62,144 nt of DNA from a candidate division WOR-3 bacterium (GTDB lineage Bacteria > Hydrothermota > Tepidihabitantia > SM23-42): NCBI GenBank assembly GCA_020343455.1, contig CP070795.1, positions 1,338,756 to 1,400,899 on the forward strand, written 5' to 3'. The notes under the pieces are model-generated. The model did not search any database. It saw only the letters and a list, made by a program, of their open reading frames with translations, and was not told the DNA's origin. A program made the position numbers and the translations under genes. This document shows, one piece after another, positions 1 to 62,144 of this stretch (position 1 is its first letter; every line of letters begins with the position of its first letter).

Positions 1-1
1 G

Positions 2-370
2 AAAGATAACGATCTCGGAGTCTCGGATGCATTGCTCAATTCATACTTGGAGAATGACATTTGTGCTGCTCTGCAAACGTACGAGCAATTGAAGCGGATG
101 CATGAGAAGTATATTAATATAGATGAATCGTTGTTGAATGAGATGGGCTACCGGCTCCTGAACGCGGGTAGAATCACGGAGGCGATTGCACTGCTTTCCG
201 TCGTTACTGCAGTATACCCCGATTCGTGGAATGCCTTTGACAGTCTCGGCGAAGCATACATGAAGGCGGGAGATGCCGAGGCGGCGACAATGTGTTACCG
301 AAGATCGTTGGAGTTGAATCCTGCGAACCGGAATGCAGCCGATGTGCTGATAGAACTGGATAGCAAATGA
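2..370 (+). CDS. TPR-repeat protein, C-terminal fragment (5' end lies outside the window)
   Basis: The reading frame is open from base 2. TPR-like helix pairs are present (AIALLSVVTAVYPDSWNAFDSLGEAYMKAGDAEAATMCYRRSLELNP). Confidence 0.6.
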   Translation, partial: KDNDLGVSDALLNSYLENDICAALQTYEQLKRMHEKYINIDESLLNEMGYRLLNAGRITEAIALLSVVTAVYPDSWNAFDSLGEAYMKAGDAEAATMCYRRSLELNPANRNAADVLIELDSK

Positions 371-458
371 TCGAGGGAGTGTATAATCGTATTGATAATC
401 GATGATTTCGGTATATAATATCCCTGACCGTGTGCAGTTCATGATAAGGAGGTAATTG

Positions 459-1442
459 ATGGCAGATCTGACCACGAGGTATATGGGTCTTGAATTACGA
501 AACCCTCTGATTGTAGCGAGTTGCAGTCTCGTGAACTCCGTTGAAGGGGTCCAGCGGTGTGCTGACGCGGGCGCGGGTGCGGTCGTACTCAAGTCACTGT
601 TCGAGGAACAGATCGAGTCCGATACGCGCGAGATCCAGAAACACGTGTGGCTTTCGGGTCACACCGAGGCATACGACTACGTGAGAAGGATTGGGATCGA
701 GGCCGGTGAGCAGGATTACCTCAGCCTCCTTGAACGGACGAAAAAAGCCGTGTCGATTCCGGTTATCGCCAGCATAAACTGTGTCACAGCTGACTGGTGG
801 GCAGACTACGCGCGAAAACTGGAGGCTGCCGGAGCAGACGGTGTTGAACTCAACATAGGGATTCTGCCGAGTGACCCGCGTCACAGTAGCAACGAGATCG
901 AAAAAATCTATTATGACATTGTGGAGGGTGTCCGCAAGAATGTCACAGTGCCCATCGCCGTGAAAATCGGCCCCTACTTTACGTCACTGGCGAGCGTGGC
1001 TGAGGCGCTGTGTGCAAGAGGCGCTTCGGCGCTTGTTCTTTTCAACCGCTTTTATCAGCTTGATATCAACATCGATAAGCTCAATCTTGTTCCTGGTTAC
1101 CGGTTCAGTACACCCGAAGAGATCAATGTCTCATTGCGCTGGATTTCTCTGCTTGCCGGCCGTGTGAAATGCGATCTTGCTGCAACCACCGGTGTTCATG
1201 ATGCGCCGGGTTTCATAAAACAACTGCTCGCCGGTGCTGCAGCGGTTCAGATCTGTTCTACTTTGTACAAACACGGAATAGGACATATTGCGCAGATCCT
1301 CAGCAACGTGGAACAGTGGATGAAGAAGCATCAGTTCGAATCCGTTACGCAGTTCCAGGGTAAACTGAGCCAGAAGGAGAGTGGGCAGCCTGAGTCATAT
1401 GAACGTCTTCAGTACGTAAAGGCGCTTGTCGGTATTGAATAG
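459..1442 (+). CDS. Dihydroorotate dehydrogenase-like (class 1 DHOD/DPD family) TIM-barrel flavoprotein paralogue
   Basis: The N-terminus LELRNPLIVASCS and later GADGVELN and GAAAVQICS segments are typical of class-1 DHOD-like proteins. AAGGAGG lies 6 nt upstream of the ATG at 459. The canonical ELNxSCPN catalytic loop is replaced by ELNIGILPSDP. Confidence 0.7.
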   Translation: MADLTTRYMGLELRNPLIVASCSLVNSVEGVQRCADAGAGAVVLKSLFEEQIESDTREIQKHVWLSGHTEAYDYVRRIGIEAGEQDYLSLLERTKKAVSIPVIASINCVTADWWADYARKLEAAGADGVELNIGILPSDPRHSSNEIEKIYYDIVEGVRKNVTVPIAVKIGPYFTSLASVAEALCARGASALVLFNRFYQLDINIDKLNLVPGYRFSTPEEINVSLRWISLLAGRVKCDLAATTGVHDAPGFIKQLLAGAAAVQICSTLYKHGIGHIAQILSNVEQWMKKHQFESVTQFQGKLSQKESGQPESYERLQYVKALVGIE

Positions 1443-1455
1443 GATGGATGAGTAA

Positions 1456-1971
1456 ATGGCGCTGGTTAAGTGTCGGGAATGTCATAAGGATGTAAGTACC
1501 GAAGCTCAACAGTGTCCGCATTGCGGAGTTCCGTTTCCAGCCAGGACGAAATGGCAAGGCCGCGGATTCGAGTGGAAGTCTAAGCAGACGGTCTACGGTT
1601 ATCCGCTGATCCATGTCGCGTTCGGCCGCGGCGCACAGAATAAGGTCCGGGTAGCAAAGGGAGTGATTGCAATAGGACAATTCGCCATCGGACTGGTGAC
1701 CTTTGCCCAGTTCGGCATTGGTATTCTTTTCGGTTTTGGGCAGTTCATACTGGGTTTGACCGGTATTGCGCAGTTTGCGGTGACGGGTTTGCTCGGCCTC
1801 GGACAGTTCGCGACCGGCTACATCGCAGTCGGGCAGTTTGCATTGGGCTATTATGTTCTTGCCCAGATCGGTTTCGCACGGTATATTTGGAGCCAGGCGG
1901 TCAAAGACCCTGAAGCGATTGAGTTTTTCCGTCAGTTGCTATCGACCGTGAAAGATCTTCTCCGCATTTGA
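1456..1971 (+). CDS. Zinc-ribbon membrane protein with repeated (G/A)QF-x2-G motifs
   Basis: The N-terminus carries CRECHK..x..CPHCG (a zinc ribbon). About seven hydrophobic repeats follow: GQFAIGLVTF, AQFGIGILFGF, GQFILGLTGI, AQFAVTGLLGL, GQFATGYIAV, GQFALGYYVL, AQIGFARY. Confidence 0.6.
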   Translation: MALVKCRECHKDVSTEAQQCPHCGVPFPARTKWQGRGFEWKSKQTVYGYPLIHVAFGRGAQNKVRVAKGVIAIGQFAIGLVTFAQFGIGILFGFGQFILGLTGIAQFAVTGLLGLGQFATGYIAVGQFALGYYVLAQIGFARYIWSQAVKDPEAIEFFRQLLSTVKDLLRI

Positions 1972-2012
1972 TCCAATCCCCACGATCAACAACAAAACGT
2001 GAAGAGTCTATA

Positions 2013-3632
2013 CTATAGGCTGAGTGCTTTGCGGATGAGGCAAATGGGTATTGAACCGAAATTGAGCAGGCTGTCGTGGAATTCCTTCAATTTGAATTTA
2101 TCACCCTGCTTTTTCTGGTAGTCGCTCTTCAGCTCAAGGATCTGCTTCTTTCCTATCAAGTAACTCATGGGCTGTGATGGCGTATAGGTATATCGTATCA
2201 CTTCTTTCTGAGCATGCACCCGTTCAAGTTTCGCATCGTTGACGAGTAGATCAACCGCCTCTTCATAACTCATCTTTTTCGTATGCAGCCCGACATCTAT
2301 TATGACACGGCAGGCACGCCATAATTGGTCCTTCAGCTGGAGTAACCTCGACCGCGGGTCTGAATAGAATCCTGCTTCATACATCATTTCTTCGCAATAT
2401 AGTGCCCAGCCCTCAATGAAGACGGTTGTTTCGAGGAGGCGCCTGAGTCTATTCTGTAGTCTATTGGCTATGACGAGCTGGAGGTGATGGCCGGGATAAC
2501 CTTCGTGCAATGCTGTCACGGGTATTCCAAATGTCGGATGTCCCCTGAGTATCTCTTCTTTTTCTCGATCAGAAAGGTTATCTTCGATGAGTGTGACGTA
2601 GAAGTGCCCTTTTTGCTGTTCTTCGAATTGTGCAGGGCTCATATATGCAGCATAAGGGATGACGGGACGGCTGAATGAAGGCGTTGGTATGACATCCAGA
2701 TGTTCGCCAGGAGGGACCGTAACCAGGTCTTTCTGCAGAATGAAGTTCCTGGCACATTCCATTTCTCTTTTGTAAGTCTGCAAAAGGTCGGAAGCCTCCG
2801 GGTGCTCTTCTTTGATGGCCTCTACGACCTCGAACCATGTTCTGCCTTTGTCGATGAGGTGTGCGGCCTGTCTGATGGCATCCTCGGTCCTCTTCTTCAT
2901 CGTATGGCCTATCTCGAGGATTTCCCGGGCGTCGTAAGGCAACATGTGGTCGTTCTTAAGTTTAAAATTGAAGAGTTCAGATCCGATGGCAAATTCCCCG
3001 GTCGATCGTGGGAGCAGATCTTTTTCCAGATATTGGCGATAGTCTTGCAGCGCTCTCAATGCCTTACCGCTGGCGGCTTCGAGCTCGTGCTTCAACGCGG
3101 GGACACTGGTGCCAAGTCGTGGAATGAGATCTTCAATGAAGGAAATACAACCGTCCGTCATTTGAATGCCCAGTGTAGCGAACAGCCGGGGACAGTCTGC
3201 CAGATTTCTCTGACCGGCCTCCAGAACGCGCGGTACTTTTTGTAATCTTGAAAGAATTGCCGACGCACGTTCACTGAGCGGAGCGAATTCTCTGACGAAC
3301 AGAAGGAACATCGAGTGCGCACAGAGTTGGGGATAGTAGGCCGCGTGTCTTCTCCAGAATATTATTTGCTCATAGTCTACGATTATAGATGCGATTTCAT
3401 TTCTCAACAGCTGTCGATCGATCTGCTCTTCATCGTTCAACTCTTCTTGCGGGATGCGGTCGAGTTCATCCAGATAACGTTTTCTTTGGTCGGTGATATC
3501 CTGAATAAAATCAGGTTGGACGTTGTCCAGTTCATGATCGTATTGGTGAATGCCGACGTACGTAGCAGTGAGCGGCGACGCTTTCCAATTGAATTTCAAG
3601 TATTCTTCTACGACATCTGCAAATCTTGACAT
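2013..3632 (-). CDS. DUF885 family protein (no signal peptide)
   Basis: Carries the HEGYPGHHLQ motif plus EGWALYCEEMM, the hallmark of DUF885. AGGAGG precedes the ATG. Confidence 0.8.
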   Translation of the reverse strand: MSRFADVVEEYLKFNWKASPLTATYVGIHQYDHELDNVQPDFIQDITDQRKRYLDELDRIPQEELNDEEQIDRQLLRNEIASIIVDYEQIIFWRRHAAYYPQLCAHSMFLLFVREFAPLSERASAILSRLQKVPRVLEAGQRNLADCPRLFATLGIQMTDGCISFIEDLIPRLGTSVPALKHELEAASGKALRALQDYRQYLEKDLLPRSTGEFAIGSELFNFKLKNDHMLPYDAREILEIGHTMKKRTEDAIRQAAHLIDKGRTWFEVVEAIKEEHPEASDLLQTYKREMECARNFILQKDLVTVPPGEHLDVIPTPSFSRPVIPYAAYMSPAQFEEQQKGHFYVTLIEDNLSDREKEEILRGHPTFGIPVTALHEGYPGHHLQLVIANRLQNRLRRLLETTVFIEGWALYCEEMMYEAGFYSDPRSRLLQLKDQLWRACRVIIDVGLHTKKMSYEEAVDLLVNDAKLERVHAQKEVIRYTYTPSQPMSYLIGKKQILELKSDYQKKQGDKFKLKEFHDSLLNFGSIPICLIRKALSL

Positions 3633-3687
3633 GAGACCTCCTGTTACGTGCGAATCAACGTGGCGGCGGTTGAAATCGCGTACCGTT

Positions 3688-3715
3688 AGAATACACCTGA
3701 ACGGTCTTTTGTCAA
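3688..3715 (-). promoter_or_regulatory. sigma70-type promoter for the DUF885 gene
   Basis: On the minus strand, TTGACA (3715-3710), a 16-nt spacer and TATTCT (3693-3688). A leader of about 55 nt containing AGGAGG follows. Confidence 0.55.
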
Positions 3716-3744
3716 GGTCGCATGTCAGCGGCGATTGAAGGATG

Positions 3745-3772
3745 TTGACAATGTCCGCCTGGCGCGTAGAAT
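3745..3772 (+). promoter_or_regulatory. sigma70-type promoter for the gene starting at 3798
   Basis: TTGACA (3745-3750), a 16-nt spacer and TAGAAT (3767-3772). It lies downstream of the ORF-track start at 3735, which argues that the true start is the ATG at 3798. Confidence 0.55.
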
Positions 3773-3797
3773 TCAGGAGTTAGGAGAAACCTTGAAG

Positions 3798-4718
3798 ATG
3801 TTGGCTGAACGTATCGTATCCGGAGCATTACTGGTTTCTATTCTATTGCTACACTGTGGGGAAGAGACGCTCGAAGTTGCAATCATCTATCCCGACCATG
3901 GGTCCGTGGTGGACGGGATCATACGGGTCGAGACCGAAACGAGCGACAAGGTGAGATGTGTCATCTTCTACGCGGATGGTGTATGTATTGATTCTTGCCG
4001 GGCGGCGCCATTCCTGTGCTGTTGGAACACATTTGTCCACTCGGACAATTCCGTGCACCATCTCTATGCGATAGCCGAGGATTTCTATGGCAATGGGATC
4101 TGTTCCGATTCTGTTCAGGTTGTCGTGGATAACGGTGATATCGTTTTCGCGGATGATTTTGAGCCATACCCGCCCCATACCTACCCGGACGCTGCTTGGT
4201 TTGAGATATGGTTGGGAGCAGGAAGCGACCATACGTATGTCGATGAGGGTATTGCCAATAAGGGTTTGCAGAGCATTCGGTTACGAGGGCTGGCATCGTG
4301 GGTGAGGACCGACGGGGTGGAATTGAATGTTGATGGCCTTGAGGAACTATCGTATGAGCTCAGTGTCATGATCCCGTCGGCAGATCCAACCGGCGCGATG
4401 TTTGGTTTCTTCTGCATGGTTGGTGCGCAGGTGGGGACGATATATAACGGCGTCTGGTTGAGGAGCGATGATAATTCCGTTTATGCGCGCGGGATTCTCG
4501 AGAGTTACACGGGATGCACGTGGCGCAATGACACATGGCATAGGGTGAGGGTCGCACTGGATTATGATCAGCTCAGAATGAATGTCTGGTTTGACGACGA
4601 ACAGATCGTCTTTGACCTGCCTGCAGCTCCCCGCGAATGGACCGACACATTTGCGTTGGCCACCGAATACGGCACGGCCGGCGTCGTCTATTACGATGAT
4701 GTGAGCGTGTCCGAATAA
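3798..4718 (+). CDS. Secreted or membrane-anchored hypothetical protein with an Ig-like domain and a ConA/LamG-like jelly-roll domain
   Basis: The hydrophobic N-terminus is MLAERIVSGALLVSILLL. An Ig-like segment (IIYPDHGSVVDGIIRVE...VVVDNG) is followed by a beta-rich C-terminal half. The start was moved to 3798 because of the upstream promoter and an AGGAGA Shine-Dalgarno sequence. Confidence 0.5.
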   Translation: MLAERIVSGALLVSILLLHCGEETLEVAIIYPDHGSVVDGIIRVETETSDKVRCVIFYADGVCIDSCRAAPFLCCWNTFVHSDNSVHHLYAIAEDFYGNGICSDSVQVVVDNGDIVFADDFEPYPPHTYPDAAWFEIWLGAGSDHTYVDEGIANKGLQSIRLRGLASWVRTDGVELNVDGLEELSYELSVMIPSADPTGAMFGFFCMVGAQVGTIYNGVWLRSDDNSVYARGILESYTGCTWRNDTWHRVRVALDYDQLRMNVWFDDEQIVFDLPAAPREWTDTFALATEYGTAGVVYYDDVSVSE

Positions 4719-4762
4719 TGAACATTGGCGTATGCCGCACGAGCCATGATGTTCATTGTCTC

Positions 4763-4790
4763 TTGACCCACAAAATACCACCGATATAAT
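4763..4790 (+). promoter_or_regulatory. sigma70-type promoter upstream of the purF-like gene
   Basis: TTGACC (4763-4768), a 16-nt spacer and TATAAT (4785-4790). The leader to the ATG at 4898 is about 100 nt. Confidence 0.55.
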
Positions 4791-4897
4791 ATATCTTCGT
4801 TACGTGGCCGTCTGTGCAATCGTGACGCTGTCTTCGTTTCGACAGTCTGCATAGAGCGATAGAATACAAGCGGCATCTCAGAAAGGGGGTACCAAGA

Positions 4898-6301
4898 ATG
4901 AGCGGTGTGGTTGGTATCATTGCAGATAAGGACTGCAAGGAAGATCTGTTCTACGCTACAGATTATCATTCACACTTGGGGACGTGTTTTGGTGGTATTG
5001 CGATCTCGGACGACAGGTCGCTTGCCAAGAAGATCCATAGCATTGCTCGGGCACAGTTCAAGTCGCGTTTCGACGAAGATATAGCTTTCATCGGCATGCA
5101 CGGCAATTCGGGTGTGGGTGTGATCAGCGACCGTGATACGCAACCTTTGATAATGAGGCTGAAATTCGGTGAATACGCCCTCTGCGGGACGGGGTACATT
5201 GACAATCAGAACGAGTTAGCCAGAAAGTTGATTCAAGACGGTGTGGTATTTTCGGAGATGCCTGATGGCAAGGTCAATCAGATCGAACTGGCTGCAAAGC
5301 TTATCAATAGAGGTAAGACTCTCGTCGACGGTATCGAGTATTTACACGGTCAGATTGATGGTTCGTTATCGCTCTTGCTCTTAGGCAAAGACGGTCTTTA
5401 TGCGGCAAGGGACAGGTATGGGCGAACACCGTTGGTCTTGGCTGAGAAGGATGGTTCAAAAATCGTTGCAACGGAGACGTGTTCATATAAGAATCTGGGT
5501 TTCAAAACAAGCAGGTACCTTGGTCCCGGAGAAATCGTGTTGGTTGAATCGCATAAGATTCGACAGTTGAGAAAACCTGATGATAGCCTCAAGCTGTGCG
5601 CATTCCTCTTCGTATATGCCGGATTCCCGGCATCTGAGTATGAGGGCGAAAATGTCGAAGTTTTCCGTGAGAAGTCAGGTAGGATCATCGCTCAAAATGA
5701 TCATGTGAGTGTCGATCTGGTAGCCGGCATTGCCGACTCTGGGACGGCTTACGCGCACGGTTACTCCCATGAGTCGGGCGTACCCGTAAAGATCCCTCTT
5801 TTGAAGTATACGCCCGGCTGGGCGCGCAGCTATGTACCACCGACGCAAGAGCGACGTGACCTCATCGCTTTGATGAAACAGATAGCGGCCGACGCTTTGA
5901 TCAAAGACCAGAGAATGGTCATAACCGAGGATTCTATAGTACGGGGTACCCAGCTGAGGAATTTCTTACTGGTGAAACTATGGGATGCTGGCGCTAGGGA
6001 GGTCCATGTCCGTCCGGCGTGCCCGGCATTGATGTTTCCCTGCAAGTATCTTTACTCAACACGGCAACTTGATGAACTTTTCGCGCGGCGTATACTAAAG
6101 GAGTTCCACGGTAAGCACACGGAGAGCATCGACCCCTATCTCGATGTAGAGACAAAGGAATACAAGAAGATGATCAGGGCCATGGAAAAAGATCTAAACG
6201 TAACATCCTTGAGGTTCCAACGACTCGAGGATATGGTTGCCGCGACGAATCTGCCAGCCGGAAGTCTGTGTAAATATTGTTGGACCGGCAAGACCGGCTG
6301 A
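4898..6301 (+). CDS. Amidophosphoribosyltransferase (PurF)-like protein with Ser in place of the N-terminal nucleophile Cys
   Basis: Has class II glutamine amidotransferase plus PRTase architecture. The PRTase loop is VITEDSIVRGTQ. Four Cys align with the PurF 4Fe-4S ligands (LKLCAF, FPCKY, CKYCWTG). The N-terminus reads MSGVVGI rather than MCG. Confidence 0.7.
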   Translation: MSGVVGIIADKDCKEDLFYATDYHSHLGTCFGGIAISDDRSLAKKIHSIARAQFKSRFDEDIAFIGMHGNSGVGVISDRDTQPLIMRLKFGEYALCGTGYIDNQNELARKLIQDGVVFSEMPDGKVNQIELAAKLINRGKTLVDGIEYLHGQIDGSLSLLLLGKDGLYAARDRYGRTPLVLAEKDGSKIVATETCSYKNLGFKTSRYLGPGEIVLVESHKIRQLRKPDDSLKLCAFLFVYAGFPASEYEGENVEVFREKSGRIIAQNDHVSVDLVAGIADSGTAYAHGYSHESGVPVKIPLLKYTPGWARSYVPPTQERRDLIALMKQIAADALIKDQRMVITEDSIVRGTQLRNFLLVKLWDAGAREVHVRPACPALMFPCKYLYSTRQLDELFARRILKEFHGKHTESIDPYLDVETKEYKKMIRAMEKDLNVTSLRFQRLEDMVAATNLPAGSLCKYCWTGKTG

Positions 6302-6324
6302 GTATTTGATCTTCTTCCACGTCT

Positions 6325-6352
6325 TGACAAAGTGCCCTGATCGAGTATCATT
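6325..6352 (+). promoter_or_regulatory. sigma70-type promoter upstream of rubrerythrin
   Basis: TTGACA (6325-6330), a 16-nt spacer and TATCAT (6347-6352). Confidence 0.5.
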
Positions 6353-6456
6353 GTCTTACATTCGCATGGGGATCAGGTGGAGTAATCCTCTCCGGTCTTT
6401 TTTTCTTTGGTTTCAGATTTCACGATAATCACCCTATTATTCAGGAGGTTTTTGAT

Positions 6457-7035
6457 ATGGGTAAGTCATTGAAAGGAAGTAAAACAGAGAAGAACCTGTT
6501 AGCGGCTTTTGCGGGCGAATCACAGGCCAGGAATAGATATACATACTTTGCTTCTAAGGCACGCAAAGAAGGCTATGAACAGATATCGGCAATATTCCTT
6601 GAGACGGCAGACAACGAAAAAGAACATGCCAAAGTCTTCTTCAAATATCTTGAGGGTGGCGAGGTTGAGATCACTGCCGGTTATCCGGCCGGAGTGATTG
6701 GGGACACCAAATCCAATCTCGAAGCCGCCGCAGATGGCGAGAAGATAGAATGGTCGACGTTGTATGCCAATTTCGGCAAGGTTGCTCAGGAAGAGGGTTT
6801 TCTTGAGGTCGCGCAGTCGTTTGAGCAGATCGCAAAGGTCGAGAAGTTCCACGAGTCGCGTTACCGGAAGTTGATCGACAACATTGCGAATAATGAGGTC
6901 TTCAAGAAGAAGAACACAGTGAAATGGCATTGCCGGAATTGCGGCTATGTGCATGAGGGAGCAGAACCTCCCAAGGAATGCCCGGCGTGTAAGCACCCCA
7001 TTTCTCATTACGAGGTTTTGGCCGAAAACTTCTGA
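6457..7035 (+). CDS. rbr: Rubrerythrin
   Basis: Ferritin-like diiron helices are present (EKNLLAAFAGESQARNRY, DNEKEHAKVF). The C-terminal rubredoxin-like domain reads CRNCGY...CPACKHP. AGGAGG Shine-Dalgarno sequence. Confidence 0.9.
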   Translation: MGKSLKGSKTEKNLLAAFAGESQARNRYTYFASKARKEGYEQISAIFLETADNEKEHAKVFFKYLEGGEVEITAGYPAGVIGDTKSNLEAAADGEKIEWSTLYANFGKVAQEEGFLEVAQSFEQIAKVEKFHESRYRKLIDNIANNEVFKKKNTVKWHCRNCGYVHEGAEPPKECPACKHPISHYEVLAENF

Positions 7036-7292
7036 TGGGCATAGCAGCGTTGGTTGCCTGTATTAGTCAGATGAGGGAGGTTGGTGTGAAATTGAATATG
7101 AGTATGTGGGACCGCTTAATCAGGATACTGATCACTGTGGTGATCGTAATATTGCTCATTGCCGATGTGTTGAAAGGAATGCTCGGAGTCGTCCTTGGTA
7201 TCATCGCGATCGTCTTTCTTGCGACGAGTGTGATCGGATTTTGCCCTCTTTACGTCATCTTCGGCTTCTCGACTAAGAAAAAGATACCGTAG
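7035..7292 (+). CDS. DUF2892 (YgaP-like) small membrane protein
   Basis: WDRLIRILI followed by two TM helices ending in GFCPLY is typical of DUF2892. The real start is probably internal (GTG 7086 or ATG 7098), after a GGGAGG sequence. Confidence 0.6.
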   Translation: MGIAALVACISQMREVGVKLNMSMWDRLIRILITVVIVILLIADVLKGMLGVVLGIIAIVFLATSVIGFCPLYVIFGFSTKKKIP

Positions 7293-7388
7293 CCTTACCG
7301 TCGTTCACATCCTGTCGACCGTGCCGGGGCTCAGCTACCGTTGAATAGGACAGGTCGCGCTAGTTTGCACACCCTATCGTGGAAATTA

Positions 7389-8840
7389 TCATTCTCTCAG
7401 CAGCATGACCTGCCGGTTCTCATTGCCTTTATCTGTGATGATGGTGCAAATGTAAACCCCTGAACTGAGTGCGTTACCCATGTCATCCCTGCCGTCCCAG
7501 ATGACTGATGCCTCTTGCGCTACCTCCGGTAGGTTGTCGGTCAGATCCCTTACCCTCCGTCCGACAATGTCATATACAATCAATCTGACAGTACGGTGGC
7601 CGCTGGGGACTTCGTATCTGATATTAGTACGTTGCCCGAAGGGATTGGGGTAGCTCTCGAGAAGGATTCGATCGTTGGGTGGCGGTAGGGTCTTGTCTTC
7701 TTCAATTTGCAACGGGACGTCAGGAAGTACCGTGCTTCCCGGACCGCCGTAAGCACCCATGTCGTTTCTCAATAAGCCAAGCGATGGCCACAGCGCGTAC
7801 CCTGGGTTGAGGGTGTCTTCAGGGTCATCATATGCGGCACTTGTGTCACCCGCATCGATGCAGGGAGAGTTCGTTGACAGGTACAGATTCTGTGCCTCAA
7901 ATAAGGGATCGGCGTCGATGTTTCCTTCGCCCGCATGACCGCCTTGTATGTCCGAGTAGGTAATTAAGACCACGCCACCCGTTTGGAGTATCTGGGCAAT
8001 TTCATTATCCCAGATGATATTGTTGCGAAGTGTAGCATTGGCGGCCCAAAATCGTATTCCTCCGCCAGTTGCGTACTGTCCGGGTGAATTGTACACGATG
8101 GTGTTGTTATTCAGAATCTTCGGATGGGTTCCATTTTCAAGAATCCACAGTCCACCACCACCGCCGTATGCATCGCCGGCAGAGTTGTGGGCGATTATGT
8201 TATTGCGAACATTAGCTCCCGTGTAATTCAAGACGATGCCTCCGCCGTAAAGTGCCGAATTGAAGACGATGATATTGTTGGCAATATCCGGGTCACCGTC
8301 ACCGCAGCGTATGGCACCTCCTCCCGTACTTATCACTCCTGTTTGGTCTGTTATGTGATTATCTCTTATGATGTTATGCCTTATTCTCGGCGAAAGATAC
8401 TGAATGAGTATGCCGCCGCCTTCACGATACAGTCCTGCCCCGTGTTCATCGAGCCATTTCGTTCCTGTCCCGCCCATGATGGTGAAACCAATGAGCGCGG
8501 CCGAAGTATCGGCGGTCGTATACGCGCTGTCGCTGACGATGAGAACGCAGCTTCCCGTATCAGGATCCAAAGGATTGCTGCCATCGATGATCGTCTGCTC
8601 GATGATCATTGGGTCGGGATCTAGTATGTAGTGGCTCGCGACGACGAGGCCCTTCTCGCGAAAATGTATGTTCTCTTGGTACGTACCGGCTGCAACGAGA
8701 ATGGTATCATTGCTGGCTGCTGCATTGATACCTGCTTGTATAGTGGGTTGTTCTCCTGGAACGTTTATGATTGTTCCGAACAGAGGTACAACGACTAGCA
8801 ATGCAATTACCGTGATCTTCCTAACGTAGGTAAACATCAT
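7389..8840 (-). CDS. Right-handed parallel beta-helix repeat protein with a T9SS C-terminal sorting domain
   Basis: Repeated NNII-x-x-N beta-helix turns are present (IRHNIIRDN, IANNIIVFN, VRNNIIAHN, LRNNIIWDN). There is a signal peptide, and the C-terminus is YPNPFGQRTNIRYEV...GVYICTI. The start was set at ATG 8840, which overlaps the upstream stop codon as ATGA and follows AGGAGG. Confidence 0.75.
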   Translation of the reverse strand: MMFTYVRKITVIALLVVVPLFGTIINVPGEQPTIQAGINAAASNDTILVAAGTYQENIHFREKGLVVASHYILDPDPMIIEQTIIDGSNPLDPDTGSCVLIVSDSAYTTADTSAALIGFTIMGGTGTKWLDEHGAGLYREGGGILIQYLSPRIRHNIIRDNHITDQTGVISTGGGAIRCGDGDPDIANNIIVFNSALYGGGIVLNYTGANVRNNIIAHNSAGDAYGGGGGLWILENGTHPKILNNNTIVYNSPGQYATGGGIRFWAANATLRNNIIWDNEIAQILQTGGVVLITYSDIQGGHAGEGNIDADPLFEAQNLYLSTNSPCIDAGDTSAAYDDPEDTLNPGYALWPSLGLLRNDMGAYGGPGSTVLPDVPLQIEEDKTLPPPNDRILLESYPNPFGQRTNIRYEVPSGHRTVRLIVYDIVGRRVRDLTDNLPEVAQEASVIWDGRDDMGNALSSGVYICTIITDKGNENRQVMLLRE

Positions 8841-9694
8841 TCCTCCTTGGTTGGTTTGGTCGTTACGTCCTTCCACGCAGGATTTTTCGCGAGCACTACG
8901 AGTGCTGCGTTGCGTGCGGATTTTTTGTTCAAAACCTGAGTTTTTTCAAGGAAAGTGGTCATCGTTTTGAGCACTGCGTCAAAAGATCTCAGGTTTCCTT
9001 GTTCATCGGTGCAGTACCTGCAATATCTGTTGGTGGTATCCTGATTGGCGAAGTCGGTTGCTCGATGCAGGATCATTGCACAGCTTTCACACAATACCTT
9101 TGCAGTTTCCTCTGCAGTTATGGGCGCAGCGTTATTTTGTGGTTTACCCATGAGGTTGATAAATTGTTCTGTGAAATCTTTCGAGATGTTGTTGTCTTCG
9201 AACATATAGTCGCCAAAAAAGGAAAGATACGTCATTACTCCTTGCCAGGCAGTAGTGCGCATCAAGCCTTTGTCTGCCCATCGATTGAACGACTCGACGA
9301 GATAGTAGTTTGCGACCGCCAGCAGGGCGATTACCTGTTGCTTCACATCCTCGCTGAAGCTGGAGAATCCGGATAACAATGCTCTGATTGTCCGCCAATT
9401 TAAACGGACCACATGAAAGTGTTCGATGAGAAACTTCTCGAGACTTTCTGATTGAACATATGCGGCGTGCAGTCTATCGGTAACGGTGAGGACAAGACGG
9501 CGGACGACCGACAGGATCAACTCGTCACGATTCTTGAAGTGAAAAAAGACCGTGCCGTGCGCAACGGATGCTTTCTCTGCAATATTCAGAGTGGAGGACC
9601 TGAAATCAGTCTCCAAGAGAACTCGTTCGGCCACGTCCAGAAGTCTGCTTCTGGTCACCTGCTTAACGTGTTTGCGCATCGGGTTCTTGTGCAT
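8837..9694 (-). CDS. TetR/AcrR-family regulator fused to a C-terminal putative zinc-ribbon domain
   Basis: The N-terminal TetR helix-turn-helix is LNIAEKASVAHGTVFFHFKNRDEL. The C-terminus carries CESCAM...x18...CRYCTDEQGNLRSF, which resembles the Zn_ribbon_2 type domain. Confidence 0.7.
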   Translation of the reverse strand: MHKNPMRKHVKQVTRSRLLDVAERVLLETDFRSSTLNIAEKASVAHGTVFFHFKNRDELILSVVRRLVLTVTDRLHAAYVQSESLEKFLIEHFHVVRLNWRTIRALLSGFSSFSEDVKQQVIALLAVANYYLVESFNRWADKGLMRTTAWQGVMTYLSFFGDYMFEDNNISKDFTEQFINLMGKPQNNAAPITAEETAKVLCESCAMILHRATDFANQDTTNRYCRYCTDEQGNLRSFDAVLKTMTTFLEKTQVLNKKSARNAALVVLAKNPAWKDVTTKPTKEE

Positions 9695-9719
9695 AGTCTA
9701 GCTCTCCTTTCTGAGTTTT

Positions 9720-9740
9720 CACTCACTGAGTGTACACTCA
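9720..9740. promoter_or_regulatory. Candidate TetR operator made of three alternating half-sites
   Basis: CACTCA-c-TGAGTG-ta-CACTCA forms two overlapping perfect palindromes. It sits directly downstream of the tetR -10 box and covers the predicted transcription start. Confidence 0.5.
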
Positions 9741-9768
9741 ATTATAATGAAAATCTTGTGTTTGTCAA
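9741..9768 (-). promoter_or_regulatory. sigma70-type promoter of the tetR-like/beta-helix operon
   Basis: On the minus strand, TTGACA (9768-9763), a 16-nt spacer and TATAAT (9746-9741). Confidence 0.6.
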
Positions 9769-9933
9769 GGGTAGACTTGACGTACATGCAGTTTAGGGTC
9801 TTGAAGGAGATATTATGTAAACATATTGAAACATTTTTGTGTTCAATGCGTATTACTTCTTATACAGCTGCCAAATCTTTGAGTGCGCTTTAGATTTTCT
9901 ACAAATGTGTACCGATGACAGAAGGGAGGTCAT

Positions 9934-10767
9934 ATGATCAGTGCATTCGGCATTATGCTGGTTATTGGTCATCTAAGTTGTCCATCTGTGGGCGGGATGT
10001 ATGGAAGTATGATGGTCGGCTTCTTCGAAAAGACCGAAGAATTCCAGGAGACCTACAGAGTCTCGCCAGATACGAGATTGACGATCGAGAATATCAACGG
10101 AGATATCAAGATCATTCAGTGGAGCGAGGATCATGTTGAGGTATATGCGCAGAAGAAGACGAATCACGGTCAGGAGGAGCTGGACAAAGTAAGGATCGAT
10201 GTTACGACCGATGGAATACTGCGCGTACGAACCGAGTATCTCGAGGAAAAGGTACGGGCGTCAGTTCATTACGTACTGAGTGTTCCTAGTGATGTCGTTG
10301 TCGACCTCGTGAAGACGTCAAATGGCTGTATTGACCTGGAGGAGATCCAGGGTGATACCGAGATAGTGACTTCTAACGGTGATGTCAATTTGCAGCATGT
10401 CACAGGAAGTGTCCTAATACAGACGGCTAATGGCGAAATACAGATTAAAGGCAAGACCATGGTCCGTGAGGCCAGCACCTCAAACGGGGACATCCGCATT
10501 GATATACACGGCGTACCCGAAGGTGGATCCACAATCGCAACCAGCAATGGTTCGATTGATCTCTATGTCAGCGACGGATTGAATGCTGATCTTCGTGGGG
10601 CGACGTCGCAGGGAAAGATATCAACAAAAGGCCTCGCTCTGCAGTCTCGATTCAATGCTACTGCTCAATCAGCGACATTCGTCACCGGTGAGGTCGGTGC
10701 GGGCGGCAACTTGATTGATCTAAGCACATCGAACGGCGATGTAAGGTTGTACAGACTGGACAAATAA
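9934..10767 (+). CDS. DUF4097 family beta-strand repeat protein (putative adhesin)
   Basis: Repeated SNG-D/S-I motifs are present (NGDIKII, SNGCIDL, SNGDVNL, ANGEIQI, SNGDIRI, SNGSIDL, SNGDVRL). The N-terminus is hydrophobic, and GGGAGG precedes the ATG. Confidence 0.7.
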   Translation: MISAFGIMLVIGHLSCPSVGGMYGSMMVGFFEKTEEFQETYRVSPDTRLTIENINGDIKIIQWSEDHVEVYAQKKTNHGQEELDKVRIDVTTDGILRVRTEYLEEKVRASVHYVLSVPSDVVVDLVKTSNGCIDLEEIQGDTEIVTSNGDVNLQHVTGSVLIQTANGEIQIKGKTMVREASTSNGDIRIDIHGVPEGGSTIATSNGSIDLYVSDGLNADLRGATSQGKISTKGLALQSRFNATAQSATFVTGEVGAGGNLIDLSTSNGDVRLYRLDK

Positions 10768-10849
10768 TTGGAAGGGTAATTTCCATTTGAATGGGGAAGG
10801 ATCTATCGGTGAAGATCTACCCATTCGTGCTTACGGATAAGGGAAGTTC

Positions 10850-11467
10850 TTAGCGTCTTCTCAGAATGAATCCTGTGTCGTTGATGTAGACAAACATGGT
10901 ATCTGGAGTAGCATATTGAAATGCGGCGATACCATAGGCAGTGTCGACCCCGGGGATCTTTTCGGCATGTTTGAGGAGAAACCTCCACAGGCGCTCTTCC
11001 GGGTGGATTTGATAGATCGAGATCAGGGCGTCTTCGCCTATTTCACGACGGCCAGAGAAACGTGTGATGCGGTAGTAGGAACCAGCCCCTAACCAGCGAA
11101 GGAGGGCGCCCCACCTCAGGAAATATCCCTCGATCATCCACTGATCCCCTACAATATTGAAAAAATGCATTCGGTTCTCTCGTTCAATATAGAAGGTCAT
11201 TCTCGTGCTGTCATTCGCCGGTTCGGTGCAGACCCAGCCTATTCTCTCTTCGTGCGTATATCTGGCAAAAGTTTGCATAAACAAAGAAAGATATACCAGA
11301 GATGACGCAAACACGATAATAAGCAATGAAAGCAGGAGTCTGGACAAGAATACCTTGATCTTCTGCCTTCCCTTGATCGTCCGGAACAGAGAGTGGATTA
11401 GGAGGACGAGAGCAGACGTCAGGAATACCAGGCCGGCTAAACCGGTCAACAAGACGAATCTGTCCAT
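10850..11467 (-). CDS. Hypothetical membrane protein (two N-terminal TM helices)
   Basis: This is the long ORF. Its ATG lies 5 nt downstream of a consensus -10 box. No family was recognised. Confidence 0.5.
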   Translation of the reverse strand: MDRFVLLTGLAGLVFLTSALVLLIHSLFRTIKGRQKIKVFLSRLLLSLLIIVFASSLVYLSLFMQTFARYTHEERIGWVCTEPANDSTRMTFYIERENRMHFFNIVGDQWMIEGYFLRWGALLRWLGAGSYYRITRFSGRREIGEDALISIYQIHPEERLWRFLLKHAEKIPGVDTAYGIAAFQYATPDTMFVYINDTGFILRRR

Positions 11468-11472
11468 AGTGG

Positions 11473-11500
11473 ATTATAGCTTTAACATAGAGGGAGTCAA
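11473..11500 (-). promoter_or_regulatory. sigma70-type promoter giving a predicted leaderless transcript
   Basis: On the minus strand, TTGACT (11500-11495), a 16-nt spacer and TATAAT (11478-11473). Five nt (ccact) follow, then the ATG at 11467. Confidence 0.6.
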
Positions 11501-11562
11501 TGGGTGGTGCCCTCTGTACTTTGATCCTGCGGGGCACGAGACTTAAACCTCATTAGAGCCTC

Positions 11563-11591
11563 TTGACTGGATCATTCCGGCTCAATATAAT
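11563..11591 (+). promoter_or_regulatory. sigma70-type promoter for the small paralogue A gene
   Basis: TTGACT (11563-11568), a 17-nt spacer and TATAAT (11586-11591). AGGAGG lies before the ATG at 11645. Confidence 0.6.
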
Positions 11592-11644
11592 AGATTAAGT
11601 TGCTTGAGGTGTAAAAATGGCCTGTACTGTATTTAGGAGGATCG

Positions 11645-12076
11645 ATGGAAAATGATGCAGCGCGCATTGTGCTGCACTTCGAGGATGACAGGTTACTCAA
11701 AGGCTACACGAACGACTTTACCCCTCTAAGGGAGAAATTTCACCTGGTGTCTGATAATGAATGGGACAAGGGCAGGATCTATGAAGTCCATTGCTCAGAT
11801 CTCAAGGCGATCTTCTTCGTTAAGACGCTTGAGGGTAACAGAGACTATATCGAGAAGAAGGATTTCAGCGATGTTGACACTCAGGGACTCCGGGGCCTGA
11901 AGGTGAAGGTGGTGTTTCCAGATGGTGAAGTTATCCGTGGAACGAGTTTCGGTTACAGCCGAAGACGCAAAGGCTTCTTTGTCGTTCCGGTCGACCCCGA
12001 AAGCAATAATGAACGTATCTACGTAGTCACTGATAAAGTCCGTGCCGTTCGCGTTGGCGCCGAGGCTGAGCGATAA
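11645..12076 (+). CDS. Conserved hypothetical small protein, paralogue A (internally duplicated beta-rich module)
   Basis: By eye it is roughly 60 percent identical to the protein at 14435-14878. Shared blocks include LLKG-T-DFTP, KAIFFVKTL, GLRG-K-KV-F-DGEV-RG, KGFFV-PVDP-SNNER-YV. Confidence 0.6.
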   Translation: MENDAARIVLHFEDDRLLKGYTNDFTPLREKFHLVSDNEWDKGRIYEVHCSDLKAIFFVKTLEGNRDYIEKKDFSDVDTQGLRGLKVKVVFPDGEVIRGTSFGYSRRRKGFFVVPVDPESNNERIYVVTDKVRAVRVGAEAER

Positions 12077-12148
12077 TAAAGGTCAATTGCCGAAGCCGCG
12101 TCCGGAGTAACGAAGTCGTAACCTTGCATATGTAGTCTGCGCGCGTAC

Positions 12149-12177
12149 TTGACACGCACCAGCATGCCGCGTAACAT
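12149..12177 (+). promoter_or_regulatory. sigma70-type promoter giving a predicted leaderless transcript for the second DUF885 gene
   Basis: TTGACA (12149-12154), a 17-nt spacer and TAACAT (12172-12177). Six nt follow, then the ATG at 12184. No Shine-Dalgarno sequence is present. Confidence 0.55.
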
Positions 12178-12183
12178 CAATAG

Positions 12184-13857
12184 ATGAAGATCATCCGGAT
12201 CATTGGTATATTCGTTCTGGCAGGCGTTCTTACTTTCGCCATGGCGGCGGATTTCGATGTCATGGCTGACGAGATTCTGGAGGAGATCTGGGACTTCCAC
12301 CCGATTGCGGCGACTCATCTCGGGCGTCATGAGCATGATGCACGTATGCCGGACTATTCTGCGAAAGCACTGCAGGCAAGGTGTGAGCGTCTTGAGCAGT
12401 GGTATGACGCCTGGTGCACGATCGACACAATAGGAATGCCACCAGAGCGGCGCGTCGATTACATCCTGCTCAAGGCATCTCTCTATGATGAGATATACGA
12501 CATTCGAGAGGGCCGGGTATACGAAAAAAACCCGCTTGTCTATGTCCAGGCATGCGTTTACGGTGTCTATACCATATTGACCCGCCACGCTTCCGATCCT
12601 GACCAAAAGGCGGCAGCGGTCATTGCTCGGTTGAACCAGTTGCCATACTTTCTGAAGTGCGCAATGGAGAACCTCAAACGGCCGGCGGTTATACTGTGCG
12701 AGGTCGGTGTCGATCAGCTGAACGAAGGCGAAAGATTCATCGAGGATGTATTCGGGCACTTCAGTGATTCACTCAGTCCGGAGCGTGTGCTTGAATTTCA
12801 ACGGGCGAAAACAATAGCAGTTGCCGCAATGATGCAATTTGGATATTGGCTCCAGAAGAACGGGGATCCGGATGCTGTATATGCTTTGGGCAGGGAAGGT
12901 TACGACCTCAAATTGCATAATGTTCATCTTCTGGACATTGATGCCGACAGCTTGCTTAGGGTCGGCGAATATTATCTACGGGCTACAGGGGCAATGATCG
13001 ACAGTCTGACTGCATTGCTCAAACCGCCGCTCCGGCAAATGGTTGTCCTGCCTCCGGATTTTGGTCCGGCCCAGGTGGTTGAATACCGCGAGGAAGAATT
13101 GAGAGATGTGCGCGACTTTGTAGCAGCATCCGGCGTGTTGACCATACCGGCGTGGGTAGGTGATATCAAGATCGTCGAGACGCCGAGTTTTCTTGTAGGG
13201 CTGGTTCCGGGTGTGGCGATTATGCCGCCCGGTGCGTTTGATAAGTTACGGACGAGTTATTTCTACACACCGCGGCTTCCCGTCGTCTTTGACAGAAATG
13301 ACGCCGAGTATTATTATAACTACATACACAACCGATGGTTCCGGGAATCGGCAGTGCACGAGGCATATCCTGGTCATCACCTTCAGAAGTCGATTGCTAA
13401 CAATCACCCCTCGGCCGTACGTAAGAGCTTCGGCGACTACTTTCTCGTCGAGGGGTGGGCATTGTACTGCGAGGAATTGATGGTGCTGATTGGTTATTAT
13501 GAGGATACGGTCGCTGCAATGATTAACGCCCTTGAAGGCGTGAGGTACAGGGCAGCGCGGGTCGTCGTCGATGTCAAACTGCAGACCCGTAGCTTCACAT
13601 ATGAGGACGCGCTGCGTTTCATGGTTGATAATTTTGGGGGTAGTGAGGGGTATTATTCACGCGAGGTGAAGAGATACATCAGCAATCCAATACAGCCGTC
13701 CAGTTATCTGATCGGGAAATTGCAGTTACAGTCACTGCTTGAAGAATATAGATCGATGAAGGGTAGCGAATTCAGGCTGCGTGACTTTCACGATGAATTA
13801 CTGAGTCACGGGTCGATCCCGATCAAACTCATCCGAAGGCTCATGATAGGAGGATGA
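12184..13857 (+). CDS. DUF885 family protein, secreted paralogue
   Basis: The signal peptide is MKIIRIIGIFVLAGVLTFAMA. HEAYPGHHLQ and EGWALYCEELM motifs are present. Confidence 0.8.
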   Translation: MKIIRIIGIFVLAGVLTFAMAADFDVMADEILEEIWDFHPIAATHLGRHEHDARMPDYSAKALQARCERLEQWYDAWCTIDTIGMPPERRVDYILLKASLYDEIYDIREGRVYEKNPLVYVQACVYGVYTILTRHASDPDQKAAAVIARLNQLPYFLKCAMENLKRPAVILCEVGVDQLNEGERFIEDVFGHFSDSLSPERVLEFQRAKTIAVAAMMQFGYWLQKNGDPDAVYALGREGYDLKLHNVHLLDIDADSLLRVGEYYLRATGAMIDSLTALLKPPLRQMVVLPPDFGPAQVVEYREEELRDVRDFVAASGVLTIPAWVGDIKIVETPSFLVGLVPGVAIMPPGAFDKLRTSYFYTPRLPVVFDRNDAEYYYNYIHNRWFRESAVHEAYPGHHLQKSIANNHPSAVRKSFGDYFLVEGWALYCEELMVLIGYYEDTVAAMINALEGVRYRAARVVVDVKLQTRSFTYEDALRFMVDNFGGSEGYYSREVKRYISNPIQPSSYLIGKLQLQSLLEEYRSMKGSEFRLRDFHDELLSHGSIPIKLIRRLMIGG

Positions 13858-13879
13858 GTTTTGTGGTTGCAGACCCACC

Positions 13880-14284
13880 CCGTCAATGATAGTAGTTGAA
13901 TTCTGATCTGAATAGCCTTTCAACCTTTTGATCAAAGATCGTGCCCAGTTGAAGGCGGCAATCCCGCCGATGGTATTTCCGGTCACGATGCCCCACCATA
14001 TGCCCGGCAGATCCATGGCCAGAACATATGAGTAGATTTACGCAAGCGACACCGAGCCTTGTTGCCAGGGCAATTATCATGAAGAAGAATGGGAAGAAGA
14101 AGCCGACGGCCGAGAGCGCGTCGGGTCCCAGACCAGACACCCAGATCGCATCAACAAAACTGTATGTTGTCTGAACAGACATCGCGATGATCATTGGGAT
14201 AGAAAGCTTCACAATTGCTTTCTTGGGATTACCAAGAAGCGTTCGGACGCCATTAGTTTGTTTCGGCTGGGTTTCTCTGATTAT
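13880..14284 (-). pseudogene. MATE-family efflux transporter relic (N-terminal about 75 aa joined out of frame to C-terminal about 40 aa)
   Basis: One frame gives the MATE N-terminus LLGNPKKAIVKLSIPMIIAMSVQTTYSFVDAIWVSGLGPDALSAVGFFFPFF, with no ATG upstream. Another frame gives the MATE C-terminus GIWWGIVTGNTIGGIAAFNWARSLIKRLKG. About 350 aa of the middle are missing. Confidence 0.7.
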
Positions 14285-14387
14285 TCAGTCACGTTCGGAT
14301 TTCAGTAAGACCGATACACAGTATAGCCAGACAATGCTACGTGTCAACGGAGTGCCCGGTCATGTACTTGAAGGTGCAAAACAGTAG

Positions 14388-14415
14388 TTGACACATCAAG
14401 CAATATGGCTATGCT
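14388..14415 (+). promoter_or_regulatory. sigma70-type promoter for the small paralogue B gene
   Basis: TTGACA (14388-14393), a 16-nt spacer and TATGCT (14410-14415). GGAGG (14425-14429) lies before the ATG at 14435. Confidence 0.55.
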
Positions 14416-14434
14416 ATTAGAGAAGGAGGTTTGT

Positions 14435-14878
14435 ATGATGGATGGGGTGGCCGCCGAGAGAAACCGTATCGTCGTTCGATTCAAGGATGGGAGATTACTC
14501 AAAGGCTTCACGCATGACTTTACACCGGTCAAGGATTCCTTTCACCTAACCTCTGAATCGGAGGGTGATCAGGGTAAGATCTACGAAGTTTTCTGCCCGA
14601 ATCTGAAGGCAATCTTTTTTGTCAAGACCTTGAACGGCGACGTAAACTACAAAGAGAAAAAGAGGTTTGATGAAGTAGATACATCCGGTCTGAGGGGTAT
14701 CAAGATAAAAGTTGAGTTCAATGACGGCGAGGTGTTGCGCGGGATCAGTCTTGGCTACAGCAGGACGCGTAAGGGTTTCTTCGTCATACCCGTTGATCCG
14801 GACAGCAATAATGAACGCGTGTATGTCATTTCCAATGCCGTGCGTGACGTCAAGTTAGGTAGCGCGGCAGAGAAGTAG
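14435..14878 (+). CDS. Conserved hypothetical small protein, paralogue B
   Basis: It is a paralogue of 11645-12076. The start was moved to ATG 14435 because of the promoter and Shine-Dalgarno placement. Confidence 0.6.
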   Translation: MMDGVAAERNRIVVRFKDGRLLKGFTHDFTPVKDSFHLTSESEGDQGKIYEVFCPNLKAIFFVKTLNGDVNYKEKKRFDEVDTSGLRGIKIKVEFNDGEVLRGISLGYSRTRKGFFVIPVDPDSNNERVYVISNAVRDVKLGSAAEK

Positions 14879-15076
14879 TACGTGTCGAAGATGTACTAAT
14901 TCCCTGTGTGTGAACCAGGCGTCTGCCGTATATGCACGATGGTTCACCTTGACCACAGTCTGACCCGGGACGTATCCGGAAGACCAATCTGGCATCAAAA
15001 TGTATGTTTGTACAGGGCGGGAAATTCAATCGCACCCTGTCGCGCCGAATGTTGACTATATTGACCAAATGAGCTA

Positions 15077-15104
15077 TTGACAGTTCAAATCAATAAACTA
15101 TAAT
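15077..15104 (+). promoter_or_regulatory. Consensus sigma70 promoter far upstream of the giant T9SS gene
   Basis: TTGACA (15077-15082), a 16-nt spacer and TATAAT (15099-15104). This predicts a 5' leader of about 290 nt before the ATG at 15398. Confidence 0.55.
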
Positions 15105-15397
15105 CTCTGGCTTATTAATGGAATTGTAGAGTATACAGCCTGCACTGAAGGGTAAGAAACTGAAGTTGAGCGGAGCGCGCCCCACGCGTATAATATGGGA
15201 TGGAGGTGCCTGGAGCACACAGATTCTTGCTGTATTAAGAAGGTTTTGTACAAAGCCCTTGATGATTAGATCACATCAAAGGAGGAGTGGAGGAAGTGGA
15301 AATACGAAAGCCGCAGCGACAGTGTTGTGGCTTCTGTGACTGCAAAACGATGAACACCACGAGAAATCATTTCATAGAAAGACAACGAGGAGGAACG

Positions 15398-18300
15398 ATG
15401 AGTAAATCATTGAATGTGCTCCTGCTGATGATCATTTTTGTATCATCAGTATGGGCAGAGAAGCAAGGTGATACGGATATTCAGTGGTATGCTGGAGGGT
15501 CTTTCGGAACACGGGCTAACTGGACGAACGTTAAGTTGTATGACGGCTCCTCCACCTTGCGGGACATCGTCATCGGCACAAAGATAAAAGGCGCAACTGA
15601 TGACACGATACGGCTTTTCAGTGTCTCGTCTGCATCACCGAGAAACGTTATGCTCATGACCGACACCTCGACATCGTCGACTACACCGATAGAAAACAGA
15701 TGGATCGCTGATACACTTTACCAGCCCGGGACAGGGTTCTATTCGGCGGCAATCGGCGACGTTGACCGTGATGGGGATGATGACCTTGTCTTCGGCCGGA
15801 CGAGTTCTCCGTACAACATGTTATGGAAGTACTGGACCGGTACGGGCTGGAATACAACCGACACCCTCATTACTACAAACGGGAGCTACGGTTACATCTA
15901 TGATATAAAAATCGGCGATGCGAACAACGACGGTTATGCCGATGACATCATTTACACAAACAGATATGCGGTGATGAGAGCGTACTGGAATGGCAGCAGT
16001 TGGGATACGCTTCGGTTGTGGGACGGAAACGGCTCCACCTGTTATGGTGTTGCTATCGGCGATTTCGACGCCAGTCATACCGGCAACGAGATCGTGGCTG
16101 TCACCTACGGGCCGACAGGGTCAGCAGAGGTCATGGAAATAATGTGGAATTCTGTAACGAGCTCCTGGGATCTGTATCAGATACTCATGGCTCCTGTCGA
16201 TTTCAATATGTATGCCGTGGAAATTGGTGATTTCGATGCCAGCCATCCGGGAAATGAAATAGCCATTGGTTGTGGCGGTACACTCACGGACGACTATGGT
16301 TCTATAATCGAAGTGTATGGCTCTGGCACGAGTTGGTCTTACCGTGCATGTTACACACCACCGGCCTATCATTATGTACGTGACATGGGCATCGGCGATT
16401 TTCTGGATGAGAATGCGGGTGACGAAATCGTGTTCGTGGTTAGCACATCACCATATGAGGTGCGCGCGGTCTACGGTTCTGGTGCGACCTGGTATGATCA
16501 GGCACTCTTCTCACCAGGCGGCACAAGTTATGGTGTAGACGTGGGTGATGTGGATCAGTATCGTACAGCGAATGATGAGATCGCTATCACCGGCTACTAT
16601 GATATCTACGAAGCCGAGCAGATCTGGTATACGAATGATCTTGGCGTGAACTGGGCGAGGCTGCGCAATCCGACGTCGATCATTAACCTGCAGGACACGA
16701 TCACGGTCAACATCGTCAATTCCGGTACGGCCGCGCAGTCGGGGTTCAGCGTCGGATATTCATTCCAGACCAACCCGGCAAGTGGCAGCGTCGTGTACAG
16801 TGGAACGCTCTCTCCAGGCACGACCGATTCAGTGAAGATACCAATAACCTTCAATACCCTCGGTTGGGATACGCTGTATGTTTACACGATGCTCGGAGGC
16901 GACGAAAACCCGGCTAATGATACAACGCTGTTCCATATCGAGGTATATGACGACAGCACCGTAGCGGCATCCGGTTTTAACGTGCTCAATTTCCCTCCAC
17001 GGGGCTGGACGGCGACGATACTTGCCGGCACCTATAACTGGGCGCGGTATACCTCGCCGACCCTTCCTTCGGCACCCGTGCTTGAGGGTTACGCCGTTGC
17101 CGGATACAACAGCTACAGCGCATCGGCCGGTTACATGGCGCGCCTGCGGACCCATCAGTTCAACGTCGGGCCTTCAGCTAAGAAACTCATGCTGCGTTTC
17201 TATATGTACGGCGATGATGGTTATGCGACTCAAAATGATTCTATATACGTTGAGTATTCTTTCGATGACGTCAATTACACGACCGTTGCCGGCTTTGATC
17301 GTGTAGATACCATAGATGCCTGGCGCGTGTTCGATGTCGAGATCGGCGACTTTGCCGCGAACATGGATATGTACGTTGGTTTCCTCGCGGTGAGCAAATC
17401 CGGTTACCGTATGTACATCGATTCAGTCAGACTCTTTACGACAACGCCTACGGCGGCAAATACCGATGCGGGTGTCGTGGCGATCGAGCCGTGGGCGGCA
17501 CCACTCTTCGTCGGCGACAGTCTCGAAGTGACGGTCACGGTTAGGAACTACGGTCTCAATACACTTACGACGACGCCGGTGTTCTTTACGGACGGCGGTG
17601 CGGACACGACGACCGAAACGTGGACGGGTTCGTTGGTTATCGGGCAAACTGACGACTTCGTCTTCTCTGAGAAATTCGTGCCTGCAGCCTCTGGTGATGT
17701 TACACTCTGGGCAGGCACGGCATTGCCAGGTGACCAGGTGTCTGAGAACGATACGACTAGCATTACCTTCACGGTCTGTCCGTTTTCTAATGTACCGCCC
17801 TACGTGAAAGACTTTGAAGAGGATTGGTCGAATTCGACGAACCCGCCGTTCTGCGGCTGGACGATAATTGACGGTGGAACCGAGACGCCCAATATAGTGA
17901 ACAACAACGACTGGCACAAATACTACTATTCAACTACGAGCAGCAATGTGGCCCGTATTTACTGGTCGCCGGTTGAAACGAGTGATGACTGGCTAATCTC
18001 GCCGCGACTCGACTGTTCGAATAGTGGCGGTAGTTACACATTAACATACTGGCACTATTATAATGATTACACTACGTCCAACCTCGATTCGGGTAGGGTA
18101 CTGTTGAGCACGGACGGCGGGACGAATTGGCAGACGGTCGCCATATACTCTAACGCCGACTCGTCTGGACTCGAGACTTTCGATATCACTGCACTCGTCG
18201 CCGGCCAGTCTGATGTCAAGGTCGGTTTCCATTACGTGGCTACAGATGAGATGTATTGGTACGTCGATGATTTCAGACTGGACTTCTTGGCGGATACGAC

Positions 18301-20074
18301 CGGTCCGGCGATCACGGTCATAGAGCAACCTGAAAACACATACCTTGCAGGCCCGTATGTCGTGAGCGCGGAGATCACCGACGCTTCTGGTGTTCTGGCA
18401 GATTCGCTGTACTACATCGTCGATGATTCGGTTACGGCTATAGGACATACGACTGCTATAGGTGATACGTTCGGTTATGAAATACCCACGCAGGCGCCCG
18501 GGACAGTGATCGAGTACTATGTGGGTGCGTGGGACAATTTGAATAACGGCTCGACGAGTGATCGCTACAGTTTCTGGATGTTATCGCCGATGGCGCCGAG
18601 CGACCTTGAAGTACTTGGATTGGCGGATTCGACGGTGCAGCTTGATTGGCTACCGCCGGGTGAGGAAATATCGTACCATGGTGCGCTTACCTATTACTGG
18701 TATTCAATGACCGGTGATATGGTCGCCACCCAATTCACGCCGCAGCATACACCGTGTAGATTAGAGGCGGCTTCGATCACGTTCTACACTTGGTACGATT
18801 CCCTCGTGTTCTATGTCTGGGCCGATGATGGGTCAGGTAATCCCGGCACGGTTCTCTACGTGGACACGCTTGCCAACTCTCAGGTCTACCCGAATGCTGA
18901 GATATTCGATCTCACCGGAGCGGATATCGTTGTCGACGGTGATTTCCACGTCGGGTACGAGTGGTTGAATGATACCACGCCGTGCCTGCTTTGTGATGCT
19001 GGTGCGAATACCTCAAGGAGCAAAGCCAATGTGGGTGCCGGATGGCTGCCGACTGGTTATGATTTCTTCACGACCGCGGTCGTCAGTTATATCCCACCCA
19101 TTACCGAGGGTCTTGTTGCGGCGAGCCGTATGTCCAGCAGTGTTGTCATGCCGATCAGCAGCGACCGGAACGGGCGTGGCGGTGAGCGCGTAGCGAACAA
19201 TCGGTTAGTGAAGGTCAAATTGGAGCCGGTCGACGCTGTTGGTCCGGGATTGTTAGAACGGATACTGGGAATAAGCAATTTCGAGGTCGAGCGGAGCGAG
19301 TCCGAGGGTGGTCCGTATACTTCTTTGGGCACGACGTCGCAGTCGGGGTATATTGACACCACGATTGCCGATGAGACCCGTTATTACTACGTAGTCAAGG
19401 CGAACTACACGGCACCGGAGTCGGCATCGGTCTATTCGAACGAGGTGACGATCGGGATTGATTTCAGTCCGCCGGCCTATGCGAATACGACCTATGATTC
19501 GCTCGTTGGTGGACCGTGGGTCGTGTCGACCGACATCACCGACTGGACGGGCTTGGCGTATGATTCGCTTGCATACCGTGCAGACGGTGGTGCGTTTGCC
19601 TATGTTACACATGACAGCATATCCGGCAATACGTACTACTATACGATACCATCTTACCCGAGTTACACGGTCATCGATTTCTATCTCTTCAGTGAGGATT
19701 CATCCTGGATGCAGAATGCGGGTCGGGATCCGTTGACTGGCTATTACTCCTGGACGGTTACCGGGATTGCGGATTACGAACCGGAGATGATACCGGATCG
19801 CGTATTCTTCAATCAGAATCGGCCCAACCCGTTCAGCCAGTTCACGCAGATCGAATACGGCGTGCCGCGCAGCATGCACGTGAACATATCGGTCTACAAC
19901 ACGGCGGGGCAGCGCGTGAAGACGCTGACCGACGAGATCAAAGCGGCGGGCTACTATATTGTAGCATGGCCCGGCACCGATGATCTCGGGCGTCGTCTGG
20001 CTGATGGCATCTACTTCATGCGGTTTACGAGCGAGGACCTGAAAGACACGAAGAAGATCATCCACGTACGCTAA
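15398..20074 (+). CDS. Giant secreted surface protein with an FG-GAP/VCBS-like beta-propeller, CARDB-like, MAM/jelly-roll-like and Fn3-like domains, and a T9SS C-terminal sorting domain
   Basis: The signal peptide MSKSLNVLLLMIIFVSSVWA follows GAGGAGG. At least six IGD-x-D-x-x-x-x-(D/N)(D/E)-I/L-V repeats are present. CARDB-like segments include VNIVNSGTAAQSGF and VTVRNYGLNT. The C-terminus is RPNPFSQFTQIEYGV...DGIYFMRF. Confidence 0.75.
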   Translation: MSKSLNVLLLMIIFVSSVWAEKQGDTDIQWYAGGSFGTRANWTNVKLYDGSSTLRDIVIGTKIKGATDDTIRLFSVSSASPRNVMLMTDTSTSSTTPIENRWIADTLYQPGTGFYSAAIGDVDRDGDDDLVFGRTSSPYNMLWKYWTGTGWNTTDTLITTNGSYGYIYDIKIGDANNDGYADDIIYTNRYAVMRAYWNGSSWDTLRLWDGNGSTCYGVAIGDFDASHTGNEIVAVTYGPTGSAEVMEIMWNSVTSSWDLYQILMAPVDFNMYAVEIGDFDASHPGNEIAIGCGGTLTDDYGSIIEVYGSGTSWSYRACYTPPAYHYVRDMGIGDFLDENAGDEIVFVVSTSPYEVRAVYGSGATWYDQALFSPGGTSYGVDVGDVDQYRTANDEIAITGYYDIYEAEQIWYTNDLGVNWARLRNPTSIINLQDTITVNIVNSGTAAQSGFSVGYSFQTNPASGSVVYSGTLSPGTTDSVKIPITFNTLGWDTLYVYTMLGGDENPANDTTLFHIEVYDDSTVAASGFNVLNFPPRGWTATILAGTYNWARYTSPTLPSAPVLEGYAVAGYNSYSASAGYMARLRTHQFNVGPSAKKLMLRFYMYGDDGYATQNDSIYVEYSFDDVNYTTVAGFDRVDTIDAWRVFDVEIGDFAANMDMYVGFLAVSKSGYRMYIDSVRLFTTTPTAANTDAGVVAIEPWAAPLFVGDSLEVTVTVRNYGLNTLTTTPVFFTDGGADTTTETWTGSLVIGQTDDFVFSEKFVPAASGDVTLWAGTALPGDQVSENDTTSITFTVCPFSNVPPYVKDFEEDWSNSTNPPFCGWTIIDGGTETPNIVNNNDWHKYYYSTTSSNVARIYWSPVETSDDWLISPRLDCSNSGGSYTLTYWHYYNDYTTSNLDSGRVLLSTDGGTNWQTVAIYSNADSSGLETFDITALVAGQSDVKVGFHYVATDEMYWYVDDFRLDFLADTTGPAITVIEQPENTYLAGPYVVSAEITDASGVLADSLYYIVDDSVTAIGHTTAIGDTFGYEIPTQAPGTVIEYYVGAWDNLNNGSTSDRYSFWMLSPMAPSDLEVLGLADSTVQLDWLPPGEEISYHGALTYYWYSMTGDMVATQFTPQHTPCRLEAASITFYTWYDSLVFYVWADDGSGNPGTVLYVDTLANSQVYPNAEIFDLTGADIVVDGDFHVGYEWLNDTTPCLLCDAGANTSRSKANVGAGWLPTGYDFFTTAVVSYIPPITEGLVAASRMSSSVVMPISSDRNGRGGERVANNRLVKVKLEPVDAVGPGLLERILGISNFEVERSESEGGPYTSLGTTSQSGYIDTTIADETRYYYVVKANYTAPESASVYSNEVTIGIDFSPPAYANTTYDSLVGGPWVVSTDITDWTGLAYDSLAYRADGGAFAYVTHDSISGNTYYYTIPSYPSYTVIDFYLFSEDSSWMQNAGRDPLTGYYSWTVTGIADYEPEMIPDRVFFNQNRPNPFSQFTQIEYGVPRSMHVNISVYNTAGQRVKTLTDEIKAAGYYIVAWPGTDDLGRRLADGIYFMRFTSEDLKDTKKIIHVR

Positions 20075-20095
20075 TTATCGAGCAGGAATCGTAAG

Positions 20096-20128
20096 ACGTG
20101 GGGCGGCCTTTGGCTGCCCCACGTTCTT
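20096..20128 (+). terminator. Intrinsic terminator after the giant gene
   Basis: The stem ACGTGGGGC-g-GCC / GGC-t-GCCCCACGT is followed by TCTT, a weak T-tract. Confidence 0.55.
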
Positions 20129-20229
20129 GGCGGAATCGATCCACTCGTTTGAGTCTCTGTGAGCGCGCAATGGGCAGAACGTTCGGTGACGTTTCCCGGC
20201 ATGGCTCGATGTTTCTTTACGCCTTTTTA

Positions 20230-20257
20230 TTGACAAGTATAGCAATATCCGTATAAT
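20230..20257 (+). promoter_or_regulatory. Consensus sigma70 promoter of the ftsB-like operon
   Basis: TTGACA (20230-20235), a 16-nt spacer and TATAAT (20252-20257). The leader is very short (GTG 20270 or ATG 20276). Confidence 0.6.
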
Positions 20258-20269
20258 TCAGTTTGTACG

Positions 20270-20563
20270 GTGAGAATGAAACGGCGGCGAAAGAGGGCAA
20301 AGAAGAGATATGGAATAATAGCCATGATCATTATTCTTTCCGTGCCCCTTTTCTATCTGGGTAGGAGAGTATATAAGTTCGCTGGTGTTTTGCTTGAGGA
20401 GAAAGAATTGGAGAAGAAGAAGATCGTGCTGCAGGCGGAAAACGATGTGATGATGTTGAGGGTCGAGGAATACAGAAAAGGTGTCCTGACCGAGACCAAA
20501 GCCCGAGAGGATCTCGGTATGATAAGAGAAGGCGAGAAAGTGTTTCTGGTACCCAAGAAATGA
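20270..20563 (+). CDS. Septum formation initiator family protein (FtsB/DivIC-like)
   Basis: A basic N-terminus is followed by one TM helix, a coiled coil and the conserved tail AREDLGMIREGEKVF. The start is either GTG 20270 or ATG 20276. Confidence 0.65.
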   Translation: MRMKRRRKRAKKRYGIIAMIIILSVPLFYLGRRVYKFAGVLLEEKELEKKKIVLQAENDVMMLRVEEYRKGVLTETKAREDLGMIREGEKVFLVPKK

Positions 20564-21228
20564 TCTACCAGTTGGCAATCACTCCTTTCCGATTTGAGCC
20601 CTGCCGGAGCGACGCCAGTTTTGCTCCGGGCGAGCAGGTCATTCTCAAGAGTAAAGAAGGTATCGATATCGGTAAGGTGATCGCCGCCCAGAAAGATGAT
20701 ACGGGCGATTATTACGGAGAAATCATTCGCAGCGTCACTCCGGAGGATCTCATCAAACGCGGCGAGCTACAGGAATATGAGGATTTCTGTCTGGTGGAAT
20801 TTAAAAAGGCAGTTGAGGAGTTCAATGTTGCGATGAAGCCTGTTTATTGCCACTGCCAGTTCGATGAGGAACGGGTGATGTTCTATTTTACGGCTGAAAA
20901 GAGACTCGAATTCCGCAGGTTGCATCGCAGTATATCGCAAAGATTGAATAAGCGGGTAGTGATCAAGCAGATAGGTGTCCGTGATTATTCTAAACTTTTT
21001 GGTGGGATCGGTCCGTGTGGCAGGAATCTCTGCTGCTCCGCATTTCTCAATGAGTTAAAGTCGATCTCCCTGCGAATGGCGAGAGAGCAGAAACTGTACG
21101 TATCCCCGAGTAAAATATCCGGTGTGTGCGGCAAGTTGCTATGCTGCCTGAATTTTGAGGAGAATTACTACACCGATTTTCAGGAGAGAAACTTCAGCAA
21201 AGCGATGCAGGTTGATGAAGAAGAATAG
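20560..21228 (+). CDS. PSP1 domain protein (YaaT/RicT-like)
   Basis: A Cys-rich PSP1 core is present (GPCGRNLCCSAFL...GVCGKLLCCLNFE). The start overlaps the upstream stop codon as ATGA. Confidence 0.75.
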   Translation: MIYQLAITPFRFEPCRSDASFAPGEQVILKSKEGIDIGKVIAAQKDDTGDYYGEIIRSVTPEDLIKRGELQEYEDFCLVEFKKAVEEFNVAMKPVYCHCQFDEERVMFYFTAEKRLEFRRLHRSISQRLNKRVVIKQIGVRDYSKLFGGIGPCGRNLCCSAFLNELKSISLRMAREQKLYVSPSKISGVCGKLLCCLNFEENYYTDFQERNFSKAMQVDEEE

Positions 21229-21263
21229 ACCTGCATCGGCAAAGATACATCCTGCAGAATATC

Positions 21264-21989
21264 ATGAAGTTGGACGAGCTCATTGATCTGGTAAAGACGC
21301 TCCGCGAAAAATGCCCCTGGGATAGAGCTCAGACAATTGATACATTGAAGAATAAAGTAATCGAGGAGTCGTATGAACTGGTCGATGCGATATCCGAGAA
21401 TAGAACTGAGGCAATCGTTGAGGAGATCGGCGATGTACTTTTTCTTTCTCTTTTTCTTGCGAGGATCCTGGAGGAAGAAGGCAGGACGAAGCTCGATGTC
21501 CTTATCAATTCTGCGTTAGAAAAATATCGTAAGAAGCACCCCCATGTATTCGAAAGTAAGGACCTCAAAGATGCACATGAGGTGCTGGAATTCTGGCACA
21601 AGAGCAAGGGGGATATCTTTGCGGGTATACCGGAGATCTTGCCGGCGTTGCTCGCCGCAAAAGTGATCCAGGAGAGGGCGGCGAGAGTCGGCTTTGACTG
21701 GGATACGCGGTCCGGACCACTGGAAAAAGTGCGTGAAGAGGTTGGTGAGCTCGAAAAGAGTGAAGAAGCGGCGCGTGGCGAGGAGCTGGGTGATCTTCTC
21801 TTTGCATGTGTTAATCTTGCTCGGCATATGGGTGTGGATCCTGAGGAAGCGCTGAGGAGTGCCAACAGGAAGTTCGTCAGACGCTTCAGAAAAGTCCTGG
21901 AGGTGTTAAAGAAACAGGGAAAGGATTTGGATAAGGCAGGGCTTGTCGAGATGGACGCAATTTGGGATGGCCTCAAGAAGGAAGAATAA
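21264..21989 (+). CDS. mazG: Nucleoside triphosphate pyrophosphohydrolase MazG
   Basis: CPWDRAQT and two MazG EExxE/D-type helices are present (EESYELVDAI, EEIGDVLF, EEVGELE, EELGDLLF). Confidence 0.85.
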   Translation: MKLDELIDLVKTLREKCPWDRAQTIDTLKNKVIEESYELVDAISENRTEAIVEEIGDVLFLSLFLARILEEEGRTKLDVLINSALEKYRKKHPHVFESKDLKDAHEVLEFWHKSKGDIFAGIPEILPALLAAKVIQERAARVGFDWDTRSGPLEKVREEVGELEKSEEAARGEELGDLLFACVNLARHMGVDPEEALRSANRKFVRRFRKVLEVLKKQGKDLDKAGLVEMDAIWDGLKKEE

Positions 21990-22641
21990 CGTACGCGTGG
22001 ATGCCGAGCGTGAGATCGATGACATCAGGGCGGGGCTTAAAGAACTCGGCATCGATGCGGCCGGTCAGACAATCGAAAAGTTCAGGATTTATCTCGACGC
22101 TCTTTACGCCTACCGAGGTCGGATGCATCTTTTGTCCCACCGGGACTATGAGCGCATCAGCACGCGCCATTTCTTGACCTCTTTGGTTGCCCATCCTTAT
22201 GTGAAGGATAGCCGCAGAATATGCGATGTTGGCGCCGGTGCAGGCTTTCCCTCTCTTCCGCTGAAAATTCTCTTTCCAGAGGTCCATTTCGTCCTCTTCG
22301 AATCGAACCGCAAGAAAGCGGAATTCCTCGATCACTTGGTAGACGTGCTTAACCTCCACAGGATAGAAGTGATCAACGCAAGGGCGGAAGGGTACTCGGG
22401 GCAAGGTTTTGACCTGGCTCTACTAAGGGCCGTGGGCAAGGTAGATAGAATGCTCAGGGTTGTGCATAGGCTTCTCATCCGGGGAGGGAGGGCTATTTTC
22501 TTCAAAACTCAGGATGTCGATGCAGAACTCCGGCGTGCCTCGACAGCGATGAGCAAAATGGGATACGATGTTGAAGTGAGAAAGATCGAAACGCCTGTCG
22601 AGAAGATTCCGATGGCATTAGTTATTCTGCACAAGCTGTAA
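21943..22641 (+). CDS. rsmG: 16S rRNA (guanine527-N7)-methyltransferase RsmG
   Basis: The SAM-binding motif is ICDVGAGAGFPSLPLKI, with RKKAEFL downstream. The true start is probably internal to the 47-nt overlap with mazG. Confidence 0.8.
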   Translation: MSRWTQFGMASRRKNNVRVDAEREIDDIRAGLKELGIDAAGQTIEKFRIYLDALYAYRGRMHLLSHRDYERISTRHFLTSLVAHPYVKDSRRICDVGAGAGFPSLPLKILFPEVHFVLFESNRKKAEFLDHLVDVLNLHRIEVINARAEGYSGQGFDLALLRAVGKVDRMLRVVHRLLIRGGRAIFFKTQDVDAELRRASTAMSKMGYDVEVRKIETPVEKIPMALVILHKL

Positions 22642-22781
22642 TATTGTTGAGTTTCTCACTTTTCCGACTGAGAGTCATACGGATGCAGTTCCTAAATCAT
22701 AGAAAAGACGGTGTCCGTGGTGTTCATTCATTTGTGTGATCATCAAACGGAGCGTGGAGATGAAGCACTGGAGTATCGAGC

Positions 22782-22809
22782 TTGACAAGAGCGATATAAT
22801 AAATATAAT
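22782..22809 (+). promoter_or_regulatory. Consensus sigma70 promoter of the ferredoxin gene
   Basis: TTGACA (22782-22787), a 16-nt spacer and TATAAT (22804-22809). GAGGAGG lies before the ATG at 22834. Confidence 0.65.
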
Positions 22810-22833
22810 ACACAGATTAAATGAGGAGGTATT

Positions 22834-23040
22834 ATGGCGTATAAAATAAATGAAGAATGTACGGCATGCGGGCTCTGTGAGCCGGAGTGTCCAGTTCAGG
22901 CAATTGCAGCTGGAGATCCTATCTATACGATCGATCCGGTGAAGTGTGTGGAGTGCGAGGGCCATTTCGATGAACCTCAGTGTGCTTCAGTATGCCCGGT
23001 GGATGCATGCGTCCCCGATCCTGATCATCCAAAGAAGTAG
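22834..23040 (+). CDS. 2x[4Fe-4S] ferredoxin
   Basis: Two cluster-binding blocks are present, [12 protein letters not shown] and [18 protein letters not shown]. Confidence 0.85.
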
Positions 23041-23060
23041 GTTTCTAAAGAGAACAAATG

Positions 23061-23092
23061 AAATGCGGTCGGAAAACCGACCGCATTTTTTT
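23061..23092. terminator. Bidirectional intrinsic terminator between convergent genes
   Basis: A perfect 12-bp stem AAATGCGGTCGG / CCGACCGCATTT has a 4-nt loop and is followed by TTTTTTT. The opposite strand is also T-rich after the stem. Confidence 0.8.
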
Positions 23093-23112
23093 ATTGATGA
23101 TGTGCGCAGTAA

Positions 23113-24015
23113 TCAGTTCGAACTCAATGTAAACTGTGCATCCAAGTAGGCGCCTTCGGAGTCGGTGGCGCGAACGAATACCTCAAAAGCAGAGATGTCC
23201 CCGGCATTGCCGTATATTACACCGTTGTCCGCATCGATCATGATGCCCTCGGGAGCCTGTAAGAGTGAAAATGACATGTGGTCTCCGTCCGGATCGAATA
23301 TCGGGAGGACATAATGGACGTTCTGCGGCGAGCATTTCACAGAATCGGTCTTGGTCGTGAAAACAGGAGGTGCGTTGGCGATGGTGATTTCGAATGGAAA
23401 TGGTTCAGAACGGTGTTCACCATCGTCGGCAAACGCGGCGCCGGTTATGACGTCATTCTTCTTCAAACTGAGCGGTGTCAGCGGCAATACGTTCGACGTG
23501 TTGGGGAGTACGTCATCCTCGACCAGCCAGTGAACGACGAGGTCAATATCATCACCATCGGCGTCTTCGAAAAGCGCATTCAACGTGACCTGGGGGGTGG
23601 TGACATCTATGATCTCGGGTATTACCGAAACCGAGACGATCCTCGGGGGTAGACCGCCGACCGTTATTTCACTTGATCTCATCATCTCGCCATATGCTTT
23701 GCCATCGTACGGTGTCACTTCGGCAAATATTCTGTCCCCCTTCTTGATTTCCGGGTAGGTAAGGGACATGCCTTCGCCGATCTCTTCATCGTTGACATAC
23801 CATTTGACCTCGTAGGTTATCGGGTCGCCATCCTTGTCCGAAGCGAGGATACGGGCAGTGATTTCCGATTGAACGGTTGGATTGAGCGGCAGTAGTGTAA
23901 TGTTCTCAAGTACGGGCGGACGATTGACGGCGGCGCTGTCTTCTTCCTTTTTCCCACCGCACGTGACGACAGCGAGGGCGACGATAATCCCGAATGCGAA
24001 TATCGACTTACTCAA
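23113..24015 (-). CDS. Lipoprotein with tandem cadherin-like/Ig-like domains
   Basis: The lipobox is LAVVTCGG. DKDGDPITY and DPDGDHMSFSLLQAPEGIMID motifs are typical of dystroglycan-type cadherin-like repeats. The start codon is TTG, after GGAGGTG. Confidence 0.65.
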   Translation of the reverse strand: MSKSIFAFGIIVALAVVTCGGKKEEDSAAVNRPPVLENITLLPLNPTVQSEITARILASDKDGDPITYEVKWYVNDEEIGEGMSLTYPEIKKGDRIFAEVTPYDGKAYGEMMRSSEITVGGLPPRIVSVSVIPEIIDVTTPQVTLNALFEDADGDDIDLVVHWLVEDDVLPNTSNVLPLTPLSLKKNDVITGAAFADDGEHRSEPFPFEITIANAPPVFTTKTDSVKCSPQNVHYVLPIFDPDGDHMSFSLLQAPEGIMIDADNGVIYGNAGDISAFEVFVRATDSEGAYLDAQFTLSSN

Positions 24016-24034
24016 GTATCACCTCCGTTCCATG

Positions 24035-24062
24035 AGTATAGGCACATTTTGGCATGTGTCAA
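24035..24062 (-). promoter_or_regulatory. sigma70-type promoter internal to the pilus cluster, ahead of the lipoprotein gene
   Basis: On the minus strand, TTGACA (24062-24057), a 16-nt spacer and TATACT (24040-24035). Confidence 0.5.
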
Positions 24063-24101
24063 TGTGCGCTTGCGACCGACGCCTTCGGATTGGCGACCTC
24101 A

Positions 24102-24407
24102 TTATCGTTTCTCGATCAGTTTACCGTCTACCACTTCGTATAGTTTTTCGATCCGTACGTACGTTCTAACCCCGGTACGACTGAGTCGGTCGCGGACGAG
24201 TGTGGCCGTGAACGGAAAGGAGATATTCTGCACGTCGAATTCCAAATCCCTGTGAACCAGGGAGGCGCGTGCATTGGGGACGTAGATCCTCAAGCCATCG
24301 ACGAGGACTAGTGAATCACCTTCGATCCCGTGGACCATGCCCAGATAGGTCTCTTCGGCAAAGAGACATAAGCATAAAGTGAGCGAAAGCAGTATGATCA
24401 TTTTCAT
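24102..24407 (-). CDS. Small secreted hypothetical protein encoded directly after pilY1
   Basis: The signal peptide is MKMIILLSLTLCLCLFA. The gene starts 10 nt after the pilY1 stop codon. No family was recognised. Confidence 0.5.
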   Translation of the reverse strand: MKMIILLSLTLCLCLFAEETYLGMVHGIEGDSLVLVDGLRIYVPNARASLVHRDLEFDVQNISFPFTATLVRDRLSRTGVRTYVRIEKLYEVVDGKLIEKR

Positions 24408-24417
24408 GTTAACCTCC

Positions 24418-27400
24418 TTATCTTCCCTTCCACATTATCACGCCGCTCCGGGGCAGACCAGGGATCCCGGTTTCTGGCGATACGATCACGCCTCCCACCT
24501 GAACAAAGACCTTTGTCTGGTCGGCAGTGACATAGAGCGATGGCTCTGACGGCATTCCCGCACCGAGTTCGATCCAGACGCGGTTCGTATCTCCGGTCAC
24601 GCCGAGGAAAGGCTCGATGTACGCCGTTCCGGTCTGGTAGTGCAGGGCGTATAGCTGACCCGTACCGCCGTAGGAGCATATGTCAGTGCCCGGTTTGAAC
24701 GACGTGAACAGCACGCTGCCGCCGATCACCAAACTCGTTGTTATGCACCGCTCACCGCCTCGCATCCAGCGGTACCAGCCGAGCTGATTGTTGACGAGAG
24801 TCTTCAACGAATCGAACGTGACGATACCGCCGCCCGGGATGTGGACCTGGTCCAGGGTATCGACCCACACATTCGTCACGTTATAGCGGTCCGCTACAAC
24901 CTCTGTATGGACCGTGTCATCGCGGAAGCCGACATAGAGCTGCTGGGTCGTGGTATCGGCCACGTCGAATTCGCTGTAAAGCCGTCCCGAGCCAAAGTAC
25001 ACCCACAGATGGTTATATTCATCTGTGGCGACCGAACCTTCTGCCGTTACCGGTCGTTGCATGTCCATGACCGATCCCCATGTCCAGGTGTTGGGATCAG
25101 CGCTGTCGTTCGTCAGGATGCGGTAGATCTTGCCGCGCCATGCCTTGACCGGTGGTCCGGCAAAGTAAGTGGCGCCGCAGTATATACGGTCCACGTTGTA
25201 ATCAATCCCCCAGTCGCAGGCGAATATGTTCGAGATGAACGAGCCTGCCTCAGGCAGGATGATCTTGCGCAATAGAGTTCCGGTCATCAGATCGAGAATG
25301 AAGATACGGCCGTTCTGGGTACATTCACCAGAACAACTCTGAGGACCCGAACCGAAGACGAGGAACCAGCTGTCACGAACCTTCACCACGGTTGAAAAGC
25401 AGGTGGTCAGTGCAAGATCCTGCGGAGAGTATTCCCACAGCGGTATCGGATCGTGCGGATCAGTGATATCGATCGCAAAGAAGGCTGAGGAGCATGTGTC
25501 ACCCGTTATTGCGATGGGCATGCCGCCGAGCCTCATACCTCCAATCAGGATTGTACCCCAGCCGCCCGGACGTTCCGGATCAGTGGGATCGAAGATCTGA
25601 GCGTCCGTAATATACGCCCTGAGGTCGACATAATAATTGTGGCACTGGTCATACCCCTTCTTACTCAGCCACTTCAAATGGGGCAGCAGATTGTACGGTA
25701 TGTACGCCCACAGTTCTTCGCCCAGTTCATGGCCGGCCGGCTCGAGGGTCATTGGAGTTAGGGCATTGTCGCTTCTCTGGGCAACGCCGCCGTTGAAGCA
25801 GTGAAGCATGCCGTCGTTGCTTCCCACGTATACGACATTCCTGCGGTCGCGGTAATAGTTGTAGTATTGCGCGTACGAGACATCGCCGTAGATGAAGTCA
25901 TAGCGCTCAACGGGCCGGCCGACAAGGGTCGGACCTGAGTTTATCACGTCCCCGAGCTTCCAGACCTTGCCGCCAGCAGTTCTTGTCCTCAGATCAGGAA
26001 AATCGGTGCCGCGGATGTATTGAATGATCGTATCCGCTTCATCGTCCGTTGAAACGCCGAGATACGGCTGCAGGGCAGATGCGTTGGCTGGCGTGAAATC
26101 GAGTATTTCTCCGGCATCGACAGTTCCGTTCTTATTGGCGTCGACAAATGTCATGATCGTCCGGGCTGCAGGCAACGTGTCCCAGAGCCACTCGCCTGCA
26201 TCCCATATGGGCCTCAAGCTGTCGATGGGCACAGCTGCGACCGAATCGAGTGTCTGGCCATTGCCATAGAGGTCCCTGTATTTGACGATCGTCACGCCGG
26301 TCTGATGTGAGATCATGTTGATAACATAGTCGTTCTCCAAATTGAGGGTGGCGTCGGTCTCTGTATCTTCACGCAGGAGACCGAACGGATCGAGCCAAAG
26401 CGCGTGGGTCGTGCCGATCCAGTCGAGCATCTCGTTGCCTGGATAGAGTTTCACCTGATAGAACTGCGATTGGATCGCCAGCCCGCCGCTCCTGGAGCCG
26501 GTGGAGACGACCGCTACCGGCGAAGCAGATTGCGTGCGCGCGATCATGGAGAAGATCGCCCTCTTCAGCGCCATTTCGATTTCATAACCGTCCCGGGCGA
26601 AGAAGTAGGTGTCGGGTATATTGTCAAAGTCGGCGTCCCATTCGACCTGTTGATCCGGTCTGTTATTGTCGTTGTTGTCCTGAAACCCGCCGAATTTGCA
26701 CGCGTCCATGAGCAGTGCGCTCTCCTCGAATGCGGCGATGCCGTAGAGCGCGACGTTCTGAACGTCAGGCAGGTTCCGGTCGAGCCACTCCGCACCAGGC
26801 GGAAGTGTGTCGGGTCTGAGGTCCGTTATATTGCCGTAGTATGCTAGGTGCACGAGATAGTTGGAGCCCTGGTCAGAGAAGGCGCCTGAGTTCGGGCCAG
26901 GCAAGATGCCTGAACCGGCATAGCTTGCAAAGGAGCGCAGATTATTTGCATTGGGCATGTCGGTGGCGCTATTAGGCACGTGCAGGTCCTTCTTCGATTG
27001 ACCGTCTGTGACAAGGAGCATGAAACTCTGGCGGCACGGCGTCATCTTTGCCCAGCCGGTCGGGCCGGGCAATCCTTTGTCATAGTATGGGTCTTTGGGC
27101 AGTACCACCTGCTTGACGTAATCACCGTTACTGTAGAAAGGCTCTGCCTGTGAAAAGTACCTGAGCATCTCCCAGTAGCATTCGCCGAGCGGCGTCCAGG
27201 AATCAAAAACGACGTTCCGTATCGCCTGATAGGTCGCCGTATACGTGACGTCGCCGATATATCCGGTTCCGCCTGTGATGCTGCCGCCATTGTCCGCGAA
27301 TGTCCCGGTCAACTCATCGTAGCCATCCCAGACGCCTCCTGGGCCGTAGTTGAAGTTCGCAATGCCGAAACGGGGCACATTGTCATCCCATACCCCGTCG

Positions 27401-28071
27401 TCGTTGATGTCTGCGATTTGGGCAAGGACGCCGCCCCACGCCGAACGTGGTATGTACACCCAAATGACGGACGAGCCGATCGATGGCAAGGGGCCGGTGC
27501 CGACCTGGGTAACGGAGATACTGGTTAGCATCGTGGCATCGTGCGTGACGTCGATCCGGCTGTAATTGCTGCTCGGCGATGTGCTTGAGCGGTAGTATAC
27601 GCTCCAGCTGTCTCGCCCTTCGCTCTCCAGTCGGACCGGATCTGAAGCAGCAGCCCATGTCGATGGTCCCCGGCCGCCGATAAGAGTTTTCTTGGCGACA
27701 TCGCCGCGGCTCATGATCGCCCAGTTTAAAATGTGGCCGGGATACGGGCCGGTCGGGCTCGCAAACCAGCCGGTCGCGGCGCCCGTGGTTCGGTATTCAT
27801 AGCTGCTGTCCGGATTGAAATAGCCGTAGTATCTGATCGTATCTGCGGGCGTTCCCTGTATGATTTCGTTAGTCGTATACGCGCGGTCGGCCATGGAGCC
27901 AGAATTGTCCAGAACGATGAGAACGTTCGGCGTCGGTGTTTTCCAGGTAAAGGGCGGGAAGCAGCAGTACGTGGTGTCAAGCTCTTGTCCAGACACAATG
28001 AGAAATGACAGCAACAGCAATTGGATTGCAATCCCTGTAAATGATTTGTGACCTGCGGTAATGTTACTCAT
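24418..28071 (-). CDS. pilY1: PilY1-like type IV pilus tip adhesin (N-terminal vWA plus C-terminal beta-propeller)
   Basis: The vWA MIDAS motif is VLIVLDNSGSM. The PilY1/PilC propeller signature is VVYVGSNDGMLHCFNGG. The protein is 1217 aa and follows the pilVWX-like genes. Confidence 0.8.
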   Translation of the reverse strand: MSNITAGHKSFTGIAIQLLLLSFLIVSGQELDTTYCCFPPFTWKTPTPNVLIVLDNSGSMADRAYTTNEIIQGTPADTIRYYGYFNPDSSYEYRTTGAATGWFASPTGPYPGHILNWAIMSRGDVAKKTLIGGRGPSTWAAASDPVRLESEGRDSWSVYYRSSTSPSSNYSRIDVTHDATMLTSISVTQVGTGPLPSIGSSVIWVYIPRSAWGGVLAQIADINDDGVWDDNVPRFGIANFNYGPGGVWDGYDELTGTFADNGGSITGGTGYIGDVTYTATYQAIRNVVFDSWTPLGECYWEMLRYFSQAEPFYSNGDYVKQVVLPKDPYYDKGLPGPTGWAKMTPCRQSFMLLVTDGQSKKDLHVPNSATDMPNANNLRSFASYAGSGILPGPNSGAFSDQGSNYLVHLAYYGNITDLRPDTLPPGAEWLDRNLPDVQNVALYGIAAFEESALLMDACKFGGFQDNNDNNRPDQQVEWDADFDNIPDTYFFARDGYEIEMALKRAIFSMIARTQSASPVAVVSTGSRSGGLAIQSQFYQVKLYPGNEMLDWIGTTHALWLDPFGLLREDTETDATLNLENDYVINMISHQTGVTIVKYRDLYGNGQTLDSVAAVPIDSLRPIWDAGEWLWDTLPAARTIMTFVDANKNGTVDAGEILDFTPANASALQPYLGVSTDDEADTIIQYIRGTDFPDLRTRTAGGKVWKLGDVINSGPTLVGRPVERYDFIYGDVSYAQYYNYYRDRRNVVYVGSNDGMLHCFNGGVAQRSDNALTPMTLEPAGHELGEELWAYIPYNLLPHLKWLSKKGYDQCHNYYVDLRAYITDAQIFDPTDPERPGGWGTILIGGMRLGGMPIAITGDTCSSAFFAIDITDPHDPIPLWEYSPQDLALTTCFSTVVKVRDSWFLVFGSGPQSCSGECTQNGRIFILDLMTGTLLRKIILPEAGSFISNIFACDWGIDYNVDRIYCGATYFAGPPVKAWRGKIYRILTNDSADPNTWTWGSVMDMQRPVTAEGSVATDEYNHLWVYFGSGRLYSEFDVADTTTQQLYVGFRDDTVHTEVVADRYNVTNVWVDTLDQVHIPGGGIVTFDSLKTLVNNQLGWYRWMRGGERCITTSLVIGGSVLFTSFKPGTDICSYGGTGQLYALHYQTGTAYIEPFLGVTGDTNRVWIELGAGMPSEPSLYVTADQTKVFVQVGGVIVSPETGIPGLPRSGVIMWKGR

Positions 28072-28088
28072 CTTTTCCTCCTTAAAAA

Positions 28089-28565
28089 CTAATCGACGGA
28101 TGCGGTGAAGCGCTGAACGGCTTCGAGTCCGACCCGTTCGCCGCTGCGAGCGAGTATCGTCGCGCTGATATAGTATGTCCGGTAACTGCCCGAAGCAGGT
28201 GTCGCACCAGGACCTACCATGGCGCGTGCGAATTTTATTGCGGTGCCGGACATCGTAATGACTTGAGCCGAGGTCCGCTCGGCAGTTACCGATGCTCTGT
28301 AGCGGCCAATACGCACCGTGTCGACAATACGAGGCGGAGCATCGAGGAAGATATTCAAACTCTCTGCCTTTGCCTTGCTGATCTCCAGCGCGGCTACGGC
28401 CGCTTCATACGTCGTTTCGTATCTTACCTGACCGCGCGTGACGCTCATGCCACGAACGACAACATAGAGGGCCAAAGATCCCACGATCAGAACGACGATC
28501 ATCGTTGCCAGCGCTACTAAGAGAGCGATACCGCTACTGTGTTTTTGGACCATTCGAATCTTCAT
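28089..28565 (-). CDS. pilX: PilX-like minor pilin
   Basis: KHSSG|IALLVALATMIVVLIVGSLALY is a hydrophobic N-terminal helix without Glu at position 5, as in PilX. The gene sits between the pilW and pilY1 homologues. Confidence 0.6.
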   Translation of the reverse strand: MKIRMVQKHSSGIALLVALATMIVVLIVGSLALYVVVRGMSVTRGQVRYETTYEAAVAALEISKAKAESLNIFLDAPPRIVDTVRIGRYRASVTAERTSAQVITMSGTAIKFARAMVGPGATPASGSYRTYYISATILARSGERVGLEAVQRFTASVD

Positions 28566-29554
28566 AGATCCTCCCCTGGCTGCAGGTTCTGCGGATAGAT
28601 GATACTGCTGAGTATCGCGCGCTTTCGACGCTTTGCATAGGCATCGAGTGCGAGAGGATACTGTGGGTTATCCTCGATCCATATTGTGTCTTCGACTTCT
28701 TCGTATCCGATGATGAGGTCAGACGCAATGACCACAGTGAATCTCACCGCCCACGTACTGCCGTAATTAGGATTGAAAAGCGGGTTATTGGTATTGTTCC
28801 AGCTGTCGATTATCCTGTCGTTATCTGTATCAATGCCGTATCTGAATTGGATCGCTTCGACATTGGTCAGGAGCGCTTCACCGCCTCTCATCAGTGTGTC
28901 ATTAGAGAGCGTGTAGGTCAGGCCGTTATTATATGTTGCCGAATTGCGTCTGAATACCATGAGCCCGGTCCTGGCAGTGATGGTAGGACCGATATACAAT
29001 CGGAGTCCGTCGATTGCTTGATTCCAGACCGGGTCATAGAATGTAAATGTATCGATTCCCGTTATGATTAGATCCTGATACACGGGTTTGCGCATTTCAT
29101 TCATGATGATGATTGTGTCGCCGATCCGAAAGTTCGCCAGCGTGTCGGTCCAGCGTCGGACCGGTAAGGTAGATCCAGCGACGTCATCGAGCAGGTAGCT
29201 CCACTGGGTTCTGTTCATCTCGAATCCAAGGCCGACGCCCTTGAGTGTGATGTCACCCCCTGCGTTCGAGAGCTGGAGCGCATCCTGCAGTTCATACGGA
29301 TAACCGAGACCGGCCAGGAGCAGGTCCCATTTGATCAACGTAAAAGCGACCTGAGCGTCGGTCTGTAGAATCGTAGTGCGCGTCACCTGGACGGACTTGG
29401 TCTGTTGAAGATTGAGTACCGAATAGACTGCACCGAGGACGACCATGAGAATGACCAGGGAGATCATAAGCTCAACGAGAGTCATACCAGATCTTTGCTC
29501 CGGCCGTAATCGCGCAAGGGCGTCATTCCTACAAATCTTAAAACGGATCTTCAT
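28562..29554 (-). CDS. pilW: PilW-like minor pilin
   Basis: The prepilin motif is G|MTLVELMISLVIL. Size and operon position match pilW. GAGGAGG Shine-Dalgarno sequence. Confidence 0.65.
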   Translation of the reverse strand: MKIRFKICRNDALARLRPEQRSGMTLVELMISLVILMVVLGAVYSVLNLQQTKSVQVTRTTILQTDAQVAFTLIKWDLLLAGLGYPYELQDALQLSNAGGDITLKGVGLGFEMNRTQWSYLLDDVAGSTLPVRRWTDTLANFRIGDTIIIMNEMRKPVYQDLIITGIDTFTFYDPVWNQAIDGLRLYIGPTITARTGLMVFRRNSATYNNGLTYTLSNDTLMRGGEALLTNVEAIQFRYGIDTDNDRIIDSWNNTNNPLFNPNYGSTWAVRFTVVIASDLIIGYEEVEDTIWIEDNPQYPLALDAYAKRRKRAILSSIIYPQNLQPGEDL

Positions 29555-29563
29555 CGTTCCTCC

Positions 29564-30022
29564 TCAATAACGCTTTATGAGATAAGAAGTGATTGGTTGC
29601 GCTGAGTGTGGCCAGGAGACGTGGATGCTGATCGTCTTGAATCGTGCATCGTATACCGTATCTATGACGCTGTCAGCGACGTTCCAGATTATCCGGAATT
29701 CGCCACGGCCGGCGATCTCGTACTGTTCGTAATCGTGGTTGATGGTGTCACCGAGGCTGTCAGATGTGAGATGGCGCAAGATCGAATCGCTTGTGGGCAG
29801 GTTCATGAGTTCCTCGTGGTAGCGGTTGAGCACATCTCGGGCATACATCCGGCGGTTCATCATGGTGCTCGTGCGGACGCCCATCACGGTCAAGTTGGCG
29901 ACCGCGAGAACACCAATGGCCAGTATGACGAGCGCTACGAGAACCTCGACAAGAGTGAAGCCACGGTGTCGCATCGGGAAATGAATGAAGCGTATCTTCT
30001 TGGGGTGGATGTTCATATTCAC
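29564..30022 (-). CDS. pilV: PilV-like minor pilin
   Basis: The prepilin motif is G|FTLVEVLVALVILAIGVLAV. GAGGAGGTG Shine-Dalgarno sequence. Confidence 0.65.
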   Translation of the reverse strand: MNMNIHPKKIRFIHFPMRHRGFTLVEVLVALVILAIGVLAVANLTVMGVRTSTMMNRRMYARDVLNRYHEELMNLPTSDSILRHLTSDSLGDTINHDYEQYEIAGRGEFRIIWNVADSVIDTVYDARFKTISIHVSWPHSAQPITSYLIKRY

Positions 30023-30027
30023 CTCCT

Positions 30028-30579
30028 CTAAGGATTCCAGGCGCCACCGGTAAACTCATAGGTGGCGATCTTTCCGAGCGTGTTGACGCCTACCGCATAA
30101 TTGTCTATGCCATCTGTTATGTAAAGAACACCACTCGTTGCACCACCCCGGCCATCAAAGAATAGTATGTCGGCCGGAAAGTCGACGCCGTCAACTGCAG
30201 GCGCGCTCGTGGTCCCTTCAGGTGGCTGGCCGGCAACACCCACGCCGCCGAAATAGACCTTCCCGCCTGCAACTTCGCTCAATTTGAAATCCTGGGTTGT
30301 GCTGTCCGGTCGGATGAGGCGATAACTGTATTGGTCCGGGAAATGGATGGCGTAAGTGCCCCCGGATGTGATGGCGCGCTCTCTGAGTGCCTTGAAATGC
30401 TGTGCAGTTTTATAGCATGCGCTCCGCGTGCGTGCCTGCCTCTGCATCCGTGTAAAATTGGGTATGGCGATCAGCGCGACGATGGCGATGATCCCTATGA
30501 CGACCATCAACTCTATCAAAGTAAAACCGTGCGTGGATGAATGTTGGTATGGCTTTTGTCTTTTCAAGATTATCTCCAT
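30028..30579 (-). CDS. GspH/FimT-like minor pilin
   Basis: The prepilin motif is G|FTLIELMVVIGIIAIVALIAIPNF. The start was set at ATG 30579 after GGAGGA. The 300-aa ORF-track extension has no support. Confidence 0.65.
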   Translation of the reverse strand: MEIILKRQKPYQHSSTHGFTLIELMVVIGIIAIVALIAIPNFTRMQRQARTRSACYKTAQHFKALRERAITSGGTYAIHFPDQYSYRLIRPDSTTQDFKLSEVAGGKVYFGGVGVAGQPPEGTTSAPAVDGVDFPADILFFDGRGGATSGVLYITDGIDNYAVGVNTLGKIATYEFTGGAWNP

Positions 30580-30607
30580 AATTCCTCCAGTCTTCAGTGA
30601 AATATAC

Positions 30608-30625
30608 ATGCAAGATCCGTTCCTG
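30608..30625 (-). promoter_or_regulatory. Candidate sigma54 (-24/-12) promoter of the minor-pilin operon
   Basis: The minus strand reads aGGaACGgatcTTGCAt. The GG-to-GC spacing equals that of the TGGCACG-N4-TTGCA consensus. The site lies about 30 nt upstream of the ATG at 30579. No sigma70 -35/-10 pair was found in 30580-30805. Confidence 0.35.
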
Positions 30626-30702
30626 GTTTCGATTTGTATAGGTTCGATATTACGGGTCTTTTCTATCGGACGAGTTCCCAGTGGCCAGTATTTTTCATTA
30701 AT

Positions 30703-30720
30703 TGGGTAAATTCTTACCCA
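30703..30720. promoter_or_regulatory. Perfect palindrome, a possible enhancer-binding or regulator site
   Basis: TGGGTAA-attc-TTACCCA lies about 90-100 nt upstream of the candidate sigma54 promoter. Confidence 0.3.
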
Positions 30721-30805
30721 TATGCTGTACCGCTGAATTTGGCGGTGACACAATATTATGTAGTAATTCTGCGACATTGTGGATATGTCACGGCCGGGTA
30801 AGCCG

Positions 30806-30833
30806 TTGACTTTGAGGAGGCGAGGCGTATAAT
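30806..30833 (+). promoter_or_regulatory. sigma70-type promoter of the histidine kinase transcript
   Basis: TTGACT (30806-30811), a 16-nt spacer and TATAAT (30828-30833). Five nt follow, then an ATG at 30839. Confidence 0.55.
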
Positions 30834-30838
30834 AGACC

Positions 30839-30913
30839 ATGTCGTTATTGCGGCCGCTGTTCTTTGATATTCCTCGCAATCCATCCAGGGCGACGGCAAG
30901 GGAGAGAGGGTGA
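30839..30913 (+). CDS. Possible leaderless 24-codon upstream ORF (MSLLRPLFFDIPRNPSRATARERG)
   Basis: The ATG lies 5 nt after the -10 box. The stop codon TGA overlaps the kinase GTG start as GTGA. Confidence 0.3.
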   Translation: MSLLRPLFFDIPRNPSRATARERG

Positions 30914-32202
30914 GATTCGGCACGTTGCATCCGCGTGACATTGGGGTTATCTCCGTTATATTCATTATTCTTATCCTCTTCGTCGCGCTCTTCAATTTAT
31001 ATATCAGCTTTCAATTCAGGAACGAATTCATTGATTACGGACGGAACAACGTCCTGTCGATCATAGGCGTTTGCCGCGGTTACATGAATGATGGTTATGA
31101 TCGACGTGAATTGAGCTCCTTATTGAGAGGCGTGAGCCAGTCCTTTGGTCTTGCCCGCGTGACCGTCAGCGATACGCTGGGTAACCGGATCTATGATTCA
31201 TGGAGGCATATCGCTGCCATTGCCGCGTTCGAGGAGACCGACCACATGGAAATCTTCGCAAGGATGCCTGCGGCCGGAGAACTCGTACAGGAAGGTAACG
31301 AATTCATTTACTTGAGCACTGAGCCACCGGCATATTTCTACGTATCGTTGAGTCCCGCGTACACGGTCGTATTCGGGAATATTTTCCGCTGGCACATATT
31401 CTATATAACCATTTCGCTACTTTTCGCAAGCTTCCTGGGTCTATTCCTGCTGCGCAATCTATTTCTGCCGATGCGTTACGTGACCAACCTTGCGCAAAGT
31501 TTTGGGATTGAGATGAAGAAAGAGGATTTTGTGTCGGCTACATTCAGTGAAGTCTACAAGAAACTGAAGCTGCGGGAGCAGATGCTTGTCGAGTTTTCTG
31601 CATACATTGCGCATGAATTCAGAAACTCTCTTGGTGCCGTGATCGGTCTTGCCCGCCTCGTCGAGAAGGGAAAGAGACCGGCGGCAGAGATAATCAAAGA
31701 ATGCCGCACTATGGAAGAATTGATTGCACGGATATTGGAATATTCGAGGCCGTTGAAACTCGATATGGGCGACGTTAGTCTGAACACCGTTTTGAATGAC
31801 GCCCTCAGCAGGATTGCCATACCGAAGAGGATACGGGTCGTGAAAAAGACGATGTCGGGTATTCCGAGTATACGGGGCGATTACGAATTACTCACCGTCG
31901 CCTTCTGCAATCTTCTGAAGAATGCGAAAGAAGCGATAAAGGGCAAAGGGCAGATAACCATCATTACCGGGGTGAAGGACGGGGCGTGTTTTCTGTCGGT
32001 CGAGGATACCGGTGTTGGCATGGACAGCAGTGAATTGGAGATGGTTTTCAATCCATTCTTTTCGAGAAAGGCCGAGGGAATGGGGTTGGGGTTGGCATAT
32101 GTAAGGAAGGTAGTTGAAGAGCATGGCGGACATGTAGAGGCAAGAGGAAAGAAAGGTAGAGGTGCGACTTTCCTGGTGGAATTCCCTTCACGTCGCCGAT
32201 GA
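30910..32202 (+). CDS. Sensor histidine kinase (two TM helices, periplasmic loop, HisKA plus HATPase_c)
   Basis: The H-box is FSAYIAHEFRNSLGAVIG. N, G1 and G2 boxes are present (NLLKNAKEA, DTGVGM, GMGLGL). No response regulator is adjacent. Confidence 0.8.
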   Translation: MRFGTLHPRDIGVISVIFIILILFVALFNLYISFQFRNEFIDYGRNNVLSIIGVCRGYMNDGYDRRELSSLLRGVSQSFGLARVTVSDTLGNRIYDSWRHIAAIAAFEETDHMEIFARMPAAGELVQEGNEFIYLSTEPPAYFYVSLSPAYTVVFGNIFRWHIFYITISLLFASFLGLFLLRNLFLPMRYVTNLAQSFGIEMKKEDFVSATFSEVYKKLKLREQMLVEFSAYIAHEFRNSLGAVIGLARLVEKGKRPAAEIIKECRTMEELIARILEYSRPLKLDMGDVSLNTVLNDALSRIAIPKRIRVVKKTMSGIPSIRGDYELLTVAFCNLLKNAKEAIKGKGQITIITGVKDGACFLSVEDTGVGMDSSELEMVFNPFFSRKAEGMGLGLAYVRKVVEEHGGHVEARGKKGRGATFLVEFPSRRR

Positions 32203-32226
32203 CGGTTTATTTCGTTCCTCTCCATC

Positions 32227-32254
32227 TTGATTTTCATCAAGAATTGAATATATT
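32227..32254 (+). promoter_or_regulatory. sigma70-type promoter of the tldD-TPR-pyr transcription unit
   Basis: TTGATT (32227-32232), a 16-nt spacer and TATATT (32249-32254). AAGGAG lies before the ATG at 32272. Confidence 0.45.
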
Positions 32255-32271
32255 AAAGCAAAGGAGTATTG

Positions 32272-33699
32272 ATGGATGAGTTTGCTCGCCGAATTGCTGA
32301 TACGCTAGGGTCGATCAGGGTAGATTACGGAGATGTAAGAATCGTTACGCGAGAATCCCAATCGATCATTCTGAAGAATGGCATAATTGAAGCGATAACG
32401 CACAATACCGATACCGGGTTCGGAGTACGCGTTCTTAAGGATTCAGGCTGGGGTTTCGCGTCATCGAGCGAGATGAAGAGAGATGTTGCTGATAGGATCA
32501 TTAAGGAAGCCCTTAACATCGCGCTCGCCTCAGCGCTTGTCAGATCGAAGGGCATCAAATTGACGGCCCTGGAGCCTCAGAACGGCAATTACAGTACCGC
32601 AGCGACGATCGATCCCTTTAGCATATCACTCGATGACAAGATCGGGTTGCTCCTGTCATGTGATCGCGTAATGCGGGGAGACAAGCGAATCAAGGTCAGC
32701 GAAGCGTCGTTGAGGTTTTTCAAAAACAAAGTGATTTTTGCATCAACCGATGGCTCTTTCATTACACAGGAATTCATCATTGCCGGCGGCATGATCAGGG
32801 TTTACGCTATGGACAAAGGGGAAATGCAGTCCAGATCATATGGCGACTATTCGCAGGGTGGTTACGAATTCATCGTTGATATGGATTTTGCCGGCAATGC
32901 AAATAGGATCGTCGACGAAGCATTGATGCTTATTCAAGCCGAGCAGTGTCCGCAGATGCAGACAACGGTCGTTATCAATGATGATCAAATGGTTCTGCAG
33001 GTGCATGAGTCGTGCGGTCATCCTGTCGAGCTCGACCGGGTGCTCGGCACCGAGGCTTCGTATGCAGGAACCAGTTTCTTGACCGTCGACAAGTATAATA
33101 ACTACCGTTATGGCTCCGATGCGGTGAACATTACGGCGGACGCGACGGTCGAGGGAGGCCTCGGGTCCTTTGGCTGGGATGACGAAGGGGTTCCTGGACA
33201 GCGCGTTCCCCTGATCGAGAATGGGATGTTCGTCGGCTATTTGAGTTCGCGCGAGACCGCTGGTATCGTCGGGACGAAATCGAGCGGCGCGATGCGCGCC
33301 GATGGCTGGAACAGGATACCTTTGATTCGGATGACGAACATCAATCTTGAGCCCGGTAATCACAAGATTGCTGACATGATTGGCGATACGGACGACGGTG
33401 TACTCATGTCGACGAACAAATCATGGTCAATAGACGATAAAAGATTGAACTTTCAGTTCGGTTGTGAATTTGCCAGAAGGATCGAAAAGGGCAAGTTGAC
33501 GAAAGTTTACAGGAATCCGACTTATGCCGGTATCACTCCACAGTTCTGGAAGAGCTGTGATGCGGTAGGCGATCGCGATTCATGGCGCATGCACGGGACA
33601 CCCAATTGTGGCAAAGGCGAGCCTGGTCAGATCATGTTTGTTGGGCACGGCACGACGCCGGCGCGGTTCCGCAATGTCCAGATCGGCATTGCCAGATGA
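32272..33699 (+). CDS. tldD: TldD/PmbA-family metalloprotease (TldD-like)
   Basis: HESCGHPVELD metal-binding motif. Length and C-terminal Gly-rich region are typical. No pmbA partner lies in the window. Confidence 0.75.
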   Translation: MDEFARRIADTLGSIRVDYGDVRIVTRESQSIILKNGIIEAITHNTDTGFGVRVLKDSGWGFASSSEMKRDVADRIIKEALNIALASALVRSKGIKLTALEPQNGNYSTAATIDPFSISLDDKIGLLLSCDRVMRGDKRIKVSEASLRFFKNKVIFASTDGSFITQEFIIAGGMIRVYAMDKGEMQSRSYGDYSQGGYEFIVDMDFAGNANRIVDEALMLIQAEQCPQMQTTVVINDDQMVLQVHESCGHPVELDRVLGTEASYAGTSFLTVDKYNNYRYGSDAVNITADATVEGGLGSFGWDDEGVPGQRVPLIENGMFVGYLSSRETAGIVGTKSSGAMRADGWNRIPLIRMTNINLEPGNHKIADMIGDTDDGVLMSTNKSWSIDDKRLNFQFGCEFARRIEKGKLTKVYRNPTYAGITPQFWKSCDAVGDRDSWRMHGTPNCGKGEPGQIMFVGHGTTPARFRNVQIGIAR

Positions 33700-33711
33700 T
33701 GCTCCGGTGGA

Positions 33712-35109
33712 GTGCGTTCATTTTATCTGTCGTTCATGATCGGTCATAGATTCAAGGGTTCACTGCAACCGGCAATGAAGCTTCTTCTTCTTGCCGGGGT
33801 TAAGTTTCCATTGATCATACTCTGTTCCGCATTCGTATCATGTGCATATTTCAATACCGTATACAACGCGAAAAATTACTACCGTCAAGGCGTGAAAACG
33901 GTGAAGCATGACACGCTGATGGTCGATTCTGAGAACTTCGATAAGACAATAGAAAAATCGACCGCGATAATCGTCAAATATCCCGATACACGCTGGGTCG
34001 ACGATGCTCTCTACATGATGGGTGCCTCTTACTATTTCAAGGGCGATTATGTGCGAAGTTTGGAGAAATTGGATTTTTTCATTGAGAACTACCCAGGCTC
34101 GGCCTTCTATCACGAGGTACAGTACCTCAGGGGGTTGGCATACTTCAAACTGAGGAGGTATGGGTCTGCGATTGCCGCACTCAGAGAGGCTGCAGGATCG
34201 AAGAAGTACAGGAAGAAATCACTGCTCGCGATGCTCTATGTCTACTACGGTGATGCAAACTACAGTAGCCTCTACGCGATCGCCGACACGTTGACGGAGC
34301 AATCGCTTCGATATGCTGAAAGACGTAACGTTCTCAGATTCACGGCAATGGCTCAATTTGAGGAGAAGCGCTACCAAGAGGCGCTTGATACGTTCATTCG
34401 TTTGCTAGCGATAACCAGAGATGAAGGCGAACGGCGAAATCTGAAATTGCGCATCGCCGAGACCTACCTGGAACTCGGTGAATATGAACTCTGCAGGAAT
34501 TTTCTGGTCGGTGAGACGGCTCCGGAGTTCAGGGACCTTCTTGGTGATCTGTATTTGAAGATCGGCAATATAGAAGGAGCAAAGGAGATCTGCTATGAGT
34601 TGGCTCAGAATGGATTCCCCGATATTGCAGCCGAGGCTTACTATGAGTTGGCCCAAATCAGTGAGGTTGAGGATAGCATTGATCTCGCTGTCGGGTACTA
34701 TGACTCTGCGCTCGTGAAGTCCCCGAATAGCGAATACGGTTTGAAGGCACGTAAGAAATCAGAAGTTCTCAAACGAATCCAGACACTGACAACTGAGACC
34801 GAAGATACGGTGCGCGCGGAATTTCTCCTTGCCGAGATCTATTTCACCGCTCTTGATGATTTGCCACGGGCTCTTCAGGGGTATGAGAAGGTCTACAGGA
34901 ATCATCCGGAGAGCAAATGGGCTCCGAAGGCGCTCTACGCGCATTTATGGATAGCAGACAAAATCTACAAAGATGATACCCTTGCGCCTAAGCTGGCACG
35001 TACTCTGATCGGTGGGTATCCGGGGACGGAGTATGCCATGAGTGCCGAGCAGATACTGGAAGCATACGATACAAAACTGCGCACCGACAGCCTGGACCAG
35101 GGTCGATGA
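33712..35109 (+). CDS. TPR-repeat protein, probably a lipoprotein
   Basis: Multiple TPR-like repeats are present. The internal segment MKLLLLAGVKFPLIILCSAFVSC looks like a lipoprotein signal, so the true start may be ATG 33778. Confidence 0.6.
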   Translation: MRSFYLSFMIGHRFKGSLQPAMKLLLLAGVKFPLIILCSAFVSCAYFNTVYNAKNYYRQGVKTVKHDTLMVDSENFDKTIEKSTAIIVKYPDTRWVDDALYMMGASYYFKGDYVRSLEKLDFFIENYPGSAFYHEVQYLRGLAYFKLRRYGSAIAALREAAGSKKYRKKSLLAMLYVYYGDANYSSLYAIADTLTEQSLRYAERRNVLRFTAMAQFEEKRYQEALDTFIRLLAITRDEGERRNLKLRIAETYLELGEYELCRNFLVGETAPEFRDLLGDLYLKIGNIEGAKEICYELAQNGFPDIAAEAYYELAQISEVEDSIDLAVGYYDSALVKSPNSEYGLKARKKSEVLKRIQTLTTETEDTVRAEFLLAEIYFTALDDLPRALQGYEKVYRNHPESKWAPKALYAHLWIADKIYKDDTLAPKLARTLIGGYPGTEYAMSAEQILEAYDTKLRTDSLDQGR

Positions 35110-35852
35110 GATCTTACAGGCTGAAGATCGTTCGAAGAACGACCCATACAGAGAACATTTTCGGTCTGGATTTCAAATACAGTGGTATCACACCTTGGCC
35201 CGGCCAATTCTTTCAGGTCCGAGTGGACGAAGGTGTCGAACTCTTTCTAAATCGTCCGATCAGCGTCGCCTCGTATAAGAGAGGTCATTTGCTCCTTGTC
35301 GTTAAGATTGTCGGTCGCGGTACAAGGACGCTCAGTATGAAGAAGGCAGGTGATTATTTGACACTGTTCGGCCCGTTCGGCCGAAGGTTCAGGCCAGCAC
35401 ACAGAAAGAGTTTGATCATTGCCGGCGGCATCGGTATCGCACCCTTACATTTCCTTGCCGAGTACATGGCTAGACGCAATATCGACTTTGACGTGCTATA
35501 CGGGGTAAGGAACAAAGATGAATTTATCTTCCGCAGCGACCTGAAGAGAATGGCGAGCAGAGTCACTTTCGTGGCCGAACGCGGATATAGAGAAAAGGAA
35601 ACCGTAGTAACCCGTATCAGGCGAATGGATCTCAATGATTTCTCGGTGGGATATGCCTGTGGTCCCAGGGAAATGCTGATGGCTCTGCAGGAATTGAAAC
35701 TTCCGATCACTACTTACGCTTTCTGTGAGGATTTCATGGGTTGTGGTTGCGGTCTGTGTTTGGGTTGCGCAATCATGCACGGGGGTGTGTACCGGAGAAT
35801 TTGCATTGACGGCCCGGTTCTCAGCCTTGGAGATATTGACTTTGAAGTGTAG
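35106..35852 (+). CDS. pyrK: Dihydroorotate dehydrogenase B electron-transfer subunit
   Basis: An FAD/NAD-binding fold is present. The C-terminal 2Fe-2S motif is CGCGLCLGC...C. The start overlaps the upstream stop codon as ATGA. Confidence 0.85.
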   Translation: MRSYRLKIVRRTTHTENIFGLDFKYSGITPWPGQFFQVRVDEGVELFLNRPISVASYKRGHLLLVVKIVGRGTRTLSMKKAGDYLTLFGPFGRRFRPAHRKSLIIAGGIGIAPLHFLAEYMARRNIDFDVLYGVRNKDEFIFRSDLKRMASRVTFVAERGYREKETVVTRIRRMDLNDFSVGYACGPREMLMALQELKLPITTYAFCEDFMGCGCGLCLGCAIMHGGVYRRICIDGPVLSLGDIDFEV

Positions 35853-36672
35853 AATCTTTGATATCGAATTCAAAAACCCTGTCTTCCTTGCGTCGGGTAC
35901 TTTCGAGTACGGTTTGATCTACAGAAATGTCACCAACAAGGCAGGGGCTATATGCACAAAGGGCATTACGGCACGACCGCGCGGCGGTAATCCTCCGCCA
36001 AGAATATTCGAGACTGCATGCGGTTTGATCAATTCGGTCGGGCTTGAAAACCCCGGAGTCGATGTTTTCTGCAAAGAGACGCTGCCAAGAATGCGGAGTT
36101 TGAAGACAAGAATATTCGTCAATGTTGCTGGATTCACGGTCGGTGAATTCGTGGAGATTGTTGGCAGCATAGGTCCACGCGTTGACGGGTTCGAATTGAA
36201 TGTGTCATGTCCGAACGTCGATATGGGTGGCGTGAGTTTCGGGCGAGACCCAGATGTCTGTGCCGAAGTCGTGGCTCGGGTGAGGGCCGTGACGGAACTT
36301 CCGTTGATTGTCAAACTGACCGCGAATTTCTGTGATCCTCTGGTCATCGCTCGGCGATGCATGGAAGCCGGTGCGGATGGTATTTCGCTCATCAATACGC
36401 TGCATGCAATGGCGTTTGATCTGCGGAAGAAAGAGGTGTTGATCCAAGGAGGTCTTTCAGGCCCGGCGATCAAACCGTTCGCGCTGTATTGTGTGCATCG
36501 GTTGAAGGAACTTGAAGTACCGATCATCGGAGTCGGCGGTATCATGTCGGGAGCGGATGCCTATGAATTTCTCCTGGCGGGTGCATCTGCGGTTGAAATC
36601 GGATCCGCCATACTCCGAGATCCGTACTCACCACTAAGAATAATTAAAGAACTGAAACGCTACACAGGTTGA
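35836..36672 (+). CDS. pyrD: Dihydroorotate dehydrogenase B catalytic subunit
   Basis: Motifs present are FKNPVFLASGTF, ELNVSCPNV (catalytic Cys) and GVGGI. The start is probably TTG 35836 or 35842, overlapping the end of pyrK. The ORF-track start at 35725 lies inside pyrK. Confidence 0.85.
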   Translation: MTLKCRIFDIEFKNPVFLASGTFEYGLIYRNVTNKAGAICTKGITARPRGGNPPPRIFETACGLINSVGLENPGVDVFCKETLPRMRSLKTRIFVNVAGFTVGEFVEIVGSIGPRVDGFELNVSCPNVDMGGVSFGRDPDVCAEVVARVRAVTELPLIVKLTANFCDPLVIARRCMEAGADGISLINTLHAMAFDLRKKEVLIQGGLSGPAIKPFALYCVHRLKELEVPIIGVGGIMSGADAYEFLLAGASAVEIGSAILRDPYSPLRIIKELKRYTG

Positions 36673-36740
36673 ATGTTCGTTCTTTTGCCGCACACCAAAG
36701 TCATTCAGCCGATAACGATTCATAAGAGGAGGTACGTTTG

Positions 36741-37466
36741 ATGAGAGATAAGCTTATCATGTCGCTGGACATGACCGATCTATTGGAGATCAAGGCACTG
36801 GTCGAGAAACTCGGAGAACGAATCACCCACTACAAAGTCGGAGCCATACCGTTCACCTACTTCGGGATTGACCTGGTCGCATTTTTGAAAGGGTTGGACA
36901 AGAAGATCATGTTTGATCTGAAGTATCACGATATTCCGAACACGGTGGCGCGTGCATGCGATGGTGCGATTGCGATGGGTGTAGATCTCATTACGGTTCA
37001 TACCAGCGGTGGCTTTTCTATGCTAGAGGAAGCCGTCAAGGCCGTTATGAGCGGGGCGGGGCAGGCCGAGTCGCGTCGACCGAAGCTGCTGGGGATCACT
37101 GTGCTCACCAGTATCGATGAGGCGTATTTCAGGGACTTGTTTGGCAATGTCGAGAGGACACTTGACGACCAGGTCACATTTCTAGCTCAGTTGGCGCGAA
37201 GCGCGGGATTGGATGGCGTTGTTGCGTCGCCGAGAGAGATCGAGAAGATCCGGGAGTGTTGCGGCGACGATTTTCTCATCGTGACGCCTGGTATCAGGTT
37301 GGCCGAGAAAGATGTGAGCGGCGATGATCAGGCACGGACTATGACACCCGGGCAGGCGATCAAGGCAGGCGCTGACTATATAGTAGTAGGCCGTCCGATT
37401 GTCAAAGCTACAGATCCGGTCACGGCGGCAGAAGGTATCTTAAAGGAGATGGAAGATGGAGGTTGA
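36741..37466 (+). CDS. pyrF: Orotidine 5'-phosphate decarboxylase
   Basis: Motifs present are DLKYHDIPNTV and ITVH. GAGGAGG lies 8 nt before the ATG. Confidence 0.85.
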   Translation: MRDKLIMSLDMTDLLEIKALVEKLGERITHYKVGAIPFTYFGIDLVAFLKGLDKKIMFDLKYHDIPNTVARACDGAIAMGVDLITVHTSGGFSMLEEAVKAVMSGAGQAESRRPKLLGITVLTSIDEAYFRDLFGNVERTLDDQVTFLAQLARSAGLDGVVASPREIEKIRECCGDDFLIVTPGIRLAEKDVSGDDQARTMTPGQAIKAGADYIVVGRPIVKATDPVTAAEGILKEMEDGG

Positions 37467-38004
37467 GCAATTACTCAAGGAAATGAATGTCTTGGAGGAA
37501 GGTCATTTTCTGCTCAATTCGAGGTTACACAGTAAATATTATTTCCAGAAATTCAGGATACTCGAGAACCCTCATGCTACATCGTTGCTCTGCGGTAAGA
37601 TTGTGGATGAATTCCGCAACAAACACGTCGACTGGATCATCGGCCCGACGACGGGCGGCATAATCATCGCATTCGAAGTCGCCCGGCAACTTGGCGTTTA
37701 CACCGGCTTTGCCGAAGAGAGGGGCGGCAAACGGACGGTCGGTCGTGGATTCGATATCAAAGGAAAGAAGATACTCGTCGTTGATGATGTTATGACGACC
37801 GGTAAGTCGATAATCGAAACGGTTGAGGCGGTAAGGGAGAAGGGCGCCGAGATCGCTGGCATTGCAGTACTCATAGACCGTTGTGGTGCTGAATTGCCCT
37901 TTGCATATTATGCTACGTATCGGAAGGTTGTCGAGAATTTTGAGCCTGCGGCCTGTCCGCTCTGCAAGGCGAACGTACCGCTGAGTAAACCCGGCGGGGC
38001 TTAG
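37456..38004 (+). CDS. pyrE: Orotate phosphoribosyltransferase
   Basis: The PRPP-binding loop is ILVVDDVMTTGKS. Confidence 0.85.
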   Translation: MEVEQLLKEMNVLEEGHFLLNSRLHSKYYFQKFRILENPHATSLLCGKIVDEFRNKHVDWIIGPTTGGIIIAFEVARQLGVYTGFAEERGGKRTVGRGFDIKGKKILVVDDVMTTGKSIIETVEAVREKGAEIAGIAVLIDRCGAELPFAYYATYRKVVENFEPAACPLCKANVPLSKPGGA

Positions 38005-38186
38005 TATTTAATGATCTGCTCGCCGGGCAGGGAAAGAAGCGGAAGATTGACTGATCTGCCGCCCTGCCTTTGACTGGTGCTCTGATTTCGTTGTAAACGT
38101 GTAAACGTGTATTTGTAGAACTCAGCTTTCCGTGTTTCATTCTGGGTCACAGCAGGACGACGTCGTCGACCGATTGTATTTTCGGT

Positions 38187-38726
38187 TCACAACCTCCAGA
38201 ATCCCAGACCGGCAATGACTGCAAAACCCACCCCTGCGATCAGTGCGCCGATCCAACCCAGGAGACACAGGCACGTCACGATCACGCCGGCGATGAAAAC
38301 ACCGATACCGATGACGAGTAGTGACTTCTTGAAGTCGAGTCCGAATAGGAAAGCAATGAGGGCTCCGGTCCATGCTCCGGTTCCGGGTAAGGGTATGGCC
38401 ACGAATGCCATCAATCCTATCTCTTCGTATCGCTCGATAACCTTATTGCTCTTTTTCCTCGTTCGTTCGAAAAGCCAGTCGAAGAATTTCCTGAATGGGC
38501 GTATCTTCGACAGCAGTTTTACGGCCGGGTTGAGCAGCAGTAGGATGAACGGTACTGGAATGATATTTCCGAGGTACGCGATGGCGAAGGCTTTGGGCCA
38601 CGTAATGTCCAAAAGATTGATTGCCAGCGGTAATGCCCCCCGCAATTCGACGATCGGTAACATGGATGTGAGGAAGACGGCGAGCTCAGGGGTCATTCCC
38701 CTTGCGACCAGATCCTGAGGGGTCAT
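38187..38726 (-). CDS. Putative small multidrug export family membrane protein (COG2426-like)
   Basis: LPIVELRGALPLA and AIPLPGTGAWTGAL segments are characteristic of this family. Confidence 0.6.
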   Translation of the reverse strand: MTPQDLVARGMTPELAVFLTSMLPIVELRGALPLAINLLDITWPKAFAIAYLGNIIPVPFILLLLNPAVKLLSKIRPFRKFFDWLFERTRKKSNKVIERYEEIGLMAFVAIPLPGTGAWTGALIAFLFGLDFKKSLLVIGIGVFIAGVIVTCLCLLGWIGALIAGVGFAVIAGLGFWRL

Positions 38727-40660
38727 GTAACACCCCTACGCCGGCGCAGTATCCAATCGACGACCAGCATTATCAGCACAGCGAGATAGACGACCGGTGA
38801 GTTGAGGTTAACCATTCTACCATGTAGACGCGATTCACGTGCTGGTGACAGCGGCTCAATTTGATGTAAATCCTTTAGCAGAAGGTATTTCCCCTTTGTC
38901 CTGGCGGCAATGAGTTCGAGGAGCGTACGGTTGAGCATATGCTCCGCTTCGTCTGATCGGGGTATGATGTTTACCTCGACCGTATTGCTCGTCAGACGTT
39001 CTCCATCGAGTTCACCCTTGGCGAAGATGTCGTGAGTGCCTTCTTCTCGGAGAACAGTACTTGATTCATATATGCCTCGCCGCACTTCATAAAAAGGGAC
39101 CTTGCTGTCACCGACAATGAGGAAGAAATCACCGCCGCCAGTTCTTCGGAAGTCACGATCATAGCTCTGTAAGGAAAGTTGCATGTTCTCGCCGATCTGA
39201 TAATCCCAGCGTTCAGTGCGGAGCACCAGTCGTGTCTGCGTACCCCGGGGAGAAAGGAATCGGACGATGTCACTCACCAGATCGTACATTAGATCCGTAT
39301 TTCTTATTCCCTGCAGCAGGAAACTCCAAGTTCCGAGGTCGTCAATGCAGATCTGGAAGACTCTGCCCTTTCCATTCCGGCGGAAACCAATTACAGGGAG
39401 ATCTTTACTGCGGGCAATGATCGTTGCATCGTGTTTCGAGCCGACGGTCCGCAACATGGAACGCGCTGGAGGATAGTTGCCGACGGTCAATACTGAGAAT
39501 GTTTCGATGACCTCGATCTCGTGTTTGCCTTCTTGAAGACTACCTGTGGTATTGATGGGCATGATGCGGCGCCACTGTTCATCGGCATCCTCGATCTGTC
39601 CGATCAGGACGATCCCCATTCCATTATTCAAGAGTTCAGGAAGGTGCCTCCATGGGATGTTGCGGACATTGGCGTTATCGAGGATGACTACGTCAAAGGC
39701 AGTAATATCCGGTAGTTCAGCGTCATCGCTCGTTTCCAGCAAACGGCTGTACTTACCGGGTCCTTTTCTCACTAACGGCGATACTGACATGTTGGTGTTG
39801 AGGGCTAATGCCTCGAGGATGAATTTTGTGTTGAACGAGACATGGTCGGTGTAGTATAGTACTTTTATCTTCTCCTCCAGGACACTGAGCGAGATCGTAG
39901 ATTCGTTGTTGGCGTATGATATTTCATCGGCCAGCGGTTCCATCTCTATATTGAAGGTAGCTGTTCCGGGTTGCCTCGGGATATACCAGAAGGTCAATCT
40001 ACTCTTTGCCGTAACACCGCTGAGAGGAAACATCTGTGCGTCGATGTTCTCCCCTGATGCCGTATTGAGTGTGACCCAGCCATTTCCGCCCGTATATCCG
40101 CCCGACTCGACGGTGACCTCGATCGCGGTAGAATCACCGGGATAGGCATAGGCAGGAGCGTCGACATCGATGATCGAGCCATCGCGTTCGGCTTCATCTC
40201 CGACGCCGCAGACGAAGACCGGTATGTTCAGACCATCAAGGCTGGCGAGCGGCGACGTGCCGAAATTGTGATTGCCGTCGCTTACGAGTAGAAGAAAAGA
40301 TGGCTGCATAGTCGCTGCTTGCGTGATTGCCGTGGAGATGTCCGTATATGAGCCGAGACGCCGAGGTTCTGTTTCCGTCAAGAGGCTTTCGCTGATGAAA
40401 TAGAGCTCATGCGGGAATTCAATTTTCCTGACGGCATCGAGAATAGTGGGAAGACTGCTGGCCATACTACTCGAATAATCAATTAGAACGAACGGGCTTC
40501 TCTGTTTTTCACCGGAGGGGATCCTCAGGGTGTAATTAGTGACGAGTAAACACATTAGCCCGATGGCAATCAGTCTCATGGCGAGTTGTGTCGGGTGCCT
40601 GCGGTAGATGGCGACACTCAAAACCGTCGCCGGTATACTAATCAATAATAGAATCAACAT
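38723..40660 (-). CDS. Membrane-anchored vWA-like hypothetical protein
   Basis: TM helices lie at the N-terminus and at the extreme C-terminus. A DxSxS-like motif VLIDYSSSM is present. No firm family assignment could be made. Confidence 0.5.
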   Translation of the reverse strand: MLILLLISIPATVLSVAIYRRHPTQLAMRLIAIGLMCLLVTNYTLRIPSGEKQRSPFVLIDYSSSMASSLPTILDAVRKIEFPHELYFISESLLTETEPRRLGSYTDISTAITQAATMQPSFLLLVSDGNHNFGTSPLASLDGLNIPVFVCGVGDEAERDGSIIDVDAPAYAYPGDSTAIEVTVESGGYTGGNGWVTLNTASGENIDAQMFPLSGVTAKSRLTFWYIPRQPGTATFNIEMEPLADEISYANNESTISLSVLEEKIKVLYYTDHVSFNTKFILEALALNTNMSVSPLVRKGPGKYSRLLETSDDAELPDITAFDVVILDNANVRNIPWRHLPELLNNGMGIVLIGQIEDADEQWRRIMPINTTGSLQEGKHEIEVIETFSVLTVGNYPPARSMLRTVGSKHDATIIARSKDLPVIGFRRNGKGRVFQICIDDLGTWSFLLQGIRNTDLMYDLVSDIVRFLSPRGTQTRLVLRTERWDYQIGENMQLSLQSYDRDFRRTGGGDFFLIVGDSKVPFYEVRRGIYESSTVLREEGTHDIFAKGELDGERLTSNTVEVNIIPRSDEAEHMLNRTLLELIAARTKGKYLLLKDLHQIEPLSPARESRLHGRMVNLNSPVVYLAVLIMLVVDWILRRRRGVT

Positions 40661-41564
40661 CGATCTTTTCCGGCCGCAGGTGGATGATGTTATCCGCCGT
40701 TACACTGACCCGGTCCCTACTAGAATATGTATCTGATACAACAAGTACATCCGATTCAAGCGAATCGGGCAAAGCGAATGTGAATTCTCCTGCCGTTACG
40801 AATGTGATGTTTATGGGTCCATCTCTGTACAAAATTGCGAGCCCGTTTTCGACCGGCTTGCCATCGATCAAGGCTTTACAACGGAGGATGATGGGTGCGG
40901 ATGTTGTATCGGGCGTCATTTGCGTGATGAACGGCTTCAGTGCGTTACCACTGATGTCGCGCCCCTTCTTCACGTAAATGTAGCATGCAGAATCGCTCCC
41001 AAGAGAGTCGGCTGGATTTGATGGCATGAGAAGGGCGCGGCGGTGATTCATCCACTCCCGTCGGAATTCTTTTCGGGGCACGATCGAGAATGTGAGGTCC
41101 GTTGTGTCCATGGCTTCCGAGAAATGGAGGTAGAATTCGTGTCTGCTCTTTCCTTCAGAGAGGCGAGTGACCCATGGTGCTATCGTGTCGCGTGCCGTGG
41201 TACCCTGTACGCGCCTTGTGAATGTTCCTTTGTTTTCGGCCTTGTCAAGAACCTCGCCGTGGATTTCATACGTGACGTTCTCCATGGGCTGAGTGACGAT
41301 CAATATTTCGGACGCAGACAATGACGGGTATAACATTACAACGCCGAGAGTTTCGGATGCCGATGTGATTGAGATGTTATCGGGTGTTAGAGAGAGCGTG
41401 TCGATGTCCTCGGTGAAAGTGAGCTGTATCTGGCGCCGGTTGATAACTGCTGCATTGCTGAGCCTCGGTCTGAGTCGGTCTATGGCGATGGGCGCTGCTT
41501 TGTGCGCGCACACTATCGCCGTCAGGAGGAATATAGACGACACTATCATTAGTCTTCGTGGCAT
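40638..41564 (-). CDS. Secreted Ig-like (SbsA/Big_5-like) domain protein
   Basis: The signal peptide is MPRRLMIVSSIFLLTAIVCA. The segment AAVINRRQIQLTFTEDIDTLSL is Ig-like. The start was set at ATG 41564, 5 nt after a -10 box. Confidence 0.5.
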   Translation of the reverse strand: MPRRLMIVSSIFLLTAIVCAHKAAPIAIDRLRPRLSNAAVINRRQIQLTFTEDIDTLSLTPDNISITSASETLGVVMLYPSLSASEILIVTQPMENVTYEIHGEVLDKAENKGTFTRRVQGTTARDTIAPWVTRLSEGKSRHEFYLHFSEAMDTTDLTFSIVPRKEFRREWMNHRRALLMPSNPADSLGSDSACYIYVKKGRDISGNALKPFITQMTPDTTSAPIILRCKALIDGKPVENGLAILYRDGPINITFVTAGEFTFALPDSLESDVLVVSDTYSSRDRVSVTADNIIHLRPEKIDVDSIID

Positions 41565-41569
41565 ACTCA

Positions 41570-41597
41570 ATTCTATGTCTGGTATGGAGAAAGTCAA
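41570..41597 (-). promoter_or_regulatory. sigma70-type promoter giving a predicted leaderless transcript
   Basis: On the minus strand, TTGACT (41597-41592), a 16-nt spacer and TAGAAT (41575-41570). Five nt follow, then the ATG at 41564. Confidence 0.6.
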
Positions 41598-41673
41598 CAA
41601 CCGGGCCGGTAATGCTTTGACTTTGCGGTGCCGTTATCGGCAGACTCGATGGATGGGGTGGAGAGGATATTTT

Positions 41674-42498
41674 TCAGTGCAATACCTTCTTCAACTTTAG
41701 GTTTACTTCCGCGTCGGCGATGTTCTCGGCAACGGCTCGCGAGAGTGCTTTGTATACATTGCGCAGGGTCCTTTCGTGCTTGAGGCTGGAGAGATGTTTT
41801 CTTATGATGCCTACATCACCGCGCGCCAGCGGGCCGGTCAGGGCATCTTGAACGCCGTATTTCTTGATATTATGCAGAGTCTCCTCAATGAGGGGGAAGA
41901 TCATTCGTTCGAAATCACTGCGTCGCCAACCGATCTTGGCGGCGAGCCTGTCGATCGATGCGATGAGCCCGATCAGAAGATTCGATGAGAATACTCCGAT
42001 CAGATGATAGGCAGCCTTGTCGACCTTGCGGATCTTCCTGATTGTGAAATGTTTACTGCGGAAGATCTTCCGCAGCATTTTCACTGCTGGTGCATCACCC
42101 TCAACAGAAAGAAAGATATGCTTCCTCTTTGGGTGAGACTTGGCTGCTGGGAATGTGGCAAAAGGGTGGACCGACGCACGGTAGATCTTCTTGGATTTTG
42201 GGATGATGTCTGCGGTCAGCATGCCGCTGAAATGGAATATGTATGTCCTTTTCCTTATGTGCCGGCTTATATTTGCGAATGCATTCAGGATTTCGTCGTC
42301 CGGTGTGGCGATGAAGATCGCTTCACTGCGGCTGATTATTTCACGGAGGCCGGGGTTTTCTCTTATCTTCAGCAGCTTCGCGGTAGTGCGCTCGTTCTTC
42401 TTTCTTATGTCATACACGCCGGTGATCTTGTTGTCCCTTCTGAGAATGCAAAATATCGCAGTGCCGACGCGTCCGCAACCGATGAGCCCTATGCGCAT
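41674..42498 (-). CDS. Rossmann-fold NAD(P)-binding protein with a DUF2520-like C-terminus
   Basis: MRIGLIGCGRVG sits at the extreme N-terminus. The family call is made from memory of the domain architecture. Confidence 0.6.
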   Translation of the reverse strand: MRIGLIGCGRVGTAIFCILRRDNKITGVYDIRKKNERTTAKLLKIRENPGLREIISRSEAIFIATPDDEILNAFANISRHIRKRTYIFHFSGMLTADIIPKSKKIYRASVHPFATFPAAKSHPKRKHIFLSVEGDAPAVKMLRKIFRSKHFTIRKIRKVDKAAYHLIGVFSSNLLIGLIASIDRLAAKIGWRRSDFERMIFPLIEETLHNIKKYGVQDALTGPLARGDVGIIRKHLSSLKHERTLRNVYKALSRAVAENIADAEVNLKLKKVLH

Positions 42499-42503
42499 GG
42501 CTT

Positions 42504-42532
42504 ATTATACCGCTGTGCCGCCGAGGCGTCAA
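42504..42532 (-). promoter_or_regulatory. sigma70-type promoter giving a predicted leaderless transcript
   Basis: On the minus strand, TTGACG (42532-42527), a 17-nt spacer and TATAAT (42509-42504). Five nt follow, then the ATG at 42498. Confidence 0.6.
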
Positions 42533-42569
42533 GCTTGCCGGAGGTGAAGAATTCTTCTTGAGAAATGCG

Positions 42570-43946
42570 TTAGATTGTGACGGTGGTTAGGGTCTGTGGT
42601 ATGTCAGCGTCAACCCCGATTGTCTTGATTTTTTCTTGCAGGGCTTGCGATTCTTCGATCTCACCGTGCACGAGATATACCTTCTTAAGCTGGCCATTCC
42701 GCGTTGCTTCTACATACTGGAGGAGGTCACTGCCGTCGGCGTGGGCCGACAGACCTGCCATGAGATATGTCTTCGCGCGCATCTCAAAATCGTCGTTGAA
42801 GATCGTGACCTTGGACGCGCCTTCCAGTATCTTTCTGCCAAGTGTAGCATGGGCCTGAAAGCCGGTGAGGACGATCATGTTGCGTGCGTCACCAATGCTG
42901 TGGATTAGGTGGTGCGTTACCCTTCCTCCTTCACACATGCCGGATGCGGAAATTATGATCATTGGCCCGGCCTTATCGTTGAGGGATTTTGATTCCTCGG
43001 TATCGGCAACGTAATGTAAATTCGGGAAGTTGAAAGGGTCGCCTTCGTTGAAGATCTTTATCGTTTCGGCATCGAAACACTCGGGGTGTCTGCGGAAAAC
43101 GTCAGTGACATTTGAGGCGAGTGGACTATCGACATACACCGGCACGTTCTTCAAGCACCCTTCGTCAAAGAGGTTCTTTAGCATCGTCACCAGCAGTTGC
43201 GTGCGCTCGACGGCAAATGCAGGAATGATCATCTTGCTGCTCTTCTTTTTCGCCGTTTCGATGATTTCTTTCAGTTCTTCTTGCATGTTTTCGAAGGAGT
43301 GGTGTTGTCTTCCACCGTATGTCGATTCAAGGATCATGTAATCGATGTTCCTCACGACCACCGGATCTTTTATTATCGGCATTCCTTTGCGTCCAAGGTC
43401 GCCGGAGAACAATAGGCGCTTTCCATCGGCTTCGATGACTGTGACCGACGATCCAAGTATGTGCCCGGCATCGTGCAGTGTGATGTGCACTCCGGTGACG
43501 GGTTCGAAACTAGTGTTGTAGTCGACCGCTTGAAGCTGCTCGATGGTCTTCTCGGCATCGGCGATAGTGTAGAGGGGTTGTTTTGGTGGCATCCCCTTCT
43601 CCTTCCGTTTCTTATTGAGATATTCAAAATCGTATTCTTGAATCTTCGCCGAATCGAGAAGCAGTAGTGAGGCGATGTCCTTAGTCGCGCTCGTGCAGAA
43701 TATTGGTCCACTGAATCCGCGTTTCACGAGATTAGGAAGATTTCCCGAATGATCTATATGTGCGTGAGAGAGTATAACGGCCTTGATCTCCTTTGGCTTG
43801 AACGGAAACGTACTGTTGATGCGTTCGGCTTCCTCTCGGTGCCCCTGGAACATCCCGCAGTCGAGGAGGAATTTTTGTTTATTGTATTCGATTAGATGTA
43901 GTGAACCTGTTACAGTGCGCGCCGCGCCGATGAATGTTACATCCAC
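42570..43946 (-). CDS. MBL-fold beta-CASP family ribonuclease/hydrolase
   Basis: Motifs present are FIGAARTVTGS, the metallo-beta-lactamase HAHIDHSG, and beta-CASP segments. The start codon is GTG. Confidence 0.8.
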   Translation of the reverse strand: MDVTFIGAARTVTGSLHLIEYNKQKFLLDCGMFQGHREEAERINSTFPFKPKEIKAVILSHAHIDHSGNLPNLVKRGFSGPIFCTSATKDIASLLLLDSAKIQEYDFEYLNKKRKEKGMPPKQPLYTIADAEKTIEQLQAVDYNTSFEPVTGVHITLHDAGHILGSSVTVIEADGKRLLFSGDLGRKGMPIIKDPVVVRNIDYMILESTYGGRQHHSFENMQEELKEIIETAKKKSSKMIIPAFAVERTQLLVTMLKNLFDEGCLKNVPVYVDSPLASNVTDVFRRHPECFDAETIKIFNEGDPFNFPNLHYVADTEESKSLNDKAGPMIIISASGMCEGGRVTHHLIHSIGDARNMIVLTGFQAHATLGRKILEGASKVTIFNDDFEMRAKTYLMAGLSAHADGSDLLQYVEATRNGQLKKVYLVHGEIEESQALQEKIKTIGVDADIPQTLTTVTI

Positions 43947-43951
43947 ATAAG

Positions 43952-43979
43952 ATTGTACATGTTACACTGCTATCGTCAA
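43952..43979 (-). promoter_or_regulatory. sigma70-type promoter giving a predicted leaderless transcript for the beta-CASP gene
   Basis: On the minus strand, TTGACG (43979-43974), a 16-nt spacer and TACAAT (43957-43952). Five nt follow, then the GTG at 43946. The first base of the -35 box is the outermost base of the left inverted repeat. Confidence 0.55.
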
Positions 43980-44012
43980 GGGGGACGGTGCTTGACAATT
44001 TGACAATTTTCT
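43979..44012 (+). repeat. Left inverted repeat
   Basis: The sequence is aGGGGGACGGTGCTTGACAATTTGACAATTTTCt. It contains a tandem TTGACAAT-TTGACAAT. Confidence 0.9.
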
Positions 44013-44019
44013 CTACAAT
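43992..44019 (+). promoter_or_regulatory. sigma70-type promoter of the Y1 transposase-like gene, with its -35 box inside the left repeat
   Basis: TTGACA (43992-43997), a 16-nt spacer and TACAAT (44014-44019). Six nt follow, then the GTG at 44026. Confidence 0.55.
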
Positions 44020-44025
44020 GCAAAC

Positions 44026-44922
44026 GTGCGCAGAGCGCGTATCACATTTCCTGGAGCTTTTCATCATGTCATGAATCGCAGCATCCGCGGTGAGAAGATC
44101 TTCTTTGACAACAAGAGCAGGGCACATTTCATCGCGCTTCTCGAGGAGAAGATTGATTTGCTGAAGCAGAGGGTTCTTGCATATTGCCTGATGGACACGC
44201 ACTACCATCTCATACTTCAGAATACATCAGGCCGGCTCTCGGATTTCATGAGGGAGTTGAACGGACAGTTTGGCATGTACTTTCGCAAACGGGTCGGCGG
44301 TGCGGGTTATGTCTTTCAGTCTCGTTTCAAATCTACTCTGATCCAAGAAGATCGTTATCTGCAGATGGCGATAATCTATGTTCTTCTCAATCCTGTGCGC
44401 AAGGCTTGGGTCACATTGCCGTGGGAATACGAATGGTCGAGCATCGGTGAATATTTCAAAGGCGTTGATTCTCGTCTGGTGGACAACCGATTTGTCGAAG
44501 AGTTATACGAGACAAAGACCAACATGAAGGAACGTCTGGCTGAGTGGGTGAATATTGAGTTACCTGTGAGCGATACGAGATTGGGCGAGGTTGTTGGCGA
44601 TGGCGATTTTGTGGATTCTGCGGTGAAAAGATTCGATCCTCGGAAGGGAATGGATAAGTCGGATGAATCCGAAATGGATGATCGCAAATTCGAAGATGCG
44701 GCACGATTAATCAAGTGCTTCGAAGCCGAAAAAGGGCTGAAGATTGAGGAAATCGATACTGGAAATCACCTGGGGAAAGCCCTACGTGCCGAGCTGCTGG
44801 TGCTGCTCAAAGACAAAGCAGGCCTTACATATTCAGAGATTGTCACCTTCCCGCTGTTTGGTTCTTTAAAATATTCTTCCCTGGGAAAACTGTATAGACG
44901 TGCTAAGGATGGTTGCTATTGA
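44026..44922 (+). CDS. REP-associated tyrosine transposase (RayT)/IS200-like HUH protein with a C-terminal DnaA-domain-IV-like helix-turn-helix
   Basis: The N-terminus is FHHVMNRS. The HUH motif is DTHYHLIL and the Tyr motif is IIYVLLNPVRK. The C-terminal segment LRAELLVLLKDKAGLTYSEIVTFPLFGSLKYSSLGKLYRRA resembles DnaA domain IV. Confidence 0.7.
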   Translation: MRRARITFPGAFHHVMNRSIRGEKIFFDNKSRAHFIALLEEKIDLLKQRVLAYCLMDTHYHLILQNTSGRLSDFMRELNGQFGMYFRKRVGGAGYVFQSRFKSTLIQEDRYLQMAIIYVLLNPVRKAWVTLPWEYEWSSIGEYFKGVDSRLVDNRFVEELYETKTNMKERLAEWVNIELPVSDTRLGEVVGDGDFVDSAVKRFDPRKGMDKSDESEMDDRKFEDAARLIKCFEAEKGLKIEEIDTGNHLGKALRAELLVLLKDKAGLTYSEIVTFPLFGSLKYSSLGKLYRRAKDGCY

Positions 44923-44939
44923 TTTGGCGATCTAGTGGC

Positions 44940-44973
44940 AGAAAATTGTCAAATTGTCAAGCACCGTCCCCCT
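44940..44973 (-). repeat. Right inverted repeat
   Basis: It is the exact reverse complement of 43979-44012. It overlaps the anti-sigma stop codon by 2 nt. Confidence 0.9.
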
Positions 44974-45439
44974 ACTGGCCATAGCGCTGGTTGATTATCT
45001 TAATGAATTCTTCCTGTTGTTCCGGGGTAAGTTCGTATACTTCTTCATACTGACCCCCCGGACTTTGTGATGGGCGTTCCTGAGCGGTCACCTGCGGCTT
45101 GGGCCGGATAAAGAGGAAGTAACCGATGCCGAATGCGACGACCGCCGAAGCGACGACCGGTAGAACGATGCGGAACGGGAATTTCCTCTCGAACTTCTCG
45201 TGGACGATCTTCTCATGCACCGAAAAGACGAATTCCTCCCAATATGTCTCTTGAAACTGGCACGCGCAGTTTTCGGTTTCGGTGGGGGTGCATAGTTGAA
45301 GGCACTGATCGACTAACTTGTATTCGTCGCGGCATGCGGGGCAATCGCGAATGTGTTCGCGAACGGCCGCCCGGTCATCGGGTGAGATTTCTTCGCAGAG
45401 CAAATAGATTATGTTTTCCTGAACATCTATGCATTTCAT
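44972..45439 (-). CDS. Anti-sigma factor (zf-HC2) with one TM helix
   Basis: The zf-HC2 motif is H-x3-C-x2-C (REHIRDCPACRDE). A central TM helix is present. The start overlaps the sigma-factor stop codon as ATGA. Confidence 0.7.
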   Translation of the reverse strand: MKCIDVQENIIYLLCEEISPDDRAAVREHIRDCPACRDEYKLVDQCLQLCTPTETENCACQFQETYWEEFVFSVHEKIVHEKFERKFPFRIVLPVVASAVVAFGIGYFLFIRPKPQVTAQERPSQSPGGQYEEVYELTPEQQEEFIKIINQRYGQ

Positions 45440-46131
45440 AATTTTGCCTTCATGTGATTCCTCAAATTCTTTACGGCTAGATGGTGATTGACTTTGATCG
45501 TACTTATCGGCTTCTTCAATATATCGCTCACTTCCTGGTATGACATATCCTCAAGAGTTCGCAATGTGAAAACTGCTCGCTGCACGGTCGGCAGTTTCTC
45601 AACTGCTTCATAGATCATCTCACGCAGTTTCTTGTTCCGATAACGCTCAACGGGATCATCCTTTCCGCTGCTGACGATTTCGTCGTATATCTCCTCGGTT
45701 GGTCGCTGTTTCTTCAGGTAGTTGAGACAGTTATTGACCGCTATCCTGTATAGCCACGTGGAAAACTGCGACCGGCCATCGAACTTCGTGATCTTCCGGT
45801 AGGCCTTAATGAATGTTTCCTGCGCCATGTCCCGTGCGTCATCATAGTTGCGCAAAATCTTATAACAAAGATCATGGATCTTGATGCTGTGCCTGCGCAC
45901 CAGTTCGTCGAATGGTTGTGGTTCGCCGGATTTTACCAGTTGCACAAGCTCGGCATCACTGAGCTGCCGATATTTAGACAGCCTATCGCCGAATGAGTTT
46001 ACCCCTTCGGCTCGGTCCTTCTTCTGCCGCCCTTTATTCTTTCGCGACCGCGCGGCCTTCGTTTCTGCACCAGCCATCTTTTCCGCCATTTTTGGGGGAT
46101 TTTTCTCCTGCCCTATGCTCTTGTTGCGCAT
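45436..46131 (-). CDS. ECF (sigma-24) RNA polymerase sigma factor with a basic N-terminal extension
   Basis: Region 2 (FDELVRRHSIKIHDLCYKIL...DAEDMAQETFIKAY type) and region 4 (MSYQEVSDILKKPISTIKVNHHLAVKNL) are recognisable. About 50 Lys/Arg-rich residues precede region 2. The start codon is uncertain. Confidence 0.75.
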   Translation of the reverse strand: MRNKSIGQEKNPPKMAEKMAGAETKAARSRKNKGRQKKDRAEGVNSFGDRLSKYRQLSDAELVQLVKSGEPQPFDELVRRHSIKIHDLCYKILRNYDDARDMAQETFIKAYRKITKFDGRSQFSTWLYRIAVNNCLNYLKKQRPTEEIYDEIVSSGKDDPVERYRNKKLREMIYEAVEKLPTVQRAVFTLRTLEDMSYQEVSDILKKPISTIKVNHHLAVKNLRNHMKAKL

Positions 46132-46146
46132 TCAATGCGGTCATTA

Positions 46147-47292
46147 CTAGTATCCGCGTTTTCTTCCGATTAGTTGCATTATTCTGTTACGTATCTTGCT
46201 GACCGAATCTCCCGTTTGCTCGGCGATACGTTTGAGGTCGCGGTATTCGACTGAGTACTTTGTTCTGCCATCATATTCAATGATTTTCACCCGGACATTA
46301 CCGTAGGGGGAAGCGATTCTCCGCATCCTTCGTTGGAACTTCAATCTCCTTACGTTGTCCAAGCGAAAACCGATCGACGTTGTGTGTGCGAAGAGAACAT
46401 CGACCACGTAGTCGAGGTTCTTCTGGCATAAGACGGTCAAGTGGATGCCAGGCCGGGAGCGTTTCATTATTGTGGGCGTGAGGAAGACGTCGAGTGCTCC
46501 GGCCGCATAGAGTTTCTCAAATAGCATTTCAAAGTCTTGAGGGTTCATATCGTCGATATTGGTCTGGATGACCGTGCATTCATCGGTCAGGTGATCGTAT
46601 GACTCGCCGAGGAAGACACGCAAAATGTTCGGGTGATCTTTGATGTCCCTGGACCCGGCGCCCAGTCCAATTCCGTTGATCTTCGAAACGAAAAGATCTT
46701 CACGAGGTGTAGCGATGCTGCTCAGTATTGCAGCTCCGGTTGGTGTGGTAAGTTCAGCAGAGGTCGGGACGAAGTGCACCGGGAATTTCTTGAGCAGTAA
46801 TGCGGTCGCAAAGTTGAAGGCGGGCATATTCCCTTCGATCGTCTTGACAAAACCAGCGCCAGCTTTCACCGGCCTTGAATATACCTTATCTACCTTTAGT
46901 ACATCTAACCCAACGAGCACACCTACGATATCGAGGAGCGTGTCGGCGTCGGCGAGTTCATGGAGGTGCAAATGCTCCGTACGGTGTACCCGCTTCTCAA
47001 CCGCAAAAATCCTTTCGATGATATCGATTGCCTGGTCCTTGATCCGCGATGGAAGTTTGCTCTTCTTAATGAGCGGAATGAACTGTTTCTCACGTATCTT
47101 CTTGCGTATGGTGAAGCTGACCTTGCAGGCGTTTACACCTTGGCGAGTGACGCGGCCGACTTTCAGTTCTGAACCCGGAACGAAGCTCAATGCCTTCCGC
47201 AGATGGTCTCGCTTGACGCCGAGATCGATGAGAGCAGCGAGTATCATATCTACGCTTGCCCCGCCGATCGGGTCGAAGTAAAGCAATTTCAT
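46147..47292 (-). CDS. larC: Nickel-pincer cofactor nickel insertion protein LarC (DUF111)
   Basis: Motifs present are MKLLYFDPIGGASVDMILAALIDLGV, ELTTPTGAAIL, TNIDDMNPQDFE, GALDVFLTPTIMKRSRPG and TTSIGFR. The start was set at ATG 47292, overlapping the larB stop codon as ATGA. Confidence 0.8.
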   Translation of the reverse strand: MKLLYFDPIGGASVDMILAALIDLGVKRDHLRKALSFVPGSELKVGRVTRQGVNACKVSFTIRKKIREKQFIPLIKKSKLPSRIKDQAIDIIERIFAVEKRVHRTEHLHLHELADADTLLDIVGVLVGLDVLKVDKVYSRPVKAGAGFVKTIEGNMPAFNFATALLLKKFPVHFVPTSAELTTPTGAAILSSIATPREDLFVSKINGIGLGAGSRDIKDHPNILRVFLGESYDHLTDECTVIQTNIDDMNPQDFEMLFEKLYAAGALDVFLTPTIMKRSRPGIHLTVLCQKNLDYVVDVLFAHTTSIGFRLDNVRRLKFQRRMRRIASPYGNVRVKIIEYDGRTKYSVEYRDLKRIAEQTGDSVSKIRNRIMQLIGRKRGY

Positions 47293-47969
47293 GACCGGTT
47301 GATCGTTGAAGCGATATAACCTGCCCCAAAGCCGTTGTCGATGTTTACGACCGCGACCCCCGGTGCGCATGAATTGAGCATGGTCAGGAGAGGAGTAATG
47401 CCCTGGAGACTCAGCCCGTAACCGATGCTCGTCGGCACCGCGATGATCGGTCTGGAGAATAGTCCACCGGCTACTGATGGCAGAACGCCGTCCATGCCGG
47501 CTACGACGATCAGGACCCGCGATTTTTCGATGCGTTCCCGGAAGGCCAGCAGGCGGTGGACACCTGCGACCCCGACATCATATATTCGCTGTACCCGGCT
47601 GCCCATTACTTCGGCGGTCACTGCCGCTTCCTCGGCGACCGGAATGTCCGCTGTGCCGCCACTGAGTACGGATATGAGTCCAACCTTTGGCAGACCTTTG
47701 CCCGTGTGGAAGATCTTCGCATCGGGGTGGTACTTGCCTTTAGGGAATTTCTTCTTGAGTGCTCTACCGACCTCTGGAGTGACTCTTGTCAGTAGAACGA
47801 TTTCATTTGCCCTGCATATTTTTGCGGCAATCGCCAGCACCTGTTCTTTCGTCTTCCCCTGGCAGAAAACGACTTCGGGGAACCCTTTTCTCTTTGCCCG
47901 GTGCAAGTCTACTTTTGCATAGCCCATATCTTCGAACGGATCGATGTACACCTTGTCTTTCTTGTTCAT
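47289..47969 (-). CDS. larB: Nickel-pincer cofactor biosynthesis protein LarB (PurE-like carboxylase/hydrolase)
   Basis: Motifs present are GFPEVVFCQGKT, SGGTADIPVAEEAAVTAEVMG, DVGVAGVHRLL, VVAGMDGVLPSV and VVNIDNGFGAGY. Confidence 0.8.
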   Translation of the reverse strand: MNKKDKVYIDPFEDMGYAKVDLHRAKRKGFPEVVFCQGKTKEQVLAIAAKICRANEIVLLTRVTPEVGRALKKKFPKGKYHPDAKIFHTGKGLPKVGLISVLSGGTADIPVAEEAAVTAEVMGSRVQRIYDVGVAGVHRLLAFRERIEKSRVLIVVAGMDGVLPSVAGGLFSRPIIAVPTSIGYGLSLQGITPLLTMLNSCAPGVAVVNIDNGFGAGYIASTINRS

Positions 47970-48070
47970 AATTTTCCTGTCATCTATGTGACTTGGTACC
48001 TTGTCTCTCGACTACCAGTTCTTCCTGTTGTTGTGACATCTTCATTTCAGCATTCCGCAATCTCTGTGGG

Positions 48071-49468
48071 TTAGAAAACTTCGGCTGAAAAGCGGTATAC
48101 TTCTATATCTTTCGAACGTAACGAATCAACGGGCAACCCTGCTTTGTAACAGGTATGGACGAGGAATTCATCGACATCCCAGCCCTGTTCGACCGGCACC
48201 TGTGGTAGCAGTAACCCTCCATAAATGCCTTTTTGAATGTACAGGCCGTCGCGTCCGATGACGATTTCACTCTTATCCCGTACCGGCTGCATTGGAGTAA
48301 GGACTGAGATTTCGATCTCCAGATCGGCTAATTCTTCGGCAGTGACGGGCGGGAAACGCGGGTCCTGCAGGGCAGCAGCCTGTGCCATTTGCCCGCACAG
48401 TTCGTACACTGGATGATCGCCAATGTACCGTCCTATGCATCCGCGGAGGTCTCCGTGTTTCTTGATCGTGACGAATATGCCATATGGCTCTTGGAGTTTC
48501 TTCGTTATTTTTTCCGGTTTAGGTGCCGGTTTTCCTCGAACGGCGTTCTCTATGGATGTGCGTGCGATCTCTCTCAGTGTTTCTTTTTCGTCATCACTGA
48601 ACCCCAGATCGACGCCGACTTTCACCTTCTTCTCCTTATAAAAAGCGGCTGCCATGTACCCGACGACTTGCGTATGATCGCCCGTGATGTCGCCGCTCGT
48701 TGCATATAGCAGCGGTTTGGCCTTGTCTGCGCCAAGTTCGCGTGCGACCAGCATTGCAGTGATCATAGGACCTCCGCCGCAGGCGTCACAGCTCCGGCTA
48801 CTGAGCCTTTCATGGAGTAATTCGGGGTCGAATTTTGCGACCGCGTCGACGACCATTTTGTCAAGCGCCTCGGCTCGTTTCTGAGATTGGTAATGTGATA
48901 GATCAGAACTGGCAACGATCAAAACCTTCCTTCCCCTGGTTGCTTTGGCGATCGCCTTGCTCAGCATTTCGCAGGTCTTATAATCCTGCGTGCCCATTAT
49001 GATCTCTATCGCCTTGAATTTCCCGACGGTGAATTGTATGAAGGGCATTTGGATCTCAACCGAGTGTTCAGCGGCATGGGCGTCGGGTTCGTAAGTTATA
49101 TCTTTGTCTGCGGCTATCAGTCTCCTGGCGATCTCAATGTCAAAGTCGATCTTTCCCAGCGGCGTTTGTCGACCAGACAACGTGTCGACCGATGCACCGT
49201 AGAAAGCGTGGCGGTGACTGGGACCAATGACGACGACGTCGTCGCATTCCCATCCCCCAAACAGCTTGTAGGCATACGCCGCGACCGGGCCCGAATACAT
49301 GTATCCGGCATGGGGCGAGATCAAGCCGACTATCTCGCCGGGTACGGTTGCCTCAGCCTTATCCAGGTAGCCGGTGATGGTCTCCCTCAATTCCTTCTCG
49401 GTACCGGGGTACCATGTGCCGGCATGCGGCGAAGCCCGGTATTCTTTCCCTTCGCACTTCTGTGCCAT
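48071..49468 (-). CDS. Fusion of Memo-like (AmmeMemoRadiSam protein B) and AMMECR1 (protein A) domains
   Basis: The N-terminal half carries AGTWYPG, ISPHAGYMYSG and SSDLSH (Memo). The C-terminal half carries GIFVTIKKHGDLRGCIG and LQDPRFPPV (AMMECR1). ATG 49468 is preferred because AGGAG lies 8 nt upstream. The alternative start is 49516. Confidence 0.7.
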   Translation of the reverse strand: MAQKCEGKEYRASPHAGTWYPGTEKELRETITGYLDKAEATVPGEIVGLISPHAGYMYSGPVAAYAYKLFGGWECDDVVVIGPSHRHAFYGASVDTLSGRQTPLGKIDFDIEIARRLIAADKDITYEPDAHAAEHSVEIQMPFIQFTVGKFKAIEIIMGTQDYKTCEMLSKAIAKATRGRKVLIVASSDLSHYQSQKRAEALDKMVVDAVAKFDPELLHERLSSRSCDACGGGPMITAMLVARELGADKAKPLLYATSGDITGDHTQVVGYMAAAFYKEKKVKVGVDLGFSDDEKETLREIARTSIENAVRGKPAPKPEKITKKLQEPYGIFVTIKKHGDLRGCIGRYIGDHPVYELCGQMAQAAALQDPRFPPVTAEELADLEIEISVLTPMQPVRDKSEIVIGRDGLYIQKGIYGGLLLPQVPVEQGWDVDEFLVHTCYKAGLPVDSLRSKDIEVYRFSAEVF

Positions 49469-49509
49469 AAAAAGTACTCCTGTGAAGATAATACACCAAA
49501 GAGATCTAT

Positions 49510-49848
49510 TCAACATGTTAGATGCAGGCAGGCGATGACTTTCCTTTCCTGAGCGATTCTATTGTACTCCTGACATGCCTGCTCGGTTGGCATGATAACC
49601 ATTTCTATATGTAATTTCTCCATTTCGGCGATCGTCGTGCTTGAAATGTTCATTAGTCCTGGTTGGCCGGTACCGAATATGACTGTATCGGGATGGGCAT
49701 CAATGACCTGTCTGATATCATCCAGTTCCAGAATATGCCCCCTTTTTCTCAACCATCGCGAGTCGACATGGTCAGTGTATATGATTACGTCGGTGTGGTA
49801 AGTCTTGCCCGAGATGACGATCTCACCGAATCTATATGCTTCAATCAC
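49510..49848 (-). CDS. Mth938-like (DUF498) domain protein
   Basis: Motifs present are FGEIVISGKTYHTDVII and DTVIFGTGQPG. The GTG start lies 6 nt after a -10 box. Confidence 0.6.
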   Translation of the reverse strand: MIEAYRFGEIVISGKTYHTDVIIYTDHVDSRWLRKRGHILELDDIRQVIDAHPDTVIFGTGQPGLMNISSTTIAEMEKLHIEMVIMPTEQACQEYNRIAQERKVIACLHLTC

Positions 49849-49854
49849 ATATCA

Positions 49855-49882
49855 ATCATACGGAATATCAGGGTAGTGTCAA
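49855..49882 (-). promoter_or_regulatory. sigma70-type promoter giving a predicted leaderless transcript, heading the Mth938-like to anti-sigma gene string
   Basis: On the minus strand, TTGACA (49882-49877), a 16-nt spacer and TATGAT (49860-49855). Six nt follow, then the GTG at 49848. Confidence 0.6.
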
Positions 49883-50067
49883 GACACTCCTGCCCCGAAA
49901 AGGGGAAGCAAATCATCGGAGAAACCGAGGAGCAGAAGTCGGAACCGCATCATCACCAGATAATCGGCATACCACTGCGTTCGATCGGCACTCGGCATCG
50001 AGACACGGGTTCAGTTCATTGGATTCGGCAAATGTGCCGCAGTATGATATGCTTTCCCATAAATTTC

Positions 50068-50096
50068 TTGACATTCATTCACCAAACGTGTAGGAT
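50068..50096 (+). promoter_or_regulatory. sigma70-type promoter giving a predicted leaderless transcript for lpxD
   Basis: TTGACA (50068-50073), a 17-nt spacer and TAGGAT (50091-50096). Five nt follow, then the GTG at 50102. Confidence 0.55.
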
Positions 50097-50101
50097 TGGG
50101 C

Positions 50102-51046
50102 GTGAAGCTTGAGGCTATTGCGTTGGTCGTCGAGGGCGAGGCATACGGGGACATACGGTTTGATGTGAAGAGTGTAGTACCGCCGATAGAGGCGCAATCA
50201 TCGGATCTCACTTTTCTCTTCGATGCTTCGGTGGAGACGAAGGCCGGGGCGGTCATAAGCGACAGGAAGATTGAAGGCAAGAGCGGCATTGTTGTGAAGG
50301 ACCCGAAGAACGCAATGTTTCGCCTCCTGAGAGTTTTCGCAGAAGTCGAGAGGAAAGCCGAAATCTCTCAGCGCGCAGTCATCGAGTACGGCGCGAGGTT
50401 GGCGAGTTCCTGTACTGTCGAACCTCTAGCAGTGATAAAGAGGAATGCCCAAGTCGGTCATGGTACCTACATCGGTGCACAGTGCTACATCGATGAGGGG
50501 GTGATGATCGGCGCGAACTGCCGAATTCTACCGGGTGCCGTACTCTTCAAACACACACAGATCGGGAATTTCGTTGCAATCGACTCGAATACCGTCATTG
50601 GCAAAGAGGGTTTCGGTTACGTGAAGAAAGAGCGCTATGAAAGGATCCGGCATATTGGCGGCGTCATTATAGGTGATTTCGTCGAAATCGGCAGTTGTGT
50701 GTCGATCGACCGTGGCACCGTGGGAAATACGGTGATCGGTGAAGGAACGAAAATAGATAATCAGGTGCATATTGCCCATAATGTGAGGATCGGTAAGAAT
50801 TGCATCATCATGGGACAAGCAGGGATCGCCGGTTCTGCCAAGATCGGTGACAATGTAATCCTCTGCGGTCAGGTGGGGATAAGCGATCATCTGGAAGTCG
50901 AGAACGATGTCATTGTCCTGGCAAAAAGCGGCGTCTTCAAGTCGCTCAAGCACGGTGCGAAGTATTCCGGGATCCCGGCACGTGAGCACAACGCAGTGCT
51001 GAAGGCTCTAGCCCGTCTTTACGCTGATATCGAGTCGGATAAGTGA
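50102..51046 (+). CDS. lpxD: UDP-3-O-acylglucosamine N-acyltransferase
   Basis: The N-terminal domain carries SDLTFL. A long left-handed beta-helix of hexapeptide repeats follows. The gene lies upstream of lpxC. Confidence 0.8.
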   Translation: MKLEAIALVVEGEAYGDIRFDVKSVVPPIEAQSSDLTFLFDASVETKAGAVISDRKIEGKSGIVVKDPKNAMFRLLRVFAEVERKAEISQRAVIEYGARLASSCTVEPLAVIKRNAQVGHGTYIGAQCYIDEGVMIGANCRILPGAVLFKHTQIGNFVAIDSNTVIGKEGFGYVKKERYERIRHIGGVIIGDFVEIGSCVSIDRGTVGNTVIGEGTKIDNQVHIAHNVRIGKNCIIMGQAGIAGSAKIGDNVILCGQVGISDHLEVENDVIVLAKSGVFKSLKHGAKYSGIPAREHNAVLKALARLYADIESDK

Positions 51047-51825
51047 GCACGGTTAGATTGCAGGGTTGTTGCCTCAACGGGGAAGAGAGTTTAGTAGAGA
51101 TACGTTTGAGCGAAGGTTTCGCTTTGTATCTTCATGTTGATTCTCAACCTCCGGTGAGTATCGATTACAGCATTGACAGTATAAGGGTACGAGATCATAC
51201 AGTGACGGTCGGTGATTTGCAGCATCTGCATGTTGTTGAACATCTGTTCTCGGCGCTCTACGGTTTCGATCTCTTTAATGTTCGAATTGACGTGCACGGC
51301 AGTGAAATCCCGTTCTTCGACGGCTCGAGCCGGGAAATCGGGCTTGCGATGGCAGATTTCGACGGCGACGAGTCGCCGGTCATAATACCAGACGGTTGCA
51401 TCGAGATCAGCGAAGGCGAAAGTGTCATCCGTTACACACCAGGGGCTGACGGTGGTTTGATCGTTGACATGATGCTGGTCCATCCGTATATCGGGATGCA
51501 GAGGATCACATTGCCTGTCACCCGGCAAACCTATGCGAGCGAGATCATGCCTGCCCGGACTTTCGTTTTTACTCATGAAGAAGATCCGCGCCTTCATGAT
51601 CTGCCGCCGTACGGCATCGGCATAACTGAGAAGAAAATTCACTCAGCTGCTCCACTGCGGTTCGAGGACGAACCGGTCAGACACAAAATTCTGGATCTGC
51701 TTGGCGATCTGTATGTCATGCGCGGACGATTGTGCGGTAAGATCGTCGCCATCAATACTTCACACCGATTGAACTTCCAGTTCATCCGTAAAGTCATATC
51801 ATCGATGGACGGTCTCAATGCATAA
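51043..51825 (+). CDS. lpxC: UDP-3-O-acyl-N-acetylglucosamine deacetylase
   Basis: Motifs present are VVEHLFSAL, EIPFFDGSS, ARTFVF, RHKILDLLGDL and TSHRLN. The GTG start overlaps the lpxD stop codon as GTGA. At 260 aa the protein is short. Confidence 0.8.
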   Translation: MSTVRLQGCCLNGEESLVEIRLSEGFALYLHVDSQPPVSIDYSIDSIRVRDHTVTVGDLQHLHVVEHLFSALYGFDLFNVRIDVHGSEIPFFDGSSREIGLAMADFDGDESPVIIPDGCIEISEGESVIRYTPGADGGLIVDMMLVHPYIGMQRITLPVTRQTYASEIMPARTFVFTHEEDPRLHDLPPYGIGITEKKIHSAAPLRFEDEPVRHKILDLLGDLYVMRGRLCGKIVAINTSHRLNFQFIRKVISSMDGLNA

Positions 51826-53938
51826 GAAAGGCGTCATTGCAGCGATGATAGTATCTTTGAGCGCGACGTTGTTTGGAGGCGCGCAGAGTGGGGTGAATAT
51901 CGATCCGCCTGTTGCCTCTGTTATCCCGAAGGTCGACACTGTGCATGGTGATATCCGGGTCGATGACTATTTCTGGCTCAGAGACAGAACAGCCCCTGTT
52001 GTGTTGGACTACCTCAGAGCCGAGAACGAGTATACAAGGTCAATGATGCTGGACACCGAGAGTCTACAAGATTCAATATACGCAGAGATGTTGGCCCGTA
52101 TCGAAGAGACAGATATGTCGGTGCCGGTTAGAAGGGACGACTATTGTTATTATTCGCGTACCGAGAAAGGGAAGGAATACCCAATATATTGTAGAACGAA
52201 AGTGAGTGTCGATAGCGCGGAGCAAGTGTTGATCGATCTCAATGAACTCTGCTCAGGACACGCCTATATTGAACTGGGCGCATATGAAGTCAGCCCCGAC
52301 AATCGTTATCTTGCTTATTCCATCGACACCACGGGTTCTGAGCGATACACGCTTTTTTTTAAGGACCTGCAAAGGAATGTTATGTTATCCGATCACATCG
52401 CCAACGTCGATGATCTGGCTGCCTGGGCAAATGACAACCTTACGGTTTACTACACCGTGTTGGACGATGCAAGGAGGCCATTCAAGCTTTACCGGCACAA
52501 GCTGGGTACAGATGCCGACCAGGACAGGATGATCTACCACGAAGAGGATGATGCCTTCTGGCTCGAAATCACCAAGACGAGGAGCGAGCGCTTCTTGCTC
52601 ATGGTTTCAGGCAGCCACACAACGACAGAGGTATTTCACGCCGATGCCGAAGATCCAAGCGGCAATTTTTCATTGATCCGGCCGCGAGAGACAGATGTTG
52701 AATACTACATTGAACACCGTGATACGGTCTTCTACGTACTTACCAACGACGGTGCTCCCAACTTCAAGTTGATGGAGGTTTCGGTCAATGATCCCGCGGC
52801 GGGTAACTGGCAAGAAATCATTCCCCATCGCGATTCGGTCTTGCTCGATGGTATCGATGTTTTCGAAAGCTACACGGTCTTGTATGAACGGGAGAGAGGT
52901 TTGAAGAAGATCCGGATCATTGATGTGAAGGGCAACAATGACTACTACGTTGATTTTCCTGAGCCAACCTATTTCCTTGGAACTGGTGACAACCCCGAAT
53001 TCGGTTCCGAACTTCTCCGTTTCAAGTATTCATCGTTGACGACGCCGTGGACGGTCTTCGATTACCACATGGGTACCCGCGTGCGCGAAATGAAGAAGCG
53101 GGATAAAGTACGCGGGGGTTATGACGCGACACTGTACCAGGTCGAAAGGATCTATGCGCCGGCCGATGACGGCGTGTCCATCCCCATATCACTTGTCTAT
53201 CGAAAGGACATGATGAAATATGGGGAAAATCCGATGCTGTTGATGGGTTATGGCGCATACGGCTGGAGTTATGAACCTTACTTCTCCTCGAATCGCCTCA
53301 GCCTTCTCGATCGGGGATTTGTGTATGCCATCGCGCACGTACGCGGTGGTGGTGAAATGGGTAAATCCTGGCATGAACAGGGACAGTTTCTCCGGAAAAT
53401 TAATACGTTCACGGACTTCATCGCCTGCGCAAAATATCTCACGAACGGGGGGTATACGACGAGCGACCGTCTCGTCATTTCCGGAGGCAGCGCAGGTGGC
53501 CTGCTGATCGGAGCAGTGATCAACATGGAACCTGGACTTTTCAAGGCAGCCGTTGCTGACGTTCCGTTCGTCGATGTCATCAACACCCTGCTGGATCCTT
53601 CGATACCCTTGACCGTAGTCGAATACACTGAGCTTGGCAGTCCATTTGATGAGAAATTCTATTGGTACATGAAATCGTACTCACCGTATGACAACGTGGC
53701 GGCCCGGCGTTATCCGCACATGTTGGTCACCGCCGCATTCAATGATCCGAGGGTGGGCTACTGGGAGCCTGCGAAGTGGACCGCGAAAATACGTGCTCTC
53801 AAGAGTGACGACAATCTGCTCATTCTAAAGACGAACATGGACGCAGGCCATGGCGGGTCATCGGGCAGGTATGCTGAGTTGAGAGATTTTGCCTTCGAAT
53901 ATTCCTTTATGTTAAAGGTGTTAGGGATCGCCCCTTAG
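51818..53938 (+). CDS. ptrB: S9A prolyl oligopeptidase family protease (oligopeptidase B-like), with a signal peptide
   Basis: An N-terminal beta-propeller is followed by a catalytic domain carrying GGSAGGLL (nucleophile Ser), and later D and H segments (DPRV, AGHGG). Confidence 0.8.
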   Translation: MHKKGVIAAMIVSLSATLFGGAQSGVNIDPPVASVIPKVDTVHGDIRVDDYFWLRDRTAPVVLDYLRAENEYTRSMMLDTESLQDSIYAEMLARIEETDMSVPVRRDDYCYYSRTEKGKEYPIYCRTKVSVDSAEQVLIDLNELCSGHAYIELGAYEVSPDNRYLAYSIDTTGSERYTLFFKDLQRNVMLSDHIANVDDLAAWANDNLTVYYTVLDDARRPFKLYRHKLGTDADQDRMIYHEEDDAFWLEITKTRSERFLLMVSGSHTTTEVFHADAEDPSGNFSLIRPRETDVEYYIEHRDTVFYVLTNDGAPNFKLMEVSVNDPAAGNWQEIIPHRDSVLLDGIDVFESYTVLYERERGLKKIRIIDVKGNNDYYVDFPEPTYFLGTGDNPEFGSELLRFKYSSLTTPWTVFDYHMGTRVREMKKRDKVRGGYDATLYQVERIYAPADDGVSIPISLVYRKDMMKYGENPMLLMGYGAYGWSYEPYFSSNRLSLLDRGFVYAIAHVRGGGEMGKSWHEQGQFLRKINTFTDFIACAKYLTNGGYTTSDRLVISGGSAGGLLIGAVINMEPGLFKAAVADVPFVDVINTLLDPSIPLTVVEYTELGSPFDEKFYWYMKSYSPYDNVAARRYPHMLVTAAFNDPRVGYWEPAKWTAKIRALKSDDNLLILKTNMDAGHGGSSGRYAELRDFAFEYSFMLKVLGIAP

Positions 53939-53960
53939 GCTTTCTACTGCTTCAAGAACA

Positions 53961-54716
53961 TCACAGCGTGTATGAAACGGTCACAAAGAAATAGTGATTC
54001 GTGTCTGTCAGGCTTCCTCCATCGTACGCCGTCTCAAGAACATATTGCGGCGAGATGGTTATCCTTAGTGTCATCTTATATGCACATCCTAAGTACAGCC
54101 GATTCAGCCTGAAACCTTGGGGCCAAAAGCCTGCTGCACTGGGTGGCGCATCACTGTCTTCGATGGCGCCGAAGAACGGTTCGTCGGCAATGATCAGATT
54201 CATGCGCGTGTTCACGCTGTAAGACAGCTGGAGGAGCTGCCGGATGACCATCGAGTATCCATTGCGCATTTCGGGTGATTCATAGACACTCGCGTAGAGA
54301 GTGTTGTGGAAGATCGTCCTGCTGGTGAGCGTGAATCTGCCCAGTCGGTAATTGAGGATCGGTAGGAACTCGATGTTATGAGAGTAGAAATAATCGTCCG
54401 GGGTAGGGAAGCCCATGTAGTAGTACCAGATCGGCAGTTTGAGCGTGAGTGCGCCGGTTGTCAATGTGTAGACAGGGCCAATGAAGAATTCGTAGAAATA
54501 GACGCCTTTGGGCGACAACGTCGAGGGGTCATCACTTCTCGCGAATTCGTAGCGTAACCCAGGCATGGCGACAATTGCCCAGTTCGGGCTGTGGACCGAT
54601 GTCAGATTGAGGTATGACCAGAATCGACCGGTCGTTGCGCCATTTCCGGCGTGTGGCTGGATGAATACCATGACGAAAAGAAATGATACTATGCGGAAGA
54701 GATCCGTCTTCTTCAC
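53961..54716 (-). CDS. Hypothetical secreted beta-rich protein, possibly an outer-membrane barrel
   Basis: After the GTG at 54716 the signal-like N-terminus is KKTDLFRIVSFLFVMVFIQPHA. Alternating aromatic beta-strand patterns are present and the protein ends in VSYTL. The ORF-track start would overlap the upstream gene by 125 nt. Confidence 0.45.
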   Translation of the reverse strand: MKKTDLFRIVSFLFVMVFIQPHAGNGATTGRFWSYLNLTSVHSPNWAIVAMPGLRYEFARSDDPSTLSPKGVYFYEFFIGPVYTLTTGALTLKLPIWYYYMGFPTPDDYFYSHNIEFLPILNYRLGRFTLTSRTIFHNTLYASVYESPEMRNGYSMVIRQLLQLSYSVNTRMNLIIADEPFFGAIEDSDAPPSAAGFWPQGFRLNRLYLGCAYKMTLRITISPQYVLETAYDGGSLTDTNHYFFVTVSYTL

Positions 54717-54753
54717 CTGCGCAGTGGTGGCGCAAACTGTTCTCACGCTTTTT

Positions 54754-55236
54754 CTACAATTTATAGCCGATCTTTCTGAGAAAGTCATGGCGTTCCTTAC
54801 GTGCTCGTTCATCTTCGATTCCCTTCGGTGCTGAACCGTCGATGACACCGACCACACCCTTGCCTTGTTCGTCTTCAACGAGGAGGACCTGCACCGGGTT
54901 TGCCGTTGCGCAGAAGATATTGACGACCTCAGGACATGACTTGACCGCGCCGAGTACGTTGATGGGAAAGGCGTTCTTGATGAGGATGATGAAGAAATGA
55001 CCTGCGCCGACCTCCAGTGCGTTCTTGCGCGCGAGTTGGGTCAGCTCGGCGTCGTTTCCTTCGGAGCGTACGAGACAGGGACCCGATGCTTCGCAGAAAG
55101 CGATGCCGAATTTGATGTGTGCCGAGGAATTGACCAGTGCTTCATAGAGATCCTCGGCTGTCTTTATGAAATGGGTCTGTCCGCAGATGATATTGATGCC
55201 GTCAGGCTTCTCGATCTTGATTTTCTTGATTTCCAT
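54754..55236 (-). CDS. Adenosine-specific kinase family protein (COG1839-like)
   Basis: Motifs present are [50 protein letters not shown] and FLRKIGYK. Confidence 0.7.
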
Positions 55237-55261
55237 AACACCTCCAACTGGGATTTCAAAA

Positions 55262-56128
55262 TCAGTAACCCAGTTCCTTGAGAAAGCGTTTATTCTTTCT
55301 CCATTTTTTCTTCACCTTCACCCATAATTCGAGGTAAACAGATCGCCCGAGGAATTTTTCGATTTCCTGACGTGCTCGCTCACCCACTACTTTCAGGGCG
55401 GCACCGTGCTTGCCGATCAGTATTGCCTTCTGGGATGGCCGTTCCACGTAGACGGTGGCGCGAATGTAATCCTTGCTCTTCTCGCGCTCCTTGAATTCGT
55501 CGATGACAACGCAGGTGGCGTAAGGTACTTCCTCCTTGAAGGTTTCGAAGATCTTTTCGCGTATCAAATCAGCGGCAAAGAATCGTTCGGGTGCGTCTGA
55601 TAGTTGTTCCGGATGGAAGTAGAATTCGCCGTCCGGAATATGCGTGAAAATCACGCGCTTCAGTTCTTCGATACCGGTGCCTTTGAGCGCGGATACGGGA
55701 ACGACGTCGGCGAACCGCCCTTTACCGAGGCGCTCGATCAGTGGCAGCAAGTCCGTCTTTTCGATGAGGTCGATCTTGTTGATGACAATGACAACCGGGG
55801 CGTCACCCGCGATCTGGATGAACTCGTCGAATGTACGATCCTCCCTGAACCAGGGTTCGATCATCAGGAGCAATAGATCGGAATCTTCAACCGCTATCTT
55901 TATTTGCTTCACCATCTGTTCCTGTAATTCGTATCCCGGGCTGATTATCCCTGGCGTATCGATGAAACAGATCTGGCATTCATTCTCGGTAAGAATACCG
56001 AGGATGCGGCTCCTTGTCGTCTGGGGTTTTGCGGTCACAGCAGATATTTTGGTACCGAGTAGGCTATTGAGCAGCGTGGACTTTCCTACGTTCGGTCGGC
56101 CGATGATGGCGACATAACCGGCTTTCAT
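55262..56128 (-). CDS. era: GTPase Era
   Basis: G1 is [10 protein letters not shown]3 is DTPG and G4 is NKID. A C-terminal KH domain is present. Confidence 0.9.
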
Positions 56129-56161
56129 TGCTGCTATCCGCTGGGATATTTTCTTACAGCA

Positions 56162-56199
56162 ACACGCCAGGAGGGCGGAATTTGCCCATCCTGGCGTGT
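56162..56199. other. Perfect 11-bp stem-loop in the intergenic space upstream of era
   Basis: ACACGCCAGGA and TCCTGGCGTGT are separated by a 16-nt loop. No T-tract follows on the transcribed (minus) strand. Confidence 0.5.
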
Positions 56200-56218
56200 C
56201 TGCAATTCGTCCTTTATG

Positions 56219-57424
56219 CTACTTTGACCTCTTGGTTCTCTTTCTGGTTCGTTTCGGCTTCTTTGTGGCCGGCTTCTTTGCAGGTTCCGGTTTCATTTCC
56301 TCTACTTTCTTTTCCTCCTCGAAAGGCTCTTCTTTTATTTCGAGAAGATTCTTGTCGTCCTTCTTCTTGACTAGAACTGTGAATATTACAGTATTGCCAG
56401 CCCACAGAATCGCGACACCGAGGGATTTAACGAACAATACAATGAAGTAATATACGATACCAAGAATGAAAGAAGTAATGGCTCCAGACCAGGTTTCATA
56501 AGCGGGCAGGTAATTGGGTGGGTAGAGCAGATTGGTCATGCGTATCGATTCAAGATAGCCGCTGAAGAGATTATGCCATGATTCCGGAAATAACGGCGGA
56601 ACCGTTATCTTCACGTAATAGGCAGCGTTTATCAAGAGATTATCCAGTTTCTCAGGTGAGATGATTAGTCCGATCACATCTTGTCCAAGGAAGATCGCCT
56701 TTGCTGAGAAGAAACCCAGGAGCCCTACGCCAATTAGAACGACAAAGATGAGCAGTATCTCGTACACCACGAACCGCCATGGCTGGTCATTGACTACTGA
56801 GAACGATTCGAATAGCGTGTCAAAGGTGTCATTGCCCGTTTCTCCCACAATCGAAGGCCCGATGATGAGCGACACGATGGTGACGATGGCAAGGTAGAGG
56901 ATGAAAAGGCATACCGCGAATGCGAGTATTGACATGACGGCAAAGAACAGCTGCCCAAAATACGGGACCCACGTGATGAGGGCGAGGATGAAGCCCATGA
57001 TGATAAGGGCAAGCATGAACAGCGTCAGTACGACCGGTGCGAGGATAGCCGATTTACCGCGCTTTAGAGCGAATTTTATCGCTTCCTTTATTTCGAAGAA
57101 TTCGTCACCCTTGAGTTGCTCGTAAGTCACTTTCGAGATCGCAACACCGCTGATCAGAGAAACGAAGAGATACCATAGGAAGGCTATGATCCAAATTATC
57201 CAGGAAAACCAAGGGAGTCCGGTCGGATACATCGGCACGAGGCGGTAGATTTCCCATATTTCGCTGATCTCAATGCCGCCGGTAATATGGGCAAGATACG
57301 ACAATATGCCATATCCGATATGAGCAATGAGAAGACCAAGAAAGGCCAGCCAGATTTTCTTTGCGCTGAAACCTAGTCTTCCGGCTCTGAAGACATCTTT
57401 GTAATTAAAATGTAAATTAGTCAC
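56219..57424 (-). CDS. Polytopic membrane protein with a Lys/Arg-rich C-terminal tail
   Basis: About 8 TM helices are present. The tail is EEEKKVEEMKPEPAKKPATKKPKRTRKRTKRSK. The start was set at GTG 57424, 5 nt after AAGGAGG. Confidence 0.55.
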   Translation of the reverse strand: MTNLHFNYKDVFRAGRLGFSAKKIWLAFLGLLIAHIGYGILSYLAHITGGIEISEIWEIYRLVPMYPTGLPWFSWIIWIIAFLWYLFVSLISGVAISKVTYEQLKGDEFFEIKEAIKFALKRGKSAILAPVVLTLFMLALIIMGFILALITWVPYFGQLFFAVMSILAFAVCLFILYLAIVTIVSLIIGPSIVGETGNDTFDTLFESFSVVNDQPWRFVVYEILLIFVVLIGVGLLGFFSAKAIFLGQDVIGLIISPEKLDNLLINAAYYVKITVPPLFPESWHNLFSGYLESIRMTNLLYPPNYLPAYETWSGAITSFILGIVYYFIVLFVKSLGVAILWAGNTVIFTVLVKKKDDKNLLEIKEEPFEEEKKVEEMKPEPAKKPATKKPKRTRKRTKRSK

Positions 57425-57446
57425 CTCACCTCCTTGATTTGTTTGT

Positions 57447-57474
57447 ATTATAACCAACACTGCTATGTTGTCAA
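57447..57474 (-). promoter_or_regulatory. Consensus sigma70 promoter of the membrane protein/era operon
   Basis: On the minus strand, TTGACA (57474-57469), a 16-nt spacer and TATAAT (57452-57447). Confidence 0.65.
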
Positions 57475-57565
57475 TACCTTTGGGTCGAAAACTCAACAGA
57501 TGTAGTCGTGGTACGGAAACAAGCGCGGTATGCTGATTCCGGGTCGTTATGAATTCATGCCATGG

Positions 57566-57593
57566 TTGACATCGGTTAGGATTTTAGTATAAT
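57566..57593 (+). promoter_or_regulatory. Consensus sigma70 promoter of tatA
   Basis: TTGACA (57566-57571), a 16-nt spacer and TATAAT (57588-57593). An 18-nt leader contains GAGAGG. Confidence 0.65.
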
Positions 57594-57611
57594 TTTTTGA
57601 GAGAGGTAATC

Positions 57612-57806
57612 ATGAACATTGGCTGGCAGGAAATTCTACTCATCTTACTCATTGCTTTGCTACTGTTCGGGGCGAAGAAGATTCCTGACCTTGCGCGCGG
57701 CTTGGGCAAGGGCATTAGAGAGTTCAAGAAGGGTCTGAGTGAGATCGACAAACCTATAGAACCGGATAAGGACGAGGCCAAAGAAGCAAAAAGCTCCAAG
57801 GAATAG
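57612..57806 (+). CDS. tatA: Twin-arginine translocase subunit TatA/E
   Basis: [41 protein letters not shown] is the canonical TatA TM helix plus amphipathic helix. Confidence 0.85.
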
Positions 57807-57843
57807 GTTTCCTCCGGTGCCCCCAACTGCAAAACAGTATTAT

Positions 57844-57932
57844 GGAGAGGTGTCCGAGCGGCCCAAGGAGCACGACTGGAAATCGTGTATCCGCCGAGAG
57901 GCGGATCGCGGGTTCAAATCCCGCCCTCTCCG
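57844..57932 (+). tRNA. tRNA-Ser (anticodon GGA)
   Basis: The acceptor stem pairs GGAGAGG with CCTCTCC. The anticodon stem pairs CACGA with TCGTG around the loop CTGGAAA. A long variable arm (CCGCC...GGCGG) and the T-arm GCGGGTTCAAATCCCGC are present. CCA is not encoded. Confidence 0.9.
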
Positions 57933-57977
57933 GAGTGAGATATACGGAAATCTTTAACGATAGGAGAAAGGAGAGCT

Positions 57978-58706
57978 ATGTATTATAACGGTGCAAGGAT
58001 ATTCCTCATTTCTTTTCTCGTTTCACTTTTCACATCGGCTATTGTCTGTGCACTGTTTTTCTTTGTGCTTCCCATTGCGAGGGGGGGCGCCGACACGGTC
58101 GTTCCCGACCTAATCGGCTCCAATCAGGAGCAGGCCCGCGTTATCGCGGAATCACGTGATCTGCTTTTCGTCGTCGGTGGCGAAGAGGAGAATGAGGAAG
58201 TTCCGGCAAATATGATAGCAAGGCAAACGCCGTTGCCCGGGTCAGTGGTAAAGAGCAAGACGGCGATCACCGTGTTCCTGTCTAAAGGTTCCAGCCTTAT
58301 CGTCGTGCCGGATCTACGGAACGAAGGTCTGAGCGAAGCAACGGTGAAGTTGACTGAGCTGGGACTGAACATAGGTGAGGTGAAGAGCGAGGAAAGCAGT
58401 GAAGTCGGAAAGGACAAGATCATCTCGACAATACCGAGTGCTGGGACACGGATCGAGCGCGGTGAGAAGATAGCCATCGTGCTCAGCCGCGGAGTTCAAA
58501 CAGCGGAGGTTCCAAGGCTCATTGGCAAGTCGTTCTCATCTGCCAAGCGGCTCATCGAGAACGGAGGTTTCGTTGTCGGTAATGTCCGGTATGAAGTCAG
58601 CACCGAGTTCAATGTCGGCATAGTAATGGGTCAAAACCCTGCGCCGGGGAGGCAAGCATTACGGGGGTCGGCGATCGACGTAGTCGTGGCAACAGTACTC
58701 GAATGA
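57978..58706 (+). CDS. Membrane-anchored PASTA-repeat protein (three PASTA domains, no kinase or PBP domain)
   Basis: An N-terminal TM helix is followed by three repeats of about 65 aa, starting VPDLIGSNQEQA, VPDLRNEGLSEA and VPRLIGKSFSSA. Confidence 0.7.
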   Translation: MYYNGARIFLISFLVSLFTSAIVCALFFFVLPIARGGADTVVPDLIGSNQEQARVIAESRDLLFVVGGEEENEEVPANMIARQTPLPGSVVKSKTAITVFLSKGSSLIVVPDLRNEGLSEATVKLTELGLNIGEVKSEESSEVGKDKIISTIPSAGTRIERGEKIAIVLSRGVQTAEVPRLIGKSFSSAKRLIENGGFVVGNVRYEVSTEFNVGIVMGQNPAPGRQALRGSAIDVVVATVLE

Positions 58707-59407
58707 GAAGAATTCTGATCTATTCGGCGATAGTCGTTGCGTTCTTCGTCGCTGGTATCCTCATGGCCAACTTCCTGATCATGCCCTTGCTGGTCGGGAG
58801 GGGTGAAGAAGTTATTGTCCCGAATGTGTGTAACGTGCATCTGGATAGTGCCATTGTGGAATTGAAAAACGTCGGTCTTGAGGGAGTGGTCGTAGAGCGC
58901 CGTTTCGACCGGATAATCGAAGAAGGCAATGTGATCATCCAAGAACCACTACCTGATGCTCGAGCCAAGAAAGGCCGGATCGTAAATCTCACCGTAAGTC
59001 TCGGTGCCGAAACGATCAGTGTACCTTATCTTTCCGGAATCAGCTACGAACAGGGTTTGTCGATCATCAGGAGAATCGGCCTCGTGGTGACGAGGGTCGA
59101 TTCGGTCTTCTCAGATTCAATAGAGCCCGGGAAGATCATCGGCACGGTCCCTGAAGCTGAAACGGCCGTGAAGAAAGGCGACGGTTTGATACTAATCCTC
59201 AGCAAGGGATTGATCAGAAGAATGCCAAACGTTGTAGGCCAGCAGCTGAGCCAAGCTCAATTGATTCTGGAGAGAATGGGGCTGGTCATCGGTACGATCG
59301 AGGAGGTTCAGGGGAGCGGCAGGAAAGGAACGGTCATCCTTCAAAACCCAGAGCCGGGGCGGATAGTGAACGTCGGGGATACAGCCACCGTGATGGTCAT
59401 TAAGTGA
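58703..59407 (+). CDS. Membrane-anchored PASTA-repeat protein, second copy
   Basis: An N-terminal TM helix is followed by three repeats starting VPNVCNVHLDSA, VPYLSGISYEQG and MPNVVGQQLSQA. The start overlaps the upstream stop codon as ATGA. Confidence 0.7.
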   Translation: MRRILIYSAIVVAFFVAGILMANFLIMPLLVGRGEEVIVPNVCNVHLDSAIVELKNVGLEGVVVERRFDRIIEEGNVIIQEPLPDARAKKGRIVNLTVSLGAETISVPYLSGISYEQGLSIIRRIGLVVTRVDSVFSDSIEPGKIIGTVPEAETAVKKGDGLILILSKGLIRRMPNVVGQQLSQAQLILERMGLVIGTIEEVQGSGRKGTVILQNPEPGRIVNVGDTATVMVIK

Positions 59408-60054
59408 AGGTCGCTCCGTCGATAATTGCCGCAAACTTCAGTCAGTACCAGAGAGAACTCAAGGCGGTCGAGACGGCCGGGGCAGATTTGCTCCATCTCG
59501 ATGTTATGGACGGTGTGTTCGTTCCTAACATCACATTCGGCCCGATGATCGTTGAGGCGATCAAGGAACTGACAAAGCTTGAACTCGACGCGCACCTCAT
59601 GATTACACATCCTGAGAAATACCTCAAACAGTTCATCGACGCGGGTTCAGGCTGGTTGTCTTTTCACTGCGAAGCAACGCAAAATCCTTCCCGCTGCATA
59701 GATTACATGCATGAAAGAAGTGTTAAGGCTGGTTTGGCGATCAATCCCGATACACCATTCGATACAGTAGCGGAATTCATGGACAGGATAGACTATTTAC
59801 TGATAATGACGGTCAATCCTGGCTTTTACGGACAGAAGTTCATTGCCGGGGTCCTTCCGAAGATCGAGGAGGCAAAGAACTACATCAGCAGACAGAAGAT
59901 TGACTGTCTGGTTGAGGTGGATGGCGGCATCAACGCCGAAAATGCCGCTCGGGTCTGCAGTGCTGGTGCCGACATTATCGTTGCAGGCGCCGGCATATTC
60001 AAGGCGAAAGATTACCGGAGGGCGATAGCGGAGCTGAGATGTTCGAGGGGCTGA
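59404..60054 (+). CDS. rpe: Ribulose-phosphate 3-epimerase
   Basis: Motifs present are APSIIAANF, HLDVMDGVFVPNITFG, MTVNPGF and VDGGI. Confidence 0.9.
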   Translation: MKVAPSIIAANFSQYQRELKAVETAGADLLHLDVMDGVFVPNITFGPMIVEAIKELTKLELDAHLMITHPEKYLKQFIDAGSGWLSFHCEATQNPSRCIDYMHERSVKAGLAINPDTPFDTVAEFMDRIDYLLIMTVNPGFYGQKFIAGVLPKIEEAKNYISRQKIDCLVEVDGGINAENAARVCSAGADIIVAGAGIFKAKDYRRAIAELRCSRG

Positions 60055-61340
60055 TCGACCGCTTTGCGCTCATCAAGAGAAAAATCCTTGGATACGGCAG
60101 GATTACCAGCCAGGAATTGCAAAGTATCAATAAAGAAATAAAAATCTCGCTGCTCGAAGCCGACGTCAATTATCTGGTAGTGAAGAATTTCATGGACGGT
60201 CTCGAGGAGAAGACAAAGACCCTCGAGCTCTCCAGGAGTCTGAAACCGGGTGATCTGGTCATCAGGGCGGTGTTTGAAGAATTGGTGGAGCTGTTGGGAT
60301 CCGAAACGAGGTCTATTGACTTCAGGGGTGATACCTGCAGCGTCCTTAGTTTGATCGGACTCCAGGGTGTGGGTAAAACCACCACCGCGGCCAAACTGGC
60401 CCAGAAATTCCATGATCGTAACCCTTTGCTCGTTCCAGCCGACACCAAGAGGCCAGCCGCGGTCCAGCAACTGCAGATGCTTGCCGATCGTGCAAAGACT
60501 CCGATGGTTCCACTTGAAGAAGGCGGTGCCGTGGCGACCGTCAAGAAGGCAAAACAGCTGGCCAGGGACAAAGGGTATGGCTTGATCATCATCGATACAG
60601 CAGGGCGACTCCATATCGACGATGAACTCATTGAAGAACTCGAGGAGATCCACCGTGCGCTCAAACCCGACTACAGACTATTGATAGCCGACGGGATGAG
60701 CGGTCAGGATGCGGTCAATCAGGCGAGTCGATTCAACGAAAAGATTGGTCTCGACGGTGCGATCCTGACCAAAATGGACGGCGATGCCCGCGGCGGTGCG
60801 GCGCTTTCCATAAAAAGCGCGACTGATGTGCCCCTGTATTTCATCGGCACCAGCGAGAAACTGGACGGGCTCGAAACGTTCCACCCGGATCGCATGGCAC
60901 AGCGTATTCTCGGGATGGGAGATGTTGTCAGCCTCGTCGAAAAGATCAAGGCTGTGGAAGGTGAAATCGACCAGGAAAGAATACAGAAGAAGGTTCTCAA
61001 GGGTGATTTGAACTTGGAAGATTTTCTCGAGCAGTTGAAAGCAGTGAAAAAATTGGGCTCGCTGTCAAAGCTCGCGGCAATGATCCCGGGAGTAAAAGCG
61101 ACCGATATTGATGAGGGACAGTTCAAGAAAATGGAGGCGATGATCAACTCCATGACGCGGCGCGAAAGGTTGCATCCCGAGATCATCGACGGTTCGCGAA
61201 AGAGAAGGATAGCAGCCGGCAGCGGCACGACCATCGCCGATGTCAATCGGATGCTCAAAGAATTCTCCTATGCGCGGGACATGTTGAAGAAGTTCGGCAG
61301 GGACATGCCGATGAAGATGCCTTTCAAGATTCCAAAATGA
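60039..61340 (+). CDS. ffh: Signal recognition particle protein Ffh
   Basis: The N domain is followed by the G domain motifs GLQGVGKTTT, DTAGR and TKMDGD. A Met-rich M domain follows. Confidence 0.9.
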   Translation: MFEGLIDRFALIKRKILGYGRITSQELQSINKEIKISLLEADVNYLVVKNFMDGLEEKTKTLELSRSLKPGDLVIRAVFEELVELLGSETRSIDFRGDTCSVLSLIGLQGVGKTTTAAKLAQKFHDRNPLLVPADTKRPAAVQQLQMLADRAKTPMVPLEEGGAVATVKKAKQLARDKGYGLIIIDTAGRLHIDDELIEELEEIHRALKPDYRLLIADGMSGQDAVNQASRFNEKIGLDGAILTKMDGDARGGAALSIKSATDVPLYFIGTSEKLDGLETFHPDRMAQRILGMGDVVSLVEKIKAVEGEIDQERIQKKVLKGDLNLEDFLEQLKAVKKLGSLSKLAAMIPGVKATDIDEGQFKKMEAMINSMTRRERLHPEIIDGSRKRRIAAGSGTTIADVNRMLKEFSYARDMLKKFGRDMPMKMPFKIPK

Positions 61341-61344
61341 GAAA

Positions 61345-61370
61345 GGGGAGCAAAGCTCCCCTTTTCTTTT
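61345..61370. terminator. Bidirectional intrinsic terminator
   Basis: GGGGAGC-aaa-GCTCCCC is followed by TTTTCTTTT. An A-tract upstream serves the convergent gene. Confidence 0.75.
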
Positions 61371-61388
61371 GCGCCTTCTAGGAAGCAG

Positions 61389-62144
61389 TTACTGACTGAT
61401 CATATATGGCAATAACCATCCGTGGAAATCATAGGGCTGGTCCGGTGTGTAGAGTGTCGAGTGTGACATTAGGTCGAAAATCGCAAAGCGGGGGATTGCC
61501 ACGAGTTGTGCATTCCATGTGCCCTGGTATACGCCGTTGCCCTCATTGCTGAAAGGTAGGCGCACGTAGTACGGAAAGGCGAGTATGAACGTGTGGAGGA
61601 AGGCATGACCATCCGCGACATTGGTGTAGAGCGTCAGTGTGACCGGTTCTCCAGGTTGAAAGGTTATGAGGCTGTCGATATTGAAGTAGGTATTCAACGG
61701 GTCGATTATCAGGAGGTCGACGGCCTCGGTCACGGTCGTTATGCGGATACTGTCGATCCTGACCGTGAAGACATCGTCTGACCTTCCTTCGGCAAGTGAA
61801 ATGCTGTTCAGTGCCCAACCACGGTGTTCATCGGTCTCTTCGCCAGTGCGCAGGAATGTCGCGCGGATCATTGCCGTTTCTGATAGATCCTTACTCCAGA
61901 GTACCCATGGCATGGTATCGATCTTTGCCAGAGAGTAGAAATAGCCGAAGTTACCGCGGCTGTATGCTACCCATGCTGAATCTCCGATTATCTGGATGTC
62001 AATGATCGGGTCATCGTGGGTCTGGGCGCTGCGCCACCAGACGACGAGGGTGTCCTCCTCGGCACCAGAGGTCGAATCGACCGTGGTATTGGGATTGAAC
62101 CATACGGTATCGGCAGCGATCAAATCCCGGATCGCATCTTCGTC
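61389..62144 (-). CDS. Hypothetical protein, C-terminal part (5' end lies outside the window)
   Basis: The frame stays open to the window edge. No family was recognised. Confidence 0.45.
   Translation of the reverse strand, partial: DEDAIRDLIAADTVWFNPNTTVDSTSGAEEDTLVVWWRSAQTHDDPIIDIQIIGDSAWVAYSRGNFGYFYSLAKIDTMPWVLWSKDLSETAMIRATFLRTGEETDEHRGWALNSISLAEGRSDDVFTVRIDSIRITTVTEAVDLLIIDPLNTYFNIDSLITFQPGEPVTLTLYTNVADGHAFLHTFILAFPYYVRLPFSNEGNGVYQGTWNAQLVAIPRFAIFDLMSHSTLYTPDQPYDFHGWLLPYMISQ

Follow-up and report, generated by a model that had tools for sequence, protein, structure and literature searches.

Leaderless genes occur sporadically in E. coli and its phages, such as lambda cI and the tetR gene of Tn1721, and in archaea such as Haloferax and Sulfolobus (group D of GeneMarkS-2), where the archaeal RNA polymerase uses a TATA/BRE box ~22-26 nt upstream. 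The mode is well described in two bacterial lineages. The leaderless ATG or GTG starts of Deinococcus deserti immediately follow a -10 box, with TTG virtually absent among them (PMC4007540), and in mycobacteria a 5'-terminal ATG or GTG is both necessary and sufficient for leaderless initiation (PMC4633059). GeneMarkS-2 defines a group C, in which first genes of operons have a Pribnow box 6-8 nt before their starts, the other genes have an SD ribosome-binding site spaced likewise, and 25-50% of operons are predicted to be leaderless; Actinobacteria (773 of 859) and Deinococcus-Thermus (37 of 38) dominated this group in a survey of ~5000 genomes (PMC6028130).

We analysed a 62,144-nucleotide stretch of DNA (the window) from a sediment bacterium of candidate phylum WOR-3, a little-studied phylum. 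Nine start codons in it had been predicted to lie 5-6 nt after the -10 hexamer of a near-consensus promoter, and sequence inspection bore this out throughout: all nine sites carry TTGAC(A/T/G)-N16/17-TAnnnT, followed by 5 nt at six sites (11467-, 30839+, 41564-, 42498-, 43946- and 50102+) or 6 nt at three (12184+, 44026+ and 49848-) and then by ATG or GTG as assigned, with four GTG starts among the nine. The claim of nine leaderless-type gene starts held for the eight that belong to genuine genes, of 112-557 aa, in the following units:

Unit 1, 10850 to 11500, minus strand: promoter 11500-11473 (TTGACT-N16-TATAAT), 5 nt, ATG 11467; 205-aa membrane protein (gene 11467-10850), so far found only in WOR-3-type genomes
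Unit 2, 12149 to 13857, plus strand: promoter 12149-12177 (TTGACA-N17-TAACAT), 6 nt, ATG 12184; 557-aa DUF885 protein whose N-terminal segment resembles a signal peptide
Unit 3, 40638 to 41597, minus strand: promoter 41597-41570 (TTGACT-N16-TAGAAT), 5 nt, ATG 41564; 308-aa secreted Big_5-like protein, first gene of an operon that continues with the overlapping, SD-less genes 40660-38723 and 38726-38187
Unit 4, 41674 to 42532, minus strand: promoter 42532-42504 (TTGACG-N17-TATAAT), 5 nt, ATG 42498; 274-aa Rossmann/DUF2520 protein
Unit 5, 42570 to 43979, minus strand: promoter 43979-43952 (TTGACG-N16-TACAAT), 5 nt, GTG 43946; 458-aa beta-CASP metallo-beta-lactamase nuclease
Unit 6, 43992 to 44922, plus strand: promoter 43992-44019 (TTGACA-N16-TACAAT), 6 nt, GTG 44026; 298-aa Y1-transposase-like (RayT-like) protein, divergent from unit 5
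Unit 7, 49510 to 49882, minus strand: promoter 49882-49855 (TTGACA-N16-TATGAT), 6 nt, GTG 49848; 112-aa DUF498 (Mth938-like) protein, then five same-strand genes to 44972, with 101 nt between the second and third
Unit 8, 50068 to 51046, plus strand: promoter 50068-50096 (TTGACA-N17-TAGGAT), 5 nt, GTG 50102; lpxD (314 aa), heading lpxD-lpxC-S9 peptidase with overlapping starts that lack an SD

The claim failed at the ninth site, 30839, where the ATG opens an ORF of 24 codons that ends in a TGA at 30911-30913:

Relic unit, 30806 to 30913, plus strand: promoter 30806-30833 (TTGACT-N16-TATAAT), 5 nt, ATG 30839
Histidine kinase gene, 30910 to 32202, plus strand: 430 aa, SD-led, GTG start preceded by GGGAGAGAGG

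Comparison with relatives identifies this ORF as the remnant of a deleted, formerly leaderless Peptidase_M6 gene, and not as the start of a protein gene. An intact 554-aa M6 peptidase stands at the same place in three relatives (loci L085-L087), with an identical promoter-against-ATG start, TATAAT-ag(a/c)c(c/t)-ATG. The deletion is common to the window and genome bin53, and the two relic peptides differ at 5 of 24 residues. The histidine kinase gene is now probably served by the relic promoter, with a leader of ~71 nt; the GTG of this gene at 30910 overlaps the relic stop in GTGA, and many of its homologues are 430 aa long.

The strict promoter motif matched 27 times in the window vs 4.0 ± 1.8 times in shuffled sequence, and about 4 of the 27 matches can thus be expected by chance, which gives some footing to the view that promoter-like strings and ORF starts are merely juxtaposed at random. 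However, 8 of 26 distinct matches ended 5-6 nt before the start of an ORF of at least 100 aa, with 0.41 expected (P=4.6e-9), and the arrangement was replicated in non-syntenic WOR-3 loci and kept across orthologues, so that we regard chance as a practically negligible explanation. Among 56 curated starts, we found eight cases of TAnnnT ending 5 or 6 nt upstream, with 0.61 expected per offset (P=3.6e-5). The distance tests covered the window and ~0.4 Mb of related WOR-3 DNA, where promoter matches adjoined gene starts in 29 of 43, 5 of 10, 6 of 16 and 5 of 15 cases; because the relatives' loci are syntenic and such site counts are not independent, we also give gene-family counts below. The sharp peak of -10 boxes proposed as an in silico check, which is also the Pribnow-box feature of group C, lay 5-6 nt before start codons in the window and 5-7 nt before them in the WOR-3 relatives. 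Control DNA of other phyla (70 loci, 984 kb) showed no enrichment, with 4 of 121 matches vs 3.7 expected. A relaxed promoter search of the window revealed no additional convincing leaderless-type gene starts.

The GGAGG-led genes of the original prediction are all real as well, except that the start given as GTG 30022 is more likely ATG 30016, because GTG 30022 is part of a GGAGGTG SD. In keeping with two gene sets, SD 5-mers peaked 4-5 nt before the starts of a separate set that makes up about half of the remaining genes. The SD-led starts of the window are:

DUF6982 gene, 14388 to 14878, plus strand: promoter 14388-14415, ~13-nt leader with AGGAGG, ATG 14435
Other SD-led starts, plus strand: 459, 6457, 11645, 15398, 22834, 36741 and 37456
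Other SD-led starts, minus strand: 3632, 9694, 24015, 24407, 28071, 28565, 29554, 30016 and 57424

None of the eight leaderless-type starts has a strong SD, the sole 4-mer match being an AGGA at 50102 that belongs to the -10 hexamer TAGGAT. Leaderless-type units number ~8 of roughly 29 transcription units and 14% of the genes in the window, in agreement with the "substantial" share that had been claimed. In eight related loci, 15 of the 150 genes called start in this way. A textbook promoter appears to abut the start codon directly in about one quarter to one third of operons.

Non-SD motifs are common in the FCB lineages, and WOR-3 falls near these in some phylogenies. This placement, and the location of the TAnnnT box at about an SD-like distance from the start, could suggest that the box is an A/T-rich non-SD ribosome-binding or unstructured-leader signal of the Bacteroidota-like kind (group B). 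We consider this highly improbable: a conserved TTGAC hexamer stands at a fixed 16-17 bp upstream in every case, GGAGG is clearly used elsewhere in the genome, and the pyrimidine bias at -1 and the rarity of TTG (see below) are features of transcription starts and not of ribosome binding. Furthermore, the box occurs at first genes only, always with its -35 hexamer, and not at internal operon genes, whereas group B motifs precede all genes including internal ones (PMC6028130); an assignment to the group B type was therefore rejected.

A promoter-to-start arrangement directly against the start codon also proved to be conserved. Where orthologous proteins share 45-80% identity, nothing upstream could be aligned but the -35, the -10 and the start codon at fixed spacing, a footprint that we saw for the beta-CASP, DUF2520, LpxD, DUF498, RayT-like, Big_5, DUF885 and M6 peptidase genes. 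The arrangement was kept in 9 of 10 orthologues of the unit 3 gene, in all 7 compared for unit 4 (L001 and L003-L008) and in 8 of 8 for unit 5 (L001-L008), with TTGCAT-N16-TAAACT-5 nt-ATG at the distant WOR-3 loci L062 and L053. It was kept together with the GTG for unit 6 (L001, L004 and L006) and in 5 of 6 orthologues for unit 7, while all 6 lpxD orthologues have TTGACA-N17-TAgGAT-5 nt-GTG, the start being always GTG. Homologues of the unit 2 gene in L081 and L083 (~60% identity) keep TTGACA-N17-TAnnnT-6 nt-ATG, as do the copies in L089 and L090. Across relatives, the initiation mode was kept gene by gene, orthologues of SD-led genes being SD-led too. The arrangement varies among orthologues of the unit 1 gene: L092 matches the window, gap of 5 nt included, the gap widens to 8 nt in L089 and L090, and the orthologue in the low-GC lineage L091 is SD-led.

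This conservation bears on the possibility that the abutting promoters are real but secondary, with the genes expressed mainly from leadered or polycistronic transcripts through upstream promoters or read-through. Read-through is plausible for units 5, 4 and 3, because they lie head to tail on the minus strand, only 71-73 nt apart, and no terminator-like hairpin is predicted between them, and such transcripts probably also exist there. Yet start codons on these transcripts would have no SD, and the promoter-to-start spacing is conserved to the nucleotide across the phylum. Moreover, the divergent pair 43946-/44026+ leaves 79 nt that are entirely filled by the two promoters, and the 253-nt gap of the divergent pair 49848-/50102+ holds no additional strict promoter match. 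We thus deem it unlikely that the abutting promoters play a secondary part, and favour transcription from the start codon itself.

The sequence around the start codon is consistent with this. A pyrimidine occupies the -1 base at 52 of 59 leaderless-type sites vs 27 of 97 SD-led sites (by gene family, 19 of 21 vs 15 of 41, P=4.5e-5), and the first base of the codon at leaderless-type starts is a purine (A or G). By site, leaderless-type start codons were ATG in 37, GTG in 21 and TTG in 1 of 59, vs 11 TTG among 97 SD-led sites, and TTG was the majority start in 0 of 21 leaderless-type families vs 3 of 41 SD-led families. This Y-R-T pattern fits the Y(-1)R(+1)/YRY start element (PMC5730371, PMC12641261), and the pyrimidine(-1)/purine(+1) signature would fit transcription that begins with the start codon's first base. 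With a gap of 5 nt, the most frequent one, this base falls at position 6 past the -10 element, one short of the E. coli mode at position 7, with position 6 used in ~8% of cases in E. coli (PMC5730371), so that the model needs a lineage-specific preference or a sequence-directed start selection.

The same model presupposes that the start codons are correctly assigned, as the coding sequences indicate. In six of the eight genes, the start is the earliest possible codon after an in-frame stop, and in the other two an upstream in-frame TTG falls inside the promoter itself, at 41600 (-35 region) and 50096 (-10 hexamer). It might still be argued that translation begins at a downstream codon, the promoter-adjacent ATG or GTG being incidental and the transcripts having a coding-like leader. 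Nothing specific speaks for this, although gene callers sometimes pick downstream starts: public gene calls agree with 13 of 15 leaderless-type starts, and those for the DUF885 copies miss the first 5 codons in L089 and the first 17 in L090. By contrast, amino acids are conserved and codon periodicity is seen from codon 2 onwards, no SD precedes the next in-frame start codons downstream, and homologue lengths are conserved (for unit 1, 205 aa with ~100% coverage in most listed clusters). Pfam matches reach the N-terminus or come close to it, with profiles aligning from residue 1-2 (in the DUF498 protein of unit 7, residues 2-109 match profile positions 1-109). Read by eye, hydrophobic, signal-peptide-like segments start at residue 1 in the products of 12184 and 41564, as predicted, and also of 11467. 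The GxGxxG motif of the 42498 product is present too, although at residues 7-12 and not 6-11. Mis-assigned starts are, hence, very unlikely.

We propose that at these sigma-70-type promoters of a WOR-3 (Caldifarciminota) bacterium, RNA polymerase would take the start codon's A or G as the first transcribed base. Transcripts made in this way would have neither a 5' untranslated region nor a Shine-Dalgarno site, and a ribosome with initiator tRNA would recognise their 5'-terminal AUG or GUG. The remaining transcription units would have short leaders carrying a strong GGAGG, and internal operon genes would use GGAGG or overlapping stop/start coupling. We infer both the exact transcription start site and the use of the 5'-terminal codon for initiation. 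Geometry, conservation and start signature support the two coexisting initiation modes that had been predicted. Overall, with the chance test and the control added, leaderless mRNAs beside strong GGAGG-led genes are the best explanation, which we hold with high confidence for transcription start sites deduced from sequence.

The phenomenon itself is known (GeneMarkS-2 group C), and our literature search found no report linking leaderless starts with WOR-3. We tentatively raise the less probable idea that WOR-3 (Caldifarciminota) as a whole is a so far unrecognised leaderless-rich phylum with distinctive promoter, mode, GUG and operon features. If true, the spacer mode of 16 bp and a start purine at position 6 would make for a compact, near-consensus promoter, 2 bp shorter from the -35 hexamer to the transcription start than the E. 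coli consensus, and leaderless status would be fixed gene by gene over phylum-scale divergence. GUG initiation would be efficient, lpxD having GTG in all 6 orthologues, and leaderless-headed operons might be SD-free throughout, re-initiating at overlapping stop/start sites.

Among known systems, the archaeal one resembles the window in its fixed promoter-to-start distance and its initiation from a 5'-terminal start codon; an archaeal-type group D was rejected, as the conserved elements are bacterial, a TTGAC -35 and a TATAAT -10 ending 5-6 nt before the start. The E. coli cases have the same physical arrangement, with a transcript that begins at the AUG, but are rare and weakly translated, with GUG poor (PMC4633059, PMC4007540), whereas here GTG is kept at lpxD (6 of 6) and DUF498 (5 of 6). 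As in mycobacteria, about a quarter of transcripts would be leaderless (PMC4633059; Cortes et al. 2013, as cited in PMC6028130) and leaderless status is largely conserved (73% of M. smegmatis/M. tuberculosis orthologues; PMC4633059), and the small 5'-RTG ORFs found there are comparable with the 24-codon relic (PMC4633059). Mycobacteria and actinobacteria are, however, high-GC Gram-positive organisms with a weak or absent -35, in contrast to the ~50% GC and the strong consensus -35 and -10 of the window organism, for which lpxD and lpxC suggest an LPS outer membrane. D. deserti likewise has a -10 (TAnnnT/TATAAT) abutting ATG or GTG, coexisting GGAGG-type genes and leaderless genes of many functional classes (PMC4007540), yet 60% of its mapped transcription start sites are leaderless vs ~28% of transcription units here, it has no conserved -35 where every window case has a near-consensus TTGAC at 16-17 bp, and its starts are proven by dRNA-seq and N-terminal proteomics where ours are deduced (PMC4007540). 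GeneMarkS-2 group C appears to be the best-fitting operational definition for the window, and a leaderless regime in WOR-3 would extend a mode well known from Deinococcus and mycobacteria.

We extracted the 60 nt upstream of each of nine coordinates and searched the whole window for the strict pattern TTGAC-N17-19-TAnnnT. The geometry that the original prediction had assigned to these sites was confirmed: TTGAC(A/T/G) is followed, after 16 or 17 bp, by TAnnnT (TATAAT, TACAAT or TAGAAT in most), and an ATG or GTG comes 5 or 6 nt later.

Leaderless-type sites in the window
11467, minus strand: 205-aa membrane protein
12184, plus strand: DUF885 protein
30839, plus strand: promoter with a 24-codon open reading frame (ORF)
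41564, minus strand: Big_5 protein
42498, minus strand: Rossmann/DUF2520 protein
43946, minus strand: beta-CASP protein
44026, plus strand: RayT-like protein
49848, minus strand: DUF498 protein
50102, plus strand: LpxD

The strict pattern occurred 27 times in the window versus 4.0 ± 1.8 times in dinucleotide-preserving shuffles (27 was reached in 0/100), so most matches are real promoters, and an independent consensus scan of the 38-52 kb region ranked all six candidate promoters there in its top eight. Anchoring on the 26 distinct matches, we found 8 to lie 5 or 6 nt before the start of an ORF of at least 100 aa, compared to 0.41 expected from the density of start codons opening such ORFs (P = 4.6e-9), and none to have such a start 0-4 or 7-14 nt downstream; when only ORF-first start codons were counted, 6 were observed versus 0.05 expected. 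With genes as the anchor instead, 8 of 56 curated starts had a TAnnnT ending 5 or 6 nt before them (0.61 expected per offset, P = 3.6e-5), while Shine-Dalgarno (SD) 5-mers peaked 4-5 nt before another set of these starts, distinct from the leaderless-type one. The -10-to-start distance thus peaks at 5-6 nt in the window by either anchoring, and the signals of the two initiation modes that had been proposed to coexist each form a peak, before different genes. Chance juxtaposition of boxes and start codons is contradicted by several of these results, and we consider it improbable. A search of the window for weaker promoters (-35 with 4/6 matches, or an extended -10) returned extra matches only inside genes, and the full leaderless-type set in the window comprises eight genes and a relic; an Rfam search of the window matched only one tRNA, and no riboswitch or leader RNA that would account for the sites. 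The -35 to -10 spacer measured 16 bp in 40/52 scored leaderless-type sites (window and the related or compared loci L002-L092), as well as in most strict matches of the window, versus 17 bp in the E. coli consensus, and the commonest gap between the -10 and the start codon was 5 nt. Were transcription to begin at the start codon, these promoters would be 2 bp more compact overall than the E. coli consensus.

Eight of the nine predicted leaderless starts open genes, but the ATG at 30839 opens 24 codons only, although its promoter is genuine. The stop codon of this short ORF shares bases with the GTG that starts a 430-aa histidine kinase. At three related loci (L085-L087), a 554-aa Peptidase_M6 gene sits between the pilus operon and the kinase, with a start (GTTGAC-N16-TATAAT-5 nt-ATG) arranged as at 30839 and an N-terminus, MLLFGLMLFLMPPNPY, similar to MSLLRPLFFDIPRNPS in the window. 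A ~1.6-kb deletion, common to the window and the closely related genome bin53 and absent from three more distant relatives, removed the Peptidase_M6 gene and left the leaderless promoter and the 24-codon relic ORF fused ahead of the kinase gene.

Deletion region in the window and in compared loci
window: 30555-30913
L085: 6194-7858
L086: 8281-9945
L087: 8284-9948
L088: 9672-10004

Between the window and bin53, the relic peptide differs at 5/24 residues while the adjacent kinase is 93% identical, and hence the peptide looks unconstrained. Both a real gene start at 30839 and a frameshifted kinase start were ruled out in favor of a deletion relic. The promoter now probably drives the kinase via a leader of 71 nt that carries its own GGGAG-type SD. 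From these sequence comparisons, 30839 is best read as a genuine leaderless-type promoter that lost its gene, lending historical support to the regime rather than adding a ninth leaderless gene. A minus-strand 300-aa ORF (30028-30930) that would overlap this promoter was rejected as over-extended: its prepilin N-methylation motif falls at residue 133, and its real start is the ATG at 30579, with GGAGG ahead. Elsewhere in the window, a 109-aa ORF at 13883-14212 (-) aligns with no more than positions 1-51 of the MatE profile, at a place where the related loci L089 and L090 carry a full MatE gene of ~465 aa, and it is probably a second gene remnant in the window lineage. Of four complete chromosomes seen among the relatives, that of bin53 (2.30 Mb) is the smallest.

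Protein N-termini bore out the start codons, as the original prediction had argued. Pfam domains begin at the N-terminus in DUF498 (residues 2-109 align to profile positions 1-109), in the 42498 product (the Rossmann fold starts at residue 1) and in the beta-CASP, Y1-transposase and LpxD proteins, whose N-terminal domains are in register. Six of the eight leaderless-type codons are the first possible start past an in-frame stop; for the other two, the window ORFs extend to an upstream TTG that lies inside the gene's own promoter (41600 and 50096), and the next in-frame starts downstream of leaderless-type codons have no SD. The 205-aa product of 11467 keeps its length, at ~100% coverage, in most homologue clusters among the matches listed, and public gene calls at eight related loci chose the promoter-adjacent codon in 13/15 cases. 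Mis-assignment of the start codons runs against several of these results and seems unlikely. For DUF885 in L089 (7557-9221, minus strand) and L090 (7557-9182, minus strand), the public starts come 5 and 17 codons after an ATG positioned 6 nt past a TTGACA-N16/17-TAnnnT promoter, and these calls are probably truncated annotations.

Searching with the beta-CASP protein led to genomes of candidate division WOR-3 (now Caldifarciminota in the NCBI taxonomy), with protein-level identities of 95% for bin53 (CP070705), 73-80% for seven further genomes and ~46% for distant WOR-3/Stahlbacteria loci; the DNA runs containing the window were sediment metagenomes, and a search for RNA runs containing parts of it returned none. 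Among orthologues, the upstream DNA is unalignable save for the -35 and -10 hexamers and the start codon, all at fixed spacing, while the coding sequence shows third-position wobble from codon 2 onward.

Orthologues keeping the leaderless-type arrangement
beta-CASP: 8/8, and two distant loci with TTGCAT-N16-TAAACT-5 nt-ATG
DUF2520: 7/7
LpxD: 6/6, with GTG in all
DUF498: 5/6
RayT-like: 3/3
Big_5: 9/10
DUF885: both metagenome homologues (L081, L083; a metagenome scan gave 4 loci only, two useful) and both paralogous copies (L089, L090)

Expression chiefly from upstream or read-through transcripts, with the adjacent promoters secondary, is hard to reconcile with several of our results and was given little weight. 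Initiation mode can nevertheless change: orthologues of 11467 have a gap of 5 nt in L092 and of 8 nt in L089/L090 (position 10001; implying a 1-2-nt leader), and in L091, from a low-GC WOR-3 lineage, the start (also at 10001) is SD-led (GGAG with an 8-nt gap). Genes with an SD, the entire type IV pilus-like operon among them, are SD-led in all relatives. The peak extended beyond the window to WOR-3 relatives, where promoter-anchored counts were 29/43 (L002-L008), 5/10 (L062 and L053), 6/16 (L085-L088) and 5/15 (the non-syntenic L092). The same analysis of 70 loci (984 kb) from other phyla yielded no peak (4/121 versus 3.7 expected), so the method itself produces no artefactual one, and since most strict-motif matches in this control are at chance density, it is no evidence against leaderless genes in those phyla.

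For bacterial RNA polymerase, a pyrimidine at -1 and a purine at +1 are the favored bases (PMC5730371), and a YRY "start element" has been described as an extension of this preference (PMC12641261). The -1 base was C or T in 52/59 leaderless-type versus 27/97 SD-led sites and, upon collapsing orthologues of the WOR-3 set into 21 leaderless-type and 41 strong-SD gene families, in 19/21 versus 15/41 families (P = 4.5e-5); the YRY triplet is already present in Y-ATG and in Y-GTG. TTG, whose first base is a pyrimidine, opened 1/59 leaderless-type versus 11/97 SD-led sites, an asymmetry as in Deinococcus deserti and mycobacteria (PMC4007540, PMC4633059). GTG was more frequent at the site level (21/59 versus 8/97, P = 3.5e-5) but not by family (6/21 versus 6/41, P = 0.31), and we do not claim its enrichment. 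That the box acts as a non-SD ribosome-binding motif is likewise at odds with several results and has a low likelihood in our assessment. The best-supported reading is that the first transcribed base would be the A or G of the start codon, with translation then proceeding in the leaderless mode, in a genome that would also use SD-led initiation and, where internal starts overlap, coupled re-initiation. In model bacteria, leaderless translation is influenced by ribosomal protein bS1, IF3 and the 16S 3' end. With a 5-nt gap, the purine falls at position 6 counted from the -10 element, one nt closer than position 7, the mode in E. coli (PMC5730371); because position 7 is T and position 5 a pyrimidine, we infer that a start at position 6 would be the outcome expected from the Y(-1)R(+1) rule.

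Leaderless-type genes make up eight of the ~29 first genes of transcription units in the window (~28%; 14% of all genes) and 15/150 called genes at eight related loci, the window share falling within the 25-50% of operons predicted to be leaderless in GeneMarkS-2 group C bacteria (PMC6028130). At least 11 further first genes have a strict promoter and, after it, a leader that carries an SD and is often very short. For the promoters at 3745, 14388, 22782, 24062(-) and 57474(-), the -10 lies 19-25 nt from the SD-led start, which implies a 5' UTR of ~13-19 nt, little beyond AGGAGG. A DivIC/FtsB-like gene (20230-20563, plus strand) with a perfect TTGACA-N16-TATAAT, followed by a GTG 12 nt and an ATG 18 nt after the -10, stands on the border of the leaderless type, with a leader of ~5-11 nt and no more than a weak SD.

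Within operons, the type IV pilus-like one (24102-30579, minus strand; headed by ATG 30579 and encoding pilins, PilW and a PilY1-like 1217-aa protein) has a strong SD at every gene. Three same-strand stretches are headed by leaderless first genes (38187-41564, minus; 44972-49848, minus; 50102-53938, plus), most of the genes downstream overlapping or nearly abutting the preceding one. A strong SD was found at 0/9 of these downstream genes versus ~7/17 internal genes elsewhere (hand-computed one-sided Fisher P ~0.03, with five of the seven from the pilus operon), a trend that is weak but would agree with SD-independent re-initiation. The stretch at 44972-49848 is an unusual combination that starts at a single leaderless promoter, in the order DUF498, Memo-AMMECR1 fusion, AIR-carboxylase-like (LarB-like), nickel-insertion (LarC-like), ECF sigma factor and zf-HC2 anti-sigma factor, although genes two and three are 101 nt apart. 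Between the divergent beta-CASP and RayT-like Y1-transposase genes, the 79 nt at 43947-44025 contain two back-to-back promoters, a repeated TTGACAA(T)TTGACAA and a CACCGTCCCCC motif. The comparison took in the DNA upstream of the beta-CASP gene in L004 and L006, and L006 has the motif in tandem copies; this may represent a REP-like element linked to the RayT-like gene.

These results would add a candidate phylum to the bacteria with leaderless initiation at scale, bearing on whether this mode is ancestral or arose repeatedly. They also make WOR-3 gene starts and promoters readable directly from sequence, which is useful for annotating the phylum, as SD-assuming gene callers sometimes truncate leaderless genes (as in the two public DUF885 calls) and longest-ORF rules sometimes over-extend them (as to TTG 41600 and 50096). 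Because Y-RTG doubles as a YRY start element, the unusually near-consensus promoters offer a clean system for studying co-selection of transcription start and start codon. None of the papers in the literature library searched pairs "leaderless" with "WOR-3", and the WOR-3 isolation paper mentions no promoters, transcripts or SD sites (PMC12285271); with that cultured isolate now in existence, the prediction is directly testable.

The leaderless mode itself is known, and this organism is probably a further case, one that will not surprise a specialist. Experimental precedent exists in D. deserti (60% leaderless; PMC4007540) and mycobacteria (~25%; PMC4633059), whose arrangement, modelled as GeneMarkS-2 group C, is the one seen in the window. 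In the organism studied, all leaderless promoters carry a near-consensus -35, whereas no conserved -35 was found in D. deserti (PMC4007540). Actinobacteria and Deinococcus-Thermus supplied most of the genomes that the GeneMarkS-2 survey placed in this class (PMC6028130). The WOR-3 organism differs from Actinobacteria in its mid GC and in its lpxD and lpxC genes, which point to an LPS-type outer membrane.

Follow-up and report, generated by a model that had tools for sequence, protein, structure and literature searches.

The 0.99-kb unit that lies between an anti-sigma gene and a beta-CASP gene in a candidate division WOR-3 bacterium is most probably a TIRtron, in which the gene of a TIR-associated tyrosine transposase (TIRYT) is accompanied by two terminal inverted repeats (TIRs) as its cis sites. 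The name denotes such a gene together with flanking inverted repeats that begin GGGG (Di Nocera, De Gregorio & Rocco 2013, BMC Genomics 14:522, PMC3733652). One gene and two TIRs make up the unit, and the features are placed as follows in the window, which is the whole 62,144-nucleotide stretch of DNA that was analysed:

43952..43979, minus strand: predicted beta-CASP promoter of the host flank, TTGACG-16-TACAAT, 5 nt to the GTG at 43946, abutting the left TIR
43979..44012, plus strand: left TIR, 34/34 complementary to 44940-44973, with the core end GGGGACGG from 43981
43981..43988, plus strand: terminal motif GGGGACGG, the outer end of the arms, conserved in the close clade and GGGGTCAGG in the distant clade
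43992..44007, plus strand: tandem TTGACAAT-TTGACAAT within the TIR, as read from the letters
43992..44019, plus strand: predicted sigma-70-type promoter of the nuclease gene, TTGACA-16-TACAAT, 11/12 consensus matches
44026..44922, plus strand: TIRYT gene with a GTG start, encoding a RAYT-like Y1 HUH nuclease of 298 aa (Pfam Y1_Tnp, AF2 fold, invariant residues)
44940..44973, minus strand: right TIR, sharing 2 nt with the stop codon (44972-44974) of the anti-sigma gene

The first-pass annotation had claimed a perfect 34-bp inverted repeat around a single gene, and both points stand: all 34 positions of 43979-44012 are complementary to 44940-44973, the arms lie 927 nt apart, and a single ORF is found between them, with the left TIR ending 13 nt ahead of the start codon and the right TIR beginning 17 nt past the stop codon. 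The sequence TTGACAATTTGACAAT is present in both arms, and the tandem that the annotation had seen in each repeat is recovered as the two 8-mers at 43992..44007, a candidate double binding site of the C-terminal helix-turn-helix. In the left TIR the two outer letters, A (43979) and G (43980), may extend the repeat into the flank by chance, and the terminal motif that follows them is the presumed cleavage or recognition end. This motif agrees with GGGGWSAS, which is described at the outer TIR end of many, not all, TIRYT members (PMC3733652), at 7/8 positions, with G for A at position 7. A 20-mer of the TIR reads GGGGACGGTGCTTGACAATT. When the 32-mer of the repeat was searched with up to 3 mismatches, no site other than the two arms was found in the window (shuffles expect 0), nor does the window hold further copies or paralogs, the heptamer GGGACGG occurring at chance frequency. 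Neither arm forms a local hairpin of the kind seen at REP or IS200 ends (folding z 0.07 and 0.94).

The protein is built of a Y1 core (residues 1-140), a middle module (140-205) and a predicted four-helix module, putatively a helix-turn-helix (222-298, encoded at 44689-44919). The HUH motif (H59-Y-H61, read HYHLIL, 44200-44208) and the catalytic Tyr118 (44377-44379, in YVLLNPVRK) can both be read directly in the ORF, intact and in one gene as first described. H59, H61, Y118 and N122 are invariant in an alignment of 30 homologs, N122 being the polar third ligand four residues after the tyrosine. Pfam Y1_Tnp (PF01797) matches residues 14-118 at 29.8 bits, above its gathering cut-off of 23, and its profile matches 30/30 homologs. 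The AF2 model (pLDDT 86) has as its best Foldseek match in the PDB the E. coli TnpA_REP 4er8_A (E 1.5e-6, target-normalised TM 0.67), with ISDra2 and IS608 TnpA next, so that the assigned Y1 fold is accepted by profile and fold searches alike. The best NCBIfam match is NF047646 REP_Tyr_transpos, at 56.9 bits, where the cut-off is 80. The gene is under purifying selection, with dN/dS of 0.11-0.19 at dS of 0.8-1.25. A search for plasmid-borne close relatives gave only distant Y1-only matches of ~29-35% identity.

Alignment of the homologs shows a conserved C-terminal module of ~160 aa; the first-pass annotation had seen a DnaA-domain-IV-like helix-turn-helix fused at the C-terminus. Structural comparison of a model of the C-terminus lends this a weak match, the best being the DNA-binding domain of M. 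tuberculosis DnaA (3pvp_A, E 0.17), which superposes with a target-normalised TM of 0.58 and an rmsd of 2.2 Å over 72 columns; across the DnaA domain IV structures 3pvp, 2hcb and 8btg the predicted module superposes at 2.2 Å over 72-75 columns, without significant sequence similarity. The sequence side of the claim found no match: none of 30 family members matches Bac_DnaA_C or another Pfam helix-turn-helix model at E<=10, and PDB sequence searches with the C-terminus by itself or with its profile gave no match. When residues 140-298 were searched with phmmer against 1.84 billion representatives, only TIRYT-like proteins or fragments were returned, and the module, unlike DnaA domain IV, is found only fused to Y1 domains; nor is the inner TIR repeat TTGACAAT a DnaA box. 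The predicted fold thus weakly suggests that the four-helix module is a helix-turn-helix like that of DnaA domain IV.

Two other kinds of Y1 element have to be weighed against a TIRtron. If the unit were a canonical REPtron, a RAYT between REP hairpins that spreads them as REPINs, the best fold match to E. coli TnpA_REP and the best NCBIfam match to REP_Tyr_transpos would be expected, and REPIN-like doublets do occur in relatives (see below); but the NCBIfam score falls under its cut-off, the protein is ~140 aa longer than RAYTs owing to the added C-terminal module, the single arm has no hairpin and carries neither a GTAG nor a CGTC tag, and 62 kb contain no abundant repeat family, all of which makes this very unlikely. 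An ordinary IS200/IS605 insertion sequence, flanked by terminal inverted repeats through chance, would share the Y1_Tnp domain, the fold matches to ISDra2 and IS608 TnpA, and the seamless empty sites without target duplication. Such an element should nevertheless end in subterminal hairpins on one strand, which are absent here and replaced by long inverted repeats, and its TnpA_IS200 has no extra helix-turn-helix module; the motifs are of the RAYT type with TnpA_REP as the closest fold, and the unit is single-copy and vertically persistent over long times, so we consider this origin exceedingly improbable. The REPtron-like reading of the first-pass annotation, in which long TIRs replace hairpins, a helix-turn-helix is fused to the protein and the repeat contains a promoter, is in turn supported, both refuting conditions set by that annotation having turned out in its favour. 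What it describes matches the published TIRtron/TIRYT class, a name it did not use.

The left TIR also appears to carry part of the gene's own promoter. A -35 box, TTGACA (43992-43997), lies inside the repeat and is followed by a -10 box, TACAAT, at 44014-44019, with the GTG 6 nt later, so the mRNA would be leaderless. The same layout, with the -35 box in the TIR, the -10 box and 5-6 nt to the start, recurs in related loci (L001, L002, L084, L085, L086, L004, L007-L011 and L015), and the nuclease gene is thus apparently read, in most close relatives too, from a leaderless promoter whose -35 box comes from the left TIR. That the first TTGACA of the left copy would serve in this way had been proposed earlier, and the consensus scan and the layout kept in relatives agree with it. 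On the minus strand the beta-CASP promoter, which is also present at the empty sites of relatives, overlaps the left arm by 1 nt, and on the other side the stop codon of the anti-sigma ORF (44972-45439, minus strand) lies at 44972-44974, which accounts for the 2-nt overlap with the right arm. The unit sits within a short spacer bounded by the stop codon of the anti-sigma gene and the -35 box of beta-CASP, where it had been placed before. An antisense promoter reading from the right arm was sought in the sequences of the unit and the family loci and was rejected, there being no -10 box at a suitable distance.

Perfect inverted repeats around a promoter-bearing segment could also be the recombination sites of an invertible DNA switch, in which flipping of the segment would alter expression of a neighbour. 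We find this hardly credible, as the orientation is uniform in all seven filled loci, the HUH nuclease is the sole protein with no invertase present, and no outward-facing or antisense -10 box stands beside the right arm.

The TIRs are conserved well beyond the window. About 60 of 76 related loci share the design, with flanking TIRs that begin GGGGACGG or GGGGTCAGG, and the canonical GGGGTCAG stands on either side of full-length homologs that are 28-32% identical. A 29-nt TIR core has one and the same sequence in every arm of the window, L001, L002 and L098, across genomes whose genes have dS near 1 (0.8-1.25). The repeats as a whole stay almost the same between genomes in which synonymous sites of the gene have reached saturation, and are under visibly stronger constraint than those sites. 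In L084 and L085 a 1-nt indel, GACAATTT to GACATTT, is found in both arms. A direct periodicity of 7-8 nt is general in the TIRs of the family, with a lag-8 self-match of 0.44 against 0.31 ± 0.024 in shuffles. No clear conserved target motif was found at the family loci, at most a weak A/T preference before the G-run. Members of the family occur at unrelated loci in other lineages (e.g. L086), and 27 extra TIR copies were counted in the flanks of 45 family loci.

Comparison of the anti-sigma/beta-CASP junction between related WOR-3 genomes reveals both filled and empty sites. The unit is present in the window and in L001, L002, L084, L085, L092 and L098, always in one orientation and down to 63% protein identity at the same locus, while L100, L101/102, L103/104, L105 and L106 are empty and retain the stop codon and the -35 box. 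Between the two states neither a TIR remnant nor a target duplication was found, and the boundaries coincide with the repeat ends. The arrangement is thus not conserved in all relatives, and the statement that no target-site duplication is visible is confirmed by the clean empty sites. In a tree of five host proteins, L085 (filled) groups with L105 (empty) and L103 (empty) with the window, L001 and L098 (filled), each with 100% bootstrap, so on a host tree with good support the filled genomes are intermingled with the empty ones, and comparison of their sequences suggests that the unit can still be acquired or lost as a whole. The 258-nt spacer of the empty site L105 was considered as a decayed element and rejected, as only its flanks resemble the L085 element. 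The TIRYT tree is partly incongruent with the host tree (L098 and L002 are 82% identical, the window and L098 77%, though the latter two are host sisters), and homologous recombination that swapped alleles between relatives, and not excision, could account for part of the filled/empty pattern.

The repeat also exists without the gene. Inverted doublets of the same repeat, 97-137 bp long and lacking a gene, are found in metagenome contigs at 7769-7865 and 9406-9502 of L090, at 4045-4180 of L096 and at 622-758 of L097, with solo arms in L091 and L093, so that in the lineage the repeat does reach beyond this locus; within the window it is confined to the two arms. The two L090 doublets are asymmetric between their arms in the same way and have homologous interiors, and are therefore copies of one unit. 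As DNA the doublets fold into long hairpins (z about -9) where single arms do not (z about 0). Doublets and the gene-bearing element are found in the same three metagenomes, a link of co-occurrence and not of assignment to the same genome. No synteny between doublet contigs and the window was found in a search for the empty site of a doublet, L094 alone being syntenic.

These observations bear on the possibility that the unit is a fixed and fully domesticated regulator, in which a protein that serves the host through sequence-specific DNA binding or as a nuclease acts on repeats that are looping, autoregulating operators, perhaps of beta-CASP too, and nothing moves. A single copy in the window, a locus and an orientation that stay the same in seven relatives whose proteins are as little as 63% identical, strong purifying selection on gene and repeats, and the -35 box inside the left repeat are all what such a regulator would show. 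It would, however, hardly explain the clean empty sites interleaved with filled ones on the host tree, the gene-less doublets that occur as copies of each other, the extra TIR copies around family members in other phyla, the family's presence at unrelated loci in other lineages, or the invariance of catalytic HUH and Tyr residues, which a pure binding protein does not need. We judge a domesticated regulator improbable on this balance.

Given a TIRtron, a mechanism can be sketched. The nuclease would probably act as a dimer, like other Y1 enzymes; pairing of the two arms in single-stranded DNA would give a stem, which is its likely substrate. The helix-turn-helix would recognise the inner tandem 8-mers and the HUH domain the GGGGAC end, after which single strands would be cut and rejoined at the repeat ends through a 5'-phosphotyrosine intermediate. 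The outcome would be seamless excision or insertion of anything between two inverted repeats, be it the gene-bearing unit or a doublet, with parallels in the peel-and-paste of IS200/IS605 and in the relationship between RAYT and REPIN. An excised circle would join CCGTCCCC to GGGGACGG, and the empty junction would read CAGTAG followed directly by TTGACG. Protein bound at the left repeat would also autoregulate the gene, since that repeat carries the -35 box of its promoter. In this lineage the element would be a mostly single-copy, vertically inherited resident that is rarely lost or gained. Taken to its full extent, the sketch becomes an active 'panhandle' transposon with a distinct mode of Y1 transposition, in which the TIRs pair in single-stranded DNA, the helix-turn-helix reads the tandem 7-8-nt repeats of the stem, the HUH domain cuts both junctions at the GGGG base, the unit or doublet is excised seamlessly and reinserted in one orientation beside a -35-like TTGAC, and long single-copy, autoregulating residence follows; this we put forward tentatively, as a possible but on the whole doubtful extension.

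A large part of all RAYT-like genes are TIRYTs, and our literature searches on them returned descriptive papers only. With a minimal 0.99-kb unit, exact ends, filled and empty sister genomes and matching doublets, the WOR-3 lineage offers a natural test bed, and the mobility of TIRtrons and the identity of their cis sites become directly testable through this unit.

Among known systems, IS200/IS605 elements (IS608, ISDra2) share with the unit the HUH/Y1 chemistry, a compact one-gene layout, the lack of target duplication and a seamless empty site. Their ends are asymmetric subterminal hairpins on one strand and they use a tetra- or pentanucleotide target, whereas the unit has long inverted repeats with neither a local hairpin nor a clear target motif. 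The REPtron and RAYT-REPIN systems (E. coli TnpA_REP 4er8, the closest solved structure, and Pseudomonas RAYTs) likewise place a single-copy, vertically inherited Y1 nuclease between inverted copies of its cognate repeat, and their inverted doublets lack a gene, form hairpins and are copied as whole units. They differ in that the repeat of our unit is not itself palindromic and has no GTAG tag, the protein has two extra C-terminal modules, the repeat copy number is apparently low, and the gene-bearing unit itself has apparently been gained or lost. Quentin et al. (2018, BMC Genomics 19:475, PMC6006769) equated subclass 2.1 of TnpA_REP with TIRYTs and reported it in 14.9% of strains. By description the unit resembles this subclass (2.1.2), which has long Y1 proteins, a conserved C-terminal helix-turn-helix (Bac_DnaA_C-, HTH_23- or HTH_28-like) and no REPs nearby, but the C-terminus of the present clade reaches no Pfam helix-turn-helix model, its likeness to DnaA domain IV being one of predicted fold alone.

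The closest counterpart is the TIRtron itself, as described in PMC3733652, with a RAYT-like Y1 gene, long TIRs close by and a G-rich terminal motif, mostly one gene copy per genome, and TIRs that are at times solo, dimeric or clustered. The arrangement has therefore already been described, and our unit adds no new kind of system. The host is different, candidate division WOR-3 being unsampled in that account, and the passages of its text that were consulted contain no mention of a promoter in the TIR, of the 7-8-nt inner periodicity or of filled/empty polymorphism. New here are the promoter in the TIR, the constancy of the TIR core, the filled/empty junction, the gene-less doublets, and the recurrence of the design in ~60/76 loci.

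The two terminal inverted repeats (TIRs, or arms) of the element at window 43979-44973 lie 927 nt apart and frame a single gene, encoding a TIR-associated tyrosine transposase (TIRYT), just as the first-pass annotation had described. Its account of intact HUH and Tyr motifs, a -35 box within the left TIR and an exact fit between the putative anti-sigma stop codon and the beta-CASP promoter was likewise borne out, as were all its remaining descriptive statements.

Features of the element and its promoters (window coordinates)
43979-44012, + strand: left TIR, exact reverse complement of 44940-44973 (34/34)
44940-44973, - strand: right TIR, sharing 2 nt with the putative anti-sigma gene's stop codon
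44026-44922, + strand: TIRYT open reading frame, 298 aa, GTG start, the sole ORF between the arms
44200-44208, + strand: HUH motif, H59-Y-H61
44377-44379, + strand: catalytic tyrosine, Y118 in YVLLNPVRK
43992-44019, + strand: TIRYT gene promoter predicted by consensus scan, TTGACA-16-TACAAT, GTG 6 nt downstream
43979-43952, - strand: beta-CASP promoter predicted by consensus scan, TTGACG-16-TACAAT, ending 5 nt from the beta-CASP start codon

The element's outer end, GGGGACGG, agrees with the published GGGGWSAS motif at seven of eight positions. Within the 62-kb window the arms stand alone: a 32-mer of the TIR has no third copy with 3 mismatches allowed (none is expected by chance), and the inner 15-mer TTGACAATTTGACAA does not occur outside the two arms. 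The putative anti-sigma ORF also contains a 15-nt tandem repeat (45128-45159, 2.1 copies, consensus GCCGAATGCGACGACC), and tRNA-Ser(GGA) at 57843-57933 is the sole RNA gene in the window by Rfam and ARAGORN.

Comparison of the anti-sigma/beta-CASP junction among relatives found via their beta-CASP protein revealed both filled and empty sites (WIN denotes the window's own locus, L numbers the loci or contigs of relatives). Six other assemblies carry an orthologous element at the same junction and with the same orientation, in the gene order beta-CASP, element, anti-sigma and sigma genes; the stop codon and the -35 box either touch the element ends or are no more than about 12 nt away. As orientation is uniform, an invertible switch fails as an explanation. 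An empty site, which the first-pass annotation suggested looking for, is present in five lineages (L100, the complete genome CP070802.1; L101/L102; L103/L104; L105; and the outgroup L106), in which an unrelated spacer of 6 to 258 nt separates the anti-sigma stop codon from the beta-CASP promoter TTGACx-16-TATAAT, which directly adjoins the spacer. The empty sites of the five lineages contain no TIR remnant and no duplication, in agreement with the earlier remark that no target-site duplication is visible. The 258-nt spacer of L105 was considered as an element derivative and rejected, as it is not derived from the element. This A-rich spacer (2743-3000), at the empty site sister to filled L085, includes a 65-nt stretch 75% similar to L101/L102 858-922, which may be another small repeat.

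In a neighbour-joining host tree of five concatenated neighbouring proteins (1469 columns, 300 bootstraps), filled L085 groups with empty L105, empty L103 with filled WIN/L001/L098, and L100 with L101 (both empty), each with 100% support; this mixture requires no fewer than three additional gains or losses at this position. The two TIRYT types (WIN/L001/L098/L002 and L084/L085) track the deep host split which, together with the constant orientation, leads us to favour a scenario in which a single old insertion was later lost precisely and repeatedly. The TIRYT and host trees are not fully congruent, L098 being nearer to L002 than to WIN, its sister in the host tree, so re-insertion, or allele exchange by recombination, may also have occurred at the junction. 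Whichever of these scenarios applies, the moving unit is bounded by the repeat ends.

Both gene and repeats are constrained. TIRYT identity to the window protein is 96% for L001, 77-78% for L098 and L002, and 62-64% for L084, L085 and L092, with a dN/dS of 0.11-0.19; the Y1/HUH enzyme is intact and under purifying selection. Despite a synonymous divergence of 0.8-1.25 among WIN, L098 and L002, a 29-nt core, GGGGACGGTGCTTGACAATTTGACAATTT, is the same in both arms of all three, and the TIR arms are under stronger constraint than synonymous sites. In L084 and L085 a 1-nt deletion (GACATTT) is found in both arms which, with the identity of the core, marks the arms as functional sequences changing in concert.

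Copies of the repeat beyond the gene-bearing unit, sought in vain in the window, were found in metagenomes. An exact 25-mer scan of JGI metagenome contigs matched eight contigs, including gene-bearing units on L092, L095 and L094 (the last at a contig end), single arms on L091 and L093, and the following doublets.

Gene-less inverted doublets (contig coordinates)
L090, 7769-7865 and 9406-9502: two doublets, 97 bp each
L096, 4045-4180: one doublet
L097, 622-758: one doublet

The two L090 doublets have homologous interiors and are asymmetric in the same way (AATCTGACA on one arm, AATTTGACA on the other), and are thus copies of a single unit. Taken as single-stranded DNA, the doublets form long hairpins (z about -9), while a single arm folded alone has no structure (z about 0). 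All three metagenomes with doublets or solo arms also contain a gene-bearing unit with the same repeat, a co-occurrence at the level of the metagenome. The surroundings of 45 family loci from other phyla contain, within about 4 kb, 27 additional TIR copies, which suggests that dispersed TIRs cluster locally.

The extra copies, for example at L030, L054 (a doublet at 169-239) and L079, belong mostly to the GGGGTCAGG clade. Many family loci also carry partial terminal motifs (GGGGAC... or GGGGTCA...) 10-115 nt beyond the true arms, as in L002 (5891-5904), L007 (3840-3859, 3889-3908), both arms of L010 and the flanks of L021, L028, L041, L074 and L083; these may be traces left by earlier events, or may constitute a second binding site. 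The L090 doublets each lie between convergent ORFs (6791-7783, +; 7851-8669, -; 8783-9451, +; 9488-10351, -) whose frames extend into the arms and terminate there, the TGA of TTGACA being one such stop, resembling the overlap of anti-sigma stop codon and right arm in the window. Near the gene-bearing unit of L092 is a tandem direct repeat of about 116 nt (1488-1706, 94% identity). L108, a 979 bp Logan contig, is a single TIRtron (1-979) from the left arm's outer end to inside the right arm; its ending at the arms accounts for the many TIRYT homologs on 970-1006 bp contigs, k-mer assemblers probably breaking at these inverted repeats.

Profile searches uphold the Y1 fold, TIRYT scoring 29.8 bits against Pfam Y1_Tnp (gathering score 23); the sole NCBIfam match, the REP-associated tyrosine transposase model, reaches 56.9 bits, under its cut-off of 80. 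An AlphaFold2 model (input 30 homologs, pLDDT 86) comprises a Y1 core (residues 1-140), a helix/beta-hairpin module (140-205) and a four-helix module (222-298). Its nearest solved structure is E. coli TnpA_REP with a REP hairpin (4er8, E 1.5e-6); the ISDra2 and IS608 transposases come next. The alignment of 30 homologs shows no variation at H59, H61, Y118 and N122, nor in a Y-x-W-S-S stretch aligned to WPFS of TnpA_REP. If the repeats were a purely regulatory palindrome and the protein a domesticated DNA binder, this would accord with the single copy and long vertical persistence of the element, but not with the empty sites, the doublets or these invariant catalytic residues.

The DnaA-domain-IV-like C-terminus of the first-pass annotation did not emerge from sequence searches, with no match to Bac_DnaA_C or any HTH Pfam model in 30 family members (E<=10) and no PDB sequence match to the C-terminal module, and is recovered weakly by fold. 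Residues 140-298, modelled separately (pLDDT about 90 over the last 75 residues), have as their top structural match the M. tuberculosis DnaA DNA-binding domain (3pvp_A, E 0.17; target-normalised TM 0.58, rmsd 2.2 Å, 72 columns), with further DnaA structures ranking behind; a DnaA-domain-IV-like four-helix module is thus a plausible but weak reading of the model. Residues 140-298 have 180 relatives among 1.84 billion representative proteins, and since each of those listed is either a short fragment or a protein of about 300 aa in which the module is placed as here, the C-terminal module appears, among these matches, only fused to this Y1 domain. The middle module (residues 140-236, window 44443-44733) gave a probably spurious Pfam AbiH match (E 0.0038, 17.8 bits, cut-off 30.9).

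Internal to the conserved end, the arms contain lineage-specific short direct repeats with a 7-8-nt period (TTGACAAT-TTGACAAT, ATGCAAAT-ATGCAA, TTGTAAAT-ATGTAA, CTTGCCTT-TTGCC, ACACATTT-CACA), the lag-8 self-match being 0.44 in 35 arms versus 0.31 +/- 0.024 in shuffles; they are obvious candidates for the site bound by the helix-turn-helix. A -35-like hexamer is contributed by the left arm in most close relatives; a -10-like hexamer lies just inside, and the start codon 5-6 nt further on. L012 and L013 have a Shine-Dalgarno sequence instead. The recurrence of this layout makes the reading of a left-repeat promoter giving a leaderless TIRYT mRNA, predicted from sequence, a conserved one. The near-consensus beta-CASP promoter (TTGACx-16-TAnAAT, window 43946-43979, - strand), 5 nt from its start codon, would also give a leaderless mRNA; its layout, kept at the junctions of L100, L101, L103, L105 and L106, is found in every relative examined, element present or absent, so leaderless layout is also a habit of the lineage.

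In our proposed mechanism, the TIRYT helix-turn-helix would bind the inner tandem repeats and Tyr118 would cut and rejoin single strands at the GGGGAC ends, whereby anything between two inverted arms could be mobilised, rarely for the gene-bearing unit and probably more frequently for doublets. TIRYT bound to the left arm would repress its own promoter. Two arms paired in single-stranded DNA would be an attractive substrate, and such pairing would account for arms kept strictly identical, for the indel shared by both and for doublets that form hairpins.

A word-indexed search returned 639 TIRYT relatives, mostly of about 300 aa and mainly from candidate division WOR-3, TA06, Stahlbacteria and similar lineages, and a GTDB species-genome scan found 80 loci in many phyla. 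A scripted search around each gene detected flanking inverted repeats in about 60 of 76 complete loci. Arms start with GGGGACGG(T/A)G in the close clade (34-58% identity) and with the canonical GGGGTCAGGTCT in the distant clade (27-45% identity over the best-aligned segment), hosted by Proteobacteria, Omnitrophota, Nitrospirota and others. A multi-copy distant relative matches the Y1 part at three places (about 29% identity) on the 24 kb Pseudomonas aeruginosa plasmid NZ_CP116719.1.

The description by Di Nocera et al. 2013 (PMC3733652) of RAYT-like genes between long TIRs instead of REPs coined the names TIRtron for the arrangement and TIRYT for the protein, and reports the common GGGGWSAS motif and some TIRs as single, dimeric or grouped copies. 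In their account of TnpA_REP subclass 2.1, Quentin et al. 2018 (PMC6006769) place most TIRYTs there, give as hallmarks a lack of REPs and, at the C-terminus, a domain resembling Bac_DnaA_C, HTH_23 or HTH_28, and judge the GGGG motif unlike a DnaA box. Literature searches under either name or related terms found no functional study of a TIRtron or TIRYT. Our data support the element as a WOR-3-lineage, GGGGACGG-variant member of this described class, and the REPtron-like, mobile interpretation of the first-pass annotation gains support from the empty sites, the doublets and the published class. What is added is comparative evidence (filled and empty sites, concerted constrained repeats, an end-built promoter and doublets), which together makes the TIRtron class experimentally approachable. 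A canonical REPtron fails for lack of hairpin, tag and abundance, and an ordinary IS200/IS605 element on end structure and copy number; REPINs are likewise copied as units, as the L090 doublets are.
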